DNA of 63,894 nucleotides, filler included, from NCBI GenBank assembly GCA_964501035.1. It is 3 parts of 3 records of this genome, joined end to end, with 100 filler letters (N's around TTAATTAATTAA, not from the genome) between each part and the next. Parts side by side here need not be neighbours in the genome. Positions count along the whole stretch, not along the records: positions 1 to 24,134 come from CAZCRK010000017.1; positions 24,235 to 48,268 come from CAZCRK010000018.1; 1 more part is not named here. One strand, written 5' to 3'. Made by a program: the position numbers and the translations under genes. The notes beneath the pieces are model-generated. The model was not told where the DNA came from. It ran no database searches and saw only the letters and a list, made by a program, of their open reading frames with translations. Position 1 is the first letter of the stretch, and each line of letters begins with the position of its first letter. Positions 1 to 63,894 of the stretch are shown one piece after another.

Positions 1-2
1 AA

Positions 3-212
3 AAAGTTGTTTTGCGAGAAGGAATCGACAAAGAAGCAACGAAGAAGATAAATAAACTCATTAAAGCTGCCAAACTCAAAGTGCAACCACAAATTCAAGG
101 GGATCAGCTGCGTGTAACTGCCAAAAAAATTGATGATTTACAAGCAGTAATTCAATTAACAAAAGAAGCAGACCTGCCTACGCCACTTCAATTTGTAAAT
201 ATGAAAAAGTAG
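3..212 (+). CDS. yajQ: YajQ family nucleotide-binding protein, C-terminal part (5' end outside window)
   Basis: EGID..AKKI.KLIK...[24 protein letters not shown]...LQFVN is the YajQ C-terminal signature; frame open to window start. Confidence 0.93.
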
Positions 213-263
213 ATACAATTTAAAAAGAGAAATTAGATTTTTCTCAATATGAATTGAATTAGT

Positions 264-484
264 TTACTTCTCCACCCAATATACGGATCCATCATCCTCT
301 CGTTTGAGATAATGTCTGGATTAATTCTTTACCTACTATTTTAGATAATTTCATTAATTTCTTTTTCAGAATATTTCTTCTGTGAATCAAACTTTGTTGC
401 TAATCAATTTATAAAAAACTCTTTATCCTTTGGTTTCTTTGGCAAGCGAACTATTTCATGTAACTCATTTATTAAGTTGTTCAT
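264..484 (-). pseudogene. Decayed DUF2087-family gene
   Basis: Manual translation: MNNLINELHEIVRLPKKPKDKEFFIN*LATKFDSQKKYSEKEINEII* and, after a frameshift, RHYLKREDDGSVYWVEK*; matches the DUF2087 pattern (LP.K...F....YSE.E.N ... L.R..DGS.YW) with stops and frameshifts. Confidence 0.7.
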
Positions 485-502
485 ATTCAAGTGGTCAAAC
501 AA

Positions 503-1228
503 TTATTTCTTTTTCTTTGTACTTTTACCACGCTTAGGGTTTCCTGAACGTGGGTTAGAGCGCTGATTTGTTGATCGCACACTAGTGATTCTACCTGCAT
601 TTAGGGTAATTGAAACCGAAGTCAATTTTGTAAAAAACTCTTTATTTTGAGTAGTTGCAATAATAGTAACCCCATCATAATTACATTTTCTGTAGAGTAT
701 GCGTGTAAGCGAGTTAATATCGCTTCGTCCTAAGTGTAATTCTATTTCATCAATAAATAATATTTTTGTATCAGCTGCAATATTTCCTGCAAGTACAACC
801 CACCGTAATTGACTTGGCGTTAATGCACGCATTTTATGATTAAGAATTTCTTTCAATTCCATTTTTTTAACAATATCATCAACACTTTTTTGGGGATTCT
901 CATTGTGTGTGTAATGTTTTACAGTCTTTAGTAAAAATTTAGCAACTGTACCCCAAGGTGCTTTAAATGTTTGTGGAACATACGCATACTGCTGTCTGTA
1001 TTCTTTGCCAGAATATTTTGAAATTCGTCTAGATTCATACTGAACCTCTCCTTTAAGTACTTTCTTTTGATTTGAAAGTATATCTAAAAATGTAGTTTTT
1101 CCAGATGCCATGTTTCCATTAATCATATAGCATGTACCTCTGTGAAAATCGAATTTTTTAATACTTAAAATATTTTTATCATCATTTTTCATGTGAATAT
1201 TTTTAAGAGAGTATATTGGTGTTGGCAT
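503..1228 (-). CDS. ABC-type ATP-binding protein, degenerate, no adjacent permease
   Basis: Walker A GNMASGKT, Q-loop YVPQ, Walker B ILFIDE; signature reads LTPSQ and H-switch reads TTQN; basic C-terminal tail. Confidence 0.8.
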   Translation of the reverse strand: MPTPIYSLKNIHMKNDDKNILSIKKFDFHRGTCYMINGNMASGKTTFLDILSNQKKVLKGEVQYESRRISKYSGKEYRQQYAYVPQTFKAPWGTVAKFLLKTVKHYTHNENPQKSVDDIVKKMELKEILNHKMRALTPSQLRWVVLAGNIAADTKILFIDEIELHLGRSDINSLTRILYRKCNYDGVTIIATTQNKEFFTKLTSVSITLNAGRITSVRSTNQRSNPRSGNPKRGKSTKKKK

Positions 1229-1923
1229 TATTGTTTCCTTTCATTTATAATGTGAATAAAATTTCGTATAATTTGGTTTGATGCATCTGCATTAGGAATG
1301 GTTGGGTCATCAACAACCCCACCTTTAGATTGACGAAAATCTGCTAAATCTTTCATTATTTCGTGATTGAATTCAGGATGAAATTGAGTTCCAAACATAG
1401 TATTTTGTATTTGAAACCCTTGATTTCCCTTATTGTTTCGTGCAGTTTCCACTGCTCCAGCCGGAAGTGATGTTACTACATCTTGATGGGTTTCATACAC
1501 GTGCATTGAATCTTGAAATCCAGCAAATAATGGAGATGAGTTTCCTGCTTCATTGAGGTCGATAGGGTATGAACCAATTTCCCAACCTAGTTCATTTTTT
1601 TCCACCACACCATTTAAGGCTTTTGCAATAAGTTGATGACCAAAACAAATACCAAACAAAGGTGTATTACTTTCTTTTAATTCTCTGATAAAAGATTCAA
1701 GCTTCAACATCCACGGTAACTCATCAAGTACGGATGAAGTACTTCCTGTAATAATCCAACCATCGGTATCATCTAACGCAACTTCATCGCCACTATACAT
1801 GTGGTAAATCTTGTATTCAATTGAATCATCGTTTATTCTGTTTTGTACCCATTCTGAAGAATGTCCATGTTTATCTCGGACATCTTTGAGGCCAGGTCCA
1901 CCACTAATTATTGAAATTTTCAA
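1228..1923 (-). CDS. Class I glutamine amidotransferase (GuaA-like GATase1)
   Basis: GICFGHQ nucleophile elbow and QFHPE catalytic His-Glu. Confidence 0.9.
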   Translation of the reverse strand: MKISIISGGPGLKDVRDKHGHSSEWVQNRINDDSIEYKIYHMYSGDEVALDDTDGWIITGSTSSVLDELPWMLKLESFIRELKESNTPLFGICFGHQLIAKALNGVVEKNELGWEIGSYPIDLNEAGNSSPLFAGFQDSMHVYETHQDVVTSLPAGAVETARNNKGNQGFQIQNTMFGTQFHPEFNHEIMKDLADFRQSKGGVVDDPTIPNADASNQIIRNFIHIINERKQ

Positions 1924-2432
1924 TGTTCAATTCTCCAATCATTTTTAGCTTGTGCAAAATCACAATGTTCTTGAAAAAAACATGATGCACATTTTGGATT
2001 ATGTTCGTCGCAGTATAATTCTGATACTTTGTTTAGGTTAGTATGAAGAAATTTACTGCGTTCTACAGGGATATATTTCGCCAAAGAATGGTAAATTTCA
2101 TCATTGGATTTTCCAGTTGGAACAACTCCAGTACGGCACAAAACTCTGTTTATTGAATCATCCACAGGGAAAATATCACGGTTGTAACCATAACATAAAA
2201 CATGCTTTGCACAGTCTTCATCAATGCCATCTATGTTAGTTAAATATTGATACAGTTCATCATCGGGTATATACATTTCTTGGGTGAGAAATTGGTATTG
2301 TTCACTTGTTAGGGATGGTTCTTGAAACCGTGCATTGAGAAAATCAGTTATTGATTCCTGCTCAGGTAACTCAAACCATCCTTCACTATTGAAGCATGTA
2401 ATGATGTATGATATCTTATCCTGTCGTACCAT
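1920..2432 (-). CDS. Endonuclease III-like HhH-GPD protein with 4Fe-4S motif, divergent
   Basis: HhH-like IDGIDEDCA, FPVDDSINRVL and C-x6-C-x2-C-x5-C (CDEHNPKCASCFFQEHC). Confidence 0.75.
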   Translation of the reverse strand: MVRQDKISYIITCFNSEGWFELPEQESITDFLNARFQEPSLTSEQYQFLTQEMYIPDDELYQYLTNIDGIDEDCAKHVLCYGYNRDIFPVDDSINRVLCRTGVVPTGKSNDEIYHSLAKYIPVERSKFLHTNLNKVSELYCDEHNPKCASCFFQEHCDFAQAKNDWRIEH

Positions 2433-2473
2433 ATTTTGAAGTACGAGGATATTATTTTGGATTTTATTTTATG

Positions 2474-3400
2474 TTAGTTATTTTCTATAAATCGTTCTGC
2501 ATCTAATGCTGCTGTACACCCTGACCCCGCTGCAGTAATTGCCTGCCGATATGTTGGATCTTGAATATCTCCAGCTGCAAACACACCATCTACAGATGTC
2601 TTTGATGTACCTGGAATTGTTTTAATATAACCAACATCATCAAGGTCTAATTGACCTTCAAAAAGTTCTGAATTTGGTTTATGACCAATTGCAACAAAAA
2701 CACCATCACATTTCATGGTAGAAATTTCATTGGTAACAGTATCTTTTAGCTCAACACCGGTCAATCCACCGTCTTCAATAGTACCTAACATTTCGGTTAC
2801 AACGGAATTCCATTTTATTTCAATTTTAGGGTTTTTATCAACCCTATCTCGCATAATTTTAGATCCTCTCAGCTCATCTCGGCGATGAATGAGTGTAACC
2901 TTTGAAGCAAATCGGGTGAGATAGTCTGCTTCTTCCAATGCAGAATCACCACCACCAACGACCAATACTTCTTTGTCTTTATAGAAAAAACCATCACATG
3001 TAGCACATGCAGAAACACCATAACCCATTAATTTCGATTCAGATTCTAAACCTAATAATCGAGCAGTTGCACCTGTGGAAATAATAAGCGTTTCAGCTTG
3101 GTATTCAGAATCTCCGACCCAAACTTTAAACGGTCTTTCAGATAAATCGACCTTACTCACATTAGCAAACTGTGTTTCAGCATTAAATCGTTGTGCTTGT
3201 TCTCTAAACTGGTTCATGAGTTCTGGCCCCATAATTCCTTGTGGGAAGCCAGGGAAATTCTCAACATCAGTGGTAATTGTTAATTGCCCACCCGGTTGCA
3301 TTCCTTCAAAAACCAACGGCTCAAGATTTGCTCTAGCCGTATAAATCGCAGCTGTTAAACCAGCTGGACCTGATCCAATAATAATAACCTTGCGTACCAT
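2474..3400 (-). CDS. trxB: Thioredoxin-disulfide reductase
   Basis: GSGPAG FAD motif, [12 protein letters not shown] active site, [15 protein letters not shown]. Confidence 0.98.
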
Positions 3401-3414
3401 TTAGATTCCTATAA

Positions 3415-3741
3415 CTATAAAAGTTTCTTTAAATTATCTTCAATCTGTTCTTTCGGTATTGCTCCCATAACTTGTTCTTGTACTTTTCCATCGGAAATGA
3501 ATAACAAGCTTGGAATACTGCGAATACCGAATTGGGTCGCAATCGCTGGATGATGGTCAACATTTACTTTACCCACAACTGCAGAGTCTTTATATGCTTC
3601 TGCAATAGCATCAATAGATGGAGCAATCATTCGACATGGCCCACACCATTCAGCCCAAAAATCAACGATAACAGGCTTATCTGATTGTAGCACTTCAGTT
3701 TCAAAGTTTGCTTCTGTAAATTCGCGGGTAAATTCTCCCAT
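3415..3741 (-). CDS. trxA: Thioredoxin
   Basis: [22 protein letters not shown] upstream. Confidence 0.97.
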
Positions 3742-3848
3742 CCTATTACTCCTATGTTTTAATCATGGTAATAAATCCAGCAATCAAATTTATTTCAATC
3801 GCTATATGCAAATCGATAACTATTTTAATTTATGTTACGACCTATGGT

Positions 3849-3877
3849 GTAGATACGATATGGTTTGAAAGGTTACA
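3849..3877 (-). promoter_or_regulatory. Candidate ECF-sigma promoter upstream of trxA-trxB
   Basis: Minus strand TGTAACCT-N16-TCTAC, similar to TGTAACTT-N17-TCCAA upstream of the thioredoxin-ECF module. Confidence 0.35.
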
Positions 3878-3949
3878 AAATTTATCAAAAAAATCATATG
3901 TTCTGTTAATTGTTAGCAAGTTTCCGTTTAAATTATGTAAATTGTTTAA

Positions 3950-4462
3950 ATGAAAACAAAAGTTGTCATATTGTTAATTAATGTTATATCTCTACTTTAT
4001 GCCGGGAAGGTAGATAATGATTTTAGTGCTGGTTGGGATGCCAGTGTTTCCTATGGCTTGTTTAGTGAAAAAACACTTGGTTCAATGGCCGAATTTTCAA
4101 AATTGTATAACTTAAATTCAAAATCTGAATTTTACATATCAGCAGGATCAAGTTTGTTTATGTCAGGTATAGGTTTTGGATATAAACAATACCATATTAA
4201 CAAGACTACTTCTTCAATATTTATTAGTTTAGGTACTTTTTTGACTTATTTAGGTACAGTTGATGATGGAATGTCTATTTATGGATTTAGCATTTCCCCT
4301 GGCTACTCAATTTGGAGAAATAAATTAGATTCAAACTTTAACTATTATACTCCAAATTATAAAAGCAAAAAAAGTGCCATAAATATTGGATTTTCGATTT
4401 TACTCTTTGGAGATAAATCAGTTGGATTGTTTCCCTATGTTAACTATGAAGTGAGGTATTAA
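3950..4462 (+). CDS. Hypothetical exported protein, possible small outer-membrane beta-barrel
   Basis: N-terminal signal peptide, Gly/aromatic alternating strands, C-terminal YVNYEVRY. Confidence 0.55.
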   Translation: MKTKVVILLINVISLLYAGKVDNDFSAGWDASVSYGLFSEKTLGSMAEFSKLYNLNSKSEFYISAGSSLFMSGIGFGYKQYHINKTTSSIFISLGTFLTYLGTVDDGMSIYGFSISPGYSIWRNKLDSNFNYYTPNYKSKKSAINIGFSILLFGDKSVGLFPYVNYEVRY

Positions 4463-4477
4463 ACTATAGTTGACAAA

Positions 4478-5113
4478 TCAATAAATTGCATCAACAATAG
4501 GTAATATTTCTTGTAAATCTTTTTGCTTCACAGTATGGGTTGATGCATTATTGAGGATTTCATGGGCACAAAATGCAATTTTTGTATCTGCATGTTTAAA
4601 CATACTGATATCATTTGCACCATCACCAATTGCAACAGTACGTGATGGTGGTATATCCAATAATTGTTGAATTCGTTGCATCATGTCACCCTTGGAATTT
4701 GTCTCCATCATTTCTCCACCAACCTGCCCCGTTAAAATGCCATGTTTATGATGTAAGAAATTGGCAAAATCTGCATCTATCCCCAGCGAATCGCATGCGT
4801 GTTTGGTTGCGTTTCTAAAACCACCTGAAAAACAGATGGCCACAAAACCCCGTTTTTTAAGTCCGGCAACCACCTCTTTAGCACCCGGCATCATGGGGAG
4901 ATTTTGACAAATGATATTTACTCTATCTAGTTCAATTCCTTTTAACAGTGCAACCCGTTGGGTGAGTGAATTAAAGAAATCCAATTCACCTGCCATTGCA
5001 CGTTCGGTTATAGACGCAACTTTTTTTTCTATCCCAACTGCCTTCGCCAAAAAATTGATGGTTTCGCCATCCATCAATGTGGAGTCAAAATCAAAAACTG
5101 CTAATTTAGTCAT
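4478..5113 (-). CDS. serB: Phosphoserine phosphatase (HAD)
   Basis: FDFDSTL motif I, SGGF motif II, K motif III, GDGAND motif IV. Confidence 0.95.
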   Translation of the reverse strand: MTKLAVFDFDSTLMDGETINFLAKAVGIEKKVASITERAMAGELDFFNSLTQRVALLKGIELDRVNIICQNLPMMPGAKEVVAGLKKRGFVAICFSGGFRNATKHACDSLGIDADFANFLHHKHGILTGQVGGEMMETNSKGDMMQRIQQLLDIPPSRTVAIGDGANDISMFKHADTKIAFCAHEILNNASTHTVKQKDLQEILPIVDAIY

Positions 5114-5735
5114 GATCTTTCTTTTTCAAAACATCCCACAATGTAATTTCAGTTTTATTTTTCATTCGAATAAAATTGATACGATGTTTATATAACCCAA
5201 TAACAGCTAACAGGGATGTAATTAAAACAATTTCATTGGATAACCCAATATAAAATCCATACACAGGCATTAGAATATAAATAATGACGGATCCCAAGGC
5301 AACATAACCCGTTGTGAGAAGGAAAAATACAACAATCAGTCCCATGATAAAACCCAATGTAAAATGAATTGCCATAAGCATACCAATGAAAGTGGCAATG
5401 CCTTTTCCACCTTTAAATTTCATGAAAAATGGGAAGATATGACCTATGACTGCCATTGAACCAGCAAAGTATTGAAGTTCGAGAAGTTCGGGTGATTTGG
5501 AAAACAAATATTGCATAACCACTACTGCAATTGCACCTTTTAAAATATCAATAAAACCTGTGAAGATTCCCCATTTCCAGCCCAATGTAGCAACTACATT
5601 TGAAGCACCTGCATTACCCGAACCACTTTCTCGGATATCCTTTTTCATTTTATAATGACCTACAAAATAGGATGTCTGGATGCAACCACTAAAATATCCA
5701 ACAATTAAAGCAATTAATAATTCAGTAAAATCCAT
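5106..5735 (-). CDS. plsY: Glycerol-3-phosphate acyltransferase
   Basis: GSGNAGASN, DILKG, GHIFP..FKGGKGIAT, HRINFIR; ATG overlaps the upstream TGA. Confidence 0.93.
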   Translation of the reverse strand: MDFTELLIALIVGYFSGCIQTSYFVGHYKMKKDIRESGSGNAGASNVVATLGWKWGIFTGFIDILKGAIAVVVMQYLFSKSPELLELQYFAGSMAVIGHIFPFFMKFKGGKGIATFIGMLMAIHFTLGFIMGLIVVFFLLTTGYVALGSVIIYILMPVYGFYIGLSNEIVLITSLLAVIGLYKHRINFIRMKNKTEITLWDVLKKKDHD

Positions 5736-6232
5736 CAACTCTCCATTTCTTCAAAAATTCCAATTTTTTTATTTTTGCGAACATTATTCCAATCAAAAAC
5801 TTGCCCATTCATTGTAATATACACTCCTGTTGGCAATGCTTGTGCAAAAGATAGTGCGCTACCTAGATTAAAAAGCCCATCTGAACTCCCAAATTTAACG
5901 GGAATCATAGCACCTGTAAGAATAATTGTTTTATCAAGATTTTCATCTGCAATGTGAGATGCAGTTTCAACCATTGTATCGGTTCCATGGGTGATAACTA
6001 TTTTTCTTTTCTTTTCTTTTTTACATTTTTGAACAATATAGTTTCGTTCAGAATCTGACATTTCTAAACTATCAATCATCATCAAGGTTTCAATGTCAAC
6101 AGAAAGTTTACATCGACCCAATTCTAAGAGTTCATACATGTGGGTATTTTTGAAATAAAGCTGACCATTTATCTCATCATACTCTTTATCAAACGTTCCA
6201 CCTGTTGCAAATAATTTTATTTCAGAATTCAT
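5735..6232 (-). CDS. Single-domain asparaginase-family protein
   Basis: ATGGTFDK, IDSLEM, THGTDTM, LTGAMIP; lacks the C-terminal domain (165 aa). Confidence 0.9.
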   Translation of the reverse strand: MNSEIKLFATGGTFDKEYDEINGQLYFKNTHMYELLELGRCKLSVDIETLMMIDSLEMSDSERNYIVQKCKKEKKRKIVITHGTDTMVETASHIADENLDKTIILTGAMIPVKFGSSDGLFNLGSALSFAQALPTGVYITMNGQVFDWNNVRKNKKIGIFEEMES

Positions 6233-6364
6233 AATTAAAACCTAATTGTTAAGTCAAATTTACATCGATAAGTGAATAATATGTCTTTATTTTCTGTTAC
6301 AAACTGTAAAAAACTAATGTGATTTATTCAAATTGTATCCGTTTTAAATTTATCTTCTATATTT

Positions 6365-9300
6365 ATGTATATAAGGGCTAAAATGATTAAAACGATATTT
6401 TTATCATGCTTAATTGCAAGCATCACATTTGCTAAATCATCATTTGTAATGAACGAAAAAAATAGTGTTTCAACGTCACTATCACTAGAAATTGAATCTC
6501 CAAATTTCCAAAAAACTGACGGGTTTGATACAATTATTTCTGATGGCACTGGAAAAACAATGGAAGTTGGAAAACCAGAATTACCCAGTTATTCTGTACA
6601 TATTCAAACTGAGCCCGGAGTGATGTATGATATTGAGTATAGTGTTTCAGAATCACAGGTATTTGAAAATATTCATTTATATCCTACTCAATCAATGGAA
6701 TTTGAAAGTAATCCAACTAATACACTGAGTAAGGATGATGTGTTTTATACCCAAAATAAAAAATATCCACTTAAAAATATGTCAACCTCACAGGCAATCT
6801 TTCGTGGAATATCCATGCAAAGTATTGAATTTATTCCCTATGAATATGATGCAAAAAATAAAAAATTAACGGTATTTACGCAGGTTGACTTTTCTCTCAC
6901 AAAAATTGAAAACAATGAAATTCAGCCAGTTTCAAGGCCAAAATCTGAAGTGTTTGAAAATATAGCGAGTAGTTTTCTTTTAGACTATGATTCCAACCGT
7001 GATGGCGAATATCAAACCCCATCAATTTTATATATTAGTGGAAGCAATTTAGCAGACCATCCTCAAATGCAAACTTTGGTAGATTGGAGAAAACTGCAAG
7101 GGTACGAGGTGCATGTAATTTCTGTCAGTGAAATAGGGTATACAAATAGCAGTATTAAAGCATATATTCAAACTGCGTATGATACGTGGGAAAACCCACC
7201 CGAATTTGTTTGTTTTATCGGAGATGCAAATGGTTCTGTGTCTGTTCCAACATATATTGTAGGACAATCTGGTTGGTATGGTGCTCAAGGTGAGGGAGAT
7301 TTCCCATATTCATTATTAGAAGGAGATGATTTAATTCCTGAAATTATAATTGGAAGAATGTCTGTTCGGAGCTCATCTGAATTTGTTACAGTTGTGAATA
7401 AAATTATTGGCTATGAGCGAGGGTATGCTGGTGAAATGGATTGGGTTGAATCGGCTGCTTTGGTGGGTGACCCCTATGATTCGGGGATTTCAACCGTTAT
7501 TACTAATGAGTATATTGAACAGTTAATGGATAATTATGGGATAGAAGATATTCGAACAAAATATTCAGGAAGTAATTTTGATTCATGGATGCAAGATCAA
7601 ATAAATTCAGGTATCTCGTATCTAAATTATAGAGGGTTTTATGGATTTAGTGGTTTCACCAGTAATGAAGTAAATGGATTGAGTAATGGGTACAAACTTC
7701 CTTTCATAACGACACTTACCTGCGCAACAGGGTCTTTCGAAGAAGAGGCAACAAGTATTATTGAAGATTTGTTTCGTGCTGGGACATCCGTAAATCCAAA
7801 GGGTGGTGTCGCAGTTATTGGAACAGCACAACCATATACACACACCGCTTTTAATAATATTGTAGATATGGGCATTTACGAAGGAATTTTTATTCATAAT
7901 GCTCAAACAGCCGGTGAAGCATTAGTGTATGGAGAACTAGCTTTACTTGAAACATACCCACATAATCCAAACAACAATGTATATTACTTTTCAACATGGA
8001 ATAATTTAATGGGTGACCCAGCGACTCAATTATGGACGGATACCCCAAAAAATCTACATCTTTCCCATGATTCAGTACTTAATAATGGAAGTGATTATAT
8101 TCAGTTTGAAATCACTGATGATTTAGGTTTACCTGTTGGAGATGCAAAAGTAACATTGGTTAAGGGGGACAGTGAGATTTTTGATACACAAACAGCAAAT
8201 GAAAATGGAATTGTTTCATTTAATTTGAATTATACTTCTTTAGGTGATGTAAACGTTCTTGCAACGTGTCAAAACTGCATTCCTGAAGAATCATCATTTG
8301 AAATTATTTCTGATTTACCGACGTTAAGTGTTGATGAATCTTCAATGCTGATAATTGACAATGGAAATAATGATCAAATTTGGAATGCAGGAGAAGAAGT
8401 AAGTATTCAATTCGAAGTGTTGAATCAATCAATGGATGATATTGAAAATATTCTTGTTTCGGTTCAATCTAACTCTTCATTTATTAATGCGGATGCCAAT
8501 GTTGAAACCATACCATCAATTTTAGGTAATAGTTCAGTTTTAGTTCAAATAATAGCAGGCGTGTCCGATGTTGATACACCCGATATGGAAAATTCAGAAA
8601 TTGTAATTCAATTAGAGATGGATGGACTTGTTTGGAATTACTATGTACCTATTCCCATTGCAAATGGATATGTGGAGCTATCAAAACAAATTATTGCTGA
8701 TGAAAACAATAACGGATTACTCGATAGAGGAGAAACGGTTGAGTTAGATGTTTTAATGGTAAATCTAGGTTCCATTCCCTTGACAGCAATAAGTGGTGAA
8801 ATTGAATATCAAGGGGATAAGTTAGTATTTTCCGAAACACAGTTCAATTGGTCAAATTTGAATTCTGGGCAATCCACTATTGCAACAAACTCTATTCAAG
8901 TAACATCCACCAATGAAATCATAAATGGTACCGTCATTTCGATTCCGGTAAACATCTCTACTTCTGAGGGATATTCAACCACTTCATTTTTTCAATTAGA
9001 AGTTGGTGAGGTCTCTGTCAATGACCCTCTTGGACCTGATAATTATGGTTACTATATTTATGATTCTGAAGATAATTTATATGAACAAGCACCAGAATAT
9101 AATTGGATTGAAATAGAACCAAGTTTAGGAGGAAATGGAGTAGAACTTGATATTAGTGATAATGGAAACAATCAAGATGAATCAACGACTGTGGATTTAC
9201 CGTTCACATTTACCTTTTATGGGGTAGATTATCATGAAATAACAGTGTGCTCAAATGGGTGGATTTCATTTGGTGAAACACCTATGGAATCATTTAGAAA

Positions 9301-10882
9301 TTATACATTACCTGGGCCCGGAGGACCATCTCCAATTGTAGCTGTATTTTGGGATGATTTAAAAACTACAAGTGGTTCTGCTGTATATTATTATTACAAT
9401 GTAGTTCAAGATTATGTTGTCATTGAATGGTCGGATGTTCGAACATATTGGGATAATTCTCGGGAATCATTTCAGATAATTTTATATGATTCAGATTTCA
9501 ATACTCCAACAGGTGATGATGAAATGAAACTCCAATATAAGGATTTCAATAATACAAGTGTGGGTGATTATCCGGTAGGTAATTATGATGGAGCTGTAAT
9601 TCACGGAGCATATTGTACAGTGGGGATAGAAGACCAAAATGGAACAGATGGATTACAATATACATTCAATGATGAATATCCAACTCCAGCACGTGAACTT
9701 GAAGATGGAATGGCACTGTTTATCACAACTCAAAATGCATCTTTGTATGCTGCCCCTACGGTTGAGTATAGTGATGATTTTTATGCATTTGAACTTGCAG
9801 GTGATGGAACTTCGTCTGCTGATTTAGCTATTTCAAATACAGGTGAATCTGGCTCAATATTAAATTATGAAATAACAGTTTCTCCTTTTGAAAACATGAT
9901 AGGAGTTGTAGATGGCTTTGGGTATGCATGGTCACATAGTAACATTCTTGAAAATGAAGCCCACGATTGGGTAGATATTTCAGAAGATCAAAATGTGAAC
10001 ACATTATCTTTTGAAGTAAATGATGAATCTCCTCCAGCAGTTAACATTGGATTTGAATTTCCATTTTATGGCGAAAATTATTCCCAATGCATTATTAACC
10101 CAAATGGTTGGATAGGATTTTCACAAGACCATAATGAGTGGTATAATGAGCCTGTATTTTCTGACAATTCTCCACGAAATGCAATATTAGCTTTTTGGGA
10201 TGACTTAAATCCAGTTTCGGATGATAATGAAGTTGGTGAGGGGTATGTTCGATATTTATCTACTTCAGAATATTTTGTCGTATGGTATGATCATGTTATA
10301 CATTGGTCAAGCAATGAAAAAATATATGATTTTCAAATTGTATTATATCCAAACGGAGAAATTGATGTCAATTACCGTGATATGATTGGTGATGTAACTT
10401 CTGCAACTGTGGGAATTGTGGATGAAAGTGGTGAAAATGGTCAACAAGTTGCATTCAATCAAAATTTTATTGAAGATGAACATTCCATATTTTTTCGAGC
10501 ATCTCCAAATTGGCTAAACTTAACATTAGAAACACCTGATTATAGCCAATCTATTCCATCGGGTGAATCTGCAGAATATTCAATATTAGTTTCATCGGAA
10601 AATTTAAATACGGGAATCTATGAAGCGTATATTAGTATTAATACAAATACAATTAATGATATTAATATTCCGATTGAGCTTCATGTTAATTTGAATATTA
10701 ATTTGGGTGATATTAACAATGATTCCATAATCAATGTTTTAGATATTGTACAATTAGTTTCGTTTATAATGGGAGATGATTCTCCAACATCATTTGAAGA
10801 AATCGCCTCAGATTATAATGAAGATGGAATAGTTGATGTAATAGATATTGTGCTCATTATTAATGTTATCATGGAAAGATAA
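6365..10882 (+). CDS. Secreted C25 (gingipain-family) protein with propeptide, Ig-like domains, two beta-rich modules and C-terminal dockerin-like domain
   Basis: Signal peptide; GKPELP propeptide; WRKLQGY, FIGDA, PEIIIGRMS, NLMGDP; dyad region NYRGFYG/TCATG; duplicated GDxNxD..(N/D)VxDIV at C-terminus (10706-10882). Confidence 0.9.
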   Translation: MYIRAKMIKTIFLSCLIASITFAKSSFVMNEKNSVSTSLSLEIESPNFQKTDGFDTIISDGTGKTMEVGKPELPSYSVHIQTEPGVMYDIEYSVSESQVFENIHLYPTQSMEFESNPTNTLSKDDVFYTQNKKYPLKNMSTSQAIFRGISMQSIEFIPYEYDAKNKKLTVFTQVDFSLTKIENNEIQPVSRPKSEVFENIASSFLLDYDSNRDGEYQTPSILYISGSNLADHPQMQTLVDWRKLQGYEVHVISVSEIGYTNSSIKAYIQTAYDTWENPPEFVCFIGDANGSVSVPTYIVGQSGWYGAQGEGDFPYSLLEGDDLIPEIIIGRMSVRSSSEFVTVVNKIIGYERGYAGEMDWVESAALVGDPYDSGISTVITNEYIEQLMDNYGIEDIRTKYSGSNFDSWMQDQINSGISYLNYRGFYGFSGFTSNEVNGLSNGYKLPFITTLTCATGSFEEEATSIIEDLFRAGTSVNPKGGVAVIGTAQPYTHTAFNNIVDMGIYEGIFIHNAQTAGEALVYGELALLETYPHNPNNNVYYFSTWNNLMGDPATQLWTDTPKNLHLSHDSVLNNGSDYIQFEITDDLGLPVGDAKVTLVKGDSEIFDTQTANENGIVSFNLNYTSLGDVNVLATCQNCIPEESSFEIISDLPTLSVDESSMLIIDNGNNDQIWNAGEEVSIQFEVLNQSMDDIENILVSVQSNSSFINADANVETIPSILGNSSVLVQIIAGVSDVDTPDMENSEIVIQLEMDGLVWNYYVPIPIANGYVELSKQIIADENNNGLLDRGETVELDVLMVNLGSIPLTAISGEIEYQGDKLVFSETQFNWSNLNSGQSTIATNSIQVTSTNEIINGTVISIPVNISTSEGYSTTSFFQLEVGEVSVNDPLGPDNYGYYIYDSEDNLYEQAPEYNWIEIEPSLGGNGVELDISDNGNNQDESTTVDLPFTFTFYGVDYHEITVCSNGWISFGETPMESFRNYTLPGPGGPSPIVAVFWDDLKTTSGSAVYYYYNVVQDYVVIEWSDVRTYWDNSRESFQIILYDSDFNTPTGDDEMKLQYKDFNNTSVGDYPVGNYDGAVIHGAYCTVGIEDQNGTDGLQYTFNDEYPTPARELEDGMALFITTQNASLYAAPTVEYSDDFYAFELAGDGTSSADLAISNTGESGSILNYEITVSPFENMIGVVDGFGYAWSHSNILENEAHDWVDISEDQNVNTLSFEVNDESPPAVNIGFEFPFYGENYSQCIINPNGWIGFSQDHNEWYNEPVFSDNSPRNAILAFWDDLNPVSDDNEVGEGYVRYLSTSEYFVVWYDHVIHWSSNEKIYDFQIVLYPNGEIDVNYRDMIGDVTSATVGIVDESGENGQQVAFNQNFIEDEHSIFFRASPNWLNLTLETPDYSQSIPSGESAEYSILVSSENLNTGIYEAYISINTNTINDINIPIELHVNLNINLGDINNDSIINVLDIVQLVSFIMGDDSPTSFEEIASDYNEDGIVDVIDIVLIINVIMER

Positions 10883-11142
10883 TTAACCACCACTTAACGC
10901 AGTGATAATGTGGATTTCATCCCTATTTTTAATGGGGTGATTGATAGCAAATATTTGTTCTGTATTGATAAAAATTTTAATATGGGGTCTAATATTTTCT
11001 TGTTCATCAATGATTCTAATACGATTCCTGAGAATTGATTATTCAAATCATCTAAAATAGAATGAATGGTATTCCTCGATGCTTCAACTTTTTTCTGCAT
11101 ATTTGTATAAGCTAAAAGAGGCGAGGGAATATGAACAATCAT
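10883..11142 (-). pseudogene. MoaD/ThiS ubiquitin-like protein with one frameshift near 11022
   Basis: MIVHIPSPLLAYT...FSGI continues in another frame as RIIDEQENIRPHIKIFINTEQ...DEIHIITALSGG*; span 260 nt (one base short of a codon multiple); ATGA overlap with upstream gene. Confidence 0.85.
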
Positions 11143-12311
11143 TTTGGAATATATCCAACTTCTAAAGAATAAATATACGGAAGATGAATTGCTAGCTGTC
11201 TCCAACTATTTCCTTCATTATCGCTAATCCAAATTGTTCCGCTACTCGTACCAAAATACAGACCTAATGAATCCAAATGATCATGCGTCATTGCTTGGCG
11301 AAGGACAGTAAACCATGCTTGCCTAAGTGGTAATCCAATATCTTGCCTAAACCAAGATTCACCAGCATTGTTCGAGCAGTATACTGCAGGGTGTCCATCT
11401 GGGCTCACACGTGGCCATACATCGGTACTATCCATGGGAAAAACCCAAATAGTATTGGGGTCGCGAGGATGTACTACAATTGGGAACCCAATATCGCCAA
11501 TATCAGCAGGCATATTATCACCAATTCGAGTCCATGTATCTTGGGGTCTTTCAATTTTATAAATTCCACAATGATTTTGTTGATATAATGTATCCGGTGA
11601 ATTGGAATTGAAAACTACACAATGTGGGTCTTGTCCAAACTCTGGAGTAGGTCCCGGGATAAAGTCTGCTACCACCCCTTTATTTAATGGATTCCACGTT
11701 TCACCTTGATCTGTTGACTCAAAGGTTCCCCCACCCGACATGCTAATATACATGTGATTTTTATCTCGTGGGTCAATCAAAATCGAATGCAATTTGGGGC
11801 CATCAGGTGTTCCATCGCTAATATCACCTATCCACTCAGACCGTTTAGGATGTTTATTGAAACCGTCTATACCAATCCAAGTATCTCCACCATCTTCTGA
11901 CCTGAAAAGTCCTTGGGGCGATGTACCTGCATACCACACATTTGGTTCAGATGTATGCCCAGGAGTTAACCAAAATGTATTATCAACGACTAATGATGTA
12001 TCTTTTGATTTATGAAATGCAGGAGGAGATGTTGCTTCAATCCATGTTTTACCTAAAGTTGTCGAACGATAAATGGTTGGTCCTAAATGCCCAGTTTTTG
12101 CAGATACTAAAATTGTTTTATTATCTCGGGGATCCATTACCATATGATGAATTATTGAACCTAAAAAATGAGGCCCGTTAACCTCCCAATGCAGTCTTTT
12201 ATGGTTTGAATAATAAATAAAAGCACCCTTTTTAGTTCCAACAAGAAGTGCTATTTCTGAAACATCTTCATGTGTAAATAACTGCTTTGTTTGCTCTTTT
12301 GCCAATGGCAT
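11139..12311 (-). CDS. BNR/Asp-box repeat beta-propeller protein (sialidase/Ycf48-like fold)
   Basis: LVGTKKGAF start; repeated SxDxGxTW Asp-boxes (SEDGGDTW, STDQGETW, SNNAGESW, SDNEGNSW); QQNHCG; no signal peptide. Confidence 0.88.
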   Translation of the reverse strand: MPLAKEQTKQLFTHEDVSEIALLVGTKKGAFIYYSNHKRLHWEVNGPHFLGSIIHHMVMDPRDNKTILVSAKTGHLGPTIYRSTTLGKTWIEATSPPAFHKSKDTSLVVDNTFWLTPGHTSEPNVWYAGTSPQGLFRSEDGGDTWIGIDGFNKHPKRSEWIGDISDGTPDGPKLHSILIDPRDKNHMYISMSGGGTFESTDQGETWNPLNKGVVADFIPGPTPEFGQDPHCVVFNSNSPDTLYQQNHCGIYKIERPQDTWTRIGDNMPADIGDIGFPIVVHPRDPNTIWVFPMDSTDVWPRVSPDGHPAVYCSNNAGESWFRQDIGLPLRQAWFTVLRQAMTHDHLDSLGLYFGTSSGTIWISDNEGNSWRQLAIHLPYIYSLEVGYIPK

Positions 12312-12384
12312 CCCATCATCCCCTAAATTGATTGATGAATATAACTATAAAATGAAAAATAATAAAAGTAAAATGAAAAGGGGT

Positions 12385-12416
12385 AAAAAAGGGGTTATTC
12401 GAAGTCGAATAACCCC
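12385..12416 (-). terminator. Rho-independent terminator after pntB
   Basis: Inverted repeat GGGGTTATTCGA/TCGAATAACCCC followed by U6 on the minus strand. Confidence 0.85.
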
Positions 12417-12438
12417 TAAAGAAGAAAGTCGGATAAAG

Positions 12439-13860
12439 TTAATCTTCTTTTAATGTTTCAACAAATTGCGATACCGTTGATTTTGCATCACCAAAAACCA
12501 TATAGTTATTATCATAACCAAACAGTTCGTTTCCTATTCCGGCAAAACCTGGATTCATAGACCGTTTAAGTACAAATGTTGTTTTTGCATAATCCACATT
12601 CAAAATTGGCATACCATAAATTGGACTTGATTCATCATGGCGTGCAGCTGGGTTCACCACATCATTTGCACCAATAATTAATGCAACATCAGCAGATGCA
12701 AACTCATCATTAATTTCGTCCATATCAAACAACTTATCGTATGAAATATTAGCTTCAGCCAATAGAACATTCATATGACCTGGCATACGGCCAGCAACGG
12801 GATGCACTGCAAATTTTACTTCTACACCTTCACTTTCAAGTTCATCCGCAAGTTTTCGTACTTCATGCTGTGCTTGTGCTACAGCCATGCCGTAACCTGG
12901 AACAATAATTACAGAGCCAGCAGCTTGCATTGTAAAGGCCGCATTTTCTGCACTCATTTCTTTAACAGTTCCACCTGATTTTGTAGTTGTTTGTTGGGCT
13001 GATTCATCCACTTTACCAAAAGCACTAAATAGGACGTTTCCTAGGGATCGATTCATTCCTTTACACATGATGTTTGTTAAGAATATCCCAGATGCACCAA
13101 CTAAAGCACCACTAACAATTAGGGCTTGGTTTCCAAGAACAAAACCTGTTGCAGCAGCTGCAATTCCTGAATATGAATTCAGTAGTGAAATAACCACAGG
13201 CATATCTGCACCTCCAATTGGAATAACAGATAAAATACCAAGAAGCATACCCACACCCACTATAACGTAAAATGCATTCATATTTTCAGGATTAGCCACA
13301 AAGAAGTAAGAAGCAATTATTACTCCAACCAAAATAAGTAAATTGATAATATTTTGACCAGGGTATGTAATGGGTTGTCCACTAATCTTGCCTTGCAATT
13401 TACCCCATGCAATAAAACTTCCCGTGAATGTTAAAGAACCAATGATAACCGATAATACTATAGTTACCATTGTGGTAGTTAAATCACTATTGTTTCGAGC
13501 AAGTTCATCCAAATATGCTTGTTTACCATTTAAATACTTGAATAACTCTGCTGAAGCAACCAATGCAGAAGCACCACCACCAAAACCGTTAAAAATTGCG
13601 ACCATTTCTGGCATTGCAGTCATGGCAACTTTTATGGCTGAAAATGCACCAATTATTGCACCAATTACAATCCCACCAACAACCCATTCTAATGGTATAG
13701 CGTCCATCTTAAATAGAGTTGCTATGATTGCAATTAACATACCTACTGCTGAAAGGAAATTACCTTGTCGAGCTGTATTTACTTTTCCGAGTCGTTTTAT
13801 ACCTAAAATGAAAAGAATCGCGGAAATAATATAGGAAATCAAAATTAAATTAGAACTCAT
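12439..13860 (-). CDS. pntB: NAD(P) transhydrogenase beta subunit
   Basis: GGADMPVVISLLNSYSG, GYGMAVAQAQH, HPVAGRMPGHMNVLLAEA, GANDVVNP. Confidence 0.98.
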   Translation of the reverse strand: MSSNLILISYIISAILFILGIKRLGKVNTARQGNFLSAVGMLIAIIATLFKMDAIPLEWVVGGIVIGAIIGAFSAIKVAMTAMPEMVAIFNGFGGGASALVASAELFKYLNGKQAYLDELARNNSDLTTTMVTIVLSVIIGSLTFTGSFIAWGKLQGKISGQPITYPGQNIINLLILVGVIIASYFFVANPENMNAFYVIVGVGMLLGILSVIPIGGADMPVVISLLNSYSGIAAAATGFVLGNQALIVSGALVGASGIFLTNIMCKGMNRSLGNVLFSAFGKVDESAQQTTTKSGGTVKEMSAENAAFTMQAAGSVIIVPGYGMAVAQAQHEVRKLADELESEGVEVKFAVHPVAGRMPGHMNVLLAEANISYDKLFDMDEINDEFASADVALIIGANDVVNPAARHDESSPIYGMPILNVDYAKTTFVLKRSMNPGFAGIGNELFGYDNNYMVFGDAKSTVSQFVETLKED

Positions 13861-14150
13861 TATTTATTTCCTTTCTTTTTAAACATTTTCAGCATTCTAT
13901 CCGTAACTAAATAACCACCAACAACATTTATTGTACCAAATATGATTGCAAGAAATCCAAGTATTGCTAATAGTTTATCATTTCCACTTGCACCTACAGC
14001 AAGTAAAGCACCAACAATAGTAATTCCAGAAATTGCATTTGAACCAGACATTAGAGGAGTGTGGAGTTGAGGGGGTACTTTTCCAATCAACTCAGCACCA
14101 GCAAATGTTGCCAATACTGCAATAAAAATTAATCCAATTAATTGTTCCAT
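13860..14150 (-). CDS. pntAB: NAD(P) transhydrogenase alpha subunit, membrane part (split PntAB)
   Basis: LHTPLMSGSNAISG, GGYLVTDRMLKMF. Confidence 0.95.
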   Translation of the reverse strand: MEQLIGLIFIAVLATFAGAELIGKVPPQLHTPLMSGSNAISGITIVGALLAVGASGNDKLLAILGFLAIIFGTINVVGGYLVTDRMLKMFKKKGNK

Positions 14151-15277
14151 TAGTTCGTTCCTTCAATTATATTTTTTGTCATTTCATGTACAATATTACC
14201 TTCATGAGTTACCACACATCCCTTGGTAATATCATTTTCAAAATCAACAAGTAATTGATCTTCTTTGATGATATCTGATAAAAATTTTGCAAGGTTTTTA
14301 GATAACATTAAACTTGCATGTGTTGGTACTTGTGCAGGAAGATTTAATTGTCCATCAATAGTTACACCATCAACTTGAATAACTTCTCCTGGTTTTGTGA
14401 GTTCACAGTTACCACCATTTTCAGCAGCCATATCAATAATGCATGAACCTGATTGCATATCTTTTACCATGTAATCTTTAATAAGAATTGGAGCTTTTTT
14501 ACCAAAAATCAATGCAGTTGTAATAATAACATCGACTCGTTTTGAAGCTTCATGCAATAATTCCATTTCTTTTCGGATAAATTCATCATCCATTTCAACA
14601 GCATAACCACTATCGGTTTCGGATGAATCATCTAAATCCATATACAAGAATTTAGCTCCAAGAGATTCAACTTGTTCTCGAGCTGCAGGTCTCACATCAA
14701 ATGCCTCAACTTTTGCACCTAATCGACTTGCAGTAGCAATAGCTTGTAAGCCAGCAACACCTGCTCCAAGAACAAGAACCGTTGAAGGTTTAATGGTTCC
14801 TGCAGGAGTCATCAGCATTGGGAAAAACTTTCCAAGATGTGTGGAAGCATTCAATACTGCTCGATACCCTCCCACTGTCGCTTGGGAACTTAGAACGTCC
14901 ATAGATTGTGCATAAGTAGTTCTAGGTATGAGCTCAAGACAGAAACTTGTGATATTTTTTTCTGCCAATGCTTTTACTGTACTGTGGTTAGTGAATGGAG
15001 CCAATAGTGAAATTAATGTAGTTCCATCCTTTAATTTTTTTAATTCTTCTTCTGATGGTGGATTTATCTTTACAATGACATCTGCATCAGAATAAACATT
15101 GTCAACTATTTTTACACCAACTGCTTCATAGTCTGCATTTGAAAGATGAGCTCTATCGCCAGCTCCTGATTCAACTTGAATGGTGATATTGTCAGAAACA
15201 ATTCGCTTCAATTCGGCAGGCATCATAACTACACGAGTTTCACCGACGAGTGTTTCCTTTGGTATTCCTATTATCAT
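14150..15277 (-). CDS. pntAA: NAD(P) transhydrogenase alpha subunit, NAD-binding part (split PntAA)
   Basis: GETRV, AQSMDVLSSQA, GAGVAGL, FDVRP, GGNCELT. Confidence 0.96.
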   Translation of the reverse strand: MIIGIPKETLVGETRVVMMPAELKRIVSDNITIQVESGAGDRAHLSNADYEAVGVKIVDNVYSDADVIVKINPPSEEELKKLKDGTTLISLLAPFTNHSTVKALAEKNITSFCLELIPRTTYAQSMDVLSSQATVGGYRAVLNASTHLGKFFPMLMTPAGTIKPSTVLVLGAGVAGLQAIATASRLGAKVEAFDVRPAAREQVESLGAKFLYMDLDDSSETDSGYAVEMDDEFIRKEMELLHEASKRVDVIITTALIFGKKAPILIKDYMVKDMQSGSCIIDMAAENGGNCELTKPGEVIQVDGVTIDGQLNLPAQVPTHASLMLSKNLAKFLSDIIKEDQLLVDFENDITKGCVVTHEGNIVHEMTKNIIEGTN

Positions 15278-15471
15278 TCTAACTCCTTATTAATGACCAA
15301 TAATACAGCCCTAAATTTACATAGGAAAATATATGTTATATAAGACAAAAAGGTAGAATAAAATAATTTTTACTTCTTTATTATCCCGTTTGTCTGGGTG
15401 AAATAGAATAATATGATTTAAATCCCTTATTTATATTTTATTCTACATATTTTAAACAAATCTCTTTTCAG

Positions 15472-15491
15472 TGTAACAAAATGTAACAAAA
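15472..15491. repeat. Perfect tandem direct repeat (TGTAACAAAA)x2 in the pnt/protease divergent intergenic region
   Basis: Read directly from sequence; function unknown. Confidence 0.6.
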
Positions 15492-15741
15492 GCAAATAAT
15501 ATTTGCAAATAGTATATATTCATGCATATCGATGACATAAAATCTATTAATACAGAAACGGGTATCACTTCAATAATTAACCCAGATTTAAAACTATACT
15601 TGTATAGAACCGAAAAGAAAAAGTCCATTTTTTAACCCCAATCTTAAATCGTTACATATTATTACAAAATTGAAATGTTTAATCTAGTTGATTGATTGGT
15701 AAATTTATTGTGTTCATTTAATAAAATAGAAAGGACACATA

Positions 15742-18150
15742 ATGCGATTTTCCAATTTTATACTTATCATCCCTTTTGTATTTGTACACTTCTTATTTGC
15801 ACAGATTAGCCAACCTGGAAATCCTAAACATCTTACAGAAAACTTGCAAAATGCCATCCATAAAATTTCGCTGCCAGAAGTCAACCGAGATGCACTTCTT
15901 TTAGAAGATGATTTTGAGATGAGCAAGGATGTACCATATCGCTTTGGAACTCCGTTCGATGTACAATTAAACTTAGAAAATTCAGGGTACTGGGAAGATG
16001 TGGAAGGTGGAAAAGTGTGGAGATTATCCATTCATTCACCCCATGCTTATTCCATAAATTTATTGTTTAGCAGGTATGTTTTACCCGAGGGTGCAGAACT
16101 ATTTATTTATGATGAACATATGGAAACGGTTTTAGGTGCTTTTACATCCGAAAATAATAAACCCCATGAAACATTTTCAACCTCACCAACACAGGGTGAA
16201 ACGACAATTTTAGAATATTTTGAACCTTCTCATGTTGATTTTGCAGGAGAAATTGAAGTAAGTCGAGTCGTGCATGCCTATCGGGATATATTTTTCAATA
16301 CTGATCGAGGATATAACGATTCAGGTTCGTGTAATAATAACGTAAATTGTCCTGATTTTTCAGATTGGACAGATGAGGTACGATCCGTTGCTATGATTTT
16401 AACCAGTGGTGGTTCCCGCATTTGCACGGGAGCACTTGTCAACAATACACGCCAAGATTTAACTCCATACTTTTTAACCGCAAATCATTGTTTAGGTGGA
16501 GAATCAAATTGGATATTCATGTTTGAATACGAAAGTGAAGGATGTTCAAATCAAGATGGACCAACCTATATGACCGTGCAAGGTTCGACCCTGTTAGACA
16601 ATGCTTCCACATCTGATTATGCATTATTGGAATTAGATGAAACCCCACCAGATTCTTACAATATTCACTATGCTGGGTGGTCAGCTGTAGATGTTGGACC
16701 CGTCAATCCTGTAGCAATTCACCATCCATCTGGAGATATCAAGAAAATTTCATTTGATTATGATACTGGTATATCAGATGGTTGGAGTAGCAATGATGGG
16801 TCTCATTGGCGAGTTGCAGATTGGGAAGATGGCACCACTGAACCGGGTTCGTCAGGGTCTCCACTGTTTGATAATAACCATAGAATTGTGGGACAACTGC
16901 ATGGTGGTGAAGCATCGTGTTCATATAATGTGAATGATTATTACGGTAAAGTTTCTACATCATGGAGTTTGGGTCTGAGTGACTATCTTGACCCTGATAA
17001 TACAGGGTTAACAGTGCTAGATGGAATTGATGCTATTGATTTGCCTGACCCTGAATTAACCTTTGATGCAACTGAATTTCAGTTTGAACTTGAAAGCAAT
17101 GATTCAGCGAGTGATTTATTTTCGATTGAAAATACAGGCGAAGCAGAATCCATTCTGTACTATTCATTGCAAACATCTCCATTTGAAGAAATAGGAGATG
17201 GACCAGATGGAGGGTACTATTGGACTGACACCGATACCGATGAAAGTATTGAATATGAATGGATTGATATTTCTGAATCTGCTGAATTAATAACATTCAC
17301 CAACAATGATGATTCAGAAGGTCCTTTTGACATTGGATTTGAATTTCCATTTTATGATGCACAGTACTCACAGCTAAATATAAATCCAAATGGTTGGCTT
17401 GGTTTTGGTGTGACAGGTAGCCAATGGGATAATACTGGCATCCCCTCTTCATCTATTGCAGGTCCTGCAATCTTTGGATTTTGGGATGATTTGAATCCAG
17501 AAAATGATGGATGTAATGAATATTGCTCCGGAAATGTATTTATGCATTCCAACTCAGATCGAATGGTGATTTGGTTCAACGATGTTGCTCATTGGTGGGC
17601 GAACTTTGAAAACAGTTATTATAATTTCCAAATTGTACTTTATGCCAATGGCGAAATTGCCATAAACTACCAAAGTATAACGGGTACTTATGCAGCTTCT
17701 GTGGGTATTCAAGAATCAGCTATGGTGGGAAGCCAAGTGAGTTTTAATCAGGATAATTTAGAAGCCCAGAAATCCATTGTTTTTGCCGCCACACCAGATT
17801 GGTTGACAGTTAATCCTACTGATGGCGAGTTATTAGACGGAGAATCTCAAACTATTTCTGTGAATGTGAATAGTGATGACTTGGTTTCAGGAGAATACAA
17901 TGCGTTTATTCGACTCGTATCTTCTGCCGGTTCAGCATCTATTCCTGTTTCACTCTTAGTGGATGGAGGGGTATCTTACATTTTAGGTGATGCAAACGGT
18001 GATTTAACCGTTGATGTTTTGGATGTTGTAATGATGGTAAACTTGATTCTTAATGGTGAAGGTGGTAACATTGCATCAGATGTAAACCAAGATAGTGAGT
18101 TAAATGTTCAAGATATAATTTTAACAGTAAATATTATTTTAGAAAACTAA
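15742..18150 (+). CDS. Secreted lysyl-endopeptidase-like serine protease (S1D) with C-terminal dockerin-like domain
   Basis: Signal peptide; triad TANHC / DYALL / GTTEPGSSGSP; VGQLHGG and DYYG as in Achromobacter protease I; dockerin 17986-18150; AAGGA SD. Confidence 0.9.
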   Translation: MRFSNFILIIPFVFVHFLFAQISQPGNPKHLTENLQNAIHKISLPEVNRDALLLEDDFEMSKDVPYRFGTPFDVQLNLENSGYWEDVEGGKVWRLSIHSPHAYSINLLFSRYVLPEGAELFIYDEHMETVLGAFTSENNKPHETFSTSPTQGETTILEYFEPSHVDFAGEIEVSRVVHAYRDIFFNTDRGYNDSGSCNNNVNCPDFSDWTDEVRSVAMILTSGGSRICTGALVNNTRQDLTPYFLTANHCLGGESNWIFMFEYESEGCSNQDGPTYMTVQGSTLLDNASTSDYALLELDETPPDSYNIHYAGWSAVDVGPVNPVAIHHPSGDIKKISFDYDTGISDGWSSNDGSHWRVADWEDGTTEPGSSGSPLFDNNHRIVGQLHGGEASCSYNVNDYYGKVSTSWSLGLSDYLDPDNTGLTVLDGIDAIDLPDPELTFDATEFQFELESNDSASDLFSIENTGEAESILYYSLQTSPFEEIGDGPDGGYYWTDTDTDESIEYEWIDISESAELITFTNNDDSEGPFDIGFEFPFYDAQYSQLNINPNGWLGFGVTGSQWDNTGIPSSSIAGPAIFGFWDDLNPENDGCNEYCSGNVFMHSNSDRMVIWFNDVAHWWANFENSYYNFQIVLYANGEIAINYQSITGTYAASVGIQESAMVGSQVSFNQDNLEAQKSIVFAATPDWLTVNPTDGELLDGESQTISVNVNSDDLVSGEYNAFIRLVSSAGSASIPVSLLVDGGVSYILGDANGDLTVDVLDVVMMVNLILNGEGGNIASDVNQDSELNVQDIILTVNIILEN

Positions 18151-18162
18151 AAGGAGAAGTAA

Positions 18163-21100
18163 ATGAAATATTTAATAATTATTCAACTTCAAATTGCAGT
18201 ATTGTTTGGTGCAAATTCATGGGTTGGGTTTCACTCAGATGTTCCTACAAAAACAGAAGTTGAAGTTGTTTCTTCAAATATCGATGAGACGGTATTAGAG
18301 TTTAGCATTAACGGATTTCACCTTCGGTCAATTGAGTTTGAAAAGGGTGAAATGGTAATTCCTCAGCTGGAAGATGGAGCATCTTTATTGATTGAATCCT
18401 CACCCGATATGCATTCATATTCAAAGTCAATTATTATACCAGATAATCAACGCATGGGTGTTGAAATCTTAGACGCAAGATATGAAGAATTTGAAAATAT
18501 TTCAATGGCTCCATCAAAAGGAAATATTAATCGTTTAGTTAATCCAAGTGAATTACCATTTGTTTTTGGAGAAGTATATGAAAATGATAGTTTTTTTCCT
18601 GGAGAGATTGTTGATTTAAAAACTCCGTATATTCTAAGAGATTTACGAGGTCAAACCGTTTCATTTCAACCATTTCAATACAACCCTATCACACATGTTT
18701 TGCGTGTGTATAAGTATATGAAGGTTAAAATTGAAAAAATGGGTGATGATGACCGAAATATTGTTGAATCACAGATGGATAGGCAATTTGTAGCAAATGA
18801 ATTTGAACATATGTACAAGAGTCATTTTTTGAATTTTTCAAATGATACTCGGTTTGATTACTTAGTGGATCATGGAAACATGTTAATTGTTTCGTATAGT
18901 TCTTTCTTAGAAACAATGCAACCATTAGTGGATTGGAAATTGAAAAAAGGAATACCCACTGAATTGATTGATGTTGCAGATATTGGTGGTACTTCTGGAG
19001 CAATAGAAGCATTCGTTGAAGATTACTACAATACACATGGACTCACATTTTTACTCTTAGTGGGTGATATTGCTCAAATTCCTTCACCTTCGGTTGGTGG
19101 TAGTGCTTCTGATGTCTCTTATGGTTGTATCAGTGGTAATGATTATTATCCAGAAATTATTGTAGGTCGTTTTTCGGGTAGTATTCCTTCCCATATTGAA
19201 ACACAAGTTTCTCGTTCAATTGAATATGAACGAAACCCTACAGATGCATTAGAATGGTATGATAATGCATTGGGAATTGCATCGAATCAAGGTCCTGGGC
19301 TTAATGGTTTTTCTGATGATGAATTTAATGACTTTTTATGGGAGACTGTTTTATCTGGATTTACCTATGATAGTTACCAAGGAATCTATGACCCAAGTGG
19401 TACCTTGACTCAAGGTATAAATGCAATTAATGCGGGTGTGAGTATTATTAATTACACAGGCCACGGTTCTATTAATTCTTGGGGGAATGGCGCTCCACTT
19501 TCCAATAGTAATGTCAATTCGTTAACGAATTCACATTTGTTACCGTTTGTGATAACAGTTGGGTGTAATGTTGGAGAATTTCAAAGTACGAATGAATGCT
19601 TTACTGAAACATGGTTACGGGCTACACATAATGGTGCACCAAGTGGTGCTATATCTCATTTTGGTTCAACCATTAGTCAATCTTGGGAACCACCCATGCA
19701 TGGTCAGTATGGAATGAATTTAATTTTGACAGAAAGTTATGATGAGCATTTAACTCGAACGATGGGTGGGATTACGACAAATGGTTGTATGTATATGAAT
19801 GATGTTCAAGGTGCATCTGGTATTAATGAAACTAAGTATTGGACATTTTTTGGAGACCCCAGTGTGCCATTACGAACTGCACCTCCAACTAGTATTTCTG
19901 CTTCATTTGATGATGTGATAATTTTGGGTACTCCTTCATTTTCTGTGAATACTGGAAACGAAGGTGATTTGATTGCAATTTCTCGAAATGGTGAGTTATT
20001 ATCTTCAGGATATTCAGATTCAAATGGTTTAGCGTCGCTTGATTTAAGCAACGTATCATCTATACCCGGAGAAGTTGATTTGGTCATTACTGGATTTAAC
20101 TCATATCCTTTTGAAACTACATTAATGGTACTTTCACCTGATGGTCCTTTTGTAATGGTAGAATCATTTGAAGTAAACACGGCCATCAACAGTTCCATTA
20201 TTGAGTATGGTGAAGATGTTTCGCTTGGGCTATATTTAGAAAATGTTGGTAATGATAATGCAGAAAATGTTGAAGTAGTTATGTCTACTTTGGATGAATA
20301 CATAACCATCACATCGAATCAGGCATCAATTTCTATAATAGACGCAAACTCAACTGGATTTGTTGAAGGTTTGGAATTTCAAGTGTCATATAACATTCCC
20401 AATGATTATAGTTTTTCTATCGATTGTATCATAACGGATGGGAATGAAACGTGGGAATCAGAACTTAATTTGACAGCGTATGCACCCACAATTGAAATTG
20501 AAAGTGTAGATGGTATGTTAAATCCAGGTGAGAGTTCAGGAGTAACCGTAATTTTGCAAAATGTAGGAGGTGCAGTAATCAACTATCCAATGGTATCTGC
20601 ATCAGATGATGGTTCTTTTGAAATTACGGTCGAATCGTTTACAAATGCATATTATTGGGACAATAATCCAAATTTTAACAGCGAAGTATTGGAATTAGAA
20701 ATATTTGTAAATCCAACGACTCCTATTGGACATATTGCAGAATTTGAACTCTTCATCAATCAGTTAAATACGGAATATGAGTCTATGGTTTATTTTACCA
20801 TTCCTGTCGGCCAAGTTACGGAAACATTTGAAGCAGGATTTGAAATGTTGGATTGGAACATGTCGGGTAATGCCGATTGGATTATTGATGACTCTGAATC
20901 AAATTCAGGTATGTTAAGTGCTAAATCAGGTGCAATTGGAAATAGTCAAAACTCAGATTTAAGTGTAACACTTGAAATAACTGAGTCTGGTGTTATTGAG
21001 TTTAACTATAAAGTATCCGCAGAGTATTCTTCATCTGGTAGTTACTTTTATGATGGATTAGAGTTTTACATTGATAGCAACCTGCAAGACCAACATCAAT

Positions 21101-21465
21101 CGACAACTACAGGTGGTGCACCCTGGACTGAAGTTAGCTATCCTGTAACTGCTGGTGAGCATACATTTACCTGGTCATTTGTGAAAGATGGTGGTGGGGG
21201 TTCTACTGATTGTGATAATACAGATTGTGAAGATGCAGCATGGATTGATGACATAGTCTTTCCTCCAGCATATGTAGATGATCCACCTGAAATAGTATTG
21301 GGTGATGTTAATTTTGACAATTCTATCGATATCTTAGATATTGTTATGATGGTCAATATGATTTTGGGAACCGAAATATCAAATACTGCAGGTGATGTAA
21401 ATGAAGATGGTGAGATTAATATTATGGATGTGATACTCACAATAAATATTATTTTAGAGAGTTAA
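18163..21465 (+). CDS. Secreted C25 gingipain-like cysteine peptidase with C-terminal dockerin-like domain
   Basis: Propeptide (PYILRDLRG), LLVGD, EIIVGRFS, intact NYTGHGS and VGCNVG dyad, FGDPS; dockerin 21301-21465; AAGGAG SD. Confidence 0.93.
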   Translation: MKYLIIIQLQIAVLFGANSWVGFHSDVPTKTEVEVVSSNIDETVLEFSINGFHLRSIEFEKGEMVIPQLEDGASLLIESSPDMHSYSKSIIIPDNQRMGVEILDARYEEFENISMAPSKGNINRLVNPSELPFVFGEVYENDSFFPGEIVDLKTPYILRDLRGQTVSFQPFQYNPITHVLRVYKYMKVKIEKMGDDDRNIVESQMDRQFVANEFEHMYKSHFLNFSNDTRFDYLVDHGNMLIVSYSSFLETMQPLVDWKLKKGIPTELIDVADIGGTSGAIEAFVEDYYNTHGLTFLLLVGDIAQIPSPSVGGSASDVSYGCISGNDYYPEIIVGRFSGSIPSHIETQVSRSIEYERNPTDALEWYDNALGIASNQGPGLNGFSDDEFNDFLWETVLSGFTYDSYQGIYDPSGTLTQGINAINAGVSIINYTGHGSINSWGNGAPLSNSNVNSLTNSHLLPFVITVGCNVGEFQSTNECFTETWLRATHNGAPSGAISHFGSTISQSWEPPMHGQYGMNLILTESYDEHLTRTMGGITTNGCMYMNDVQGASGINETKYWTFFGDPSVPLRTAPPTSISASFDDVIILGTPSFSVNTGNEGDLIAISRNGELLSSGYSDSNGLASLDLSNVSSIPGEVDLVITGFNSYPFETTLMVLSPDGPFVMVESFEVNTAINSSIIEYGEDVSLGLYLENVGNDNAENVEVVMSTLDEYITITSNQASISIIDANSTGFVEGLEFQVSYNIPNDYSFSIDCIITDGNETWESELNLTAYAPTIEIESVDGMLNPGESSGVTVILQNVGGAVINYPMVSASDDGSFEITVESFTNAYYWDNNPNFNSEVLELEIFVNPTTPIGHIAEFELFINQLNTEYESMVYFTIPVGQVTETFEAGFEMLDWNMSGNADWIIDDSESNSGMLSAKSGAIGNSQNSDLSVTLEITESGVIEFNYKVSAEYSSSGSYFYDGLEFYIDSNLQDQHQSTTTGGAPWTEVSYPVTAGEHTFTWSFVKDGGGGSTDCDNTDCEDAAWIDDIVFPPAYVDDPPEIVLGDVNFDNSIDILDIVMMVNMILGTEISNTAGDVNEDGEINIMDVILTINIILES

Positions 21466-21481
21466 AAGTTAAACAAAAGAT

Positions 21482-21513
21482 AAAAAAGCCTCTGATTTCA
21501 GGGGCTTTTTTTT
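21482..21513 (+). terminator. Rho-independent terminator after the C25 gene
   Basis: AAAAAAGCCTCTGA-TT-TCAGGGGCTTTTTTTT hairpin with U tract. Confidence 0.85.
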
Positions 21514-21558
21514 ATTCTATTATTAAATGTAAATTGCAAATCAACTTTAAGGAAAATA

Positions 21559-23823
21559 ATGAAATTTAAACATACACATTTTATCCATATCATATTCTTG
21601 TTTTCAATTGTGTTACCACAATCTTTTCATGTCCAACCCTATATTCAAAATATTAGTAGAAGTAATGCAATTATTATGTGGGAAACCACTTCTGGAAATC
21701 AATCAATTGTGGAGTGGGGCACCACCCCATCTTTAGGCGAAATTACTAGCGGAGATGCAGTTAACAGTTACAATAGTGCTTATGTGCATACGGTGAGTTT
21801 AGAATATTTAGACACTAATACCCAGTATTTTTATAAAGTGAAAACAAATTCTCTTGAATCAGATGTGTTTAGTTTTGTTACCCAAAAACCATTTTCATTT
21901 GAAAGTTCAACTCGATTAGTCGCGATGAGCGATATGCAAAAAGATTGGAGTAATTGGGATAAATTTGAAGAGATTGTACATGATGGTATCATCGATTATA
22001 TTGAAGATGACCTTGGTGAAACACTGCCCCTAGCATTGGATATGGTGTTAATTCCGGGTGATTTGGTTGATGATGGGCACGATTATGACCAATGGTCAGA
22101 CCATTTTTTCGGACCAGCACACCCTTTGTTTGCTTATTCGCCAGTGTATCCCGTCTATGGAAATCATGAGCAAAATACGAGTTATTTTAGCATGTATTTT
22201 GATTTACCCCATAATGCAAGCCAAGGTTATGATGAGCATTGGTGGTGGAAAGATGTGTCAAATGTGCGTGTTATAGGGCTTGATTCAAATGGAAATTATC
22301 AGATTAATGAGCAACTATCATGGTTAGATGAAATATTAGATCAATCATGCACCGATGAACATATTGATTTTGTTTTTGCTCAACTTCATCACCCGCATCA
22401 CTCAGAGCTTTGGATTGCAGGAAATACTGATTTTACCGGTGAAGTCATAACGAGGTTGGAAAATTTTTCCACACAATGTGGTAAACCAAGTATCCACTTT
22501 TTTGGTCATACTCATGGCTATTCACGGGGGCAATCCATGGAGCATCAGCATGTTATGGTGAATGTGGCTTCTGCTGGAGGTGCTATTGATAACTGGGGTG
22601 AATATGCGCAATTTGATTATCCAGAATATTCAGTTTCGCAAGATGAATGGGGATTTATAGTTGTTGATATTGAAGCTGGAGATAATCCGCAGTTTACCAT
22701 AAAACGAATAAGTAGAGGAAATGAGTTGCAACCACGCGATAATGAATTGAGGGATGAGGTTACCATTCGGTTATGGAACACACCCCCTTCAACACCGGTT
22801 CCAACGGCACCTATTGGCGCAAATATTAACCCAGATTTACTTGTATTGGATGGTGGTAATTTTATAGATGTTGATGGTGATGAACATGGGTTTACTCAAT
22901 GGCAAATTTCTTCCGATTGTTATGATTTTTCAAACCCTATTGTGGATGAATATGAAGCATACGAGAATTGGTATTTCAATATTGATACCCAAGCTGGAAA
23001 TAGTTTAACAACATTTGAGATGGATTACGTACCTGCCAATACTGAATACTGTTGGAGAACACGGTATAGAGATAAACATTTAGTTTGGAGTGAATGGTCT
23101 GAACCACTCGAGTTTTCAACTGGTAATTCATTATTTTCAGCCAACTTAATTACCAATGGTGATGCAGAAAATGGAATCGATGGTTGGACGATTAACGAAG
23201 GAGTATTTGAATCACTACTTGCATTTGATTGTAATGGTGTTGAACCCAATTCGGGTGATTATTATTTCTCAGTTGGTGGGTTATGTGAATCAAGTGAGTT
23301 TGCAGAAGTGATGCAAAATATTGATGTGATTGAATATGCAAACTGTATTGATTCAGAAGAAGCTACAGTTCGTTTTTCTGGATATTTATCGAATTGGGGT
23401 GGTGATGATATTCCGGAAATGCATATTGAATTTTTAGATGCGTTTCATAATGTTATTTCGGTAGGTGAATCACTTACGACCAATATTTCTAATTGGACTG
23501 AACTATCTCAAACAATGACTATTCCTATTCAAACCTCAAACATAAGAGTGGTTTTAACCGGAACGCGATATGCTGGTGATGATAATGATAGTTATTTTGA
23601 TGATGTATCCCTAAATATTTTAACCACACCCACGTGTAATGTACTGATGGGTGATGTAAATGCAGATGAAATTATTAATATTTTAGATGTCATCATTATC
23701 ATTAATATTGTTATGGACAATGAAGCAACGGAATATCAGTATTTGGTTGCAGATGTGAATGAAGACGGTATTATCAATATTTTAGATATTGTTATGTTGG
23801 TGAATATTATTTTAAATAATTAA
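21559..23823 (+). CDS. Secreted purple-acid-phosphatase-type metallophosphoesterase with FN3, galactose-binding-like and dockerin-like domains
   Basis: SDMQ, GDLVD, GNHE, HHP, GHTH motifs; WSEWS FN3 end; dockerin 23650-23823. Confidence 0.9.
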   Translation: MKFKHTHFIHIIFLFSIVLPQSFHVQPYIQNISRSNAIIMWETTSGNQSIVEWGTTPSLGEITSGDAVNSYNSAYVHTVSLEYLDTNTQYFYKVKTNSLESDVFSFVTQKPFSFESSTRLVAMSDMQKDWSNWDKFEEIVHDGIIDYIEDDLGETLPLALDMVLIPGDLVDDGHDYDQWSDHFFGPAHPLFAYSPVYPVYGNHEQNTSYFSMYFDLPHNASQGYDEHWWWKDVSNVRVIGLDSNGNYQINEQLSWLDEILDQSCTDEHIDFVFAQLHHPHHSELWIAGNTDFTGEVITRLENFSTQCGKPSIHFFGHTHGYSRGQSMEHQHVMVNVASAGGAIDNWGEYAQFDYPEYSVSQDEWGFIVVDIEAGDNPQFTIKRISRGNELQPRDNELRDEVTIRLWNTPPSTPVPTAPIGANINPDLLVLDGGNFIDVDGDEHGFTQWQISSDCYDFSNPIVDEYEAYENWYFNIDTQAGNSLTTFEMDYVPANTEYCWRTRYRDKHLVWSEWSEPLEFSTGNSLFSANLITNGDAENGIDGWTINEGVFESLLAFDCNGVEPNSGDYYFSVGGLCESSEFAEVMQNIDVIEYANCIDSEEATVRFSGYLSNWGGDDIPEMHIEFLDAFHNVISVGESLTTNISNWTELSQTMTIPIQTSNIRVVLTGTRYAGDDNDSYFDDVSLNILTTPTCNVLMGDVNADEIINILDVIIIINIVMDNEATEYQYLVADVNEDGIINILDIVMLVNIILNN

Positions 23824-23872
23824 TTATTTAACTAAATAATTGTAAATTTTACACAATAAAAAGAGAGTTCAA

Positions 23873-24134
23873 ATGAAATATTTACTATCCATCTTATTGA
23901 TTATGAGTTGTTCAACAGAACCTGAAGATGTTCAGGGATGTACTGATGCCGATGCTTGTAATTATAACTCATCTGCTAATGTAGATGATAATAGTTGTTT
24001 TTATGCAGAAGATTATGAAGATAATTGTGGTGTGTGTGATTTAAGTCCTTCAAATGATTGCATAGAAGATTGTGCTGGAGTTTGGGGTGGTGATGCTTCA
24101 GAAATACAAATTGGCAACCAAATATGGTGTGATA
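23873..24134 (+). CDS. Cys-rich lipoprotein, truncated at contig end
   Basis: Lipobox LIMSC; GCTDxxACNY and Dx[12 protein letters not shown] repeats; IQIGNQIW resembles the start of a FISUMP domain. Confidence 0.65.
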
Positions 24135-24234
24135 NNNNNNNNNNNNNNNNNNNNNNNNNNNNNNNNNNNNNNNNNNNNTTAATTAATTAANNNNNNNNNN
24201 NNNNNNNNNNNNNNNNNNNNNNNNNNNNNNNNNN
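24135..24234. other. Artificial contig linker
   Basis: N44-TTAATTAATTAA-N44 (all-frame stops); identical linker at 48269. Confidence 0.97.
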
Positions 24235-25156
24235 CTGTTTCTACTTGTGTCCAAGAAATTTTGGAATCCTCACCTCTACATGCACCCCTTTTCGTTACAA
24301 AATTATAAATTCCACCTTTTCCGTTTTTATCGCCAGGATACCAATTTTGTACAGTAGAATATTTTATTTCGGCACGATTGTTTGCAACCAATTCAACTAC
24401 AGCAGCATGGAGCTGATTCTCATCTCGCATTGGTGCAGTGCATCCCTCTAAATAACTCACATGTGAATCATCATCTGCGATGATTAAAGTTCGTTCAAAT
24501 TGACCTGTATTTGAGGCATTAATTCTAAAGTATGTTGATAATTCCATAGGACATCGAACACCTTTTGGAATATACACAAACGAACCATCACTAAACACAG
24601 CTGAATTAAGTGCCGAAAAGTAGTTGTCAGCAACAGGTACAACGGTGCCCAAATACTGTTGAATTAATTCTGGATATTTTTTAACAGCTTCAGAAAACGG
24701 GCAAAATATTACACCGGCTTTTGATAACGTTTCTTTAAATGTAGTTGCCACTGAAACACTATCAAAAACGGCATCAACTGCAACACCAGCTAACATTTTT
24801 TGTTCATGCAATGGAATACCTAATTTATTGTATGTTTCCAATAATTTGGGGTCAACTTCATCTAAACTTGCCAGCTCTTTTTTCTTTTTGGGGGCAGAAT
24901 AATAACTAATAGATTGATAATCTACTTTTTCATAGTTCACTTTTGCCCAATTTGGTTCTTCTAAGGTAAGCCAATGTTTATATGCTTTTAATCGCCAATC
25001 CAATAACCACTTTGGTTCATCTTTTTTTGCTGAAAGAAACCGAATAACATCTTCATTCAATCCAGGTGGCAAGGTGTCTTGCTCAATATCAGTTATAAAA
25101 CCATATTTATAGTCTTGTTTTATTGCATCATCTATTAATTTAGTGTCTTTACTCAT
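24235..25156 (-). CDS. sufB: Fe-S cluster assembly protein SufB, 3' truncated at contig end
   Basis: [56 protein letters not shown]. Confidence 0.97.
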
Positions 25157-25157
25157 T

Positions 25158-25568
25158 TTATTCAGATGTTCCGCAGGTTATATCACTTAATTTTATATTA
25201 CTAAACAGTGAGTGGATGTTATCATTAATTTTTTTAATGGGCAGTCGGATATTGCATAGTTTAATTTGTGAACAATCTGTTTTGATATTACAATCGACCA
25301 TTCCAATAGGACCTTCCATTGACTCAATAAAATCAGCTAAACTCACTGAATCTAGTATTGCTTTTAAGCGGTACCCACCCTGTGCACCTTTTATTGCTTC
25401 TATATAATCAAGTCGTGTCATGAGTTGGAGGGTTTTTGCCAAAATTTCTTGCGGAATACTATAAATTTCAGCAATTTCACGAGTTGTTGCTAACTCATCA
25501 TCTGCAAGCTGTTGCAAATGTTGAAGCGCAATCAGTGCGTATTCTGCTTTTTTAGTCATTTTATACAT
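25158..25568 (-). CDS. Rrf2-family (IscR/SufR-like) regulator
   Basis: Rrf2 HTH, GAQGGY wing, three Cys (C-x5-C-x5-C); directly upstream of sufB. Confidence 0.9.
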
Positions 25569-25752
25569 GATTAATTCATATTCCGATATCCGTATCTAAT
25601 TTACATATGTGTGAAATTGCAGTACAAGAATTAAATACGACTTGTTGAGTCGTATTTTGTATTTTCAACTAAAATACCAAATAAAATCATTTGAATTAAT
25701 TTTGTTAAACAATAGTTTAGAATTTAGACTATTCGTCTACCCTCTTTCAATT

Positions 25753-25782
25753 TGTAACTTTTTACATTCTGACCCCCTCCAA
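25753..25782 (+). promoter_or_regulatory. Candidate ECF-sigma promoter of the thioredoxin-ECF module
   Basis: TGTAACTT-N17-TCCAA, AAC-type -35 and TC-type -10; AGGAGG SD follows. Confidence 0.4.
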
Positions 25783-25804
25783 AGTATAAACATTAGGAGG
25801 TTTT

Positions 25805-26158
25805 ATGGGTTTATTTGGATTTGGAAAGAAAAAAAAGCATAATACAGTTGAATTTACAGATCAAAACTGGAATGATGAAATAATCAATTATGACGGACCA
25901 GTAATGGTTGATATTTGGGCTCCATGGTGTGGACCATGCAAACTGATTGGACCTATTGTTGATGAATTAGCCATTGAATATGATGGTAAGGTGAAAATTG
26001 GCAAGTTAAATTCAGATGCAAATAGTAAATCACGAGAATTGGGTGTGCGTAGTATTCCCACAATGTTATTTTTCAAAAATGGTAAAAAAGTTGGCCAAAT
26101 AGTTGGTGCTCAACCAATGAATATTATTCGTGAGCAACTTGATAAAATTTCTAATTAA
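25805..26158 (+). CDS. trxA: Thioredoxin (second copy)
   Basis: DIWAPWCGPC, VRSIP; N-terminal MGLFGFGKKKK extension. Confidence 0.92.
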   Translation: MGLFGFGKKKKHNTVEFTDQNWNDEIINYDGPVMVDIWAPWCGPCKLIGPIVDELAIEYDGKVKIGKLNSDANSKSRELGVRSIPTMLFFKNGKKVGQIVGAQPMNIIREQLDKISN

Positions 26159-26195
26159 CATATAATATTAATGATATTATGGTGTAATTTTCGCC

Positions 26196-26777
26196 ATGGT
26201 TTCAGAAATAGAGTTGATTGAAAAAGCAAAGTTGGGTGATAATAATGCTATTACTGAATTGGTAAAAATGCATTCACCTAAAATTTATAATCTTGGATTA
26301 AAAATGATGAGGAATCCTGTGGATGCAGAAGATGTACTACAGGAAACATTTATCAAAATGTTAGCCAAAATTCATACGTTTGAGGGCAGGTCATCATTGT
26401 ACACTTGGTTGTATCGAATCGCTACGAATGTTTCACTTGAAAAATTGAGTGATAAATATAATAAAAATGTATATGCATCACTTGATGACCCAGAATATTA
26501 TGAGAATGGTCATGTGGAGCCCTATGAAATACCAGAATACTTTGAAGAAAAAATGAGTGATGAAACCTTTAAAAAATATTTAGATATGGCGATTGAAGGG
26601 TTAAATGAAAAACATCGAGCAGTATTTGTTTTACGAGATATAGAAGGAATGAATGTTGAAGAAACCGCTCAAATATTAAATTTATCTGTATCAAATGTTA
26701 AAGTTAGACTTATGCGTGCACGATTATTTTTACGCGATAGGTTAACAGAGTATTTTAAATCGGAGGAATTAGTATGA
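26196..26777 (+). CDS. ECF RNA polymerase sigma factor
   Basis: DAEDVLQETF, TWLYRIATN, FVLRDIEG, VKVRLMRAR. Confidence 0.95.
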   Translation: MVSEIELIEKAKLGDNNAITELVKMHSPKIYNLGLKMMRNPVDAEDVLQETFIKMLAKIHTFEGRSSLYTWLYRIATNVSLEKLSDKYNKNVYASLDDPEYYENGHVEPYEIPEYFEEKMSDETFKKYLDMAIEGLNEKHRAVFVLRDIEGMNVEETAQILNLSVSNVKVRLMRARLFLRDRLTEYFKSEELV

Positions 26778-27013
26778 CAACTCATAAACACGATAAAGAA
26801 TTTAAAGATTTAATGTGTGGTCAAATGGGAGAGGATATTGATGCACCCATGTGTGAGGAAATCATGAAACACCTCGAAGATTGCCCTGATTGTAAAGTTC
26901 ATTTTGATTCGGTTAAGAAGGTGGTAAAAATTTACAAAACAACTGAAACAGAACACGATGTGCCCAGCGATGTTTCAAATAGATTATTTAAGGTTTTGAA
27001 TCTTAAAAAATAA
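26774..27013 (+). CDS. Soluble zinc-binding (zf-HC2) anti-sigma factor
   Basis: HLEDCPDC (HxxxCxxC); GTATGA overlap with sigma gene; no TM helix. Confidence 0.88.
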   Translation: MTTHKHDKEFKDLMCGQMGEDIDAPMCEEIMKHLEDCPDCKVHFDSVKKVVKIYKTTETEHDVPSDVSNRLFKVLNLKK

Positions 27014-27014
27014 C

Positions 27015-28712
27015 TTAAATTAGTTCATCAAGTTCTGTTTGAACAAAACTCATTAAATCCTTAATGGTTGATTCAGAAAAATCAAATTTTATTCCCATTG
27101 CATCCCACACTTCAGGTAGTGGTTTTGAATTACCAAGAGATAATCCGTTAATGTATCCATTCAAGCCATTCTCTGCATTTTGCTTATAATTTCGATACAC
27201 TTGTAACGCACCAAGCTGTGCAATTGCATATTCAATATAATAAAATGGAACACTAAATATATGTGATTGTCGTTGCCAATTTACGGCTCTATAATGTTCT
27301 AATCCATCCCAATTTACTGTACCAAAAAATCTGTTTAGAAGTTCCATAAAATGATTATTTCTTTCATCCACTGAATGTTCAGGATTAAGATATACCCAAT
27401 GCTGAAAAGCATCAACAGTTGCACACCATGGGAAAATACCAAATATACCCTCTAAATGCTCTCTTCGTGCTCGTATAAAATCTTCATGAGAATAAAACAA
27501 ATCCCATCTACTGCTTGAGATTAATTCCATACTCATACTTGCAGTTTCAGCCATTTCTGATGGAGTACTTCGATACTGAACTAAGGGTTCACTATTACAT
27601 AAAAATGTATGCATAGCATGCCCACCCTCATGCATCATAGTAACCACATCTCGTTGAGTCCCAGCTGAATTCATAAAAATAAATGGCATCCCAGTTGCTT
27701 CAAGGGGATAATTATATCCACCAGGAGCCTTGCCTTTACGAGAATCTAAATCAAACAAACCCGATGCATCCATTTTTTGTAAATTATTACCAAATTCTGC
27801 CTTTACGTGTGAAAAAATTGAAATTGATTTCTGAAGCAACTCCTTCCCATCTGAAAAAGGTCGAAGTGCTTTCTCACCTCGGGGTACCCCTGTTGTGTCC
27901 CACGGGCGATAATCATCAGAACTAAGTTCTAATTTTTCACATCTTTTAAGTGATATATCTCTTGAAATAGGAACGACATACTTTTCAATAGCATTATGGA
28001 ATGTTATAGTGTCTTCTGGCACATAATCAAATCGTTTTAATGCATCATGTTTATAATTTCTATAATTATCATATCCAGCATTTACTGCAATTTGATGGCG
28101 GAGTTTAACCATTTCAGAATACAAATCATTTAACTCACCTCGAACCTTATATCGAGAATCATGGATTGCATACCAAGCATCTTTCCGTTTTTGCCTGTCA
28201 CTTGATTGTAATTTAACTGATGCTTGTGGGAGTGGAAGATCTTCATCATCAATTTTTGCAGTTAAAGCACCTACTGTTTGTTCAAACTTTGAAGATAATT
28301 TACTTAACTTAGCATCAATAGGAATATTTTCTTCAACATATAAGTCTATTTCTCGCTGAATCCCCTTTAACAACTGGTCATATCGTTGAAAATCTAACTC
28401 TTTTACAAAAGGACTTTCAGAAATTTTTAGATCAATCAGATTAGATGCTTTTGTTGCTTCGGGGGCAATAACACTCGAAAACAATTCATAGTGCTTAACA
28501 TATTCTGTATTATCTGTATGGCATGACATATTGATATACGACCATGCGTATTTTTCACCAAATAGTGCAATGAGTTCACTATAGTGAAGAATAAAATCTT
28601 CTAAATCTGAAACAGAATTAATCTCTTTATTGTTGAGTTCAGTAAAAAGTGGTTTTAAATCATCCCAACATGTAATGTCACATTTTTGTGAAATATATTT
28701 AAATTGAATCAT
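27015..28712 (-). CDS. pepF: M3 oligoendopeptidase F family
   Basis: RPWD, RKGKAPGGY, HEGGH, EMAETASMSME, PFYYIEY; start placed at MIQFKY. Confidence 0.9.
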   Translation of the reverse strand: MIQFKYISQKCDITCWDDLKPLFTELNNKEINSVSDLEDFILHYSELIALFGEKYAWSYINMSCHTDNTEYVKHYELFSSVIAPEATKASNLIDLKISESPFVKELDFQRYDQLLKGIQREIDLYVEENIPIDAKLSKLSSKFEQTVGALTAKIDDEDLPLPQASVKLQSSDRQKRKDAWYAIHDSRYKVRGELNDLYSEMVKLRHQIAVNAGYDNYRNYKHDALKRFDYVPEDTITFHNAIEKYVVPISRDISLKRCEKLELSSDDYRPWDTTGVPRGEKALRPFSDGKELLQKSISIFSHVKAEFGNNLQKMDASGLFDLDSRKGKAPGGYNYPLEATGMPFIFMNSAGTQRDVVTMMHEGGHAMHTFLCNSEPLVQYRSTPSEMAETASMSMELISSSRWDLFYSHEDFIRARREHLEGIFGIFPWCATVDAFQHWVYLNPEHSVDERNNHFMELLNRFFGTVNWDGLEHYRAVNWQRQSHIFSVPFYYIEYAIAQLGALQVYRNYKQNAENGLNGYINGLSLGNSKPLPEVWDAMGIKFDFSESTIKDLMSFVQTELDELI

Positions 28713-29742
28713 TATTTTTCTCTTTGATAAATTTTTCTTTTTGGGTTTGGAAATATTCATATTGCGGGTTAATTTCTATTGCTTCATTGATAACGTCAAT
28801 AGCTTCATCAAAACGTTTTAACTTGAATAATACTTCCGCTTGAGTATCAAGTATATTTGCTTTGGTTTTTAAATCTTCTGTTAAATTTACTGCTTGGATT
28901 GCTATTTCTAAAGCATGTCCCAAATTTTTCTCAATTTCTGACATTCGCCACGCATATCCATTTAATACGGATGCATCATTGGGATATAATGTTATCAACT
29001 CAATTTGCAATTTTATTTCTTTATCAATATTGCTTGTAGATGCATAATGCCGAATTAACGTTTGAAATGCATCTTTCGTATAGGGTGAGTCAGGATATAA
29101 GGATGTATATTCTAACAATTTACTATCATTCCCTGTAACAAGAGATTGAACAGAAATCATATAGTGTGCTTTCAAAAATGATTCTCTAGATAAATCACCC
29201 AACTGTAACAATTCTTCGTAAAGTTTGACAGCATTAACAATATCCCCTTTGTTTTCATATTTTTCAGCTAATATTTCTAATGTTTCTGCGCTGTGATCGC
29301 CCATTTCGTACCGTTTTAAGACATCCTTAAACGTATTCTTGTTCGATGCTATTTCGTTTATTTTTTGAAGGTAATCAGCTGGCATCATATACCCAATGAC
29401 CCTATCAATCTCATTTTTTTGATTATCAATAAAGACTAAATGAGGAACTCCCGAGCATCCAAATTCTTGGAATAGAGCATTACCCAAAGAATCATTTGCG
29501 TTCAATTTAATACTGATAAAATGGTCTTGTGAAAATTGAATAACTGACTCATCTGAAAATGTATCGGCATCCAGCCGATCGCACCATGGTCAAGTATCCG
29601 TATAAAAATCTATAAGTAGTATTTTATCTCCTGCACTTGAAAGAGCTTCATCAAATGTACCAGAAAACCAAGGATACTCAACTTTTGAACACCCAATAAA
29701 CTGCAATACTACTAATACACCAATTATTAATAATTTCTTCAT
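28699..29742 (-). CDS. Thioredoxin-fold/TPR lipoprotein, probable selenoprotein (UPWC, TGA codon 51 at 29590-29592), 347 aa
   Basis: ATG at 29742 with lipobox FIGC; in-frame ...LLIDFYTDT-TGA-PWC-DRLDADTF... continues into the ORF at 29505; cis-Pro GVPHLVFID; TPR-like C-terminus. Confidence 0.85.
29563..29579 (-). promoter_or_regulatory. Bacterial SECIS-like hairpin
   Basis: mRNA: UGA-CCAUGGUGCG-AUCGGC-UGGAU-GCCGAU; perfect 6-bp stem starting 10 nt after UGA, with G in the loop. Confidence 0.7.
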
Positions 29743-29839
29743 AAGTTTCCTATTTTAAAGCCGTTAATTTACTAAAGATGTGGAACGTAACCAATTTGAA
29801 ATAAAAGGGAAATCTAAACTGAAAATCAGCATAAATTTA

Positions 29840-30646
29840 ATGATGGGATTAAAGATAAAATTAAAACAAATTTTACCTAGAGAACATGGCGCTTGGGCTA
29901 TGCTGTTTGTACCAATTTTAATTGGATTGTCGATTGTTGAATGGTCTCTGGATATTGGACTAATATGTTTTTTAATGATTTTATTATTTATTGCACATCA
30001 TCCCATAAATACATACATAAAACAAAAAATTAATCGGAAGAATAAACAATTATTAGTAATTGGGCTGTCGTTTTATTTACTAATCATTCTAGGTGGAGTT
30101 TATTTATTATTTAACTATCAATCTTTGCAATTTGTTTTGCTATGTTGCTTGGCGATGCTAACATTTGTCTTTCATTTGTTCTTGTCTTACAAGAAAAAGG
30201 AGTTAAGTACAGTAAACGAATTAATTGGAATTGTTGGACTAACTGTTTCAGCACCATTATTATATGTTATGAATGAAAATAGATTAGACTTTATTGCATA
30301 TTATGTTTGGGGAGTTAATTTTGTATATTTTGCATCCACTGTTTTTTACATTAAGCTACGTGTTAGATTATTGCCAAAGGTAAATCGTCAACTTAGTCTA
30401 TTTGATAAATTGATGTTAGGAAAATATTCTATACTCTCCTTAATTATCCCCATGTTGTTTTCTGGAATATTCTTAAATACAATAATCCTAATCCCTTTAA
30501 TACCACCTTTAATAAAAGTAATTATATGTTTAGTGAACTGGACTCCAAGTACAAAGCTAAACATAAAACATATTGGGTATTTAGAAATAGTTTTGTCAAT
30601 ATTGTTTCTAATATTGACACCACTAGTTATTCGAACTTTGCACTAA
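29840..30646 (+). CDS. YwiC-like membrane protein
   Basis: PREHGAWAML signature, multiple TM segments, IGYLE near C-terminus; start placed at ATG 29840. Confidence 0.8.
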   Translation: MMGLKIKLKQILPREHGAWAMLFVPILIGLSIVEWSLDIGLICFLMILLFIAHHPINTYIKQKINRKNKQLLVIGLSFYLLIILGGVYLLFNYQSLQFVLLCCLAMLTFVFHLFLSYKKKELSTVNELIGIVGLTVSAPLLYVMNENRLDFIAYYVWGVNFVYFASTVFYIKLRVRLLPKVNRQLSLFDKLMLGKYSILSLIIPMLFSGIFLNTIILIPLIPPLIKVIICLVNWTPSTKLNIKHIGYLEIVLSILFLILTPLVIRTLH

Positions 30647-30647
30647 T

Positions 30648-30674
30648 AAAAAAGGGAGCGATGCTCCCTTTTTT
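30648..30674. terminator. Bidirectional terminator between convergent ywiC-like and FKBP genes
   Basis: AAAAAAGGGAGC-GAT-GCTCCCTTTTTT. Confidence 0.9.
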
Positions 30675-30675
30675 A

Positions 30676-31503
30676 TTATTTTATATCTATTAATTCAACC
30701 TCAAATATAAGCGTGGCATTTGGTGGAATCAAACCTCCAGCGCCTCGTTCCCCGTAAGCAAGGTCTGATGGTATGATCAAAGTTCGTTTACTACCTATGT
30801 TCATGGTTGCAAGCGCTTGATCCCAACCTTTTATAACACGACCAGCTCCAATTGGAAAAGAAAAGGGTTGACCTCTATCATGTGAACTATCAAACCGTTT
30901 TCCACTTTCGAGCATTCCAGTATAATGAACAAATACAGTTTGCCCTTGTTTTGGGGTATCACCTTCTCCTTTTACATGTTCAATCATACGTAAACCGGAG
31001 TCTAACACAATTTCTTGACCTGGTAGTGAATAGTCAGTATCAACAAATGCAGCTTCAACACTAATAAGTTCTACTTCAAAAACAAGTGTTGCGTTTGGTG
31101 GAATTGTAGAACCTGCACCTCTTTCACCATATCCCAATTCAGATGGAATCACCAATGTTCGTTTTCCGCCTTTTTTCATGGTGGAAACACCTTCGTCCCA
31201 GCCTTTTATAACTTGACCTACGCCAATTGTAAATTGAAATGGCTGATTTCTATCTACAGAACTGTCAAATTTAGTGCCATCTTCTAGAGTTCCCGTGTAA
31301 TGTACCGTTACTCTATCACCAGTTTTGGGGTAATCCCCTGTTCCAATTACTTCATCTGTATATTTTAACCCAGAATCCGTTGTTTGTTCAACACCTACCA
31401 CAGTTTCCTCCACAATTTCTTTGTTAGCTTCATCATTAGTTGCGTCTGAGCATGACCAAAATAATGAAGATAATATTAATAGTTTTACTAAATTAGTTTT
31501 CAT
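30676..31503 (-). CDS. Lipoprotein with two FKBP-type peptidyl-prolyl isomerase domains
   Basis: Lipobox FWSC; twice VHYTG..FDSS.DR.QPF..VIKGWD..YGERGAG..IPPNATL.FEVELI. Confidence 0.95.
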
Positions 31504-31559
31504 ATTTCCTCTTATAAAATGACCGATAAGTTACGTGTATTGGGGTGGACTAAAAAATA

Positions 31560-32504
31560 TTATTCTGAAATAACAATATTCACTATTTCAACTATATCTA
31601 TCACATTCAATATTCCATCTTCATTTATATCAGCTCTATATTGTTGTTCTTCTGATAAAGTTGATGTATTTATTATATGATTTACTACCATTATTATATC
31701 AACCACATTTATATTATTATCACCACTTACGTCACCGATAAGGTAGTCTACAAAAAAATATGCTCGTTCTACTAATGTTGCATCTAGAATATAGGGATTT
31801 GGTTTATTTTCTTGATAGTTTGCAATCGCCCATGTTCTATCTATTTCTTCTTGTGTTGCAGGATCTTGAAGATGCCATTGGTATAATGTTTCTTTTTGTG
31901 TTTCAAAAAACTCATCATCCGCAACTGATTCATACATTGTATAAAAATAGAACATTGTACGAGCCATATCGCCTTTTTTTTCTTCTCTGGGTTCAAAATA
32001 TTGAGATGAACTTTCACTGTATTCATCAATGTTACTTGATGGGATATTACTATAATTGTAAGATTGCCAATACCAATGATCAGCATTTGAGTCTGTAATT
32101 TCCCCAAAAGGTTTATTTCCACGAGATGAATTCACATTTTCTTTACATGGCCGTAAATGGTGCATATCGCTTTTCATTGGGCTTGAACCAGAATACATGC
32201 TCTGAGGCCACACATGTTCACAGTTCATTCCATTTTCGTAGAGATAACTACTTGGGTCAACACCATCTGGAAGTTCTGTATAGTAATTAGTATAAATTCC
32301 ATACACCTTTCCGTCTATTTTATCTATTTCGCTATACAATATATCTCTAGCTGAGTTATATCCTAACGTGGAGCTTGTCTTATAATTATTATGTAAATAG
32401 TCAATCAACCCATCTTCAACCAAACCATCGCCAATGATAGTTTGTGAAAAAAGGAATGAAAGCAAATTGGTTAAAACCAATAGTATGAATGTTCTTTTCA
32501 ACAT
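31560..32504 (-). CDS. Secreted endonuclease I family nuclease with C-terminal dockerin-like domain
   Basis: NCEHVWPQS, SDMHHLRP, NSSRGN, KGDMAR..FY, Q..NPY; dockerin 31560-31736; GAGGA SD before MLKRT. Confidence 0.92.
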   Translation of the reverse strand: MLKRTFILLVLTNLLSFLFSQTIIGDGLVEDGLIDYLHNNYKTSSTLGYNSARDILYSEIDKIDGKVYGIYTNYYTELPDGVDPSSYLYENGMNCEHVWPQSMYSGSSPMKSDMHHLRPCKENVNSSRGNKPFGEITDSNADHWYWQSYNYSNIPSSNIDEYSESSSQYFEPREEKKGDMARTMFYFYTMYESVADDEFFETQKETLYQWHLQDPATQEEIDRTWAIANYQENKPNPYILDATLVERAYFFVDYLIGDVSGDNNINVVDIIMVVNHIINTSTLSEEQQYRADINEDGILNVIDIVEIVNIVISE

Positions 32505-32612
32505 TTCCTCAATCAATTATTATCAATATGGGACTAATAATAATGGCTGAGGACGGTATTACATGTGTTACTCTATGGGATAATTTACGAAAAAAATAAA
32601 TTATATCAATGG

Positions 32613-32646
32613 TTTGAAAAAGCCCCAATTATGGGGCTTTTTCAAA
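32613..32646 (-). terminator. Terminator at the end of the TonB receptor/PorV operon
   Basis: TTTGAAAAAGCCCCA-ATTA-TGGGGCTTTTTCAAA inverted repeat. Confidence 0.88.
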
Positions 32647-32672
32647 TAAGTAATTTATTTAACAATTAATAC

Positions 32673-35600
32673 TTATTTTAATAACACCATTTTCTTAGTT
32701 TCAGTGAAACTACCTGCATCAACTCTATAAAAATAGACTCCACTTGGAACTACATTTCCAGTGTTACTTTTACCGTTCCATTTGATATCATAAGAACCTG
32801 GAATGGCATCACCTCTGTATAAAGTTGCAACTTCCATCCCAAGCATATTGAATATTTTTAACTCAACATGTGATGCTTCTGGAACAGAAAAACTAATAGT
32901 TGTAGTTGGATTAAATGGATTAGGATAATTGTTGTTTAAAGAATAATCTGCTGGCTGAGCCAATTCGTCATTATCTAAAACACCTAAGTCAAACCATCCT
33001 AAAGACTGAGCAAGAGCACCTTCTTCTTTGGCACCCCACCAAACATAAGGGTCGCCATTTAATGAAAGTGGATCAAAACCAAGAAATACAGTTTTATTGC
33101 CATTAGCCCATTCCTTATTAACTCCTACGGCATTACCACTAACATCTGTAAATGACACACTTGCATCTGCTGTTGGCACAACACCATCTAACCAATTTGC
33201 AAATTCAATTTCATATTCAGGATCATAATATAGTATATCCGCTCCAATTGCTGTAAAGAGTTTGCCTGAAATAGCATCATCTTCAACCGGAAATAGTTGA
33301 GAAACACCACCACCAGCTAAATCGTTCAAGCTTGAAGCAACACCCATATTATTAAAAAACGAACCTTCAACAAAATCTTCATTTGACCAAGTAGTATTTA
33401 CAATACCAAATGTTTCATCACCGGCAAGCACGTAGTTTTTATTTCCAAGTGCTAACCAATCAGACAATACTCCATCATAATATCCTCCCAGAGAACCATA
33501 AAAAGGATAGTCAGCTGTTGTTGTTATTTCTATTACTGTATCATAAAATGCAAGTAAATCAGCTGTTGGAAGACCATTTACACCACTTTCCCAAAAATCG
33601 GGCCAGGTAAATAAATCTCCTGTTTCATAAGCATCGTAAAGATAATATAAGCCAGGATATCCGCCTGCTGACATTTCATTATTTAATACAAATAAAATAT
33701 CTGCTGAAGGTGCATATACAAAGTAGCTAAAATCAATTGTAACAAATGAACCACCTGCATCGGCTGCACTAATATAGTAATCTACAGTTGTTCCACCAAC
33801 TTGGCCTGGAATAGTAGCAGAGAAAGTACCATCTCCATTGTCTGCCATTGCAGTTGTAACAAAGTCACTGCCCTCAACTGAATAATATAAATCAACCGTA
33901 AATGCATCACCTTCTGCATCTGCTACAGTTGCAGTAATCACTTGATCGTCTTGTGAAAACATTGGACCATTAGGTCCATCTACAGAAAACACCACAGGTA
34001 CGCTTTCAACCCCAAACCAAACCATTGTATTTTCTAATATTTCATACAAAATCAAGTCATCATCTACACCTTCAAGATGCCAAGGAATAAATGCCATTTT
34101 GTAGTCACCCTCAAACATCACACCACCAGCATCTAATAAATCCTCATCTGTTGTGCTGTAAACATTAAAAATTGATTCAGAATCATCATCAGGGAATATC
34201 TCATCAGCCCAGTTTGAAGCTTCAGGTGAATGAACATAGAATGTATCAATGGCTCCAGAAATTAAATTATCTTCAATTCCAGTGTAAAGCGTATCATCAG
34301 AACCCCATTCAGCACCAAAATAATTAGCATCACTCCAATAATCTGCAGTATGTAGATAATTTGCTAAAAATGGAAATTCTGCTCCATCCGTTGTTGTCCA
34401 ACCATCCGCATCACCATCAATACCATAAATATAATCAGCTGAAGAAAATAACAAGTTTCCACCAGCATCCATAAATGCCATTACATCAGCTTCCAATTGT
34501 CCACCAACATCAAAATTACCCTGGCTGTTAAGACCTTGAATTACCACTAAATGGTCGTAATAGCCAAGCTCACAATCTGTTAATACACCTCCTAGTTTTG
34601 TATTCCAAAAATCAACAGAATATCCTAAATCGTAAAGGGCAGCTCCTATTCGTAATGCATAAGATGCATCTGTTGGATTGGGACCATCGTCTAAAACCAG
34701 TACATCAGCTCCAGCTGTATATTCATTAATAGTGAAAGTTTTTGGAGATAACGAAAGGTCAACTGTATGTTGTACTCCGCCATCTGGATTAGCATCTCCA
34801 TTATCCACTGCTGTCCACCAGTAATTTACTGTTGTACCAACATCTTGAAATGGAATTTCACCAGTGAATACATCATCTACACCTGTTCCAACAAGTTCGG
34901 TTGAAACAGTGCCTGCACCTGCATCATATGAGAATACTACACTTGTTAATGCTCCAGTAAAGGAAGCTGTTCCAACATCAACAATATTTGCAGTTGCATA
35001 ATAAGGTCCAGCATCACAAGAAGAATATACATCTGGTAAATCTTCAACCTCTGTTACAAATGGTGGAGGATCACCGTAATAATCAACCTTTGCATCGACA
35101 ACAAAGTTTAATCTTGGTACCCAGCACCCTTCATCACAGTAAGATGCACCTGTTGCATAATATTTAAAACCATGATTATATGTTGTTCCAGCACCACCAA
35201 CTCCAGCATAGTACAATAAATCTGCTTCATCACCACCAAAGTTACCTATAATTTGTATAGCAAAGTCGTTTGCTCCAACATCTATTGTCCCTGCTGGAAA
35301 ATCAAAATCAAGCAATACTGGGTATACATCAGATGAGGTTACTGAAAATGTTTGCTCATAAATTGTTGCACCCATAAAATCACCTGTGGTAGTATTATAA
35401 TATGAAAAATCAAACTCACCATTTGCAGGAACTCCTGTTGAAGTTGTCTCTACTACTTCTCTAACTGCAATGGTTACTTCAGTTCCAGTAAGTTCTGAAC
35501 CATCAAATATATAGAGTTGAACACCTTCAACAGTACATTCAGTATCTGGTCTATACCATACAGCAGCACTATCTCCCTCATTGAAAATAAAACCACCCAA

Positions 35601-35912
35601 TCCGTTACTCCCTTCCCCGTAGGAAATGGTAGATGCAAATCTAGATGATTCTAAGTTAACACTACCTTTCACTGGAACAGTTTCAGGATCATGTTCAAAA
35701 TTTTTGAACATTTGCTGAGTATTTTCGATTTTTCTAATAGATGCTGAAGGAGAATTCTCCTTAACAACTGCTTTCACTATTTTTATTGGGTTTTCAGTTG
35801 CTTGATACTGCCCTTTTTCCTCATCCACACTTTTCAGGATGGCCTCATATGCAAAGGCATATGAAAATATCATTGCAAATAGAACCCCTATTGTAACATT
35901 TCTCTTCATCAC
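32673..35912 (-). CDS. Large acidic secreted protein with T9SS type A/FlgD-like C-terminal domain
   Basis: Signal peptide; C-terminal NYPNPFNPTTTISF...WNG...SGVYFYRV...KKMVLLK; AGGAG SD. Confidence 0.85.
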   Translation of the reverse strand: MMKRNVTIGVLFAMIFSYAFAYEAILKSVDEEKGQYQATENPIKIVKAVVKENSPSASIRKIENTQQMFKNFEHDPETVPVKGSVNLESSRFASTISYGEGSNGLGGFIFNEGDSAAVWYRPDTECTVEGVQLYIFDGSELTGTEVTIAVREVVETTSTGVPANGEFDFSYYNTTTGDFMGATIYEQTFSVTSSDVYPVLLDFDFPAGTIDVGANDFAIQIIGNFGGDEADLLYYAGVGGAGTTYNHGFKYYATGASYCDEGCWVPRLNFVVDAKVDYYGDPPPFVTEVEDLPDVYSSCDAGPYYATANIVDVGTASFTGALTSVVFSYDAGAGTVSTELVGTGVDDVFTGEIPFQDVGTTVNYWWTAVDNGDANPDGGVQHTVDLSLSPKTFTINEYTAGADVLVLDDGPNPTDASYALRIGAALYDLGYSVDFWNTKLGGVLTDCELGYYDHLVVIQGLNSQGNFDVGGQLEADVMAFMDAGGNLLFSSADYIYGIDGDADGWTTTDGAEFPFLANYLHTADYWSDANYFGAEWGSDDTLYTGIEDNLISGAIDTFYVHSPEASNWADEIFPDDDSESIFNVYSTTDEDLLDAGGVMFEGDYKMAFIPWHLEGVDDDLILYEILENTMVWFGVESVPVVFSVDGPNGPMFSQDDQVITATVADAEGDAFTVDLYYSVEGSDFVTTAMADNGDGTFSATIPGQVGGTTVDYYISAADAGGSFVTIDFSYFVYAPSADILFVLNNEMSAGGYPGLYYLYDAYETGDLFTWPDFWESGVNGLPTADLLAFYDTVIEITTTADYPFYGSLGGYYDGVLSDWLALGNKNYVLAGDETFGIVNTTWSNEDFVEGSFFNNMGVASSLNDLAGGGVSQLFPVEDDAISGKLFTAIGADILYYDPEYEIEFANWLDGVVPTADASVSFTDVSGNAVGVNKEWANGNKTVFLGFDPLSLNGDPYVWWGAKEEGALAQSLGWFDLGVLDNDELAQPADYSLNNNYPNPFNPTTTISFSVPEASHVELKIFNMLGMEVATLYRGDAIPGSYDIKWNGKSNTGNVVPSGVYFYRVDAGSFTETKKMVLLK

Positions 35913-35946
35913 TCTTCTCCTTTATCTTGTTATTAATTAGATTTAC

Positions 35947-37323
35947 TTATGGTTCTGACAACAAACTATTAAGAAAATCTAAGTATTCTATATAATTATC
36001 AGTTGTTTGATAATTAATTGTGTAGCTACCATATTTATATGTTACTATATATTCTTCAGAAACAGCATCTTCATAAGGAAGATGAATATAATTATAATTA
36101 TAGGTTCCTGTTATATCATTTGGTTCAATAATATTTACATTTAAAACAGGTAAGGATGTCACAGGATCTAGTGGAGACCATACTTCTGAGTTTACATCTA
36201 TTAATTCTTCTATTTGTGTTGTATCGGAGAAAAAATAGCAACATAAATCACCAGCAAAATAGACACTGTCAGCGAGAGAAGTATCGGCTTGAACTCCCGA
36301 AGTATCTACTCTAAACCAATTAATCTCATTTAAAATATTTACTTTTGAAACAGATGTAACTTCATAAACACCATACTTTGTGGTTTCAAGAAGTAGGAAA
36401 TCCTGTGAAGGTGCTCCTGGTTGAGCGTGAGAAACTTTGAAGCTAATTAATGTATCAGTAATTGAAGAGGTGCTATTGTTTGAGTTAAATATAATATTAG
36501 TATCTTCATTTAAATAAAGAAACAAACTATCAATTACTGATTCAAATGATTCATTTTCATCTATAATATCAATTATTTTAACACAATTATTGTTTTGTAA
36601 CATAATTCCAGAAAGAGAACTAAACTCATCAAAAGTAAATGTACTTATATTAGAATTCATATCAATCCAAGGATTTAAAGTTTCAGTTTGATCTTCTAAT
36701 ATAAAATTGTTGTTTACCAAAACATTATCTCCATAAACAAACTCAACATGTTCTAATGATTCTTGAAAACGATGCAAATAAAAATAGGATTGAGAAAGCA
36801 TAATATGAAGTTCATCTGACGAAAATTCAGGATCATGATCTGTTGTATATTGAGAGTCATGTTGTAACGCACTCTCACCCATTTCTAATATTTCTAACAT
36901 CATTTCCAAAATATCATCTTCTGTAGGATTTTGCTCTGGGTCAGTTTCAACATCAAATCTTTTTGCATTTTTAATGATAAACAACCCAGCAAATCCATCA
37001 GCCAAAGATTCATTATCATCAAATTCTGCAGCAAGATTTAAAACCATATTAAATTCAATTTCGGCTTGATAATAATTTGTTAATCTAAGCTGAGACCATC
37101 CTTTTCCAATATACGCTTCTGTGTTTTGAGCATTTCTAGATGCTGCATCTTCAAATTTTTCAATTGCTAATGTATAATCTTTGTTTTGATAATCATTCCA
37201 ACCTTCTTCTATTAGCAAGTCAACAGTAGAATAATCATTAGGAATAGTTTGATTTTCATAATCAGAACAAGACCAAAAAATAATTATACTAATTAAAATT
37301 ATATAATTCCTGAATTTCTTCAT
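35947..37323 (-). CDS. Lipoprotein with N-terminal TPR repeats
   Basis: Lipobox FWSC; EEGW..Y..A..F..A...EAY.GKGW TPR pattern. Confidence 0.75.
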   Translation of the reverse strand: MKKFRNYIILISIIIFWSCSDYENQTIPNDYSTVDLLIEEGWNDYQNKDYTLAIEKFEDAASRNAQNTEAYIGKGWSQLRLTNYYQAEIEFNMVLNLAAEFDDNESLADGFAGLFIIKNAKRFDVETDPEQNPTEDDILEMMLEILEMGESALQHDSQYTTDHDPEFSSDELHIMLSQSYFYLHRFQESLEHVEFVYGDNVLVNNNFILEDQTETLNPWIDMNSNISTFTFDEFSSLSGIMLQNNNCVKIIDIIDENESFESVIDSLFLYLNEDTNIIFNSNNSTSSITDTLISFKVSHAQPGAPSQDFLLLETTKYGVYEVTSVSKVNILNEINWFRVDTSGVQADTSLADSVYFAGDLCCYFFSDTTQIEELIDVNSEVWSPLDPVTSLPVLNVNIIEPNDITGTYNYNYIHLPYEDAVSEEYIVTYKYGSYTINYQTTDNYIEYLDFLNSLLSEP

Positions 37324-40300
37324 TATTTTACTAATACCATTTTTTGTGTTAACACTTTTTGATTAGAGTGTAATTTATAAAAATATATACCTGATGAAAC
37401 TGGATGACTATTCTTATCTTTTCCATTCCAAACAACTTCGTGATACCCTTCAGTACGATAGCCATTTATAAGAGTTGTAACTTCACGCCCCATAATATCA
37501 AATATTTTTAAAGATATAGTACTTGCTTGTGGAATTTCAAATTTTATTGTTGTTGATGGGTTAAAAGGATTAGGATAGTTTGGATATAGTTTAAATTCCT
37601 CAGGAGTTACATTCAATTCGTTTTTAAGAGGGTTGATAACCAATTGAACTTTACAAGATATAAATAAATTTGCAGAAATAGTTAAACTTTCAAAATCAAT
37701 TTCTGCATCTAGGGATTCGAAATTTCCATTAAAATAATATACAATATCTAAATTATTAATATTAATATCCGATGTAATTAATTTAGAAATATCAAAGGAT
37801 ATAAGAATATCATGATTGAATTCTTGTGTTTCATTACCCACCATAAAAGCTGAATGAAGCGGGGTTAACAGTGCTTGGTTTTGAATTTCTTCAACAACTG
37901 TTTCAGAAACAATAAGCAATTCCTCATTCTCAAGCGTGTTTGCTGGAACTTTTATTGAAAATGAGTCGAGATTACTAGAAAATTGCCTATCCAATGTATC
38001 ACTGCTCTCGATTGCTACGATTAGAACACTATCAGATTCAGCTTCATTTCCACCAATACTTTCAGCTGATCCAATAAATAAAAATTCAGAGATTGTTGTT
38101 GGTAAAAATGATTTTAAATCAAATGATTTTCGATAGGTAAACCCATTACCTGCATCGTAGTGTTGAGGAATGGTAAACGAATCTAAAACATTTTCACCAT
38201 CAGATATCTCAAGCAAAGGTCCCTCAATTCCAGACGCTCCATCTCCATATAAAACAATATCACCAAAAGCATAAACATCTAGATAATTTAATAGTTCTGA
38301 ATTTTGATCAATTTGCAAATTAAACATTGAAGGAGAAATAGTTTCATCATCAACAACATATGAACCACCCGCATCATCACCAGCGTCCATAAAAACTGCA
38401 AGGAGTGCAAAATATTGATATTGTTTTAGGTCTGTGCTATCGGTTACAACAGAGGAATCTGATCCAAAATCATTCCAATTTGTATATACAGCTTTATTAT
38501 TATTATCTAGACTCGCTCCATCAATGAAAACCGTTGAATCTTTGATTGATTTATTTCCTTGTTGAATAACAATTAACTCAACATCACTTGCATCGCTTGC
38601 ATTAAAAACTAGTGTTGAATCATTAAAATCTGGAGCTTTATTTTCCCAGCCTGAGGGTTTATCAACCCATTTTTCAGCTTGCATAAACTCAACTGACCAG
38701 TTTTTCACATTTCCAGTATATGGAGCATATCCAGAAGTAACTCCCCATGGAAATGTTGAAGGTGCAACTTCTACATCAATATTGGTAAAACCATAAACTC
38801 CAGAATTCCAAGCTATGTCAGGATTGTCAAGATGCAAGGCAATAGCCCATTCTTGAAACACATCAGAAAAATCTTTCTCATTGTTTGTAATAGATAGCAG
38901 AGCATTTTCTAATCCGTTAATTCCTTGCAATGTATCTTGAACCAGAGTTGATATTAATGTTGAAACATCTACATTTTCATCAAATGGGTTACCATTAAAA
39001 TAATGTTCGTGTAGGTATGCCATTAAAACAAATAACTGATTAAACTCTTTTTCATTTCCAAAATCACCAAATTGAAGACTGTTATCATTTTCGACGGTAA
39101 ATAAACTGTCATTAGGCATATTTTTATGTCCAGTTATATAAGCAGCAAAATGGTCTAACCCTGCTAAAACCCATTCTTCTTCATTTGCATCATAATTATA
39201 GTTGATTAATCTAGATAATCCATGAGCTAAACCCTCTTGTGCTTCACCAGGGTCTTGAGGATCACTATCTAAATAAAACATATCTAAATTGTTTCCATTT
39301 TCATCATCTACATCCTGATCTGCAGGATTAAAATACCCCTGCACCACTAAATCACTTGTAGAATTATATGCATTGTCATCCATATCAGCAATTAAAACAT
39401 TGATTTTTGAACTGCCATCAACATCTGCAGTATTACCATATAAAGATGTCAAATATTCATATAACCCAATTTCAGCATTCACATTGGTTGTGGAATCAAT
39501 AGCAGAAATTATACTATCTACATCTTCAGAGTTGGAGGAACGGTGTGTTAATCCAATATTCTTGCTCTGCCAAGTCTCACCACCATCAAATGATGCTAAA
39601 ACTCCGCCGGTTCTATAGGTAACTATTCTTGGATCGTCAAATTGATTGTTACCACACCCAACAAAAATAGTTGTGTCATTCAAGACAGTAATTGATGTTA
39701 TAATGTATGAAATCTCAATACCTGTATTAACTGTCGAAATTTTAGGAGTTATTTCAGTCCACTCATCCTGCCCAAAGACTAATTTTTGAAGTCCTTCAGA
39801 AGTTGCCGCAAACAATGTACTTTCATCAGCAGATAGAGCAATGTCATTTATTGTTGAAGTAAAAACTCCAAGAGAACCACTATAGGTTGACAAAATTTCA
39901 TTACCAGTAGAATAAAATACATTTCCAAGAGAATCTAATGCAATATCATAAACTGGATTTACTCCAACTGGGTATACTATTAAATTAGATATGTCATAGT
40001 TTGTATAGGTGGTTGTATCTGCATCATCAACATCTAATTCACCTTCAAAATAAACTACTTCATTTTTTAACTCAACTACTCCATTTTCATCTAAAATACT
40101 TTTCCAACGTGTTTGAGATACTGTATCTATAACATTTATAAATTGTCCAACCACTAAATCAGATTCATCAATTTCTATAGCTAAATGCCAAGAAATGGTA
40201 TCTAAAAATGTAAACTGTTCATAAACCCAAAGCGTATCACCAGTATCCCAATTCCAAGTAAAATTATCTGTTTTTGATGAATCTATAATTTCTTCAGTAA

Positions 40301-41147
40301 CATAAGTTAAATAACTGTTTTCAATATTTGATGTACCATTACCAGTTGGGAGTGCATCCTCGAAATCTTCACCAATACTACCAGTAAATAATCCAAATTC
40401 TGTGGCAACAACAACCATAGTATCATATGCAATGACATCATATGCAGGGATAGATGGCCAGTCGTTTGTTGTTGGATCTGGAAATGCTAGCCCCTTATTT
40501 TTAAAGCGTGAACCAGATTTAAAATATAAACCACCCATTGATGCGGCAAAAATATCATCAGATCCTGGATAAAAATATAATTTATTTACTGTTGGATTAT
40601 GACCATCAAACGTAGGCATTCCTGTATTTTTCTTTTTCCAAGTTTCACTAGCATTGGTCGTTCTGTATACTGTTTTAGTATCGTCTGTACCTTTTATGCC
40701 GACCCACCATTCATCTTCATCTAAAAATGTTATTGAATTCACTTCTTCTTTGTGCTGAATTGCTACTTCATCAATATTTTGTAAATTGTTTGCAGGTTGT
40801 TCTGGAAGTGCATTACTCCCAGTAGTTCCATGTTTTGCTTCCCAAGTTTGCCCAGAATTATATGATACAAAAACACCAGAATTAGTTGTTGCAACTAATA
40901 AACTATCGTTAAACGGTGCTACACTAATATCACGCACCAGTGCATCTTCAGTATAAACAAAAGCATTATCCCCTATCACATTTAATGTCGCACTAGATTG
41001 GTAATAACCCGAGAAAAAGCCTTGTCCATAAATCCAAAACATGTAGTTTTCACCAATTTGGGGATTAATTCCATCATCCTGTCCAAGTGAAAGTGTCATC
41101 ATGATTATACACATAAAATGTTTGATATGTTTAATTTTACTTGTCAA
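37323..41147 (-). CDS. Secreted protein with Asp-box propeller, degenerate M30/zincin-like region and T9SS C-terminal domain
   Basis: SYNSGQTW/SFDGGETW Asp-boxes; DVDG..KI, GYF...D, AHGLSRLI...DxxEExW; NYPNPFNP...SGIYFYKL...KMVLVK; start uncertain (TTG at 41147 overlaps the PorV stop). Confidence 0.78.
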   Translation of the reverse strand: MTSKIKHIKHFMCIIMMTLSLGQDDGINPQIGENYMFWIYGQGFFSGYYQSSATLNVIGDNAFVYTEDALVRDISVAPFNDSLLVATTNSGVFVSYNSGQTWEAKHGTTGSNALPEQPANNLQNIDEVAIQHKEEVNSITFLDEDEWWVGIKGTDDTKTVYRTTNASETWKKKNTGMPTFDGHNPTVNKLYFYPGSDDIFAASMGGLYFKSGSRFKNKGLAFPDPTTNDWPSIPAYDVIAYDTMVVVATEFGLFTGSIGEDFEDALPTGNGTSNIENSYLTYVTEEIIDSSKTDNFTWNWDTGDTLWVYEQFTFLDTISWHLAIEIDESDLVVGQFINVIDTVSQTRWKSILDENGVVELKNEVVYFEGELDVDDADTTTYTNYDISNLIVYPVGVNPVYDIALDSLGNVFYSTGNEILSTYSGSLGVFTSTINDIALSADESTLFAATSEGLQKLVFGQDEWTEITPKISTVNTGIEISYIITSITVLNDTTIFVGCGNNQFDDPRIVTYRTGGVLASFDGGETWQSKNIGLTHRSSNSEDVDSIISAIDSTTNVNAEIGLYEYLTSLYGNTADVDGSSKINVLIADMDDNAYNSTSDLVVQGYFNPADQDVDDENGNNLDMFYLDSDPQDPGEAQEGLAHGLSRLINYNYDANEEEWVLAGLDHFAAYITGHKNMPNDSLFTVENDNSLQFGDFGNEKEFNQLFVLMAYLHEHYFNGNPFDENVDVSTLISTLVQDTLQGINGLENALLSITNNEKDFSDVFQEWAIALHLDNPDIAWNSGVYGFTNIDVEVAPSTFPWGVTSGYAPYTGNVKNWSVEFMQAEKWVDKPSGWENKAPDFNDSTLVFNASDASDVELIVIQQGNKSIKDSTVFIDGASLDNNNKAVYTNWNDFGSDSSVVTDSTDLKQYQYFALLAVFMDAGDDAGGSYVVDDETISPSMFNLQIDQNSELLNYLDVYAFGDIVLYGDGASGIEGPLLEISDGENVLDSFTIPQHYDAGNGFTYRKSFDLKSFLPTTISEFLFIGSAESIGGNEAESDSVLIVAIESSDTLDRQFSSNLDSFSIKVPANTLENEELLIVSETVVEEIQNQALLTPLHSAFMVGNETQEFNHDILISFDISKLITSDININNLDIVYYFNGNFESLDAEIDFESLTISANLFISCKVQLVINPLKNELNVTPEEFKLYPNYPNPFNPSTTIKFEIPQASTISLKIFDIMGREVTTLINGYRTEGYHEVVWNGKDKNSHPVSSGIYFYKLHSNQKVLTQKMVLVK

Positions 41148-42193
41148 AAAAGAACTCCAAATGATGCAATCCAAACCGGATCAAAAAGTGCAAATTGAGA
41201 AATAGCAAAATCAACATTGATTCTACCTAAGCTAGCAATAGGAAATTCCTTTAAACCAACTCCTAAAGATCCTGATCGAGTATCATGGTTAAAAACATAA
41301 CCTGCTCTGCCAACAAAAAATTTCATTAATGTATATTCAGCACCTACATTAATTCTTTCAATATTATCTGCAGGATGTTCACCTACTATTGAAACTAAAA
41401 GGTTAGATGTATTAGTTTTAAAGGGATTTGCGGAAATTCCAAATCTAAATGTTAAAGGTAAGCCATACGGTCTAAAAGAATTTTGAATTGGCTCTTCATT
41501 ACTGCTATCTACTACTTCTTCACCTTCATCATAATCAATATATGTTCCATCTAATTGCATTTCAGGTCCAAAATTTCTAATTGACATACCAATTGTAATA
41601 GTTTTGTACCCGGTATGAAATAACGTTCCTACATCAACAGCCCAAGTAGACCCTGTACCATATCCTTCTTCTATATTAGGTAACCCTTGAACTAAATTTT
41701 CATTAACTAATTTTGCATGTATTCCAAATCTGAATTTATCTGTTAATTTAATAGCATATGCTAAACCAATTGATATATCATTTACACTAAAATACTCACC
41801 TGTTCCATTCTGAAATTCAATAGTAGTTTCTTTCATTTTATCAGTAGTTAAACCAACAAAACTAATTGCAAAATAACCTGGAATATATGATTTTATTGGC
41901 ATAGAATAGGATGTTGCCATATGATTAATTCCGGCAAGCCAAGACGTTTTTGAAGTAAACAAATTCTTTTTATCACTATTTGTTAATCCTGCTGGATTCC
42001 AAAATACAGCTGAAGCATCATTAATAACCGGATCAACAGAACTCCCCATAGCAAACCCTCTAGCACCAACATCAATTTTAAGAAATTGTGCACCAGAAAA
42101 ACCGACTTTTGCGACATTTGAACTCCCAGATTCTGACGCAATAACAAGACAACAATATGTACCAAACAATAATATGAATTTTTTATAACTCAC
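41144..42193 (-). CDS. PorV/PorQ-family outer-membrane beta-barrel
   Basis: AQFLKIDVGARGFAMG, FWNPAGL, A.DVG..F, C-terminal Phe. Confidence 0.88.
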   Translation of the reverse strand: MSYKKFILLFGTYCCLVIASESGSSNVAKVGFSGAQFLKIDVGARGFAMGSSVDPVINDASAVFWNPAGLTNSDKKNLFTSKTSWLAGINHMATSYSMPIKSYIPGYFAISFVGLTTDKMKETTIEFQNGTGEYFSVNDISIGLAYAIKLTDKFRFGIHAKLVNENLVQGLPNIEEGYGTGSTWAVDVGTLFHTGYKTITIGMSIRNFGPEMQLDGTYIDYDEGEEVVDSSNEEPIQNSFRPYGLPLTFRFGISANPFKTNTSNLLVSIVGEHPADNIERINVGAEYTLMKFFVGRAGYVFNHDTRSGSLGVGLKEFPIASLGRINVDFAISQFALFDPVWIASFGVLF

Positions 42194-44571
42194 TATTGTT
42201 CACCTCGAAGAATTACAAACTTACCAATTTGTTTTTGAGGGTAGGTTGGCAGGTTACATTCAACAACATATAAGTAAAGCCCGCTATCTACATTTAACTC
42301 AGATCTTGATGCTAAATCCCAAGAATGATCTGCTGAACCATCGTCATGGCTTATTTCTTTAATTAAATCACCAGTTAAATTGAAAATTGAAATTTTACAA
42401 GCTGGAGGTAAATAGGTGAAATTGATTTTATTTTCATATCTTGCTTCTAACTGTGAAGACCCTCTGTATGGGTTCGGATACACTGAAACCTCTTGACCAC
42501 TCCATTCTTCATGTGTTTCATAAAATTTTCTAGGATAAACTGGTTTTGGTGCGCCGGTAGCATCATCTATTAAATAATTAGAGCGAGCAGATTCAATTTG
42601 TGGAAATTCTGGCCTATCATGTGCAGCTGGATTATCATAAGCAGTTACAATATAAAAATAAGGTAAATTGTTTATAGGTCTAGAAATATTGGAAATCATT
42701 TCAACTTCATTGCCTGCTTCATTTATTGCTATAAAAGAAGTTAAGGTATCAAAATAATTATGACCCATAATACCAGAAAAATCTGGTAATCCAGAAAAAT
42801 AGTCCATTCTTGAAGGTAAATTAAATTTTTGTTTGTCGTAAAGTGTATCTCCGTTAGAAAAATCAATAACATATACTGGTTCATCAACATTATCAAAAGT
42901 TGCAATCATTTCCCATTCTCCGGGACTAAATGTTGATCTATAAATCCTATAACCTTCAAAATCTGCAGCACCTACAAGTGGGTCAACTTCTGTTTCAGCA
43001 GAACTATCCCAAGATAACATTACTCCTTCATTTAATGGACTATAATTCAATATAGGAACTGGTGGAGGTACCGGTAATGAATAATGGGAATCTTCTGTTG
43101 GACCAAGAGGATCGTATGGATTACTATTACTACCAGCAAAGTATGCATCAAAAGCATAATCAGCATTTTGCCTTAAGCCTTTCATGCCTTCACCAACTAT
43201 GGATGCATAAACTAAATGAATTGTATCATTTAAAGCAAAATTATCAAAAGGACCAGAAGTTAACATAAATCTATAGTCAAAAGTAGGAGCTCCCACATTA
43301 AAAGGATGTGGCATAAACTTATTACCTCTACTTTCAACATGCTCTCCCGTAGCATAATCAAATTTGTCTCTATCTGTTGCTGGATCCGATTCCCAATTCC
43401 ACCATTGATGGCTATATACTCTCATCAACGTGTCATCAATAGTTTCATTATAAGCACCATTGAGTTTCCACATATCAGTATATAATAACCTTCCTCCAAT
43501 AAAACCAGGTACATTTCCATTTTCGTTTGTGTCATCTTCAGGTGTTGTAGGATCATCGGCGTCATACATATAAGACATATTTCGAGGTACAACATATCCT
43601 CTTAACGTATCCCCATTAACAACAGCAATTTCACCGGCTACCGCTGTGTAATCAACATTTGTTGCATCTGTTTGCCAACGAAGCAACGGTGCACTACTTG
43701 CATCATCTGGAAGATAAACGGTATATTCGTCATAAAACCCATCAGAATAAGATAACGACGATTCATAGTTTGGTTGGTCTGATCCCGGACTCCCTACTTT
43801 TCTCCAACCATACGGTATCCCCAATCCATCGTAACCTTCTATTTCACCATCTCCATCTAAATCAATATTTTCTACAACATCTTCCATATATGTTATTTTA
43901 TCGGGTGGGTTATTACCATCCCATCCATCAAAATCGACAGCATCATCAATATGAGGATTTGAAGCATCCATTCCTGTGCCAACATCACAGTCGTAAACCC
44001 AACTTACATAAAGATCATTTAACTCATTTCCACTGTAATTTTCACCACCTATTTCTTTTATAACTTCAAGTTCATAAATAATAAAATCATCATAATCAAC
44101 AGTACTCCAAGTTAAACCACGTTGATTGATTTTAAGACCTAAAGATTTTGTTGTATGAGGCCCTTCAAAATCATCGAATGTACAATAACTATCTTCAACA
44201 GACTTTGCATCACTTGCAGGTAGGTCAAAAGAAGAACCATCAGATGGATGAAATTCATAATTTCCAAAATCTGCATGACTACATCGTTTCTCTCCATCTA
44301 CAAGTGCAGATATCCACAACCTGCCTTCCCAAAGATGATGAGTACCACTTCCTCCTGGCCATTCCATAGAAGGCAATCCATTTGGTACATTTGGATCTCC
44401 GTAATTACCAAAATTACTCGTGGCTGACCAAACTGTACCCACATTGTGAACTTGATATTCATCTATTTCAGAACGCATCAGAGATGGAGAATCTAAATTT
44501 TTAGTGAAAATCAAAGAACCAAACAGAAACATACAGAATAATAGTTTAATATAGAGTTTGTTAAAAATCAA
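42193..44571 (-). CDS. Secreted protein with FN3-like region and T9SS-like C-terminal domain (TonB receptor partner)
   Basis: Signal peptide; NFGNYG..EWPGGSG, DFEGYRIYRS, VTAYD, VYPNPY...IFNLTGDL...WDL...SGLYLY...KFVILR. Confidence 0.8.
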   Translation of the reverse strand: MIFNKLYIKLLFCMFLFGSLIFTKNLDSPSLMRSEIDEYQVHNVGTVWSATSNFGNYGDPNVPNGLPSMEWPGGSGTHHLWEGRLWISALVDGEKRCSHADFGNYEFHPSDGSSFDLPASDAKSVEDSYCTFDDFEGPHTTKSLGLKINQRGLTWSTVDYDDFIIYELEVIKEIGGENYSGNELNDLYVSWVYDCDVGTGMDASNPHIDDAVDFDGWDGNNPPDKITYMEDVVENIDLDGDGEIEGYDGLGIPYGWRKVGSPGSDQPNYESSLSYSDGFYDEYTVYLPDDASSAPLLRWQTDATNVDYTAVAGEIAVVNGDTLRGYVVPRNMSYMYDADDPTTPEDDTNENGNVPGFIGGRLLYTDMWKLNGAYNETIDDTLMRVYSHQWWNWESDPATDRDKFDYATGEHVESRGNKFMPHPFNVGAPTFDYRFMLTSGPFDNFALNDTIHLVYASIVGEGMKGLRQNADYAFDAYFAGSNSNPYDPLGPTEDSHYSLPVPPPVPILNYSPLNEGVMLSWDSSAETEVDPLVGAADFEGYRIYRSTFSPGEWEMIATFDNVDEPVYVIDFSNGDTLYDKQKFNLPSRMDYFSGLPDFSGIMGHNYFDTLTSFIAINEAGNEVEMISNISRPINNLPYFYIVTAYDNPAAHDRPEFPQIESARSNYLIDDATGAPKPVYPRKFYETHEEWSGQEVSVYPNPYRGSSQLEARYENKINFTYLPPACKISIFNLTGDLIKEISHDDGSADHSWDLASRSELNVDSGLYLYVVECNLPTYPQKQIGKFVILRGEQ

Positions 44572-47500
44572 AATTTAAATGAAACTCCTATTTTAATTCT
44601 TCTACCCTCGGAATAATATCTTGGATCGCTATAGGTTCCTGATGCAGGATACTGTTTATTTTCATCAATATCTCCATCGCCATTTGTATCCATAATCATC
44701 ATATATTCTTGGCTAAATGTTTCGTCAATATAGCCATCACCATCATCATCAATTCCATTATTATCATCTTCAGATGGATAAACAGCAGTGTTACCAGCTT
44801 CATATTGAGATTGGTATTCAGCAAATTGATCATACCAACTTTCATCAGCAATTCCTTGAACATTTTTGGTATCAAACAAATTATCAACCCAGATAAAGAA
44901 AGAAACGGAAGTATTCTCACCAAACCCTTTAAGGGGAATTGTTTTATCAGCATATAGATTAACTGTAAAAGTTGAAGGCAACCTTTTAGTATTCACTTCA
45001 GGGTCAGCTGATTTTGGTGGTGGTGAATAAGGTAATCCACTCCCATATTGCATTGTAGTATTTACATTTGTCCAAATGTAAGGTACCAATAAATTTATAC
45101 TTGCATTTATAGTATGTCTTTGATCCCAATCTAGATAACTCTCTTCCCTTGGTATAACTTGACTTGCCCATGTATAACTATAATTTTGTGTAGCCGAGGA
45201 GCTTTTTCCTTTTGCAATGGAATAAGTATAGTTCACATTACCTCCAAACAATTTATTAAATCGTTTAAACAAATCTATTTCAAACCCTTTAACGTTGCCG
45301 TAGTCTCCATTTATATGTCTAGTATAATATTGATTTGCTTTAATCCAAATTTGTTTGGTATCAACTAACCCATTTATGTCTTTATAAAACCCCTTAACTT
45401 CTAATCTCCAATTATTCCCCATTTGATGTCGTACGCCAAGTTCATAACTTGTTGTCATTTCGGGCAGAATATCTGGGTTTCCAACTATTGGAAATGCACC
45501 AGAAAAATCCCAGTTAATATTTCTATACATATATTGAAATTGGGGTACTTGAAATGTTTTTCCATAGTTGAAATATAATGCATCTTTATGAGTTATTGGA
45601 TATGCAATACCAATTCTCGGACTCCAATAGTATTTTGCTCCAACAGATGTTGGATTTTTTACTTCACCCCCTGTGGTTTGATCTACAACAGGATCTTCAA
45701 TATCCGTTGGAAAGTTGTTGAATTTAGGATCAAAATAATCCAAACGTAAACCACTAACCACTACAAGTGATTCAAACTCCATTTTATCCTCAACAAATAA
45801 TCCCCACCAAACAGGATCTAATTTTTGTTGAGCTGTGTTCCATGTATCATCATTATAAATATCAATCCATGGTTCGGCTAATTCTCCTTCATCTACCTTG
45901 CCGTTATTTTCTGACGCATCTGGTGGAAGATCAATAAAATCATCGTCATAATCACCATCATTATTTCCATCAACCGCCCATAATCCATCTTCACCATAAT
46001 CCCAATGATCCCAAACTCCATTGGAAGAACCAAAATCTATAACACCATCTCCGTCAGTATCAAAACCAACATCCTCAAATTCTTCACTGGTATGCCCCCA
46101 ATTATTATTTGAACCTATATTTTGTCCATATAAATTTCCTCCTGATGGAATATCAACATCGTGGTCGAAAATATCATAATTATTTATTTCAAAACCAACT
46201 TTAATTAAGTGATGATTTGTAACTTGACTGGTTAAAATTGATTTTATATTTGTTGTTGTTTTTTCATCTTCATTCCAACGCAATCTATAAAATGTTGCAC
46301 CACTTCCATATGAATAAAATTTGTCAATATCTTGATCATTTGTTACAGGAATATCTCCCCAAGATTTCCACATTGTTGGATCATTTGGATATGCATTTTC
46401 AGTAATATCAATAAAGTCATTGTTATTCCAGTCTGTAAGTAAATCATCTTTATATTTAGTAATTAACTCTTGACTTATATTATTCTCATCTAGCCAAGAT
46501 GCATAAGCAGGAATATCAGCACTCTCTTCAGTATTATAATGGTAATATGTTTTAAATTGGCTTAGAAAAACTTGTAAAAATGTATTCTTAGCAAATTGAT
46601 GATTTAGACTCAAACTTATATGGGTATTTTTTTCTTCATTACGAAGTAAGTGGTCTAACATATTGAATGAATCATTAAATCCAATTGCATCTGATTGGCT
46701 TGTTAAACTAAATCCAGAAGGAATGATATTATAACCGTCAGCGTTAACTGTGTCAGTTGTATTTGGTACTGGTTCGTCGATATTCCATTGAAAAACACCA
46801 TCATTATTAATATCAATAAAACTCGAATCTTGCGAAGTACTATTATTATTTAAATCAACAATATCCCATACTCCATTTGCATTCAAATCTTCATTGATAA
46901 AATCACCATCTCCTTGAAGAACATTTCCAGATCCATCCATATCAACTTCAATGAGAACAAAACGTTTTGGTAAGTCATTTAAGTTTCCACTAAAATTATA
47001 AATATCAAGAACATTTTCCATATTTAACCCATATAATGCTTCGCCTTCATTATAGTAGTTTGGATCAATTATATTTTTAGATTCTACAGTTATAGTTCTA
47101 TCTAATCGTCCATCTAAATCAGAATCTTCATTTTCATATGTTGTTCGGCTATATCGATGAGAATAACTATTATAAGTTCTATTATGATGATTAATTGATA
47201 ATTGTATTTTTGTCTTAGAAAATGGTCTCCATGTGAAACTACCCATGATTGTTTTAGAATTATTAAAAGCTACTCCATACCTACCCATATCTTCTGAAAA
47301 TTCTCCACTGATAAACCATCGTACTGGAAAATCAAACAAAGGCCCTCCTAAAGACCCTTCAAAAGATCTATTTTGTTGTTCACCTGGAAACATGTTTATA
47401 AACGCGTTATCACTAGTTTTTGCTCTAAAACTTCCAGCAAGTGTTGGCCCACCCTCTTTCATAACCATATTTACAACACCGGATAATGCATTGCTGTATT

Positions 47501-48107
47501 CAACAGAAAAGCCTGAAGTTATAATATCTGTTTCGGCTATTGCTGCTTCAGGTACATCAGTATCAAAACTATTGTACATGGGGTCAACAGCCGGGACACC
47601 ATTAATTAGATATAATATTTCACCATCTCTGCCACCTCTAGCATGACCATCTACAAAGCCAGCGGTTAAATTCAACATGTCATTAACATCTTCCACAGGC
47701 ATTTTTTCAATCATTTCAGATGTAATTGTATTTCTACTTGATACTAAATCAGTTTCAACTAATGGCTTTTCTGCAGTTACAACTATTTCTTCACCTTCTA
47801 ACACTTTTTGTTTCAAATTAAAATTTAACTGGGTTGTTAAGTCGGCTGATATAGTTACATTTTTATAAATAGACGTGGTATACCCAATTGCAGTTGCTTT
47901 AACATTATACTTTCCAGGAGGGATAAACAAAATAAAGTATTCACCTTCTAGGTTAGTTGCAGCACCTAAAGGAGTACCTTCCACTAAAACATTTACTCCA
48001 AGTAATATTTCTTTACTTTCAGAATCCGTAATAATACCAGATAATTTTCCAGTATTTCCTGAAAAAGCAAAAGAAAAAATAAATATTATTAAAATTTTAT
48101 TAAACAT
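44568..48107 (-). CDS. TonB-dependent receptor with carboxypeptidase-regulatory-like N-domain and many DxDxDG inserts
   Basis: MFNKILII signal; GKLSGII...GAATN..G.Y; plug RGGR..E..Y..NG, SGFSVEYSNALSGVVN; SPRIG, YELG, WDQRHT; C-terminal FKF. Confidence 0.92.
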   Translation of the reverse strand: MFNKILIIFIFSFAFSGNTGKLSGIITDSESKEILLGVNVLVEGTPLGAATNLEGEYFILFIPPGKYNVKATAIGYTTSIYKNVTISADLTTQLNFNLKQKVLEGEEIVVTAEKPLVETDLVSSRNTITSEMIEKMPVEDVNDMLNLTAGFVDGHARGGRDGEILYLINGVPAVDPMYNSFDTDVPEAAIAETDIITSGFSVEYSNALSGVVNMVMKEGGPTLAGSFRAKTSDNAFINMFPGEQQNRSFEGSLGGPLFDFPVRWFISGEFSEDMGRYGVAFNNSKTIMGSFTWRPFSKTKIQLSINHHNRTYNSYSHRYSRTTYENEDSDLDGRLDRTITVESKNIIDPNYYNEGEALYGLNMENVLDIYNFSGNLNDLPKRFVLIEVDMDGSGNVLQGDGDFINEDLNANGVWDIVDLNNNSTSQDSSFIDINNDGVFQWNIDEPVPNTTDTVNADGYNIIPSGFSLTSQSDAIGFNDSFNMLDHLLRNEEKNTHISLSLNHQFAKNTFLQVFLSQFKTYYHYNTEESADIPAYASWLDENNISQELITKYKDDLLTDWNNNDFIDITENAYPNDPTMWKSWGDIPVTNDQDIDKFYSYGSGATFYRLRWNEDEKTTTNIKSILTSQVTNHHLIKVGFEINNYDIFDHDVDIPSGGNLYGQNIGSNNNWGHTSEEFEDVGFDTDGDGVIDFGSSNGVWDHWDYGEDGLWAVDGNNDGDYDDDFIDLPPDASENNGKVDEGELAEPWIDIYNDDTWNTAQQKLDPVWWGLFVEDKMEFESLVVVSGLRLDYFDPKFNNFPTDIEDPVVDQTTGGEVKNPTSVGAKYYWSPRIGIAYPITHKDALYFNYGKTFQVPQFQYMYRNINWDFSGAFPIVGNPDILPEMTTSYELGVRHQMGNNWRLEVKGFYKDINGLVDTKQIWIKANQYYTRHINGDYGNVKGFEIDLFKRFNKLFGGNVNYTYSIAKGKSSSATQNYSYTWASQVIPREESYLDWDQRHTINASINLLVPYIWTNVNTTMQYGSGLPYSPPPKSADPEVNTKRLPSTFTVNLYADKTIPLKGFGENTSVSFFIWVDNLFDTKNVQGIADESWYDQFAEYQSQYEAGNTAVYPSEDDNNGIDDDGDGYIDETFSQEYMMIMDTNGDGDIDENKQYPASGTYSDPRYYSEGRRIKIGVSFKF

Positions 48108-48268
48108 ATTATTTAGAGGGGCTACCTTTGTAGGAGTAATACCTACAAAATTAAAATATTCATTATTTATTAATAAAAGTAACCGCAACGTAATTTGTAT
48201 TACCTTTAAGTGTTTCCACAAGTTTTTTTTGATGTAAATCACATTTTTCTTTTTTTACCCCAAAATTT

Positions 48269-48368
48269 NNNNNNNNNNNNNNNNNNNNNNNNNNNNNNNN
48301 NNNNNNNNNNNNTTAATTAATTAANNNNNNNNNNNNNNNNNNNNNNNNNNNNNNNNNNNNNNNNNNNN
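48269..48368. other. Artificial contig linker
   Basis: N44-TTAATTAATTAA-N44. Confidence 0.97.
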
Positions 48369-49535
48369 TTGAAACCAATCTAAATTATATTTATGCGAAT
48401 CATAAGAAAAAATACTAACACCTCTAAAACCATTAAGGCGAGTTAATAACACTTTATCTGCTGAAGATTGAGCATCTTGATTATATGTTGCAATTCCCAT
48501 TATGATTTTGTCTTTATCTTCAGGTGACAAATTGTTTTTCATTAAATCAATACAGGTATTGAAATAATTTATATCTTTAAAATAATTCATAGGTATCGCA
48601 AAATCAAGCAAACCTGTTTCTAACCATAATTCCCAATCTTGATACCATCGAGTCTTAGCTTCATTAATGTTTGGTTTAACGGCTGCACTTAAATCTACAT
48701 CATACCCTTTATTTTCAATATCCTCTCGCAACATTTGCACCAATTGAGTAACCGCATCTCTTCGGAATTGATCCCATGCATAATTCATTGAATCAACAAA
48801 TGATTGCTCCCACCCAAAGCGAGGTGAAATAATCCCTCTAGCAATATCTTGGGGGTCGATATTATACTTTTTATCAAATACTTCTCTTCCTATCGGATTA
48901 TAACCATAGAAATCATCTTGAAAACGAATATAATCTAAATGTAATCCATCAATTGCGTAATTATCCATGATTTCATTAAAAATAGTTCTCAAATATGGAT
49001 TTACTTCAGGATGTGTTGGAGATAAATAAACACCTTCCCATTGAGGTGATTGTGGTTGAGAAAGATCAATCCGCCAATCCATTTTTCCATGGATATTTGC
49101 TTCTGTCCAATCTGTTTTTGTATGATAAATATGGCTACTACTATCTGGTTTGAAATCGCTTGACCATAAAATATATGAATTTACCCATGCATGCACCTCT
49201 AAACCAAGGCCATGCCCAAGACGTATAGCATAATCAAGAGGATCAAAATCAAGTGCAATATTCGGGTGCATTGGAACTGATTCAGATTCATAAAAAGCAT
49301 CACCTCTGCCCCTAACTTGAACGAATACACAATCATATCCATTTTCATAAGCATAATAAAATGCTGTGTCCATTAATGTGGGTTCAAATAACGTTTCTCT
49401 AACTATCCATAGGCACCTTGTTTCTAAATCTAACAATTGTGAATTTGCAAATTCTAGAGTAAAACTAAACAGGGCAATGAAAATCAATGCCCTGTTTATA
49501 ATATATTTCGAAAATAATCGAATACTAGTTCTCAC
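48369..49535 (-). CDS. GHL10/DUF187 (YngK-like) glycoside hydrolase, 3' truncated
   Basis: RCLW, FVQVRGRGDAFY, FDPL, EVHAWVN, DGLHLDYIR, QDW..W, PMNY. Confidence 0.88.
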
Positions 49536-49546
49536 AGTTTAATGTG

Positions 49547-49981
49547 TTACTCCGACTTTGCTTCTTCTTTTGAATCCTGAGTTTCTTCAACTTCAGCTTC
49601 ATCAGATTGAGTTTTTGTGAAATCAACAAATTCAATTAAAGACACAGGTGCATTATCATTTTTACGATTATTTAATTTAATAATTCGTGTATAGCCACCA
49701 CTTCTCTCAGAGAAAGTTGGCGCGATATCATGAATTAACACATTTGCAATCTGTTTGCTTAGTTTGCCATGAATTTTTTTCATAATCAATCTACGACCAT
49801 GCACATCACCTTTTTTTGCATATGTAACTAAACGTTCTACAAAACCACGCAATTCCTTAGCTTTTGCATCGGTAGTTTTAATTTGTTTATGAAGAACAAG
49901 TGATGAAGCAAGATTGCTCATCAACGCCTTTCTATGGCTTGCAGTTCTATTTAATTTTCGTCCTTTTTTCTGATGTCTCAC
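49547..49981 (-). CDS. rplQ: 50S ribosomal protein L17
   Basis: MRHQKKGRKLNRTASHR, GGYTRI. Confidence 0.98.
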   Translation of the reverse strand: MRHQKKGRKLNRTASHRKALMSNLASSLVLHKQIKTTDAKAKELRGFVERLVTYAKKGDVHGRRLIMKKIHGKLSKQIANVLIHDIAPTFSERSGGYTRIIKLNNRKNDNAPVSLIEFVDFTKTQSDEAEVEETQDSKEEAKSE

Positions 49982-49990
49982 AACGTACCC

Positions 49991-50962
49991 TTAATCTTTA
50001 TCTATATATTGAGATATGTCCATCCCAAAGTGCAAGTCTAAATTTCCTAATTTTTCAACCAATTCAGTCAATGACTTTCTACCAAAATTCTTGAATTTTA
50101 GCATTTCACTTTCTTCTTTATCCACAAGTTGATAAATAGTTTTGATACCAGCAGCTTGCAAACAATTATGACTACGGACAGAAAGTTCCATCTCATCAAT
50201 ACTCTTGCCCAAAATTGTTTTGATTTCTAATGCTTCATTAATTTCTTCTTCATTCACTGCACTAATAACACTTGAATCATTGAATAAGAAGTAAGCCATT
50301 TGTCTTCGAATGATATTGGCAGCATGATTTACTGCATCTTTTGGAGAAGTAGAACCATCTGTTGAAACATCTAAGAATAATCTTTCATGACCATCTGTTG
50401 AAGCAGGGATAGGTTGAACATCCCATGCTACATTCGTAACAGGATTATAAATAGCATCAATATTTATTGTACCCAATGTATCATCTTTACGCTTATTTCT
50501 TTCAGCTGCAGAATATCCTTTTCCACGAGAAATACGTATTTCAAAATTTACTTCTTTTTCTTCTGTTATGGTTGCAATATGTACTTCTGGATTTAACACT
50601 TCAAAATCTGTAGTTACTTTTGCAATATCAGCACCTGTAACTTTGCAAGGACCTTGAGCGGTAACCGTTATAAGTTCACTTCCTTCATTTATAATGTTAA
50701 ATCGTACATCCTTAAGATTTAGTACAATATCTGTTATATTTTCAAGCACACCTTTTAAAGTAGAGTATTCATGAGATACACCATCAATTTTAACAGAAGT
50801 TACTGCAGCACCAGGTAAAGCAGTAAGCAAAACTCTACGTAAACTATTTCCAACAGTTACACCATACCCACGTTCAAAAGGTTCAGCTGTAATTTTAGCA
50901 AATGTTTCACTATCATTTTCAACTTTAATATTAATATCTGGAAAATGTTTATTTTTTGACAT
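49991..50962 (-). CDS. rpoA: RNA polymerase alpha subunit
   Basis: EPFERGYGVTVGNSLRRVLL, ELSVRSHNCL, NFGRKSL. Confidence 0.98.
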   Translation of the reverse strand: MSKNKHFPDINIKVENDSETFAKITAEPFERGYGVTVGNSLRRVLLTALPGAAVTSVKIDGVSHEYSTLKGVLENITDIVLNLKDVRFNIINEGSELITVTAQGPCKVTGADIAKVTTDFEVLNPEVHIATITEEKEVNFEIRISRGKGYSAAERNKRKDDTLGTINIDAIYNPVTNVAWDVQPIPASTDGHERLFLDVSTDGSTSPKDAVNHAANIIRRQMAYFLFNDSSVISAVNEEEINEALEIKTILGKSIDEMELSVRSHNCLQAAGIKTIYQLVDKEESEMLKFKNFGRKSLTELVEKLGNLDLHFGMDISQYIDKD

Positions 50963-50985
50963 TTATTTAATCCTATGTAAATATG

Positions 50986-51597
50986 TTATTTTGAGTAAAG
51001 TTCTACAACTAATTGTTCATTAACCGGTTCAGGTATTTGATCTCTTTCAGGATAATTATCAAAACTACCACGTAATTTTGCTTTATCTAAAGTTAACCAG
51101 GGTGCTGGATTATCACCTTGCACTCTTCTCATGGATTCCTGAAACAATTCTAATTTCTTACTTTTATCTCTTACTTGAACCACATCACCTGCTTTTAATT
51201 GAAAAGAAGGAATATTTGTTACTCTATCATTTACAATGAAATGTTTATGAGAAACTAATTGTCTAGCACTTCTTCGTGTAGGTGCTAATCCTAATCTATA
51301 GATGGTATTATCCAATCGAGATTCTAAAATTACAAGCAAGTTATGTCCAGTTGGCCCCATTCTGTTTTGAGCTTTTTTAAAGCAGTTTCTGAACTGTTTT
51401 TCTAGTATCCCATATAAATATTTGATTCGTTGTTTTTCTCGCAACTGAATACCATAGTTGGATAGTTTTGATCTTCTAGATTGCCCATGTTGACCTGGTA
51501 TATAATTTTTTCTTATTGAAGCAAATTTTGGAGATTCAAAAACTGGAAAATCCAGTCTTCTACATACTCTTGCTCTTGGTCCATTGTATTTTGCCAT
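50986..51597 (-). CDS. rpsD: 30S ribosomal protein S4
   Basis: QLREKQR, LESRLDN, ARQLVSH, VVELYSK. Confidence 0.98.
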   Translation of the reverse strand: MAKYNGPRARVCRRLDFPVFESPKFASIRKNYIPGQHGQSRRSKLSNYGIQLREKQRIKYLYGILEKQFRNCFKKAQNRMGPTGHNLLVILESRLDNTIYRLGLAPTRRSARQLVSHKHFIVNDRVTNIPSFQLKAGDVVQVRDKSKKLELFQESMRRVQGDNPAPWLTLDKAKLRGSFDNYPERDQIPEPVNEQLVVELYSK

Positions 51598-51614
51598 TCA
51601 GATAGTTTCCTTAC

Positions 51615-51998
51615 TTAAACTCTTCTTTTCTTAGGAGGACGACACCCATTATGTGGGATTGGAGTTACATCCATTATCAACGAAATATTTAAACCAGTTG
51701 CACGTAGCCCTCGTACAGCTGCTTCTCTTCCTCCACCAGGTCCTTTTAGCCTTACTTCAACTGTATTTAATCCCATTGCCATTGCTTCTCTAGCTACTTT
51801 TTCAGCAGCTTGAGTTGCAGCAAATGGCGTACTTTTACGAGACCCTTTAAAACCAAGCATGCCCGCACTTGACCATGCTATAGCATTTCCAAATTTATCT
51901 GTAAGAGAAATAATTGTATTGTTAAAAGTTGCTTTAACAAAAGCTATCCCTTCGGGATCTACTTTTACTTTCTTTTTCTTTTTTACCGGTCTAGCCAA
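51615..51998 (-). CDS. rpsK: 30S ribosomal protein S11
   Basis: [29 protein letters not shown]. Confidence 0.98.
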
Positions 51999-52023
51999 TA
52001 GATTCTACTCCTGTTTAAATTTT

Positions 52024-52392
52024 CTAACCTTTTTTACCAGCTACAGTCTTTTTCCGACCTTTGCGAGTTCTTGAGTTATTTTTAGTATTTTGTCCACGAA
52101 CTGGCAAACCAGATCTATGTCTCAATCCTCTATAGTTTCCGATATCCATTAGTCGTTTAATGTTTCGAGAAACCATCCCTCTCATTTCACCTTCAACCGT
52201 ATAATTATCCGCAATTGCATTACGAATGGCTAACAATTGTTCTTCATTTAATTCATGAACTCTAATATTTGGGTCAACCCCTGCTTTATCTAAAATTTTT
52301 CTTGAACTTGTTTCACCAATTCCATAAATATATGGTAAGGCAAATTCCACTTTTTTATTTCTTGGTAAATCTACACCAGCTATACGTGCCAA
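52024..52392 (-). CDS. rpsM: 30S ribosomal protein S13 (TTG start)
   Basis: [21 protein letters not shown]. Confidence 0.98.
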
Positions 52393-52401
52393 GATATACT
52401 C

Positions 52402-52515
52402 CTAACCTTGTCTTTGTTTATGTTTTGGGTTTTGACAAATTACTCGAACGACACCATGTCGTTTAATAATTTGACACTTATCACAAATTTTCTTTACTGA
52501 AGCACGAACTTTCAT
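52402..52515 (-). CDS. rpmJ: 50S ribosomal protein L36 (absent from ORF track, 37 aa)
   Basis: Manual translation [43 protein letters not shown]. Confidence 0.97.
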
Positions 52516-52524
52516 AATCGCCTC

Positions 52525-52743
52525 TTATTTATACCTATAAGTTATTCTTCCACGACTCAAATCATATGGAGATAATTCTAATTTCACCTTATCTCCAGGA
52601 AGAATTTTAATATAATGCATTCGCATTTTACCTGAAACATGAGCTAAAACCTCATGCTCATTTTCTAATTTTACTCGAAACATTACATTCGGTAATGTTT
52701 CAATAACTTCACCATCTACTTCTATTGCAGCTTCTTTTGCCAT
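52525..52743 (-). CDS. infA: Translation initiation factor IF-1
   Basis: [23 protein letters not shown]. Confidence 0.98.
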
Positions 52744-53486
52744 TAATTAGTGAGTATTCTCACTCCCTTTTCTGTTAACACAACTGTATGTTCAAAATGT
52801 GCAGATGGCAAACTGTCTGCTGTACATACAGTCCACTCATCTTTGCCTGTATAAATTTCCGGTGTTCCCATATTAATCATCGGTTCGATTGCAAGGCACA
52901 TTCCAACTTGCAATTTAGCACCTCTTCCCTTTTTACCATAATTTGGTATTTGGGGTTCTTCATGCAATTTTTTTCCGATACCATGACCAACTAATTCTCT
53001 TACTACACCATATCCGTTAGATTCAGCATGGGTTTGAACAGCATATCCGATATCTCCGATAGTATTTCCACACTTTACTTGTGCAACACCCTTATCAAGG
53101 CATGTTTTAGTATGATCAATCAATTGTTGTTTTTCAATACTAATTTCACCTACAGAAAATGTTCGTGCATGGTCTCCATAAAAATCATCTAATATAGTTC
53201 CACAGTCAACACTTATAATTTCACCTTCAATTAAGTGTCTTTTGCTTGGAATCCCATGAACCACTTCATCATCAATTGAAATACACAAAGTGGCTGGGAA
53301 GCCATACAATCCTTTAAAACCTGGAAGCGCACTTTGTGATCTAATGTATTCTTCTGCTCTTTTATCAAGTTCTAGAGTTTGAACACCTGGTACAATATAC
53401 TCTTCCAACATGCAGAGTGTCTCTTTTACGATTTGCCCTGCACGGTAAATCTTTTCAATTTCATCTAAACTTTTTAAGTGAATCAC
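52743..53486 (-). CDS. map: Methionine aminopeptidase type I
   Basis: VVHGIP, GHGIG..LHEEP, AIEPM, SAHFEHT. Confidence 0.97.
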
Positions 53487-53504
53487 TTTAAAGTAAAGCT
53501 CAAA

Positions 53505-54833
53505 CTATTTACGGTTTCGACCCTTAATCTTACCGGATTTCAAAAAGCCATCGTAGTGTCTCATAATCAAATGTGACTCAATTTGCTGAAGTGTATCCAA
53601 AGCAACACCTACGATAATTAATAAACTTGTTCCACCATAAAAACTAGCCAGTGAAAAATCTACACTGAAAAAATTAGACAATATTGATGGAAATATTGCA
53701 ATAAAAGCTAAAAATATAGCAGCGGGTAAAGTAACACGTGTTAGAATGCGATCAATAAAATCAGCAGTAGCTTTCCCAGGTCGAACTCCTGGAATAAATC
53801 CACCTTGCTTTTTCATATTATCAGCAACATCTACAGGATTAAATGCAATTGCTGTATAAAAATATGTAAATACAATTATCAATATTCCAAAAAACAATGA
53901 ATAGACAAAATGAGTGGGTGAAAACACTCGAGTTAACCATTCACCAAACGCATTATCTGAGAAAAATGATGCAACTGTATTTGGAATAAACATCAAAGCT
54001 TGAGCAAAAATGATTGGCATTACTCCGGCAGTCAATATTTTTAAGGGAATATGTGTAGATTGACCACCGTACACTTTTCTCCCAACAACCCTTTTAGCAT
54101 ATTGTACTGGTATTTTTCGTACCCCAGTTTGAATTGCAACAACAAAATAAGTTATTCCAAACATAAGGACTAGTAAAAATAAACTTTCAAATGGATTAGC
54201 TAAACCATCACGCATTAGTGCAACCTGTTGATTAAATACATGTGGTGCTCTAGCTAAAATACCCACCATAATTATCAATGAAATACCGTTTCCAATACCA
54301 TGATCTGAAATCTGTTCTCCAAGCCACATCACAAACACAGTACCCGTTACGAGTGTTATAATTGTAACAAAATAGAAAAAGAAGTCTGGATTTGGAACAA
54401 CAGGACCAGATTGAGTTACAGGATAACTGGCTAAGAATACAGAAACACCTATTGCCTGTAAACTTGCAATTAATACAGTTCCATAACGTGTTATTTGAAT
54501 AATTTTCTTTCGGCCTTCTTCACCTTCTTTTTGCAATCGTTGGAAATACGGTATTACAGCTCCCAATAATTGAATAATAATAGATGATGAAATGTAAGGC
54601 ATAATTCCAAGAGCAAATATGGATGCTTGAGAAAAGAAACCTCCAGCAAACATATCATATAAACCAAGTAGTGAGTTGTTAAAGTTTTGCATAACTGCAG
54701 CTAAAGCAACTTTATCAATACCAGGAACAGGTACTTTACCACCTAGTCGATATACAACAAGAAGCATTAATGTAAAAAATAACTTTTTACGTAAGTCTTG
54801 TATTTTAAATATATTTAAAAACTTTTCAATCAT
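53505..54833 (-). CDS. secY: Preprotein translocase SecY
   Basis: SIFALGIMPYI, GIGNGISL, FIPGVRPG, GGTSLLI. Confidence 0.98.
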   Translation of the reverse strand: MIEKFLNIFKIQDLRKKLFFTLMLLVVYRLGGKVPVPGIDKVALAAVMQNFNNSLLGLYDMFAGGFFSQASIFALGIMPYISSSIIIQLLGAVIPYFQRLQKEGEEGRKKIIQITRYGTVLIASLQAIGVSVFLASYPVTQSGPVVPNPDFFFYFVTIITLVTGTVFVMWLGEQISDHGIGNGISLIIMVGILARAPHVFNQQVALMRDGLANPFESLFLLVLMFGITYFVVAIQTGVRKIPVQYAKRVVGRKVYGGQSTHIPLKILTAGVMPIIFAQALMFIPNTVASFFSDNAFGEWLTRVFSPTHFVYSLFFGILIIVFTYFYTAIAFNPVDVADNMKKQGGFIPGVRPGKATADFIDRILTRVTLPAAIFLAFIAIFPSILSNFFSVDFSLASFYGGTSLLIIVGVALDTLQQIESHLIMRHYDGFLKSGKIKGRNRK

Positions 54834-55270
54834 AAGTAAATAACCTTACCACCAGCTTTTTCTATTTGCTCAATAGCAGATTGACTAAATAAATCAGCTG
54901 AAACTTCAACAGCAGATGTAATTTCACCATTCCCTAAAATTTTAACAGGTAAATGTGCTTTTTTAACGATTCCATTTTCAATTAAAACATTCACATCTAC
55001 TTTATCTAATCCTAAGTTTTGAATCCTATCAAGATTTACTATTTGAATTTCTTTTCTAAAATGATAATTTGAAAATCCGCGTTTTGGTAATCTTCTCATC
55101 ATAGGAGTTTGTCCACCTTCAAAATGAAACTTCGCTTTAGCTCCAGATCTTGAATGATACCCTTTATGACCTTTACCAGCAGTACGACCCTGACCTGTTG
55201 CATTACCACGGCCTATTCTTTTTCTATTTCTAACAGAACCTTTTGCAGGTTGTAAATTGTCTAAGCCCAT
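54830..55270 (-). CDS. rplO: 50S ribosomal protein L15
   Basis: FEGGQTP..RRLPKRGF. Confidence 0.97.
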   Translation of the reverse strand: MGLDNLQPAKGSVRNRKRIGRGNATGQGRTAGKGHKGYHSRSGAKAKFHFEGGQTPMMRRLPKRGFSNYHFRKEIQIVNLDRIQNLGLDKVDVNVLIENGIVKKAHLPVKILGNGEITSAVEVSADLFSQSAIEQIEKAGGKVIYL

Positions 55271-55453
55271 CTATACTTCCTCAACTTTTAGTAAATGAGA
55301 AATTGAATTTACCATACCTTTAATAGCTGGTGATTCAGAATGAATTACAGTAGTATTCATTTTTTTTATACCTAATGCTATAAGTGTATCTTTAGTTCGT
55401 TGGCGATAACCAATCGCACTTTTAATTTGGGTGATTTTTAATTTCTTTGCCAT
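55271..55453 (-). CDS. rpmD: 50S ribosomal protein L30
   Basis: KITQIKSAIG; operon position. Confidence 0.95.
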   Translation of the reverse strand: MAKKLKITQIKSAIGYRQRTKDTLIALGIKKMNTTVIHSESPAIKGMVNSISHLLKVEEV

Positions 55454-55462
55454 AAATAATCT

Positions 55463-55969
55463 CTAAGAAAAAAGTTCTTTCATTGATATTCCACGTTGAC
55501 GAGATACAGTAAGTGGATCTCTTAATTGTTTTAAACCGTACTCAACCGCTTTTACAACATTAATTGCATTTGTTGAACCCGTGTTTTTGGTAAGAATATT
55601 TGAAACACCTAATTGTTCCAAAACAGCTCGAACTGGGCCACCAGCAATAATACCTGTACCGGGAGCTGCTGGTTTTAACATAAGCCTAACAGAACCTAAT
55701 TTGATGTCAATTTTGTGAGGAATTGTACCATTTATTAGAGGTGCTTTAAAAATATTTTTCTTAGCAACATCTTTAGCCTTATTAACAGCTGAAGCAACTT
55801 CATTTGCTTTACCTAATCCTATCCCTACATGGCCTTTTCCATCACCTACTACTACAATACAATTGAAACGCATTCTACGTCCACCTGTTGTTGCTTTTGA
55901 AACACGATTAATTGCAACAACCGTTTCGTCTTTTAGTTCAAGTTCTGTTGGATTTACTATAAAATTCAA
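55463..55969 (-). CDS. rpsE: 30S ribosomal protein S5 (TTG start)
   Basis: INRVSK..GGR, VVVGDG, PAAPGTGIIAGG. Confidence 0.97.
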   Translation of the reverse strand: MNFIVNPTELELKDETVVAINRVSKATTGGRRMRFNCIVVVGDGKGHVGIGLGKANEVASAVNKAKDVAKKNIFKAPLINGTIPHKIDIKLGSVRLMLKPAAPGTGIIAGGPVRAVLEQLGVSNILTKNTGSTNAINVVKAVEYGLKQLRDPLTVSRQRGISMKELFS

Positions 55970-55981
55970 ATTTCTCTCCGA

Positions 55982-56356
55982 TTAAAATTGGATTCCAGAT
56001 TCTCGCACTGCATCTGCTAATGCTTTAACTCGTCCGTGGTATTTATAACCATTTCTATCAAAAACTATTTTTTCTATTTTTTGTTTTTTAATTTTTGCAC
56101 CAATAGCTTTTCCCACTTCAGAGCTTTTATTAATTTTTCCTTCAACACCAGAAACGACTTTAGTTAAATCTTTATCATTAGATGATGCAGAAGCAATTAC
56201 ATTGCCTAAATTGTCATCAACAAGTTGAGCATAGATGTGAATATTTGACCTATAAACAACTAATCTAGGATATTTGCCTCTCACGCCAAGTTTATGTTTT
56301 ACTCGACTTCGTTTTTTCAACCAATTTTGTCTTTTATTTTTATTTCTATCTGACAT
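55982..56356 (-). CDS. rplR: 50S ribosomal protein L18
   Basis: PRLVVYRS, FDRNGYKYHGRVKALAD. Confidence 0.97.
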   Translation of the reverse strand: MSDRNKNKRQNWLKKRSRVKHKLGVRGKYPRLVVYRSNIHIYAQLVDDNLGNVIASASSNDKDLTKVVSGVEGKINKSSEVGKAIGAKIKKQKIEKIVFDRNGYKYHGRVKALADAVRESGIQF

Positions 56357-56898
56357 TACCCTACCCCAACTGTCTTACCGGCTTTTCTTCTAATATGTTC
56401 ATCCGAATATTTTATACCCTTACCTTTATACGGTTCAGGTTTTCTAATAGATCTTATCTTTGCAGAAACTTGACCAACAGACTGTTTGTCGATTCCTTTC
56501 ACAACAATGGATGTTGCACTTGGAGTTTCAAATTCAATTCCTTCAGGTTTTTGAAAATAAATGGGATGAGAATAACCTGCATTTATTAACAGCATATCAC
56601 CCTTACTTGATGCTGTAAACCCAACCCCAACTAACGTTAACTCTTTTTTGAAACCTTGAGAAACACCTGTTACCATATTTGCGATTAAAGCACGCGTTAA
56701 TCCATGTAACTCACGATGTTTTTTTTCATCTGAAGGTCGAGTTATTGATACATTATTTTCATCAATAACTACTTTAATTTCAGGATTTATGTTTTGTGAC
56801 AATTCACCTAGTTTACCTTTTACAGTAACTACACCATTTTTAAAATCTACCTGAACTCCTTCAGGTGTATTAATTGGTTTTTTACCTATATGTGACAT
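56356..56898 (-). CDS. rplF: 50S ribosomal protein L6
   Basis: MSHIGKKPI start (56898), PEPYKGKGI, RRKAGK. Confidence 0.97.
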   Translation of the reverse strand: MSHIGKKPINTPEGVQVDFKNGVVTVKGKLGELSQNINPEIKVVIDENNVSITRPSDEKKHRELHGLTRALIANMVTGVSQGFKKELTLVGVGFTASSKGDMLLINAGYSHPIYFQKPEGIEFETPSATSIVVKGIDKQSVGQVSAKIRSIRKPEPYKGKGIKYSDEHIRRKAGKTVGVG

Positions 56899-56917
56899 TA
56901 ATAAACTCTTCTCTTTC

Positions 56918-57316
56918 TTACCAAACGTGACACAAAACTTCGCCACCAACATTTAACATCTTGGCCTTTTTGCTAGAAATAACACCTTTTGATGTTGTTA
57001 ATACTGCAATTCCCATACCATTTAACACTCTTGGCATATTTTTAGAAGTTACGTAATTTCTACAACCAGGTTTACTGACACGTTTCAACCCATGAATAAC
57101 TGGTTTGTTTTCAAAATCATAATTCAAAAAGACTCTTAACATATTTTGCTTATCATCTTTAATCAAAATGAAATCACGAATAAAATGTTCTTCTTTAAGA
57201 ACATAAGAAACTCTTATCTTTAAATTTGATGCAGGAATATCCACCCATTTTTTTAATGCTGCTTGAGCATTTCGAATACGAGTCAAATAATCTGCTACTG
57301 GATCATTCATTGACAT
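56918..57316 (-). CDS. rpsH: 30S ribosomal protein S8
   Basis: DPVADYLTRIRNA, SKPG.R.Y, GGEVLC. Confidence 0.98.
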   Translation of the reverse strand: MSMNDPVADYLTRIRNAQAALKKWVDIPASNLKIRVSYVLKEEHFIRDFILIKDDKQNMLRVFLNYDFENKPVIHGLKRVSKPGCRNYVTSKNMPRVLNGMGIAVLTTSKGVISSKKAKMLNVGGEVLCHVW

Positions 57317-57331
57317 AAATCAAATATTCCT

Positions 57332-57517
57332 TTACCAACTTGCTTTCGTTACACCAGGAATTTGTCCTTTATGAGCCATTTCTCTAAAACAAATCCTGCA
57401 CAATCCAAATTTTCTATACACAGCATGTGGTCTTCCACAATTATTACAACGAGTATATTGCCTCGTTGAAAACTTAGGTTTTCTCTGTGCCTTTACTACT
57501 AATGCTTTTCTTGCCAT
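57332..57517 (-). CDS. rpsZ: 30S ribosomal protein S14, zinc-binding type
   Basis: 61 aa, CNNC...[12 protein letters not shown]. Confidence 0.96.
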
Positions 57518-58110
57518 TAAGCTGCAACCTCTTGTTCAACTTGATTTTTCTTTTTCACACGAATTGGCAAACCTAAGGCTAATAACAACTCATAAGCTTC
57601 TTCATCGGTTTGTGCTGAAGTTACAATAGTAACATTCATTCCTCGTATTTTATTTACTTTATCATAGTTAATTTCGGGAAAAACTATTTGCTCACTTAAC
57701 CCAAAATTATAGTTACCTCTCCCATCAAACCCTTTCGCAGGTAAACCCTGAAAGTCTCTAATCCTTGGAGAAGTAACAGAAATAAATCTATCTAAAAATT
57801 CGTACATGCGTTCTCTTCTAATGGTAACCCGTACTCCTACTGGATCAGCTTCCCTAATTTTAAAATTAGAAATAGCTTTTTTAGCAAAAGTTTTAACTGC
57901 TTGTTGCCCAGAAATAGTGGTTAACTCTTCTACAGCTTGAATCACATGATTTTTATTTTCTCTTGCATCACCCATTCCCATATTGAGAATAATTTTTTCT
58001 ACTTTTGGTATTCTCATCGTATTTGAAATATTTAATGTTTTTCCAACTTCAGATTTAATAACTTCATTAAATTGTTTGAGTAATCTTGGTATATATTTTT
58101 CTTCAGCCAT
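57517..58110 (-). CDS. rplE: 50S ribosomal protein L5
   Basis: [18 protein letters not shown]. Confidence 0.97.
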
Positions 58111-58114
58111 GATT

Positions 58115-58420
58115 TTAATCTACTATATCACCTGTTTTTTTAGAATATCGTACTTTTTTGCCGTCCTCGAGTATTTTATACCCTACTCGAGTTGCTTTTC
58201 CACCAACCATCAACATTACATTGGAAACATGTATAGATGCTTCCTTTTCCATAATACCACCTTGTGGATTATCTTGTGTTGGTCTCATATGACGTTTCAC
58301 ATTATTTATACCCTCAACAACAACTCTTTCTCTATCAGGATAAACTTTGATTACACGCCCAGTTTTACCTTTGTCTGTTCCAGAGATAACTTGAACAGTA
58401 TCATTTTTCTTAATTTTCAT
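58115..58420 (-). CDS. rplX: 50S ribosomal protein L24
   Basis: KOW motif [14 protein letters not shown]. Confidence 0.97.
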
Positions 58421-58788
58421 TATATAACCTCTGGTGCTAATGACAAAATTTTCATAAACTTCTTTTCACGAAGTTCTCTTGCAACAGGTCCAAAAACACG
58501 AGTACCTTTAGGTTCCATTTGCTTATTGATTAACACAGCAGCATTTTCGTCAAATCGAATATAAGATCCGTCTTTACGACGAACTTCTTTACGTGTTCTA
58601 ACTACTACTGCATCAGACAACTCACCTTTTTTTACAACACCACCAGGAATGGCTTTTTTTACAGTTACAACAATTGTGTCGCCCAAACGTGCATATTTGC
58701 GTTTTGTTCCACCTAACACACGAATACATAAAACCTCTTTGGCTCCAGTATTATCGGCAACTTTTAATTTTGATTCTTGTTGGATCAT
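58420..58788 (-). CDS. rplN: 50S ribosomal protein L14
   Basis: [19 protein letters not shown]. Confidence 0.98.
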
Positions 58789-58797
58789 AACAAACCT

Positions 58798-59061
58798 TTA
58801 AACTTCAACAGCTTTCTTTTCAATATTTTCAACAGTCCATCTCTTCAACTTACTTATAGGTCGTGATTCACGGATTTTAACTAAATCACCATCTTGGCAT
58901 TTATTTTGTGAATCATGAGCATAGTACTTTTTAGACTGTGTAACAAATTTTTTATAAACAGGATGAGGAAATCTTCTTGATACTCTAACAACCACTGTTT
59001 TATCCATCTTAGTGGAACAAACCACACCAACTAAGCGACGACGATTACTATCTTCACTCAT
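58798..59061 (-). CDS. rpsQ: 30S ribosomal protein S17
   Basis: [19 protein letters not shown]. Confidence 0.97.
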
Positions 59062-59273
59062 TATGAAGCTTCCTTTCCTCTAATTCCTAATTCGAATTCT
59101 CTGATTACAGTTTTAATTTGAGCAATTTCTCTTTTAGTATGTTTAATCATTTGTGGATGTTCCAATTGTTGTAATGCCTTTTGAAATCTTAAATTCAATA
59201 AAGCTTCTTGGTTATCTTTCAATTTAACTTCCAACTCTGATAATGTTAATTTTTGCAATTCTTTACTATCCAT
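59061..59273 (-). CDS. rpmC: 50S ribosomal protein L29
   Basis: [15 protein letters not shown]; operon position. Confidence 0.93.
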
Positions 59274-59693
59274 TTAAGAACCCAACTCTCTTCTTGAAAC
59301 AAATTTTGTCTTGAGGGGCAATTTATGCGAACACAATCTAAAAGCTTCTTGTGCATCAGACTCATCTAGTCCATCAAGTTCAAATAAAATTCGGCCAGGT
59401 TTGATAACTGCTACCCAATATTCTGGAGAACCCTTCCCTTTACCCATTCGAGTTTCAGCAGGTTTAATTGTTATAGCTTTATGTGGAAAAATTCGAATCC
59501 ACATTCTTCCTGTTTTTCTTACTTTTCGAGATATAGTGACACGAGCTGCTTCAATTTGCCTGCTTGTAATCCACCCACACTCGACAGCTTTTAATCCGTA
59601 CGTTCCAAAAGATACATAATCACCGGTATTTGCCATACCTCTCATTTTGCCCTTTTGGGGTTTACGATATTTAATTTTTCTTGGTGCTAACAT
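59274..59693 (-). CDS. rplP: 50S ribosomal protein L16
   Basis: QIEAAR, WIRIFP, RMGKGKG. Confidence 0.98.
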
Positions 59694-59702
59694 CGATCTA
59701 AA

Positions 59703-60338
59703 TTAACCTTGTCTTTTTCTTATTTCACCAGTATAAACCCAAACCTTCACACCGATTAAACCATAGGTAGTGTTTGCTTCTACTAAAGCATAGTCAATAT
59801 TTGCTCTTAACGTATGCAAAGGCACTCTACCTTCTCGGAAGGTTTCACTTCGTGCAATTTCTGCACCATTTAACCTACCAGAAACACAGACCCTTATTCC
59901 TTCAGCACCCATGCTCATAGTTGATTGAATAGTTTTTTTAACCGCTCTACGATAATTTACTTTCTTTTCAAGTTGTTGTGTTACATTTTGTCCAACAAGT
60001 TCTGCACTTAATGCAGGTCGTTTTACTTCGTTCACATTGACTTGAACATCATAGCCGATTAGTTTTTTCAAATCTTTTTTAAGTTTATCAACTTCAGATC
60101 CTCCGCGTCCAATCACAATACCTGGACGTGCAGTATGTACTGTAACAACAACTTTTCTTGGAGTTCTAGAAATTTCTACTTTTGAAACACTTGCTGTTTG
60201 CAACCTACTTTTCAAGTAGTTTCTAATGATAATATCTTCATGTAATTTGTCTGCATAGTTCTTTTCATCAAACCATACTGAATCCCATGATCTATTTATA
60301 CCTAAGCGTAAACCTATTGGATGTATTTTTTGTCCCAA
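59703..60338 (-). CDS. rpsC: 30S ribosomal protein S3 (TTG start)
   Basis: GQKIHPIGLRLG, GRLNGAEIAR, PLHTLRA. Confidence 0.98.
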   Translation of the reverse strand: MGQKIHPIGLRLGINRSWDSVWFDEKNYADKLHEDIIIRNYLKSRLQTASVSKVEISRTPRKVVVTVHTARPGIVIGRGGSEVDKLKKDLKKLIGYDVQVNVNEVKRPALSAELVGQNVTQQLEKKVNYRRAVKKTIQSTMSMGAEGIRVCVSGRLNGAEIARSETFREGRVPLHTLRANIDYALVEANTTYGLIGVKVWVYTGEIRKRQG

Positions 60339-60347
60339 ACTATCCCC

Positions 60348-60689
60348 TTAGTTTTTCTGATCTGAAATGATTATTGTCAAATGGCTACTTCGTTTCATAA
60401 TTGGAACGGCTCGCCCCATAGCTGCTGGCCTAAACCTTTTCATTACTGGACCTTCATCGACGTAGGCAGTTTTAATAAAAAGGGAATCGGAATCAAATGA
60501 TGCATCTTTTTCATTCATATTTGCTACAGCAGATTTTAATGTTTTAATAATGTATCGAGATGCCTTTTTGTTTGAAAACTGCAATTTTGAAAGTGCAGAA
60601 TCAACACCTAAACCTCTTACAGAATCTAAAACGAATCTTAGTTTTTTAGGTGATTGCCTTAAATGTCTTGCTCTTGCAATAGCTTCCAT
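60348..60689 (-). CDS. rplV: 50S ribosomal protein L22
   Basis: SPKK.R, SAVAN, VDEGP, AMGRA. Confidence 0.97.
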   Translation of the reverse strand: MEAIARARHLRQSPKKLRFVLDSVRGLGVDSALSKLQFSNKKASRYIIKTLKSAVANMNEKDASFDSDSLFIKTAYVDEGPVMKRFRPAAMGRAVPIMKRSSHLTIIISDQKN

Positions 60690-60691
60690 AA

Positions 60692-60961
60692 TTATCTCTT
60701 TCTATCTCCGGAATGACCTCTAAAAATTCGTGTTTTGGCAAATTCACCAAGCTTATGACCAACCATATTTTCTGAAACAAAGACTGGAATAAATTTATTC
60801 CCATTATGCACAGCAAATGTGTGTCCAACAAATAATGGAGAAATAGTTGATCTTCTAGCCCACGTTTTAATTGCTGTTTTTTTCTTAGTCTTGCTCATTT
60901 CTCGAACTTTCTTTTCGAGTTTAGCATCAACAAATGGTCCTTTTTTTAACGATCTTGGCAT
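60692..60961 (-). CDS. rpsS: 30S ribosomal protein S19
   Basis: [19 protein letters not shown]. Confidence 0.98.
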
Positions 60962-60963
60962 TT

Positions 60964-61794
60964 CTACTTCCTACGCTTTACTATATATTTGTTAGATTGT
61001 TTATTTTTCTTGCGAGTTTTATAACCCTTTGCAGGCGTACCCCAAGGAGAAACAGGATGTCGGCCACCCGATGTTCTACCTTCACCACCACCATGTGGAT
61101 GATCTACAGGGTTCATAGCAACACCTCTAACTTTGGGGCGTCTGCCTAACCATCTAGATCTTCCTGCTTTACCTATTTTAATATTTTCATGACTTTTATT
61201 TCCAACAATACCAATAGTTGCAAAACACTCTTCTCTAACCATTCGCATTTCACCGGATGGTAGCTTAATTGTCACCATTTTATTTTCTTTTGCCATGATA
61301 CGTGCATAAGCACCAGCACTTCGTGCCATTTGAGCACCTTTTCCAGGTTTTAACTCAATATTATGGATTAACAATCCTTCAGGAATCATATGCATTGGCA
61401 TTGTATTTCCAGTTTTGAAAGGGATTGTATTTTCTTTAGATGACACCACTTTATCGCCAACTTTCAATCCATCTGGTGCAATAATATATCTATTTTCCCC
61501 ATCATCATATTTTAATAATGCAATCCTTGGAGATCTATTTGGGTCATATTCAATGGCTACTACAGTTGCCTGTACATCATATTTATTACGTTTAAAATCA
61601 ATTAAACGATAACGACGCTTATGACCACCACCTCTTCTTCGAGATGTAATTTTACCTTGATTGTTTCTACCACCAGTTTTGCGTAATGCTCGAGTTAATT
61701 TTCTCTCAGGCTTTGACTTTGTAATTTCTTCGAAAGTCGAAACTGACATATAACGTCTACTGGGTGTATCTGGTTTTAATTTTCTAACTGGCAT
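60964..61794 (-). CDS. rplB: 50S ribosomal protein L2
   Basis: [23 protein letters not shown]. Confidence 0.98.
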
Positions 61795-61801
61795 ACTTTA
61801 T

Positions 61802-62110
61802 TTACACCTCTCCATCAACAAAATCTATAGAAAAACCATCTTGTAATGTTATAATGGCTTTTTTCCAACTTGAACGGTATCCTGAAGTTCTTAACACTCG
61901 CCCACCACTTCGAATTGTAGTATTTTTTTGCTTCCCGTTCACATTCAAAGTAGCTACTTTTTTAACCTTAACATTGAAGCGTTTTTCAACAGCTTTTTTA
62001 ATTTCCAACTTATTTGCACTAGTACTCACTTGAAATACATACTTTTTCAATGTACTTCCAAGCATAGAGCTCTTTTCACTTAAAATCGGTCTTATTATTA
62101 CAGAATTCAT
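61802..62110 (-). CDS. rplW: 50S ribosomal protein L23
   Basis: P.LSEKS, ANKLEIKKAVE, WKKAII. Confidence 0.96.
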   Translation of the reverse strand: MNSVIIRPILSEKSSMLGSTLKKYVFQVSTSANKLEIKKAVEKRFNVKVKKVATLNVNGKQKNTTIRSGGRVLRTSGYRSSWKKAIITLQDGFSIDFVDGEV

Positions 62111-62113
62111 AAT

Positions 62114-62743
62114 TTATCCAGCCAATTGTGTATTTAATGCGGCTACTCCAGCCTTATCTAACAATAAAGTCTGGCAGTCCATAATGTCATAAGTTGATGC
62201 TTTGCCAGCAGGAATAACAGTTACATTTTTTGCATTTCGAGAACTTAACCATAAATTCTCACCAATATCATTTGTCAATATAGTAATTTTTTTACCCGTT
62301 AAATTCAAATTCGATAGAACAGTAATGAATTCTTTTGTTTTAGGAGTTTCAAAAGAAATATCATCAATTACTAACAATTGTTTTTCAGCAAACTTTTTAG
62401 AAAGTGCACTTTTTCTAGCCAAGGATTTAACCTTTTTATTTATTTTACTTGTGTAAGAATGTGGTTTTGGACCAAAAGCCGACCCACCATGCACTCGAGA
62501 AGGATTTCTTGAAGAACCTACTCTTGCTCGACCAGTACCTTTTTGCTTCCATGGCTTTGCACCACCACCACGAACCTCACCTCGTGTTTTAGATGAGTGA
62601 GTCCCTTGATGCAGTGATGCCATTTCAGATTTTACAGCTAAGTAGATACAATGCTCATTTGGCTCAACACCAAATACATCTTTATTAAGATCTACTTTCT
62701 TTCCTGTCTTATCACCACTTTTTGATAAAATATCTGTTTTCAT
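62114..62743 (-). CDS. rplD: 50S ribosomal protein L4
   Basis: KPWKQKGTGRAR, FGPKP. Confidence 0.97.
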   Translation of the reverse strand: MKTDILSKSGDKTGKKVDLNKDVFGVEPNEHCIYLAVKSEMASLHQGTHSSKTRGEVRGGGAKPWKQKGTGRARVGSSRNPSRVHGGSAFGPKPHSYTSKINKKVKSLARKSALSKKFAEKQLLVIDDISFETPKTKEFITVLSNLNLTGKKITILTNDIGENLWLSSRNAKNVTVIPAGKASTYDIMDCQTLLLDKAGVAALNTQLAG

Positions 62744-62744
62744 T

Positions 62745-63485
62745 TTATTTCGCTATATATATAATTTCATTATTTGCACCAGGAACAGCTCCAGATACAA
62801 ATAACAAATTGTTTTCTAGATCCACACGTACAACTTGTAAATTCTTTACAGTCACTTTGTCATTCCCCATTCGTCCAGCCATACGAGTTCCCAACCAAAC
62901 TTTTGACGGGTCTGATCCTGCACCAATTGATCCTGACTTTCTCATCACACTATTTTTACCATGTGATCGACGACCTCCACCGAAACCATGTCTTTTCATA
63001 TGTCCGGCAAATCCATGACCTTTAGAAGTACCAGTAACTGACACATTATCACCTAACTCAAAACTGGTTACATCTACAGTATCACCAACTTTATATTCAA
63101 CATCATTTTCAAATCTGCATTCTTTTAAATGTTTTTTTGAAGAAACGCTGGACTTTTCAAAGTGTCCCTTTTGCGCTTTGTTAGTTTTTGCATCTTTTAG
63201 ATTTTTAAAACCTAACTGAACCGCTGAGTAACCATCATTAGATTCTGTTTTAACTTGTGTAACAATACAGGGTCCTGCTTCAACAACAGTTACAGGATAA
63301 TCTATTCCAGAATCATTGAATATTCGTGTCATTCCAATTTTCTTACCAATCAAAAAAGGAATTTCAACAGATGATGCAACTGACTCTTCTACTGTTTCAG
63401 CTGTCTCCTTTTCAGCCTTAGTAGTTACTTCTTCAACTACTTCTTGCTGTTTTTCAACTTCTTGTTTTTTATCTTCCATAACCAT
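62745..63485 (-). CDS. rplC: 50S ribosomal protein L3 with acidic N-terminal extension
   Basis: GKKIGMT, DGYSAVQLG, SKGHGF, GAVPG. Confidence 0.96.
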   Translation of the reverse strand: MVMEDKKQEVEKQQEVVEEVTTKAEKETAETVEESVASSVEIPFLIGKKIGMTRIFNDSGIDYPVTVVEAGPCIVTQVKTESNDGYSAVQLGFKNLKDAKTNKAQKGHFEKSSVSSKKHLKECRFENDVEYKVGDTVDVTSFELGDNVSVTGTSKGHGFAGHMKRHGFGGGRRSHGKNSVMRKSGSIGAGSDPSKVWLGTRMAGRMGNDKVTVKNLQVVRVDLENNLLFVSGAVPGANNEIIYIAK

Positions 63486-63787
63486 TACGTTTTAATCTCT
63501 ATATCAACACCAGCTGGCATATCCAATTTCATAAGCGCATCAACTGTTTTAGATGTTGAATTCATTAAATCAACAATTCTTTTATGCACTTTAATTTGAA
63601 ATTGCTCTCTAGATTTTTTATCAACATGAACCGATCTATTCACTGTAAACACACTACGTTTTGTTGGCAAGGGAATTGGTCCTAAAACTAAAGCACCAGT
63701 ATTTTTTGCAGTTTTAACAATCTTTTGAGTTGACTTATCCAACAAAACATGATCATATGCTTTAAGTCTGATTCGTATCTTATTCAT
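63485..63787 (-). CDS. rpsJ: 30S ribosomal protein S10
   Basis: [24 protein letters not shown]. Confidence 0.98.
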
Positions 63788-63802
63788 GCTAAACTTTAGT
63801 CC

Positions 63803-63894
63803 TTACTCAATAATTTCAGTTACAACACCAGCACCAACCGTATGACCACCTTCACGTATAGCAAAACGAAGCTCTTTCTCCATTGCTATTGGGG
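63803..63894 (-). CDS. tuf: Elongation factor Tu, C-terminal end (rest outside window)
   Basis: Manual translation PIAMEKELRFAIREGGHTVGAGVVTEIIE*. Confidence 0.96.
   Translation of the reverse strand, partial: PIAMEKELRFAIREGGHTVGAGVVTEIIE

Follow-up and report, generated by a model that had tools for sequence, protein, structure and literature searches.

The stretch of DNA analyzed here (the window; 63,894 nucleotides, composed of contigs C17, C18 and C38 of assembly GCA_964501035.1 joined by N) encodes five secreted enzymes that end in the same kind of small, duplicated Ca-binding module. The question raised by this locus was whether these modules are true dockerins and, if so, whether they bring the enzymes together on a common partner. 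The host is probably a small-genome seawater bacterium of the Fidelibacterota (SAR406/Marinimicrobia), as judged from an automatic cluster label and the habitat. SAR406/Marinimicrobia rank among the ocean's most abundant bacteria without cultured representatives.

The five enzymes and their C-terminal modules

A Pfam scan recovered five ORFs with Dockerin_1 at the positions given beforehand by the original prediction, and the composition of the window agrees with its placing of the five genes on two contigs. The ORF at 6365..10882 (plus strand) encodes a secreted, gingipain-like C25 peptidase of 1505 aa (Pfam C25 189.5 bits, Propeptide_C25) with a signal-peptide-like N-terminus according to a crude heuristic, two NIDO-like modules (Pfam NIDO), and a C-terminal dockerin at nucleotides 10703-10870 (residues 1447-1502; Dockerin_1 27.8 bits). 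A secreted S1 lysyl endopeptidase of 802 aa (15742..18150, plus strand; Trypsin_2 38.7 bits, Trypsin) is encoded by the first of three successive dockerin genes on the same strand; its predicted identity was borne out by a match to Achromobacter protease I (1arb; E 4e-42), and its C-terminal dockerin lies at nucleotides 17983-18147. Only 12 bases past the end of this gene starts that of a second secreted C25 peptidase (18163..21465, plus strand; 1100 aa; Pfam propeptide, C25 and C25 Ig-like domain), with a C-terminal dockerin at nucleotides 21298-21453 (37.2 bits). A secreted purple-acid-phosphatase-like metallophosphoesterase of 754 aa (21559..23823, plus strand; Pur_ac_phosph_N, Metallophos) ends in a dockerin at nucleotides 23650-23814 (35.1 bits), and a secreted endonuclease I of 318 aa (31560..32516, minus strand; Endonuclease_1 106 bits) in one at nucleotides 31581-31736 (34.8 bits). 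None of the five carries a Por_Secre_tail at E ≤ 0.01 in the Pfam scan, and no RNA dataset carrying the three-gene dockerin stretch was found.

All five tails consist of two duplicated segments, each with a 12-residue Ca-binding loop followed by a helix, which is the canonical two-loop Dockerin_1 arrangement that had been anticipated. By their linkers, the dockerins of the lysyl endopeptidase and the second C25 peptidase are of a short type and those of the other three enzymes of a long type. Asp occupies loop positions 1, 5, and 12 in 10 of 10 loops, while position 3 is Asn in 9 of the 10 and Ser in one. In hmmscan, four of the five proteins score above the gathering cut-off of Dockerin_1 (PF00404; 22.9 bits) with 27.8-37.2 bits; the lysyl endopeptidase reaches 21.4 bits there and exceeds the cut-off, with 25.0 bits, in the six-frame search only. 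The residue pairs at loop positions 10-11 (VL/VI, VL/VQ, IL/IM, IL/IL, and VV/VI) read exactly as reported earlier, and they are hydrophobic as claimed. They had been taken as a mark of shared specificity; however, such a pair belongs to the consensus of the 49 C-terminal dockerins of this genome (GDxNxDxxxNVLDIV), in which both segments can be aligned across the dockerin ORFs. Being the genome-wide norm, the pair says nothing about a shared specificity of the five, and it was discarded as a marker.

We then compared a profile of the 49 tails with solved protein chains. It gave 26 matches at E ≤ 0.001, of which at least 22 are, by title, dockerins or dockerin-bearing cellulosome or amylosome proteins; 2ccl_B, 6kg9_A, and 1ohz_B came on top, and one chain is titled as a generic EF-hand protein (GCAP3, E 3.6e-5). 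Furthermore, the gene ends coding for dockerins are bridged, with no indels, by contigs of other seawater runs that are not flagged as possible sources of this DNA (X3 record 1 for 15742-19930, X4 record 13 for 20377-22541). Homologues of the phosphatase are present in 10 related genomes (50-64% identity), with alignments that span the dockerin up to residue 752-753, and most related genomes have a homologue of the nuclease (302-356 aa as an open frame) aligned up to residue 315-318; in the same-genus homologue of the nuclease the dockerin is kept (30.9 bits). By sequence criteria, the tail module of the five enzymes is thus a dockerin and not a generic EF-hand. That the tails might instead be generic EF-hands, low-complexity repeats, or assembly artefacts, as the one protein slightly under the Pfam cut-off in hmmscan could suggest, has a negligible probability in our view: the Pfam scores of the other four, the six-frame search, the precedence of solved dockerins among the profile matches, the bridging contigs, and the retention of the module in homologues of relatives speak against it, and this explanation was rejected.

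Among the homologues of the nuclease and the phosphatase scanned in dockerin-poor relatives, none carried a CTD (T9SS C-terminal sorting domain), and LTD or TPR extensions or a dockerin were found instead. A Cloacimonadota MAG encodes a C25 ORF sharing 33% identity over 955 aa with the 18163..21465 protein and bearing a T9SS CTD in place of the dockerin; such a swap was seen only for this C25 homologue.

The surroundings of the nuclease gene, all on the minus strand, include an adjoining gene for a 1079-aa protein with a T9SS CTD (32673..35912; Por_Secre_tail 31.6 bits, FlgD_ig, CHU_C), a gene for a 1283-aa protein with the same kind of domain (37323..41174; 34.1 bits), and one for a PorV-like outer-membrane protein (41144..42193). 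The latter is a weak match, as NF033710 T9SS_OM_PorV gave 47.7 bits (C18:17312-17902) against a cut-off of 250 bits, and the protein matched no Pfam family at E ≤ 1e-5. A TonB-dependent receptor with a CarboxypepD_reg N-domain (44568..48242; TonB_dep_Rec_b-barrel 94.1 bits, CarbopepD_reg_2 63.7 bits) is a candidate uptake route for degradation products.

Dockerins, cohesins, and T9SS domains across the genome

A profile derived from the genome itself identified 65 dockerin ORFs in 1.87 Mb (about 35 per Mb), which take up 7.0% of the genome bases; Pfam Dockerin_1 gave 67 six-frame matches at E ≤ 0.01 and recognized 58 of the 65 ORFs at E ≤ 0.001. The dockerin lies no more than 10 residues from the C-terminus in 49 of them, and 35 fall into 14 runs of adjacent genes. 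The five enzymes of the window are not a self-contained unit but only 5 of 65. Listing all the cargo supported the idea of an overwhelmingly non-carbohydrate set. A peptidase domain above the Pfam cut-off is present in 18 of the 65 ORFs (six C25, four S8, three M14, and one each of C10, M6, M1, S9, and S1), and the remaining recognizable cargo comprises PAD_porph, Endonuclease_1, Exo_endo_phos, PAP, four Arylsulfotrans, N-glycanase_C, CotH, and a PETase-like protein, while no glycoside hydrolase above the Pfam cut-off was found in any of the 65.

According to a crude heuristic, 54 of the 62 dockerin ORFs with their N-terminus on the contig look Sec-exported. Ten of the 65, the window five not among them, combine the dockerin with a T9SS CTD (Por_Secre_tail) on one ORF, while about 50 have a signal-peptide-like N-terminus and no such CTD. 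The original prediction had contrasted these enzymes with those of Bacteroidota, which usually end in a CTD instead. This contrast did not hold, in that the host is probably of another phylum and, because 10 ORFs carry both domains, the dockerin and the CTD are not simple alternatives here. Dockerins outside cellulosomes that have no known partner are reportedly widespread, and 76 of the 121 genomes sampled from the phylum contain some, mostly 1-16 each.

A search of the genome with Pfam Cohesin (PF00963) did find potential partners, namely four modules in three ORFs, all outside the window: one protein of at least 2177 aa, one of 251 aa with a cohesin and a Por_Secre_tail, and one of 539 aa with a cohesin, LRR, and a dockerin. 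The 251-aa protein consists of a signal peptide, a cohesin, and a CTD and nothing else, and it is conserved across the order: it was present at 17 of the 20 loci fetched from relatives, with 37-81% identity. The alignment search made with this anchor protein yielded 670 candidate stretches after tblastn, and nearly all of these matched the generic T9SS CTD motif only.

In addition, 26 further matches (E ≤ 1e-5) to a compact module of about 100 aa were found in the genome. Aligned with the anchor cohesin by hhalign, this module gave a probability of 75.8% (E 2.3e-5), and the best Foldseek match of its AF2 model (pLDDT 88.4) was the cohesin 2xdh (E 5.2e-4). The compact module is therefore predicted to have the cohesin beta-sandwich fold, and we call it a cohesin because of this predicted fold and the one profile-profile match. 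At the level of sequence it is divergent: it shares 7-21% identity with proven cohesins, Pfam Cohesin recognized 0 of 17 compact modules at E ≤ 10 and, in whole scaffoldin proteins at E ≤ 0.1, nothing except the two classical modules of L060, and no solved cohesin was significant when the compact-module profile was compared with PDB sequences (best match 5n5p_A, E 0.47). At E ≤ 0.001 the family comprises 3429 representative proteins, of which 420 also match at E ≤ 1e-30. The cohesin-like modules are of at least four kinds, among them the cohesin of the 250-aa anchor, the Pfam-type cohesin of scaffoldins, the compact module, and a mini-module of certain tails, so that the docking partner may not be a single one, as the original prediction had it. 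Five ORFs join a cohesin-like module to a dockerin in one protein, in the manner of adaptor scaffoldins. For the tail made of a dockerin, a mini-module, and a CTD, Foldseek returned only two-Ig-domain look-alikes with TM 0.2-0.3, among them the RgpB CTD (5ag8).

Several cohesin modules occur together in an ORF of at least 2177 aa on contig C9, which has six, and in one of at least 2540 aa on contig C55, which has four. As contig ends cut the scaffoldin genes of this genome, on C9, C55, C87, C130, C21, and C126, their full architecture was deduced from relatives, in which scaffoldins have 6 to 9 modules each, and complete ones with a C-terminal CTD measure 2358 aa (six compact modules) and 2707 aa (three). 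Up to 13 compact-module stretches occur in one representative protein, and 8 of the 10 long representative proteins scanned end in Por_Secre_tail. In this genome, a compact module is combined with a CTD in two cases, one an ORF of 740 aa and the other a fragment of 861 aa. T9SS parts are also present, including SprA_N, PorV-like proteins, 37 Por_Secre_tail matches, and a PorU-like protein (308.8 bits, under its cut-off of 420). Since the cohesin proteins carry T9SS sorting domains, display on the cell surface is plausible. Of the proposed surface 'degradosome', the existence of cohesins that could be displayed on the surface gained support, and the five enzymes as a unit of their own did not. 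No CBM family was reported in the scaffoldin ORFs scanned; together with the lack of glycoside hydrolases above the cut-off among the 65 ORFs, this means that the system does not qualify as a cellulosome sensu stricto.

Finally, dockerin and compact-module counts were compared across 31 genomes, i.e., this genome and 30 relatives. They range from 0 to 109 and from 0 to 45 per genome, respectively, and rise and fall together with a Spearman rho of 0.84, a value obtained from kin that are not independent; compact modules number 0-2 in the five genomes whose dockerin counts lie at 0-8. The co-variation may come in part from genome size and lineage.

A proposed surface assembly and its alternatives

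These observations led us to propose, as a reasonably probable reading, that the five genes are part of a genome-wide, T9SS-anchored cohesin-dockerin surface assembly acting on protein, nucleic acid, and organophosphate. About 65 Sec-exported proteins would each bear a Ca-binding dockerin with two loops, in most cases at the very C-terminus; they are mainly peptidases, alongside nucleases, a phosphatase, a peptidyl-arginine deiminase, members of the arylsulfotransferase (ASST) family, and other proteins. We infer that these dockerins plug into cohesins, mostly of the compact type of about 100 aa, on giant multi-module scaffoldins and on the 250-aa protein. As T9SS sorting domains form the C-termini of the cohesin proteins, these would be secreted and attached to the exterior of the outer membrane, and the outcome would be a protease-rich multi-enzyme assembly on the cell surface, breaking down polymers of protein, nucleic acid, and organophosphate in the vicinity of TonB-dependent uptake.

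One alternative holds that the dockerins do not dock on scaffoldins at all and are Ca-dependent stabilizing or adhesion modules, or bind other ligands, the cohesin-fold proteins having a separate role. The ligand could, for example, be a surface glycan or the substrate, and the cohesin-fold role could be adhesion. Though in line with the wide spread of partnerless, non-cellulosomal dockerins (Peer et al. 2009, as cited in PMC8542988), with the mostly 1-16 dockerins in 76 of 121 genomes of the phylum, and with the divergence of the compact module from proven cohesins, this account appears unlikely to us, as it is at odds with the co-variation of the two modules across relatives, with the five adaptor-like ORFs, and with the scaffoldin-like tandem arrangement on giant proteins. 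The assemblies could also be released, either as free complexes or on outer-membrane vesicles, and act at a distance on particles. T9SS cargo of Bacteroidota can indeed be released or vesicle-borne, and several cohesin-dockerin adaptor proteins here have no CTD. Yet CTDs terminate both the complete scaffoldins and the 250-aa protein, the genome encodes a PorU-like sortase, and a planktonic cell with a small genome would presumably waste resources by release into dilute seawater. We regard this reading as very unlikely.

A further reading extends the proposed surface assembly and does not exclude it. CTD-less dockerin proteins, if they stay in the periplasm, cannot meet cohesins on the surface, which would count against the assembly. 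The dockerin might chiefly be an export ticket: dockerin-only enzymes would bind cohesin-CTD carriers, namely the 250-aa protein and the scaffoldins with a CTD, in the periplasm, cross the T9SS with them as a folded complex, and stay displayed. About 50 of the 65 dockerin ORFs with a signal-peptide-like N-terminus and no CTD, the T9SS parts and 37 CTD matches, the order-wide conservation of the signal peptide-cohesin-CTD protein, and the failure to find a clear type II secretion secretin in the genome are all compatible with it. However, we know of no precedent for trans-acting T9SS signals, and a type II route may be served by the two secretins of the genome, which both score under the cut-offs of GspD and PilQ. 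We hold export of this kind to be rather unlikely.

Relation to known systems and implications

The closest counterpart of the proposed T9SS-anchored surface assembly is the cellulosome-like complex of Candidatus Stygibacter (Cloacimonadota), predicted from the genome alone (Williams et al. 2021; PMC8542988). Its enzymes, Peptidase C25 and S8 among them, bear signal peptides and end in dockerins, its giant scaffoldin lacks catalytic domains and combines cohesins in tandem with a T9SS CTD, and the complex was proposed to act on proteinaceous material; in both cases the inference is genomic. Stygibacter has few such enzymes, with GH18 and GH57 represented, and a single scaffoldin of 3755 aa that carries CBM2/CBM3. 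The present genome, from another phylum and another habitat (seawater), has 65 dockerin ORFs with no glycoside hydrolase above the cut-off, and its cargo extends to nucleases, a phosphatase, PAD, and proteins of the ASST family. It also has the compact cohesin-fold module that Pfam does not see, the conserved cohesin-CTD protein of 250 aa, and tails that join a dockerin, a cohesin-like module, and a CTD. A similar complex, the 'planctosome' of freshwater Planctomycetes (Andrei et al. 2019, as cited in PMC8542988), belongs to another phylum as well. The amylosome of Ruminococcus bromii (PMC4611034) and the mucinolysome of Limousia (PMC12997984) are likewise cohesin-dockerin complexes for a non-cellulose substrate but they come from gut Firmicutes, with glycan-directed cargo and no T9SS. 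With the clostridial cellulosome (cohesins of C. thermocellum CipA, type I dockerin of Xyn10B; 1ohz/2ccl), the system shares the duplicated 22-residue F-hand dockerin and adaptor proteins with both a cohesin and a dockerin. It differs from it in having a T9SS-bearing (diderm) host, CTD anchoring, and peptidase, nuclease, and phosphatase cargo in place of a monoderm host, SLH or sortase anchoring, and CAZymes for the plant cell wall, and its cohesin modules are about 40 residues shorter. Porphyromonas gingivalis displays its gingipains (C25) via the T9SS CTD. It resembles the present host, under the proposed reading, as a T9SS organism with a surface proteolytic cargo of C25 peptidases, peptidyl-arginine deiminase, and carboxypeptidases; there, each enzyme has its own CTD, whereas here most have a dockerin and the CTD is on cohesin proteins.

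In the literature searched, we found no paper that treats dockerins together with Marinimicrobia or SAR406, and none among the matches listed did so for Marinisomatota, Fidelibacterota, or Marine Group A. If the phylum assignment holds, this would be a dockerin system in SAR406/Marinimicrobia, a lineage whose feeding is poorly known. It would widen the range of cohesin-dockerin assembly to diderm bacteria that use the T9SS for anchoring, with a large cohesin-fold family (3429 representative proteins) outside Pfam coverage. Should dockerins also serve as export tickets, a small conserved carrier and a few scaffoldins would export and organize proteins that account for about 7% of the coding capacity, giving a 'proteolysome' on the cell surface in a lineage that ranks among the most abundant uncultured ones of the ocean. 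The proposed surface assembly itself, if true, would be a machine of about 65 enzymes, including a PNGase-like one, and would offer a concrete, testable route for the turnover of high-molecular-weight organic N and P in both dissolved and particulate matter.

Dockerin tails of the window enzymes

The five dockerin-tailed open reading frames (ORFs) of the original prediction were all found at the positions it had assigned to them, four on contig C17 (window 1-24134) and one on contig C18 (window 24235-48268). Pfam placed a Dockerin_1 domain at the C-terminus of two C25 peptidases, P0001 (6365-10882, plus strand) and P0003 (18163-21465, plus strand; 27.8 and 37.2 bits), of a purple-acid-phosphatase-like metallophosphoesterase, P0004 (21559-23823, plus strand; 35.1 bits), and of an endonuclease I, P0005 (31560-32516, minus strand; 34.8 bits). 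For the trypsin-fold peptidase P0002 (15742-18150, plus strand), the domain scored 21.4 bits in hmmscan and 25.0 bits, over the cut-off, in a six-frame search, and its naming as a lysyl endopeptidase was confirmed by a match to 1arb (E-value 4e-42). Aspartate occupies positions 1, 5, and 12 in 10 of 10 calcium loops, and positions 10-11 hold the almost exclusively hydrophobic residues originally described. The gene ends and gene order were reproduced without indels on contigs from other seawater runs, namely those without a flag as a potential source of the window DNA. The alternative that the tails are generic EF-hands was weighed with a profile built from 49 C-terminal dockerins of G000, the genome holding the window. 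It matched 26 solved chains, mainly dockerins, headed by the dockerin of C. thermocellum Xyn10B and including only one titled as a generic EF-hand protein; the alternative therefore fails. We regard the dockerin-tail feature as real and its earlier interpretation as largely borne out and enlarged.

A NIDO (nidogen-like) module was detected in P0001 and in three more C25 dockerin proteins of G000 (L057, L062, and L078) with 24.3-32.3 bits, the match in L057 (24.3 bits) lying slightly below the 25-bit cut-off, while a similar stretch of P0002, 'F.FPFY...NPNGW..F', was seen by eye. These stretches lie at 9200-10500 and 17200-17800 in the window, and the module may bind substrate. Contig C18 carries, on one strand at 32673-48242, a TonB-dependent receptor, a 792-aa and a PorV-like 349-aa ORF, two large proteins with a C-terminal sorting domain (CTD) of the T9SS, and a TPR protein; this run ends at the dockerin nuclease and looks like a PUL-type uptake-and-surface locus. 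Contig C38 (window 48369-63894), the last of the three contigs that stretches of N connect in the window, has many short ORFs on one strand and is outside the finding.

The genome-wide dockerin set and its cargo

The five window enzymes are part of a far larger dockerin set. Pfam Dockerin_1 matched 67 places in G000 (1.87 Mb, 95.7% complete), and a profile seeded on the five window tails yielded 65 dockerin ORFs, at a density of about 35 per Mb; together they occupy 7.0% of all bases. The dockerin lies at most 10 residues from the C-terminus in 49 of these ORFs, and 35 belong to 14 runs of adjacent genes, one being the three-gene run at window 15742-23823. A crude hydrophobicity rule indicated a Sec-export-like N-terminus in 54 of the 62 ORFs whose N-terminus is on the contig.

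A peptidase domain exceeded the Pfam cut-off in 18 of the 65 ORFs (six C25, four S8, three M14, and one each of C10, M6, M1, S9, and S1), and a C10/FG-GAP/C25 trio was found on contig C2 of G000. Further cargo comprised a Porphyromonas-type peptidyl-arginine deiminase, endonuclease I, an Exo_endo_phos nuclease/phosphatase, the purple acid phosphatase, four arylsulfotransferase-family proteins, a PNGase-F-like protein, CotH, and a PETase-like esterase, while dockerin was the sole family in about 16 ORFs. No glycoside hydrolase exceeded its Pfam cut-off among the 65, the nearest hint being GH43, whose 21.5 bits fall short of its threshold of 32.2. Two dockerin proteins contain inhibitor domains, Kunitz_BPTI in L039 (C1:71197-72741; 40.2 bits) and Thyroglobulin_1 in L045 (C4:56353-58623; 53.2 bits), from which peptidase inhibitors may be docked alongside the proteases. 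The PNGase-F-like protein (L084, C62:7989-9818) is the only one of the 65 with an N-terminal dockerin (residues 46-101), directly after the signal peptide.

Cohesins, compact modules and predicted T9SS anchoring

A candidate for the shared docking partner that had been proposed is present in the lineage, as Pfam Cohesin matched three G000 ORFs, all outside the window: one of at least 2177 aa, truncated by the end of contig C9, one of 251 aa that consists of a cohesin between a signal peptide and a T9SS sorting domain (the anchor), and one of 539 aa with cohesin, LRR, and dockerin. The anchor was present at 17 of the 20 relatives' loci fetched (37-81% identity). Its cohesin profile, iterated on G000, retrieved 35 modules in 19 ORFs, most of a compact type that spans about 100 aa and shows the motif GFQF...ASGG...VLGFS.TG..IPAG. 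Since profile iteration can drift, this type was checked separately. It had no significant match in Pfam or, by sequence profile, in the PDB; hhalign related it to the anchor cohesin with 75.8% probability (E-value 2.3e-5), and cohesins ranked first in a Foldseek search with its AF2 model (pLDDT 88.4). Based on these results, we accept a predicted cohesin fold for the compact module, which is not filed under Pfam Cohesin. The family counts 3429 representative proteins at E <= 0.001, in which the number of modules reaches 13 per protein.

The large scaffoldin genes of G000 are interrupted by contig ends, the assembly being broken by repeated modules. The last module on C19 (L204, C19:22124-22531) is identical in alignment to the first on the C9 end (L208, C9:39088-39405), and these contigs probably join within a single scaffoldin gene that would encode two compact modules as well as a CTD. 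In relatives, complete scaffoldins combine 3-6 compact modules with a T9SS domain at the C-terminus; among 10 long representatives, eight end in Por_Secre_tail and five also contain a Pfam cohesin. G000 itself encodes a complete 740-aa protein that has LTD and CTD domains besides its compact module, and a fragment of 861 aa in which a compact module is paired with a CTD. Cleaved_Adhesin domains, which form the adhesin module in gingipains and HagA of P. gingivalis, also occur in two giant compact-cohesin scaffoldins among the representatives, P0025 (110.8 bits) and P0030 (235.5 bits).

T9SS parts of G000 include SprA-, PorU-, and PorV-like genes, the PorU and PorV matches being under curated cut-offs, and 37 CTD matches. 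The SprA_N matches at C12:28161-29980 fall in two separate open frames (1487 and 857 aa); these are either two genes or a single T9SS translocon gene disrupted by a frameshift or by a sequencing error. Ten dockerin ORFs end in a CTD, separated from the dockerin by 84-114 residues with an AGIQVEG-type motif, a mini-module whose sequence profile resembles the compact module (hhalign, 88.3%, E-value 2.9e-6). About 50 dockerin proteins lack a CTD, and both secretins of G000 scored under the GspD and PilQ cut-offs; this leaves room for a route, which we consider rather unlikely, whereby CTD-less dockerin proteins would pass the T9SS as hitch-hikers on cohesin-CTD carriers. A C25 ORF of a Cloacimonadota MAG (L175, JARRCD010000001.1), 33% identical to P0003 over 955 aa, has a T9SS CTD where P0003 has its dockerin.

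Relatives, host lineage and known systems

In the 18 same-family genomes, dockerin matches range from 31 to 98, and none of these genomes lacks a Pfam cohesin. In other families of the order, dockerin matches numbered 59-96 (f2 and f4), 7-109 (f3), and 0-2 (f5); 76 of 121 genomes sampled from the phylum had a match, with 0-16 per genome outside the order (at most 48 scored per genome). Dockerins were kept on homologues of the phosphatase in 10 genomes and of the nuclease in most. Compact-module and dockerin counts correlated across 31 genomes, G000 included (rho 0.84), and among the 26 with at least 30 dockerins (rho 0.73), though the p-values overstate the case because the genomes are kin. 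Most telling is the contrast within f3, where 109 dockerins accompany 45 compact modules, versus 7-8 with 1-2.

The host is probably SAR406/Marinimicrobia, because the anchor's nearest language-model cluster is labelled Fidelibacterota (phylum known for three members only), the window DNA is present in seawater and brine metagenomes of several studies, and the phylum includes streamlined genomes of about 1 Mb. Among the matches listed (subscription journals and supplements being outside the scope), no paper was found linking dockerin with Marinimicrobia, SAR406, Marinisomatota, Fidelibacterota, or Marine Group A. In Cloacimonadota, a cellulosome-like complex with dockerin peptidases of families C25 and S8 alongside a 3755-aa scaffoldin bearing a CTD was inferred by Williams et al. 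2021 (PMC8542988), who also cite a Planctomycetes 'planctosome' for polypeptide degradation. For the present organism, the domain architectures point to a peptidase-rich cohesin-dockerin assembly at the cell surface, anchored through the T9SS, with docking predicted, and we favour this as the best and a reasonably probable reading.

Follow-up and report, generated by a model that had tools for sequence, protein, structure and literature searches.

Thioredoxin-fold selenoproteins with a UxxC motif have been catalogued since 2004-2008 and are listed in a 2026 review (PMC13188914). In the catalogue entries drawn on here, the class has Thioredoxin_2 as its top Pfam domain, a UxxC motif in which selenocysteine (Sec) takes the attacking position, a thioredoxin domain resembling DsbD-gamma and a marine occurrence, all in common with the protein described below, while a TPR domain, a lipoprotein signal and synteny with FKBP genes go unmentioned in these listings, the comparison being one of Pfam domain and motif only. 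PMC13188914 and PMC2398784 contain, in their main texts, no mention of TPR, tetratricopeptide or lipoprotein; likewise, PMC13326102 does not mention TPR or tetratricopeptide, and PMC1088965 does not mention TPR, signal peptide or periplasm. A literature full-text search gave no bacterial selenocysteine thioredoxin-TPR lipoprotein among the matches listed, as judged by title, and the family may be catalogued in supplements or BSepDB.

The stretch of DNA analysed here (the window, 63,894 nucleotides) consists of three contigs with N spacers between them, and the gene of interest lies on the middle contig (CAZCRK010000018.1, positions 24,235 to 48,268). The gene belongs to the well-known bacterial selenoprotein class outlined above, which is among the commonest. 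On sequence comparison, the TGA inside it almost certainly codes for an active-site Sec in a thioredoxin-like protein that is exported and has a TPR tail, and we consider it highly probable that 28699..29742 is a genuine selenoprotein gene.

Frame and domains of the gene

Read on the minus strand, the frame runs from ATG 29742-29740 to TAA 28701-28699 with one in-frame TGA at 29592-29590, which corresponds to residue 51 in the context FYTDT-U-PWC-DRLD. The features of the locus are as follows.

28699..29742, minus strand: complete predicted selenoprotein gene of 347 codons and a TAA stop, containing a single Sec-UGA
29689..29742, minus strand: predicted signal peptide over residues 1-17, followed by lipobox-like Cys18 (codon 29691-29689), sequence MKKLLIIGVLVVLQFIG-C
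29590..29592, minus strand: predicted Sec codon UGA at residue 51, where the UPWC redox motif opens (TGA/Cys column in homologs)
29581..29583, minus strand: predicted resolving Cys54 of the UxxC motif (invariant in alignment A3)
29563..29579, minus strand: putative SECIS hairpin, 6-bp stem with UGGAU apical loop (energy, covariation, bSECIS criteria)
29347..29670, minus strand: thioredoxin-fold domain, residues ~25-132, DsbD-gamma/DsbH-like (Pfam, NCBIfam, PDB, fold)
28705..29331, minus strand: C-terminal TPR superhelix built entirely of helices, 12 in number, over residues ~138-346 (Pfam, AF2, Foldseek)
27015..28712, minus strand: pepF (Peptidase_M3, no signal peptide), with its likely start taken from the same-genus ortholog

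The first-pass annotation had carried this frame back to ATG 29742 from an ORF start at 29505, had placed a lone TGA where the N-terminal Cys of a thioredoxin CxxC belongs, and had expected standard pipelines to truncate the product. Each of these points was borne out. Mechanical ORF calling split the gene into a 50-aa ORF (29590..29742) and a 268-aa ORF from TTG 29505, and the frame is conserved over its full length in 62 full-length homologs. In the public protein collection, the window's own product is present as the 268-aa fragment (P0002), and this entry and the gene calls of close relatives (P0003, P0004, P0006 and P0007) all start 3' of the TGA. The true product would thus be a protein of 347 residues with a redox active site, as opposed to the 268-residue "TPR protein" of the annotation, and the same truncation threatens orthologs in no fewer than 162 of the 301 genomes sampled from the phylum.

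A thiol oxidoreductase fused to TPRs, as had been proposed for the 347-aa reading, agrees with the domain searches, in which both parts scored above their Pfam cut-offs. Thioredoxin_2 (PF13098) matched residues 40-126, across the TGA, at 4.9e-13 (49.8 bits against a cut-off of 27), and Thioredoxin_7 (PF13899) matched at 3.2e-9 (37.2 bits, cut-off 27). No NCBIfam model reached its cut-off on the 347-residue protein; a DsbD match fell at model positions 467-572 of 574. The AF2 model (pLDDT 95.6) has a strand at 41-47 and a helix at 52-61, with the U51/C54 motif at the start of that helix, and in alignment A3 the invariant positions are U51 (the Sec/Cys column), C54 and P100, together with L57 and T61, P100 being by its position a candidate cis-Pro. 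The C-terminal arm matched Pfam TPR_2 at 2.3e-10 (40.2 bits, cut-off 27) and, by Foldseek, consensus TPR superhelices at 2e-8. Its invariant residues in A3 are N261, W265, R266, M267, D299, T300 and E303, and the length and high conservation of the arm, with the invariant W265-R266-M267, suggest that it binds a protein or peptide partner.

As for export, the lipoprotein signal of the first-pass annotation was upheld in part. A predicted signal peptide with a lipobox-like Cys18 is present, and C18, which follows a hydrophobic stretch, is conserved in at least 90% of the A3 rows; the window copy, however, narrowly misses the strict lipobox pattern (PROSITE-like), its QFIG-C carrying Q at -4. Among 58 homologs, 45 matched the strict pattern and 56 the loose one. 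The product is probably exported and lipid-anchored, both export and lipidation being predicted, and since its own lipobox falls outside the strict pattern, the choice between lipidation and simple secretion is uncertain.

The residue-51 codon and its hairpin

Across genomes of the phylum, the codon aligned to residue 51 was TGA in 56 of 68 genes and Cys (TGT or TGC) in the remaining 12, with no other residue at this position, so that the homolog alignment proposed earlier as a check gave only Sec-type or Cys-type codons. The first homolog set comprised 48 genes from the order (41 TGA, 7 Cys), and the second comprised 20 genes from other families and classes, chosen by stop flags (15 TGA, 5 Cys). 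The family was found in 162 of the 301 genomes of the phylum sample, and a hand count of the near-full-length phylum matches listed gave TGA in 101 of 122. In a quick, midpoint-rooted tree the Cys forms are nested among the Sec forms. Sec is strongly favoured over Cys at this site across the marine phylum, and it appears to be ancestral there. A search for related loci in a collection of genome contigs matched only the same-genus ortholog and one spurious stretch of 16 residues. Sequencing reads, a further check proposed for the TGA, were represented by contigs from four seawater runs (four studies, one run possibly being the window's source), which carry the TGA without differences. The organism is uncultured, and no RNA data set is among the sequencing runs listed for it.

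The perfect hairpin AUCGGC-UGGAU-GCCGAU, reported earlier as lying ten nt past the TGA, was recovered at 29579-29563, with its loop beginning 16 nt past the UGA. Its folding energy is -8.5 kcal/mol (z = -3.87), and an equally good fold arose in 1 of 200 shuffles. The published bSECIS model, as given in PMC13188914, has a loop of 3-9 nt with G in the first two loop positions, a stem of 4-16 bp, a spacing of 16-37 nt and an MFE of -7.5 kcal/mol or below; the hairpin here, at -8.5 kcal/mol, fits this model, as a 5-nt loop whose second base is G caps its 6-bp stem and the spacing is 16 nt.

Conservation of the hairpin among TGA-containing homologs, on which the earlier proposal depended, was found together with covariation. 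Among 47 distinct TGA forms, the 4-bp core helix is 97.9% paired, a value matched by none of 500 shuffles, and compensatory changes occur at all four core pairs. Part of the nucleotide conservation is at the protein level, because the stem arms sit in codons of the conserved peptide R-L-D-A. Covariation at synonymous sites and the contrast with the Cys forms argue that this does not account for all of it: in all 47 distinct sequences, and through four pair types, column 17 (position 2 of a variable codon) is paired with column 27, a synonymous third base of Ala, whereas none of the 12 Cys forms keeps the helix, its cells being paired there in 22 of 48 cases. Leu codon usage follows the same division, since CTG, a rare codon that makes up 3.9% of Leu codons in the genome, is present in 48 of 49 Sec forms as against 2 of 12 Cys forms. 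An extended lower stem (29558-29585; columns 10-12 with 31-33) was mostly paired but showed almost no double-sided change and is not claimed. Rfam gave no match at gathering thresholds anywhere in the window, and around the hairpin at E <= 10 it returned chance snoRNA and miRNA matches only, with no bacterial SECIS.

A separate deep clade carries a different, second type of hairpin a few bases further 3', which is 100% paired. On at least one occasion the recoding hairpin seems to have given way to another while the UGA was kept. The family offers a natural SECIS experiment, in which two hairpins serve one UGA in sister clades, each within a different peptide, and both are lost in Cys forms.

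Neighbourhood, proposed role and competing readings

The gene overlaps pepF, as had been noted, and only the extent of the overlap changes. The longest pepF ORF (ATG 28760) would give 62 nt, whereas the likely start at ATG 28712-28710 gives 14 nt, which is the more probable figure. The two genes are probably co-transcribed; a promoter and terminator scan found no terminator-like sites between them, and promoter-like sites were below chance (12 against 16.6 expected). One terminator-like site lies within the region coding for the signal peptide and is regarded as a chance occurrence. Of 30 loci in relatives, 19 have immediately upstream, in the same orientation, a gene for a tandem-FKBP isomerase that carries a lipoprotein-type signal, and the downstream neighbours include PepF (10 of 30) and cyclophilin (4 of 30). 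In this genome and its genus there is no FKBP neighbour, the upstream position being taken by a YwiC-like gene on the opposite strand; a placement of the protein in a folding module therefore rests on the relatives, FKBP being absent here and PepF having no signal peptide. A full DsbD is present in the genome, made up of DsbD_N, TM and Thioredoxin_7 domains. Taken with the FKBP context, this suggests an envelope reductase or isomerase with a substrate-holding arm.

We propose that UGA 29592-29590 would be decoded as Sec by SelA, SelB, SelD and tRNA-Sec, directed by a canonical bacterial SECIS whose loop lies 16 nt past the UGA. The product would be an exported protein of 347 residues, made up of a DsbD-gamma/DsbH-type domain with U51-P-W-C54 and a TPR superhelix of roughly six repeats. 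In the periplasm, the U51 selenolate would attack disulfides or oxidised cysteines of envelope proteins held by the TPR arm, C54 would resolve the mixed selenenylsulfide and the genome's three-domain DsbD would re-reduce the enzyme, which may work beside exported FKBP prolyl isomerases in an envelope folding and repair set. In exactly this form we hold the periplasmic mechanism tentatively, as somewhat short of an even prospect, and the direction of redox flow (reductase, isomerase or oxidase) and the substrates are putative.

The competing reading that survives best accepts a real selenoprotein but gives it a different job, such as cytochrome c maturation in the manner of CcmG or ResA, DsbG-like rescue of sulfenic acids in single-Cys proteins, or the binding of selenium or metalloids. 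The thioredoxin domain gives a generic match to the DsbD pathway, and all these roles use such domains; moreover, the adjacency to PepF within the genus does not point to folding. Against this, the 30 loci showed no adjacent genes for cytochrome maturation or metal resistance, the exported FKBP was the commonest neighbour, and the long conserved TPR arm with its invariant tripeptide suggests a protein or peptide partner. We regard such a different job as quite possible, if on balance improbable.

Under a second alternative, the UGA would be recoded as a residue other than Sec, either Trp or Gly through an alternative code or Cys through a mis-acylated or near-cognate tRNA. The protein collection does include one metagenomic homolog, P0005, with W at this column, which may reflect a gene call under table 4 or 25, whereas the DNA-verified replacements are Cys in 12 of 12 cases. 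TGA terminates 124 of 667 long ORFs in this genome, with a median read-through of 5 codons, and the genetic code is therefore taken to be standard; several orthologs also use TGA as their own terminal stop. The Sec machinery, for which a search of the genome had been suggested at the outset, proved complete: selA (E = 5.5e-130), selB (6.2e-18 for its C-terminal wing domain, in a frame of 627 aa adjoining selA), selD (1.1e-113, itself with an in-frame TGA) and tRNA-Sec (selC, 65.8 bits against a gathering score of 47) are all present, and selA was found in 53 of 61 genomes across the order, including all 30 of those of high quality. Given these genes and a hairpin that agrees with the bacterial SECIS model, recoding to another residue is very unlikely, and Sec insertion itself is predicted.

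That the TGA is a real stop, whether through a nonsense mutation, in a pseudogene or from faulty assembly, with a 268-aa TPR fragment or nothing made, is hardly credible even though ORF calling and the protein collection give that fragment and TGA is an ordinary stop elsewhere in the genome, since 56 genes spread over many genera, families and classes have TGA at this very codon, the frame is conserved between the TGA and the TTG with invariant C54, L57 and T61, the Pfam thioredoxin domain spans the TGA, the four seawater assemblies agree on it and Cys replaces it in 12 homologs. Two separate genes and a sequencing error were likewise considered and rejected.

Comparison with known thioredoxin-fold systems

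The N-terminal domain of the predicted selenoprotein resembles periplasmic reductase-type thioredoxin folds. Its best sequence match was 2kuc, a putative disulphide isomerase of Bacteroides thetaiotaomicron (2.4e-23, TM 0.80), and DsbH (2ju5) was among the best matches as well. DsbD-gamma (PDB 1vrs, 2fwg, 1uc7 and 4ip1) matched at 6.6e-20 with 27-30% identity, and its chains superposed on the modelled domain at an rmsd of 1.9-3.1 A with TM (target) of 0.69-0.76. All of these, however, have CxxC in place of UxxC, are single domains or part of DsbD, and are without a TPR arm. Among NCBIfam models the best match was seleno_TsoB (NF045694), reached via its C-terminal DsbD-like thioredoxin domain at 3.8e-15, but the score of 55 bits against a cut-off of 805, and the rhodanese/DsbD fusion and UxxxxU motif of that family, indicate that the protein here is not a member.

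Clusters of Cys-type 'thioredoxin family protein' of 354-463 aa, with Thioredoxin_2 or Thioredoxin_7 and in some cases auto-named with TPR, gave language-model scores of 0.94-0.95 against a Cys-form member of the family, a lead only, as these scores carry no alignment or E-value. They are uncharacterised Cys forms, in clusters whose most frequent phylum is Acidobacteriota, Bacteroidota, Pseudomonadota, Myxococcota or Krumholzibacteriota.

The sole solved structure to match both parts, thioredoxin then TPR, was CnoX/YbbN of E. coli (PDB 3qou and 3qdn; Foldseek 5e-7 over 288 columns), and because it matches both domains, a redox module with a substrate-holding arm is suggested for the protein here. 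The domains are nevertheless arranged differently (rmsd 22.6 A, TMq 0.26) and CnoX/YbbN falls outside the 60 best PDB sequence matches; it is an architectural analogue and not a family relative. Unlike CnoX, the protein described here carries a predicted signal peptide and Sec. CnoX is cytoplasmic and, to our knowledge, the E. coli protein has no CxxC. One might go further and envisage an exported, Sec-dependent 'chaperedoxin', the envelope counterpart of CnoX, whose TPR arm would hold unfolded or oxidised proteins while a DsbD-recharged Sec centre reduced or reshuffled them, together with lipoprotein FKBPs. We consider this extension unlikely; were it true, envelope protein folding and repair in abundant ocean bacteria would depend on selenium supply. 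To the thioredoxin-fold selenoproteins already described, the family would add a member that is exported, probably anchored in the membrane, and equipped with an arm for binding substrates.

The selenoprotein gene and its decoding

The minus-strand gene on contig C18 is well supported as a real selenoprotein gene. Translation confirmed the frame proposed by the first-pass annotation, which ran upstream to an ATG at 29742 through a single TGA. The features are as follows.

28699-29742, minus strand: selenoprotein gene, 347 codons, ATG 29742 to TAA 28701-28699
29592-29590, minus strand: selenocysteine (Sec) codon TGA, residue 51, the sole in-frame TGA, in the context FYTDT-U-PWC-DRLD
29579-29563, minus strand: hairpin AUCGGC-UGGAU-GCCGAU, 10 nt 3' of the TGA
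28712-28710, minus strand: likely ATG start of pepF
29780-30646, plus strand: gene of a YwiC-like membrane protein (PF14256, 8.4e-21)

Since the window consists of three contigs (C17, C18 and C38, with N spacers at 24135-24234 and 48269-48368; 176 N in all) and is not a single piece of DNA, gene order across the joins is uninformative. Mechanical ORF calling splits the gene into a 50-aa ORF and a 268-aa ORF starting at TTG 29505, where the ORF track had indeed begun it, and the expectation that standard pipelines would truncate the gene was borne out by the protein collection, in which the window's own product (P0002) is present only as the 268-aa fragment.

A sequencing artefact at the TGA was rejected on the contigs of four seawater runs, three spanning 29350-29800 and the fourth 29377-29713, with zero differences in all four; the runs represent four studies, one of which may be the source of the window. 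None of the runs listed as containing the sequence was an RNA run. An alternative genetic code was also excluded, because of 667 ORFs with 300 codons or more, 124 end in TGA, and past that TGA the reading frame continues for a median of just 5 codons; elsewhere in the genome TGA is an ordinary stop.

The assembly is 95.7% complete, and selA, selB, selC and selD, for which a search had been suggested, were all found. The selA match reached 5.5e-130. About 2 kb away, on the strand of selA, a frame of 627 aa contains the C-terminal wing domain specific to SelB, and tRNA-Sec, at 65.8 bits, exceeded its gathering score of 47. Since selD (1.1e-113; locus L003, G000:C13:7047-7973) bears one in-frame TGA, the selenophosphate synthetase is probably itself a selenoprotein in this genome. 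Judged by gene content, the organism would be able to make selenoproteins. In its order, selA was present in 53 of 61 genomes and in 30/30 of the high-quality ones.

Selenocysteine or cysteine at one codon

A homolog search of the window's own genome and 60 relatives returned near-full-length matches, most flagged as containing one TGA. Among 48 genes read from this search, the codon that opens the redox motif was TGA (UxxC) in 41 and TGT/TGC in 7, the Cys-form motifs being CVWC, CAPC, CLPC and CIPC. A further 20 genes from other families and classes were selected by flag (15 with one TGA and 5 with none, a ratio set by choice), and carried TGA at the same codon in 15/15 and Cys in 5/5, respectively. 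The 68 genes thus comprised 56 Sec forms and 12 Cys forms, with no other residue. A profile built from 38 full-length members and run on a sample of the phylum located the family in 162 of 301 genomes and 73 of 104 genera; among the matches listed, 122 covered at least 300 of the 345 profile positions, 101 with TGA and 21 without by hand count. The protein collection also includes P0005, a metagenomic homolog of 347 aa read at the protein level; it has W at the Sec column, probably from a gene call under a table with TGA as Trp.

A maximum-likelihood tree was built by a quick method from 62 rows (omitting L042 and L052, with many X, and the short L057-L060). Sec forms occurred on each of its major branches, and it required 6 Sec/Cys changes, of which well-supported branches force three or more. 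As the tree is midpoint-rooted, we only infer that Sec was ancestral and Cys derived several times. Genomes carrying Cys forms retained selA. One genome, G036, carries two paralogs, a Cys form and a Sec form (L038 and L053). The loci L057-L060 (genomes G013, G045, G041 and G049) encode about 145 aa, thioredoxin only, with the same Sec-UGA and hairpin. As they lack the TPR arm, they may represent truncated genes or else a paralog of reduced length.

The perfect hairpin described ten nt after the TGA was present as stated. For bacterial SECIS elements, the Fig. 2 legend of PMC13188914 gives 3-9 nt for the apical loop and 4-16 bp for the upper stem, a G within the first two nucleotides of the loop, a UGA-to-loop distance of 16-37 nt and an MFE not above -7.5 kcal/mol. 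The window hairpin (5-nt loop UGGAU with G as its second base, stem of 6 bp, spacing 16 nt, -8.5 kcal/mol) agrees with all four criteria of that legend, its spacing lying at the lower limit; its energy (z = -3.87) was equalled by 1 of 200 shuffles. Rfam gave no match to the element.

Conservation of the hairpin among TGA-containing homologs, left as a check by the first-pass annotation, was evident: in 49 TGA forms (47 distinct) 97.9% of cells in the 4-bp core helix were paired, against 84.6% in shuffles, none of 500 reaching the observed value, and two-sided changes occurred at 4/4 pairs (slid-partner controls, 4-65%). The full 6-bp stem was 83.3% paired in 41 order-level sequences vs 71.6% in shuffles. 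This stem falls within codons for R-L-D-A, and protein-level conservation might be suspected; column 17, the second base of a variable codon, nevertheless pairs with column 27, a synonymous Ala third base, in 47/47 distinct sequences, as GC, GU, UA or AU. Protein constraint cannot explain this pairing, which argues that conservation of the stem is not protein-level alone. In the 12 Cys forms 22/48 core cells pair and the helix is kept in 0/12. The Leu codon is CTG in 48/49 Sec forms vs 2/12 Cys forms; CTG makes up 3.9% of Leu codons in the window's genome.

A second hairpin, GACC-AGUU-GGUC, lies within K-L-D-Q-L-V, a few bases further downstream of the UGA, in a deep clade of 7 sequences with 100% support, where it is 100% paired with a two-sided change at two pairs. 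These sequences, L066-L072 (genomes G172, G108, G074, G124, G086, G102 and G083), keep the Sec-UGA. In nature, then, one SECIS hairpin would have been exchanged for another while the codon stayed in place. All four seawater runs also contained an extra contig, of another organism, matching only the 33 bases 29554-29586 around the SECIS, with 2 differences, which points to the recoding element as the stretch of the gene whose nucleotides are best conserved between relatives that occur together.

Architecture, neighbours and possible function

Pfam placed Thioredoxin_2 at residues 40-126 (4.9e-13), together with Thioredoxin_7, DsbH-type and TPR_2 (residues 296-328) matches. A confident AlphaFold2 model on the family alignment (pLDDT 95.6, pTM 0.83) predicted a thioredoxin fold up to residue ~132 and twelve helices after it. 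Among the residues that never vary are U51, C54, P100, E111, R114 and G117, as well as a TPR patch of N261, W265, R266, M267, D299, T300 and E303. Of the claimed lipoprotein signal, the predicted signal peptide ending at Cys18 stood, but the window copy fails the strict lipobox at position -4; this pattern was found in 45/58 homologs and a loose one in 56/58. The family thus joins a thioredoxin fold of the DsbD-pathway type, whose Sec/Cys redox centre is conserved, to a TPR arm that is conserved as well, with an export signal ahead.

Directly upstream on the same strand, 19/30 relatives' loci carry a tandem-FKBP isomerase gene with its own lipoprotein-type signal; these lie among L015-L042, L028 having a cyclophilin-FKBP fusion. 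The gene is absent from this position in the window's genus, and the upstream neighbour in the window, as in a same-genus relative, is the divergent YwiC-like gene, 38 nt from the selenoprotein start. Downstream, PepF (Peptidase_M3, no signal peptide) is encoded in 10/30 loci, the window included, and a cyclophilin in 4/30. The proposed overlap with pepF held, although its extent is likely 14 nt: the longest pepF ORF starts at ATG 28760, and the same-genus ortholog favours ATG 28712-28710. No terminator-like site was found between the two genes in the window. The genome also encodes a complete DsbD with DsbD_N, TM and Thioredoxin_7 domains.

The U51 selenolate would attack disulfides or oxidised cysteines of substrates and C54 would then resolve the mixed intermediate, while DsbD could recharge the enzyme and the TPR arm could hold envelope substrates. 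From the FKBP linkage we infer a folding or repair role; cytochrome maturation, sulfenic-acid rescue or metalloid handling may be the role instead.

Comparison with known systems

UxxC thioredoxin-fold selenoproteins are a class catalogued for two decades: the GOS study lists 'Trx-like 2, cd02953' and other Trx-like families among selenoproteins, and the Sargasso study a 'Thiol-disulfide isomerase-like protein'. The passages searched in the published accounts mention neither a TPR arm nor a lipoprotein signal. Of most interest here are the FKBP synteny and the use of either of two SECIS hairpins. The best NCBIfam matches were seleno_TsoB and DsbD, each through its C-terminal thioredoxin domain; both were far under cut-off, and no curated model there names the protein. 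In several phyla, widespread Cys-type clusters labelled 'thioredoxin family protein' and close to it in size are language-model look-alikes of a Cys form and offer only a lead. DsbD-gamma, DsbH and 2kuc match the thioredoxin domain in sequence and fold, and consensus TPR superhelices match the predicted helices. E. coli YbbN/CnoX is the sole solved chain matching both parts, but its domain arrangement differs (rmsd 22.6 Å).
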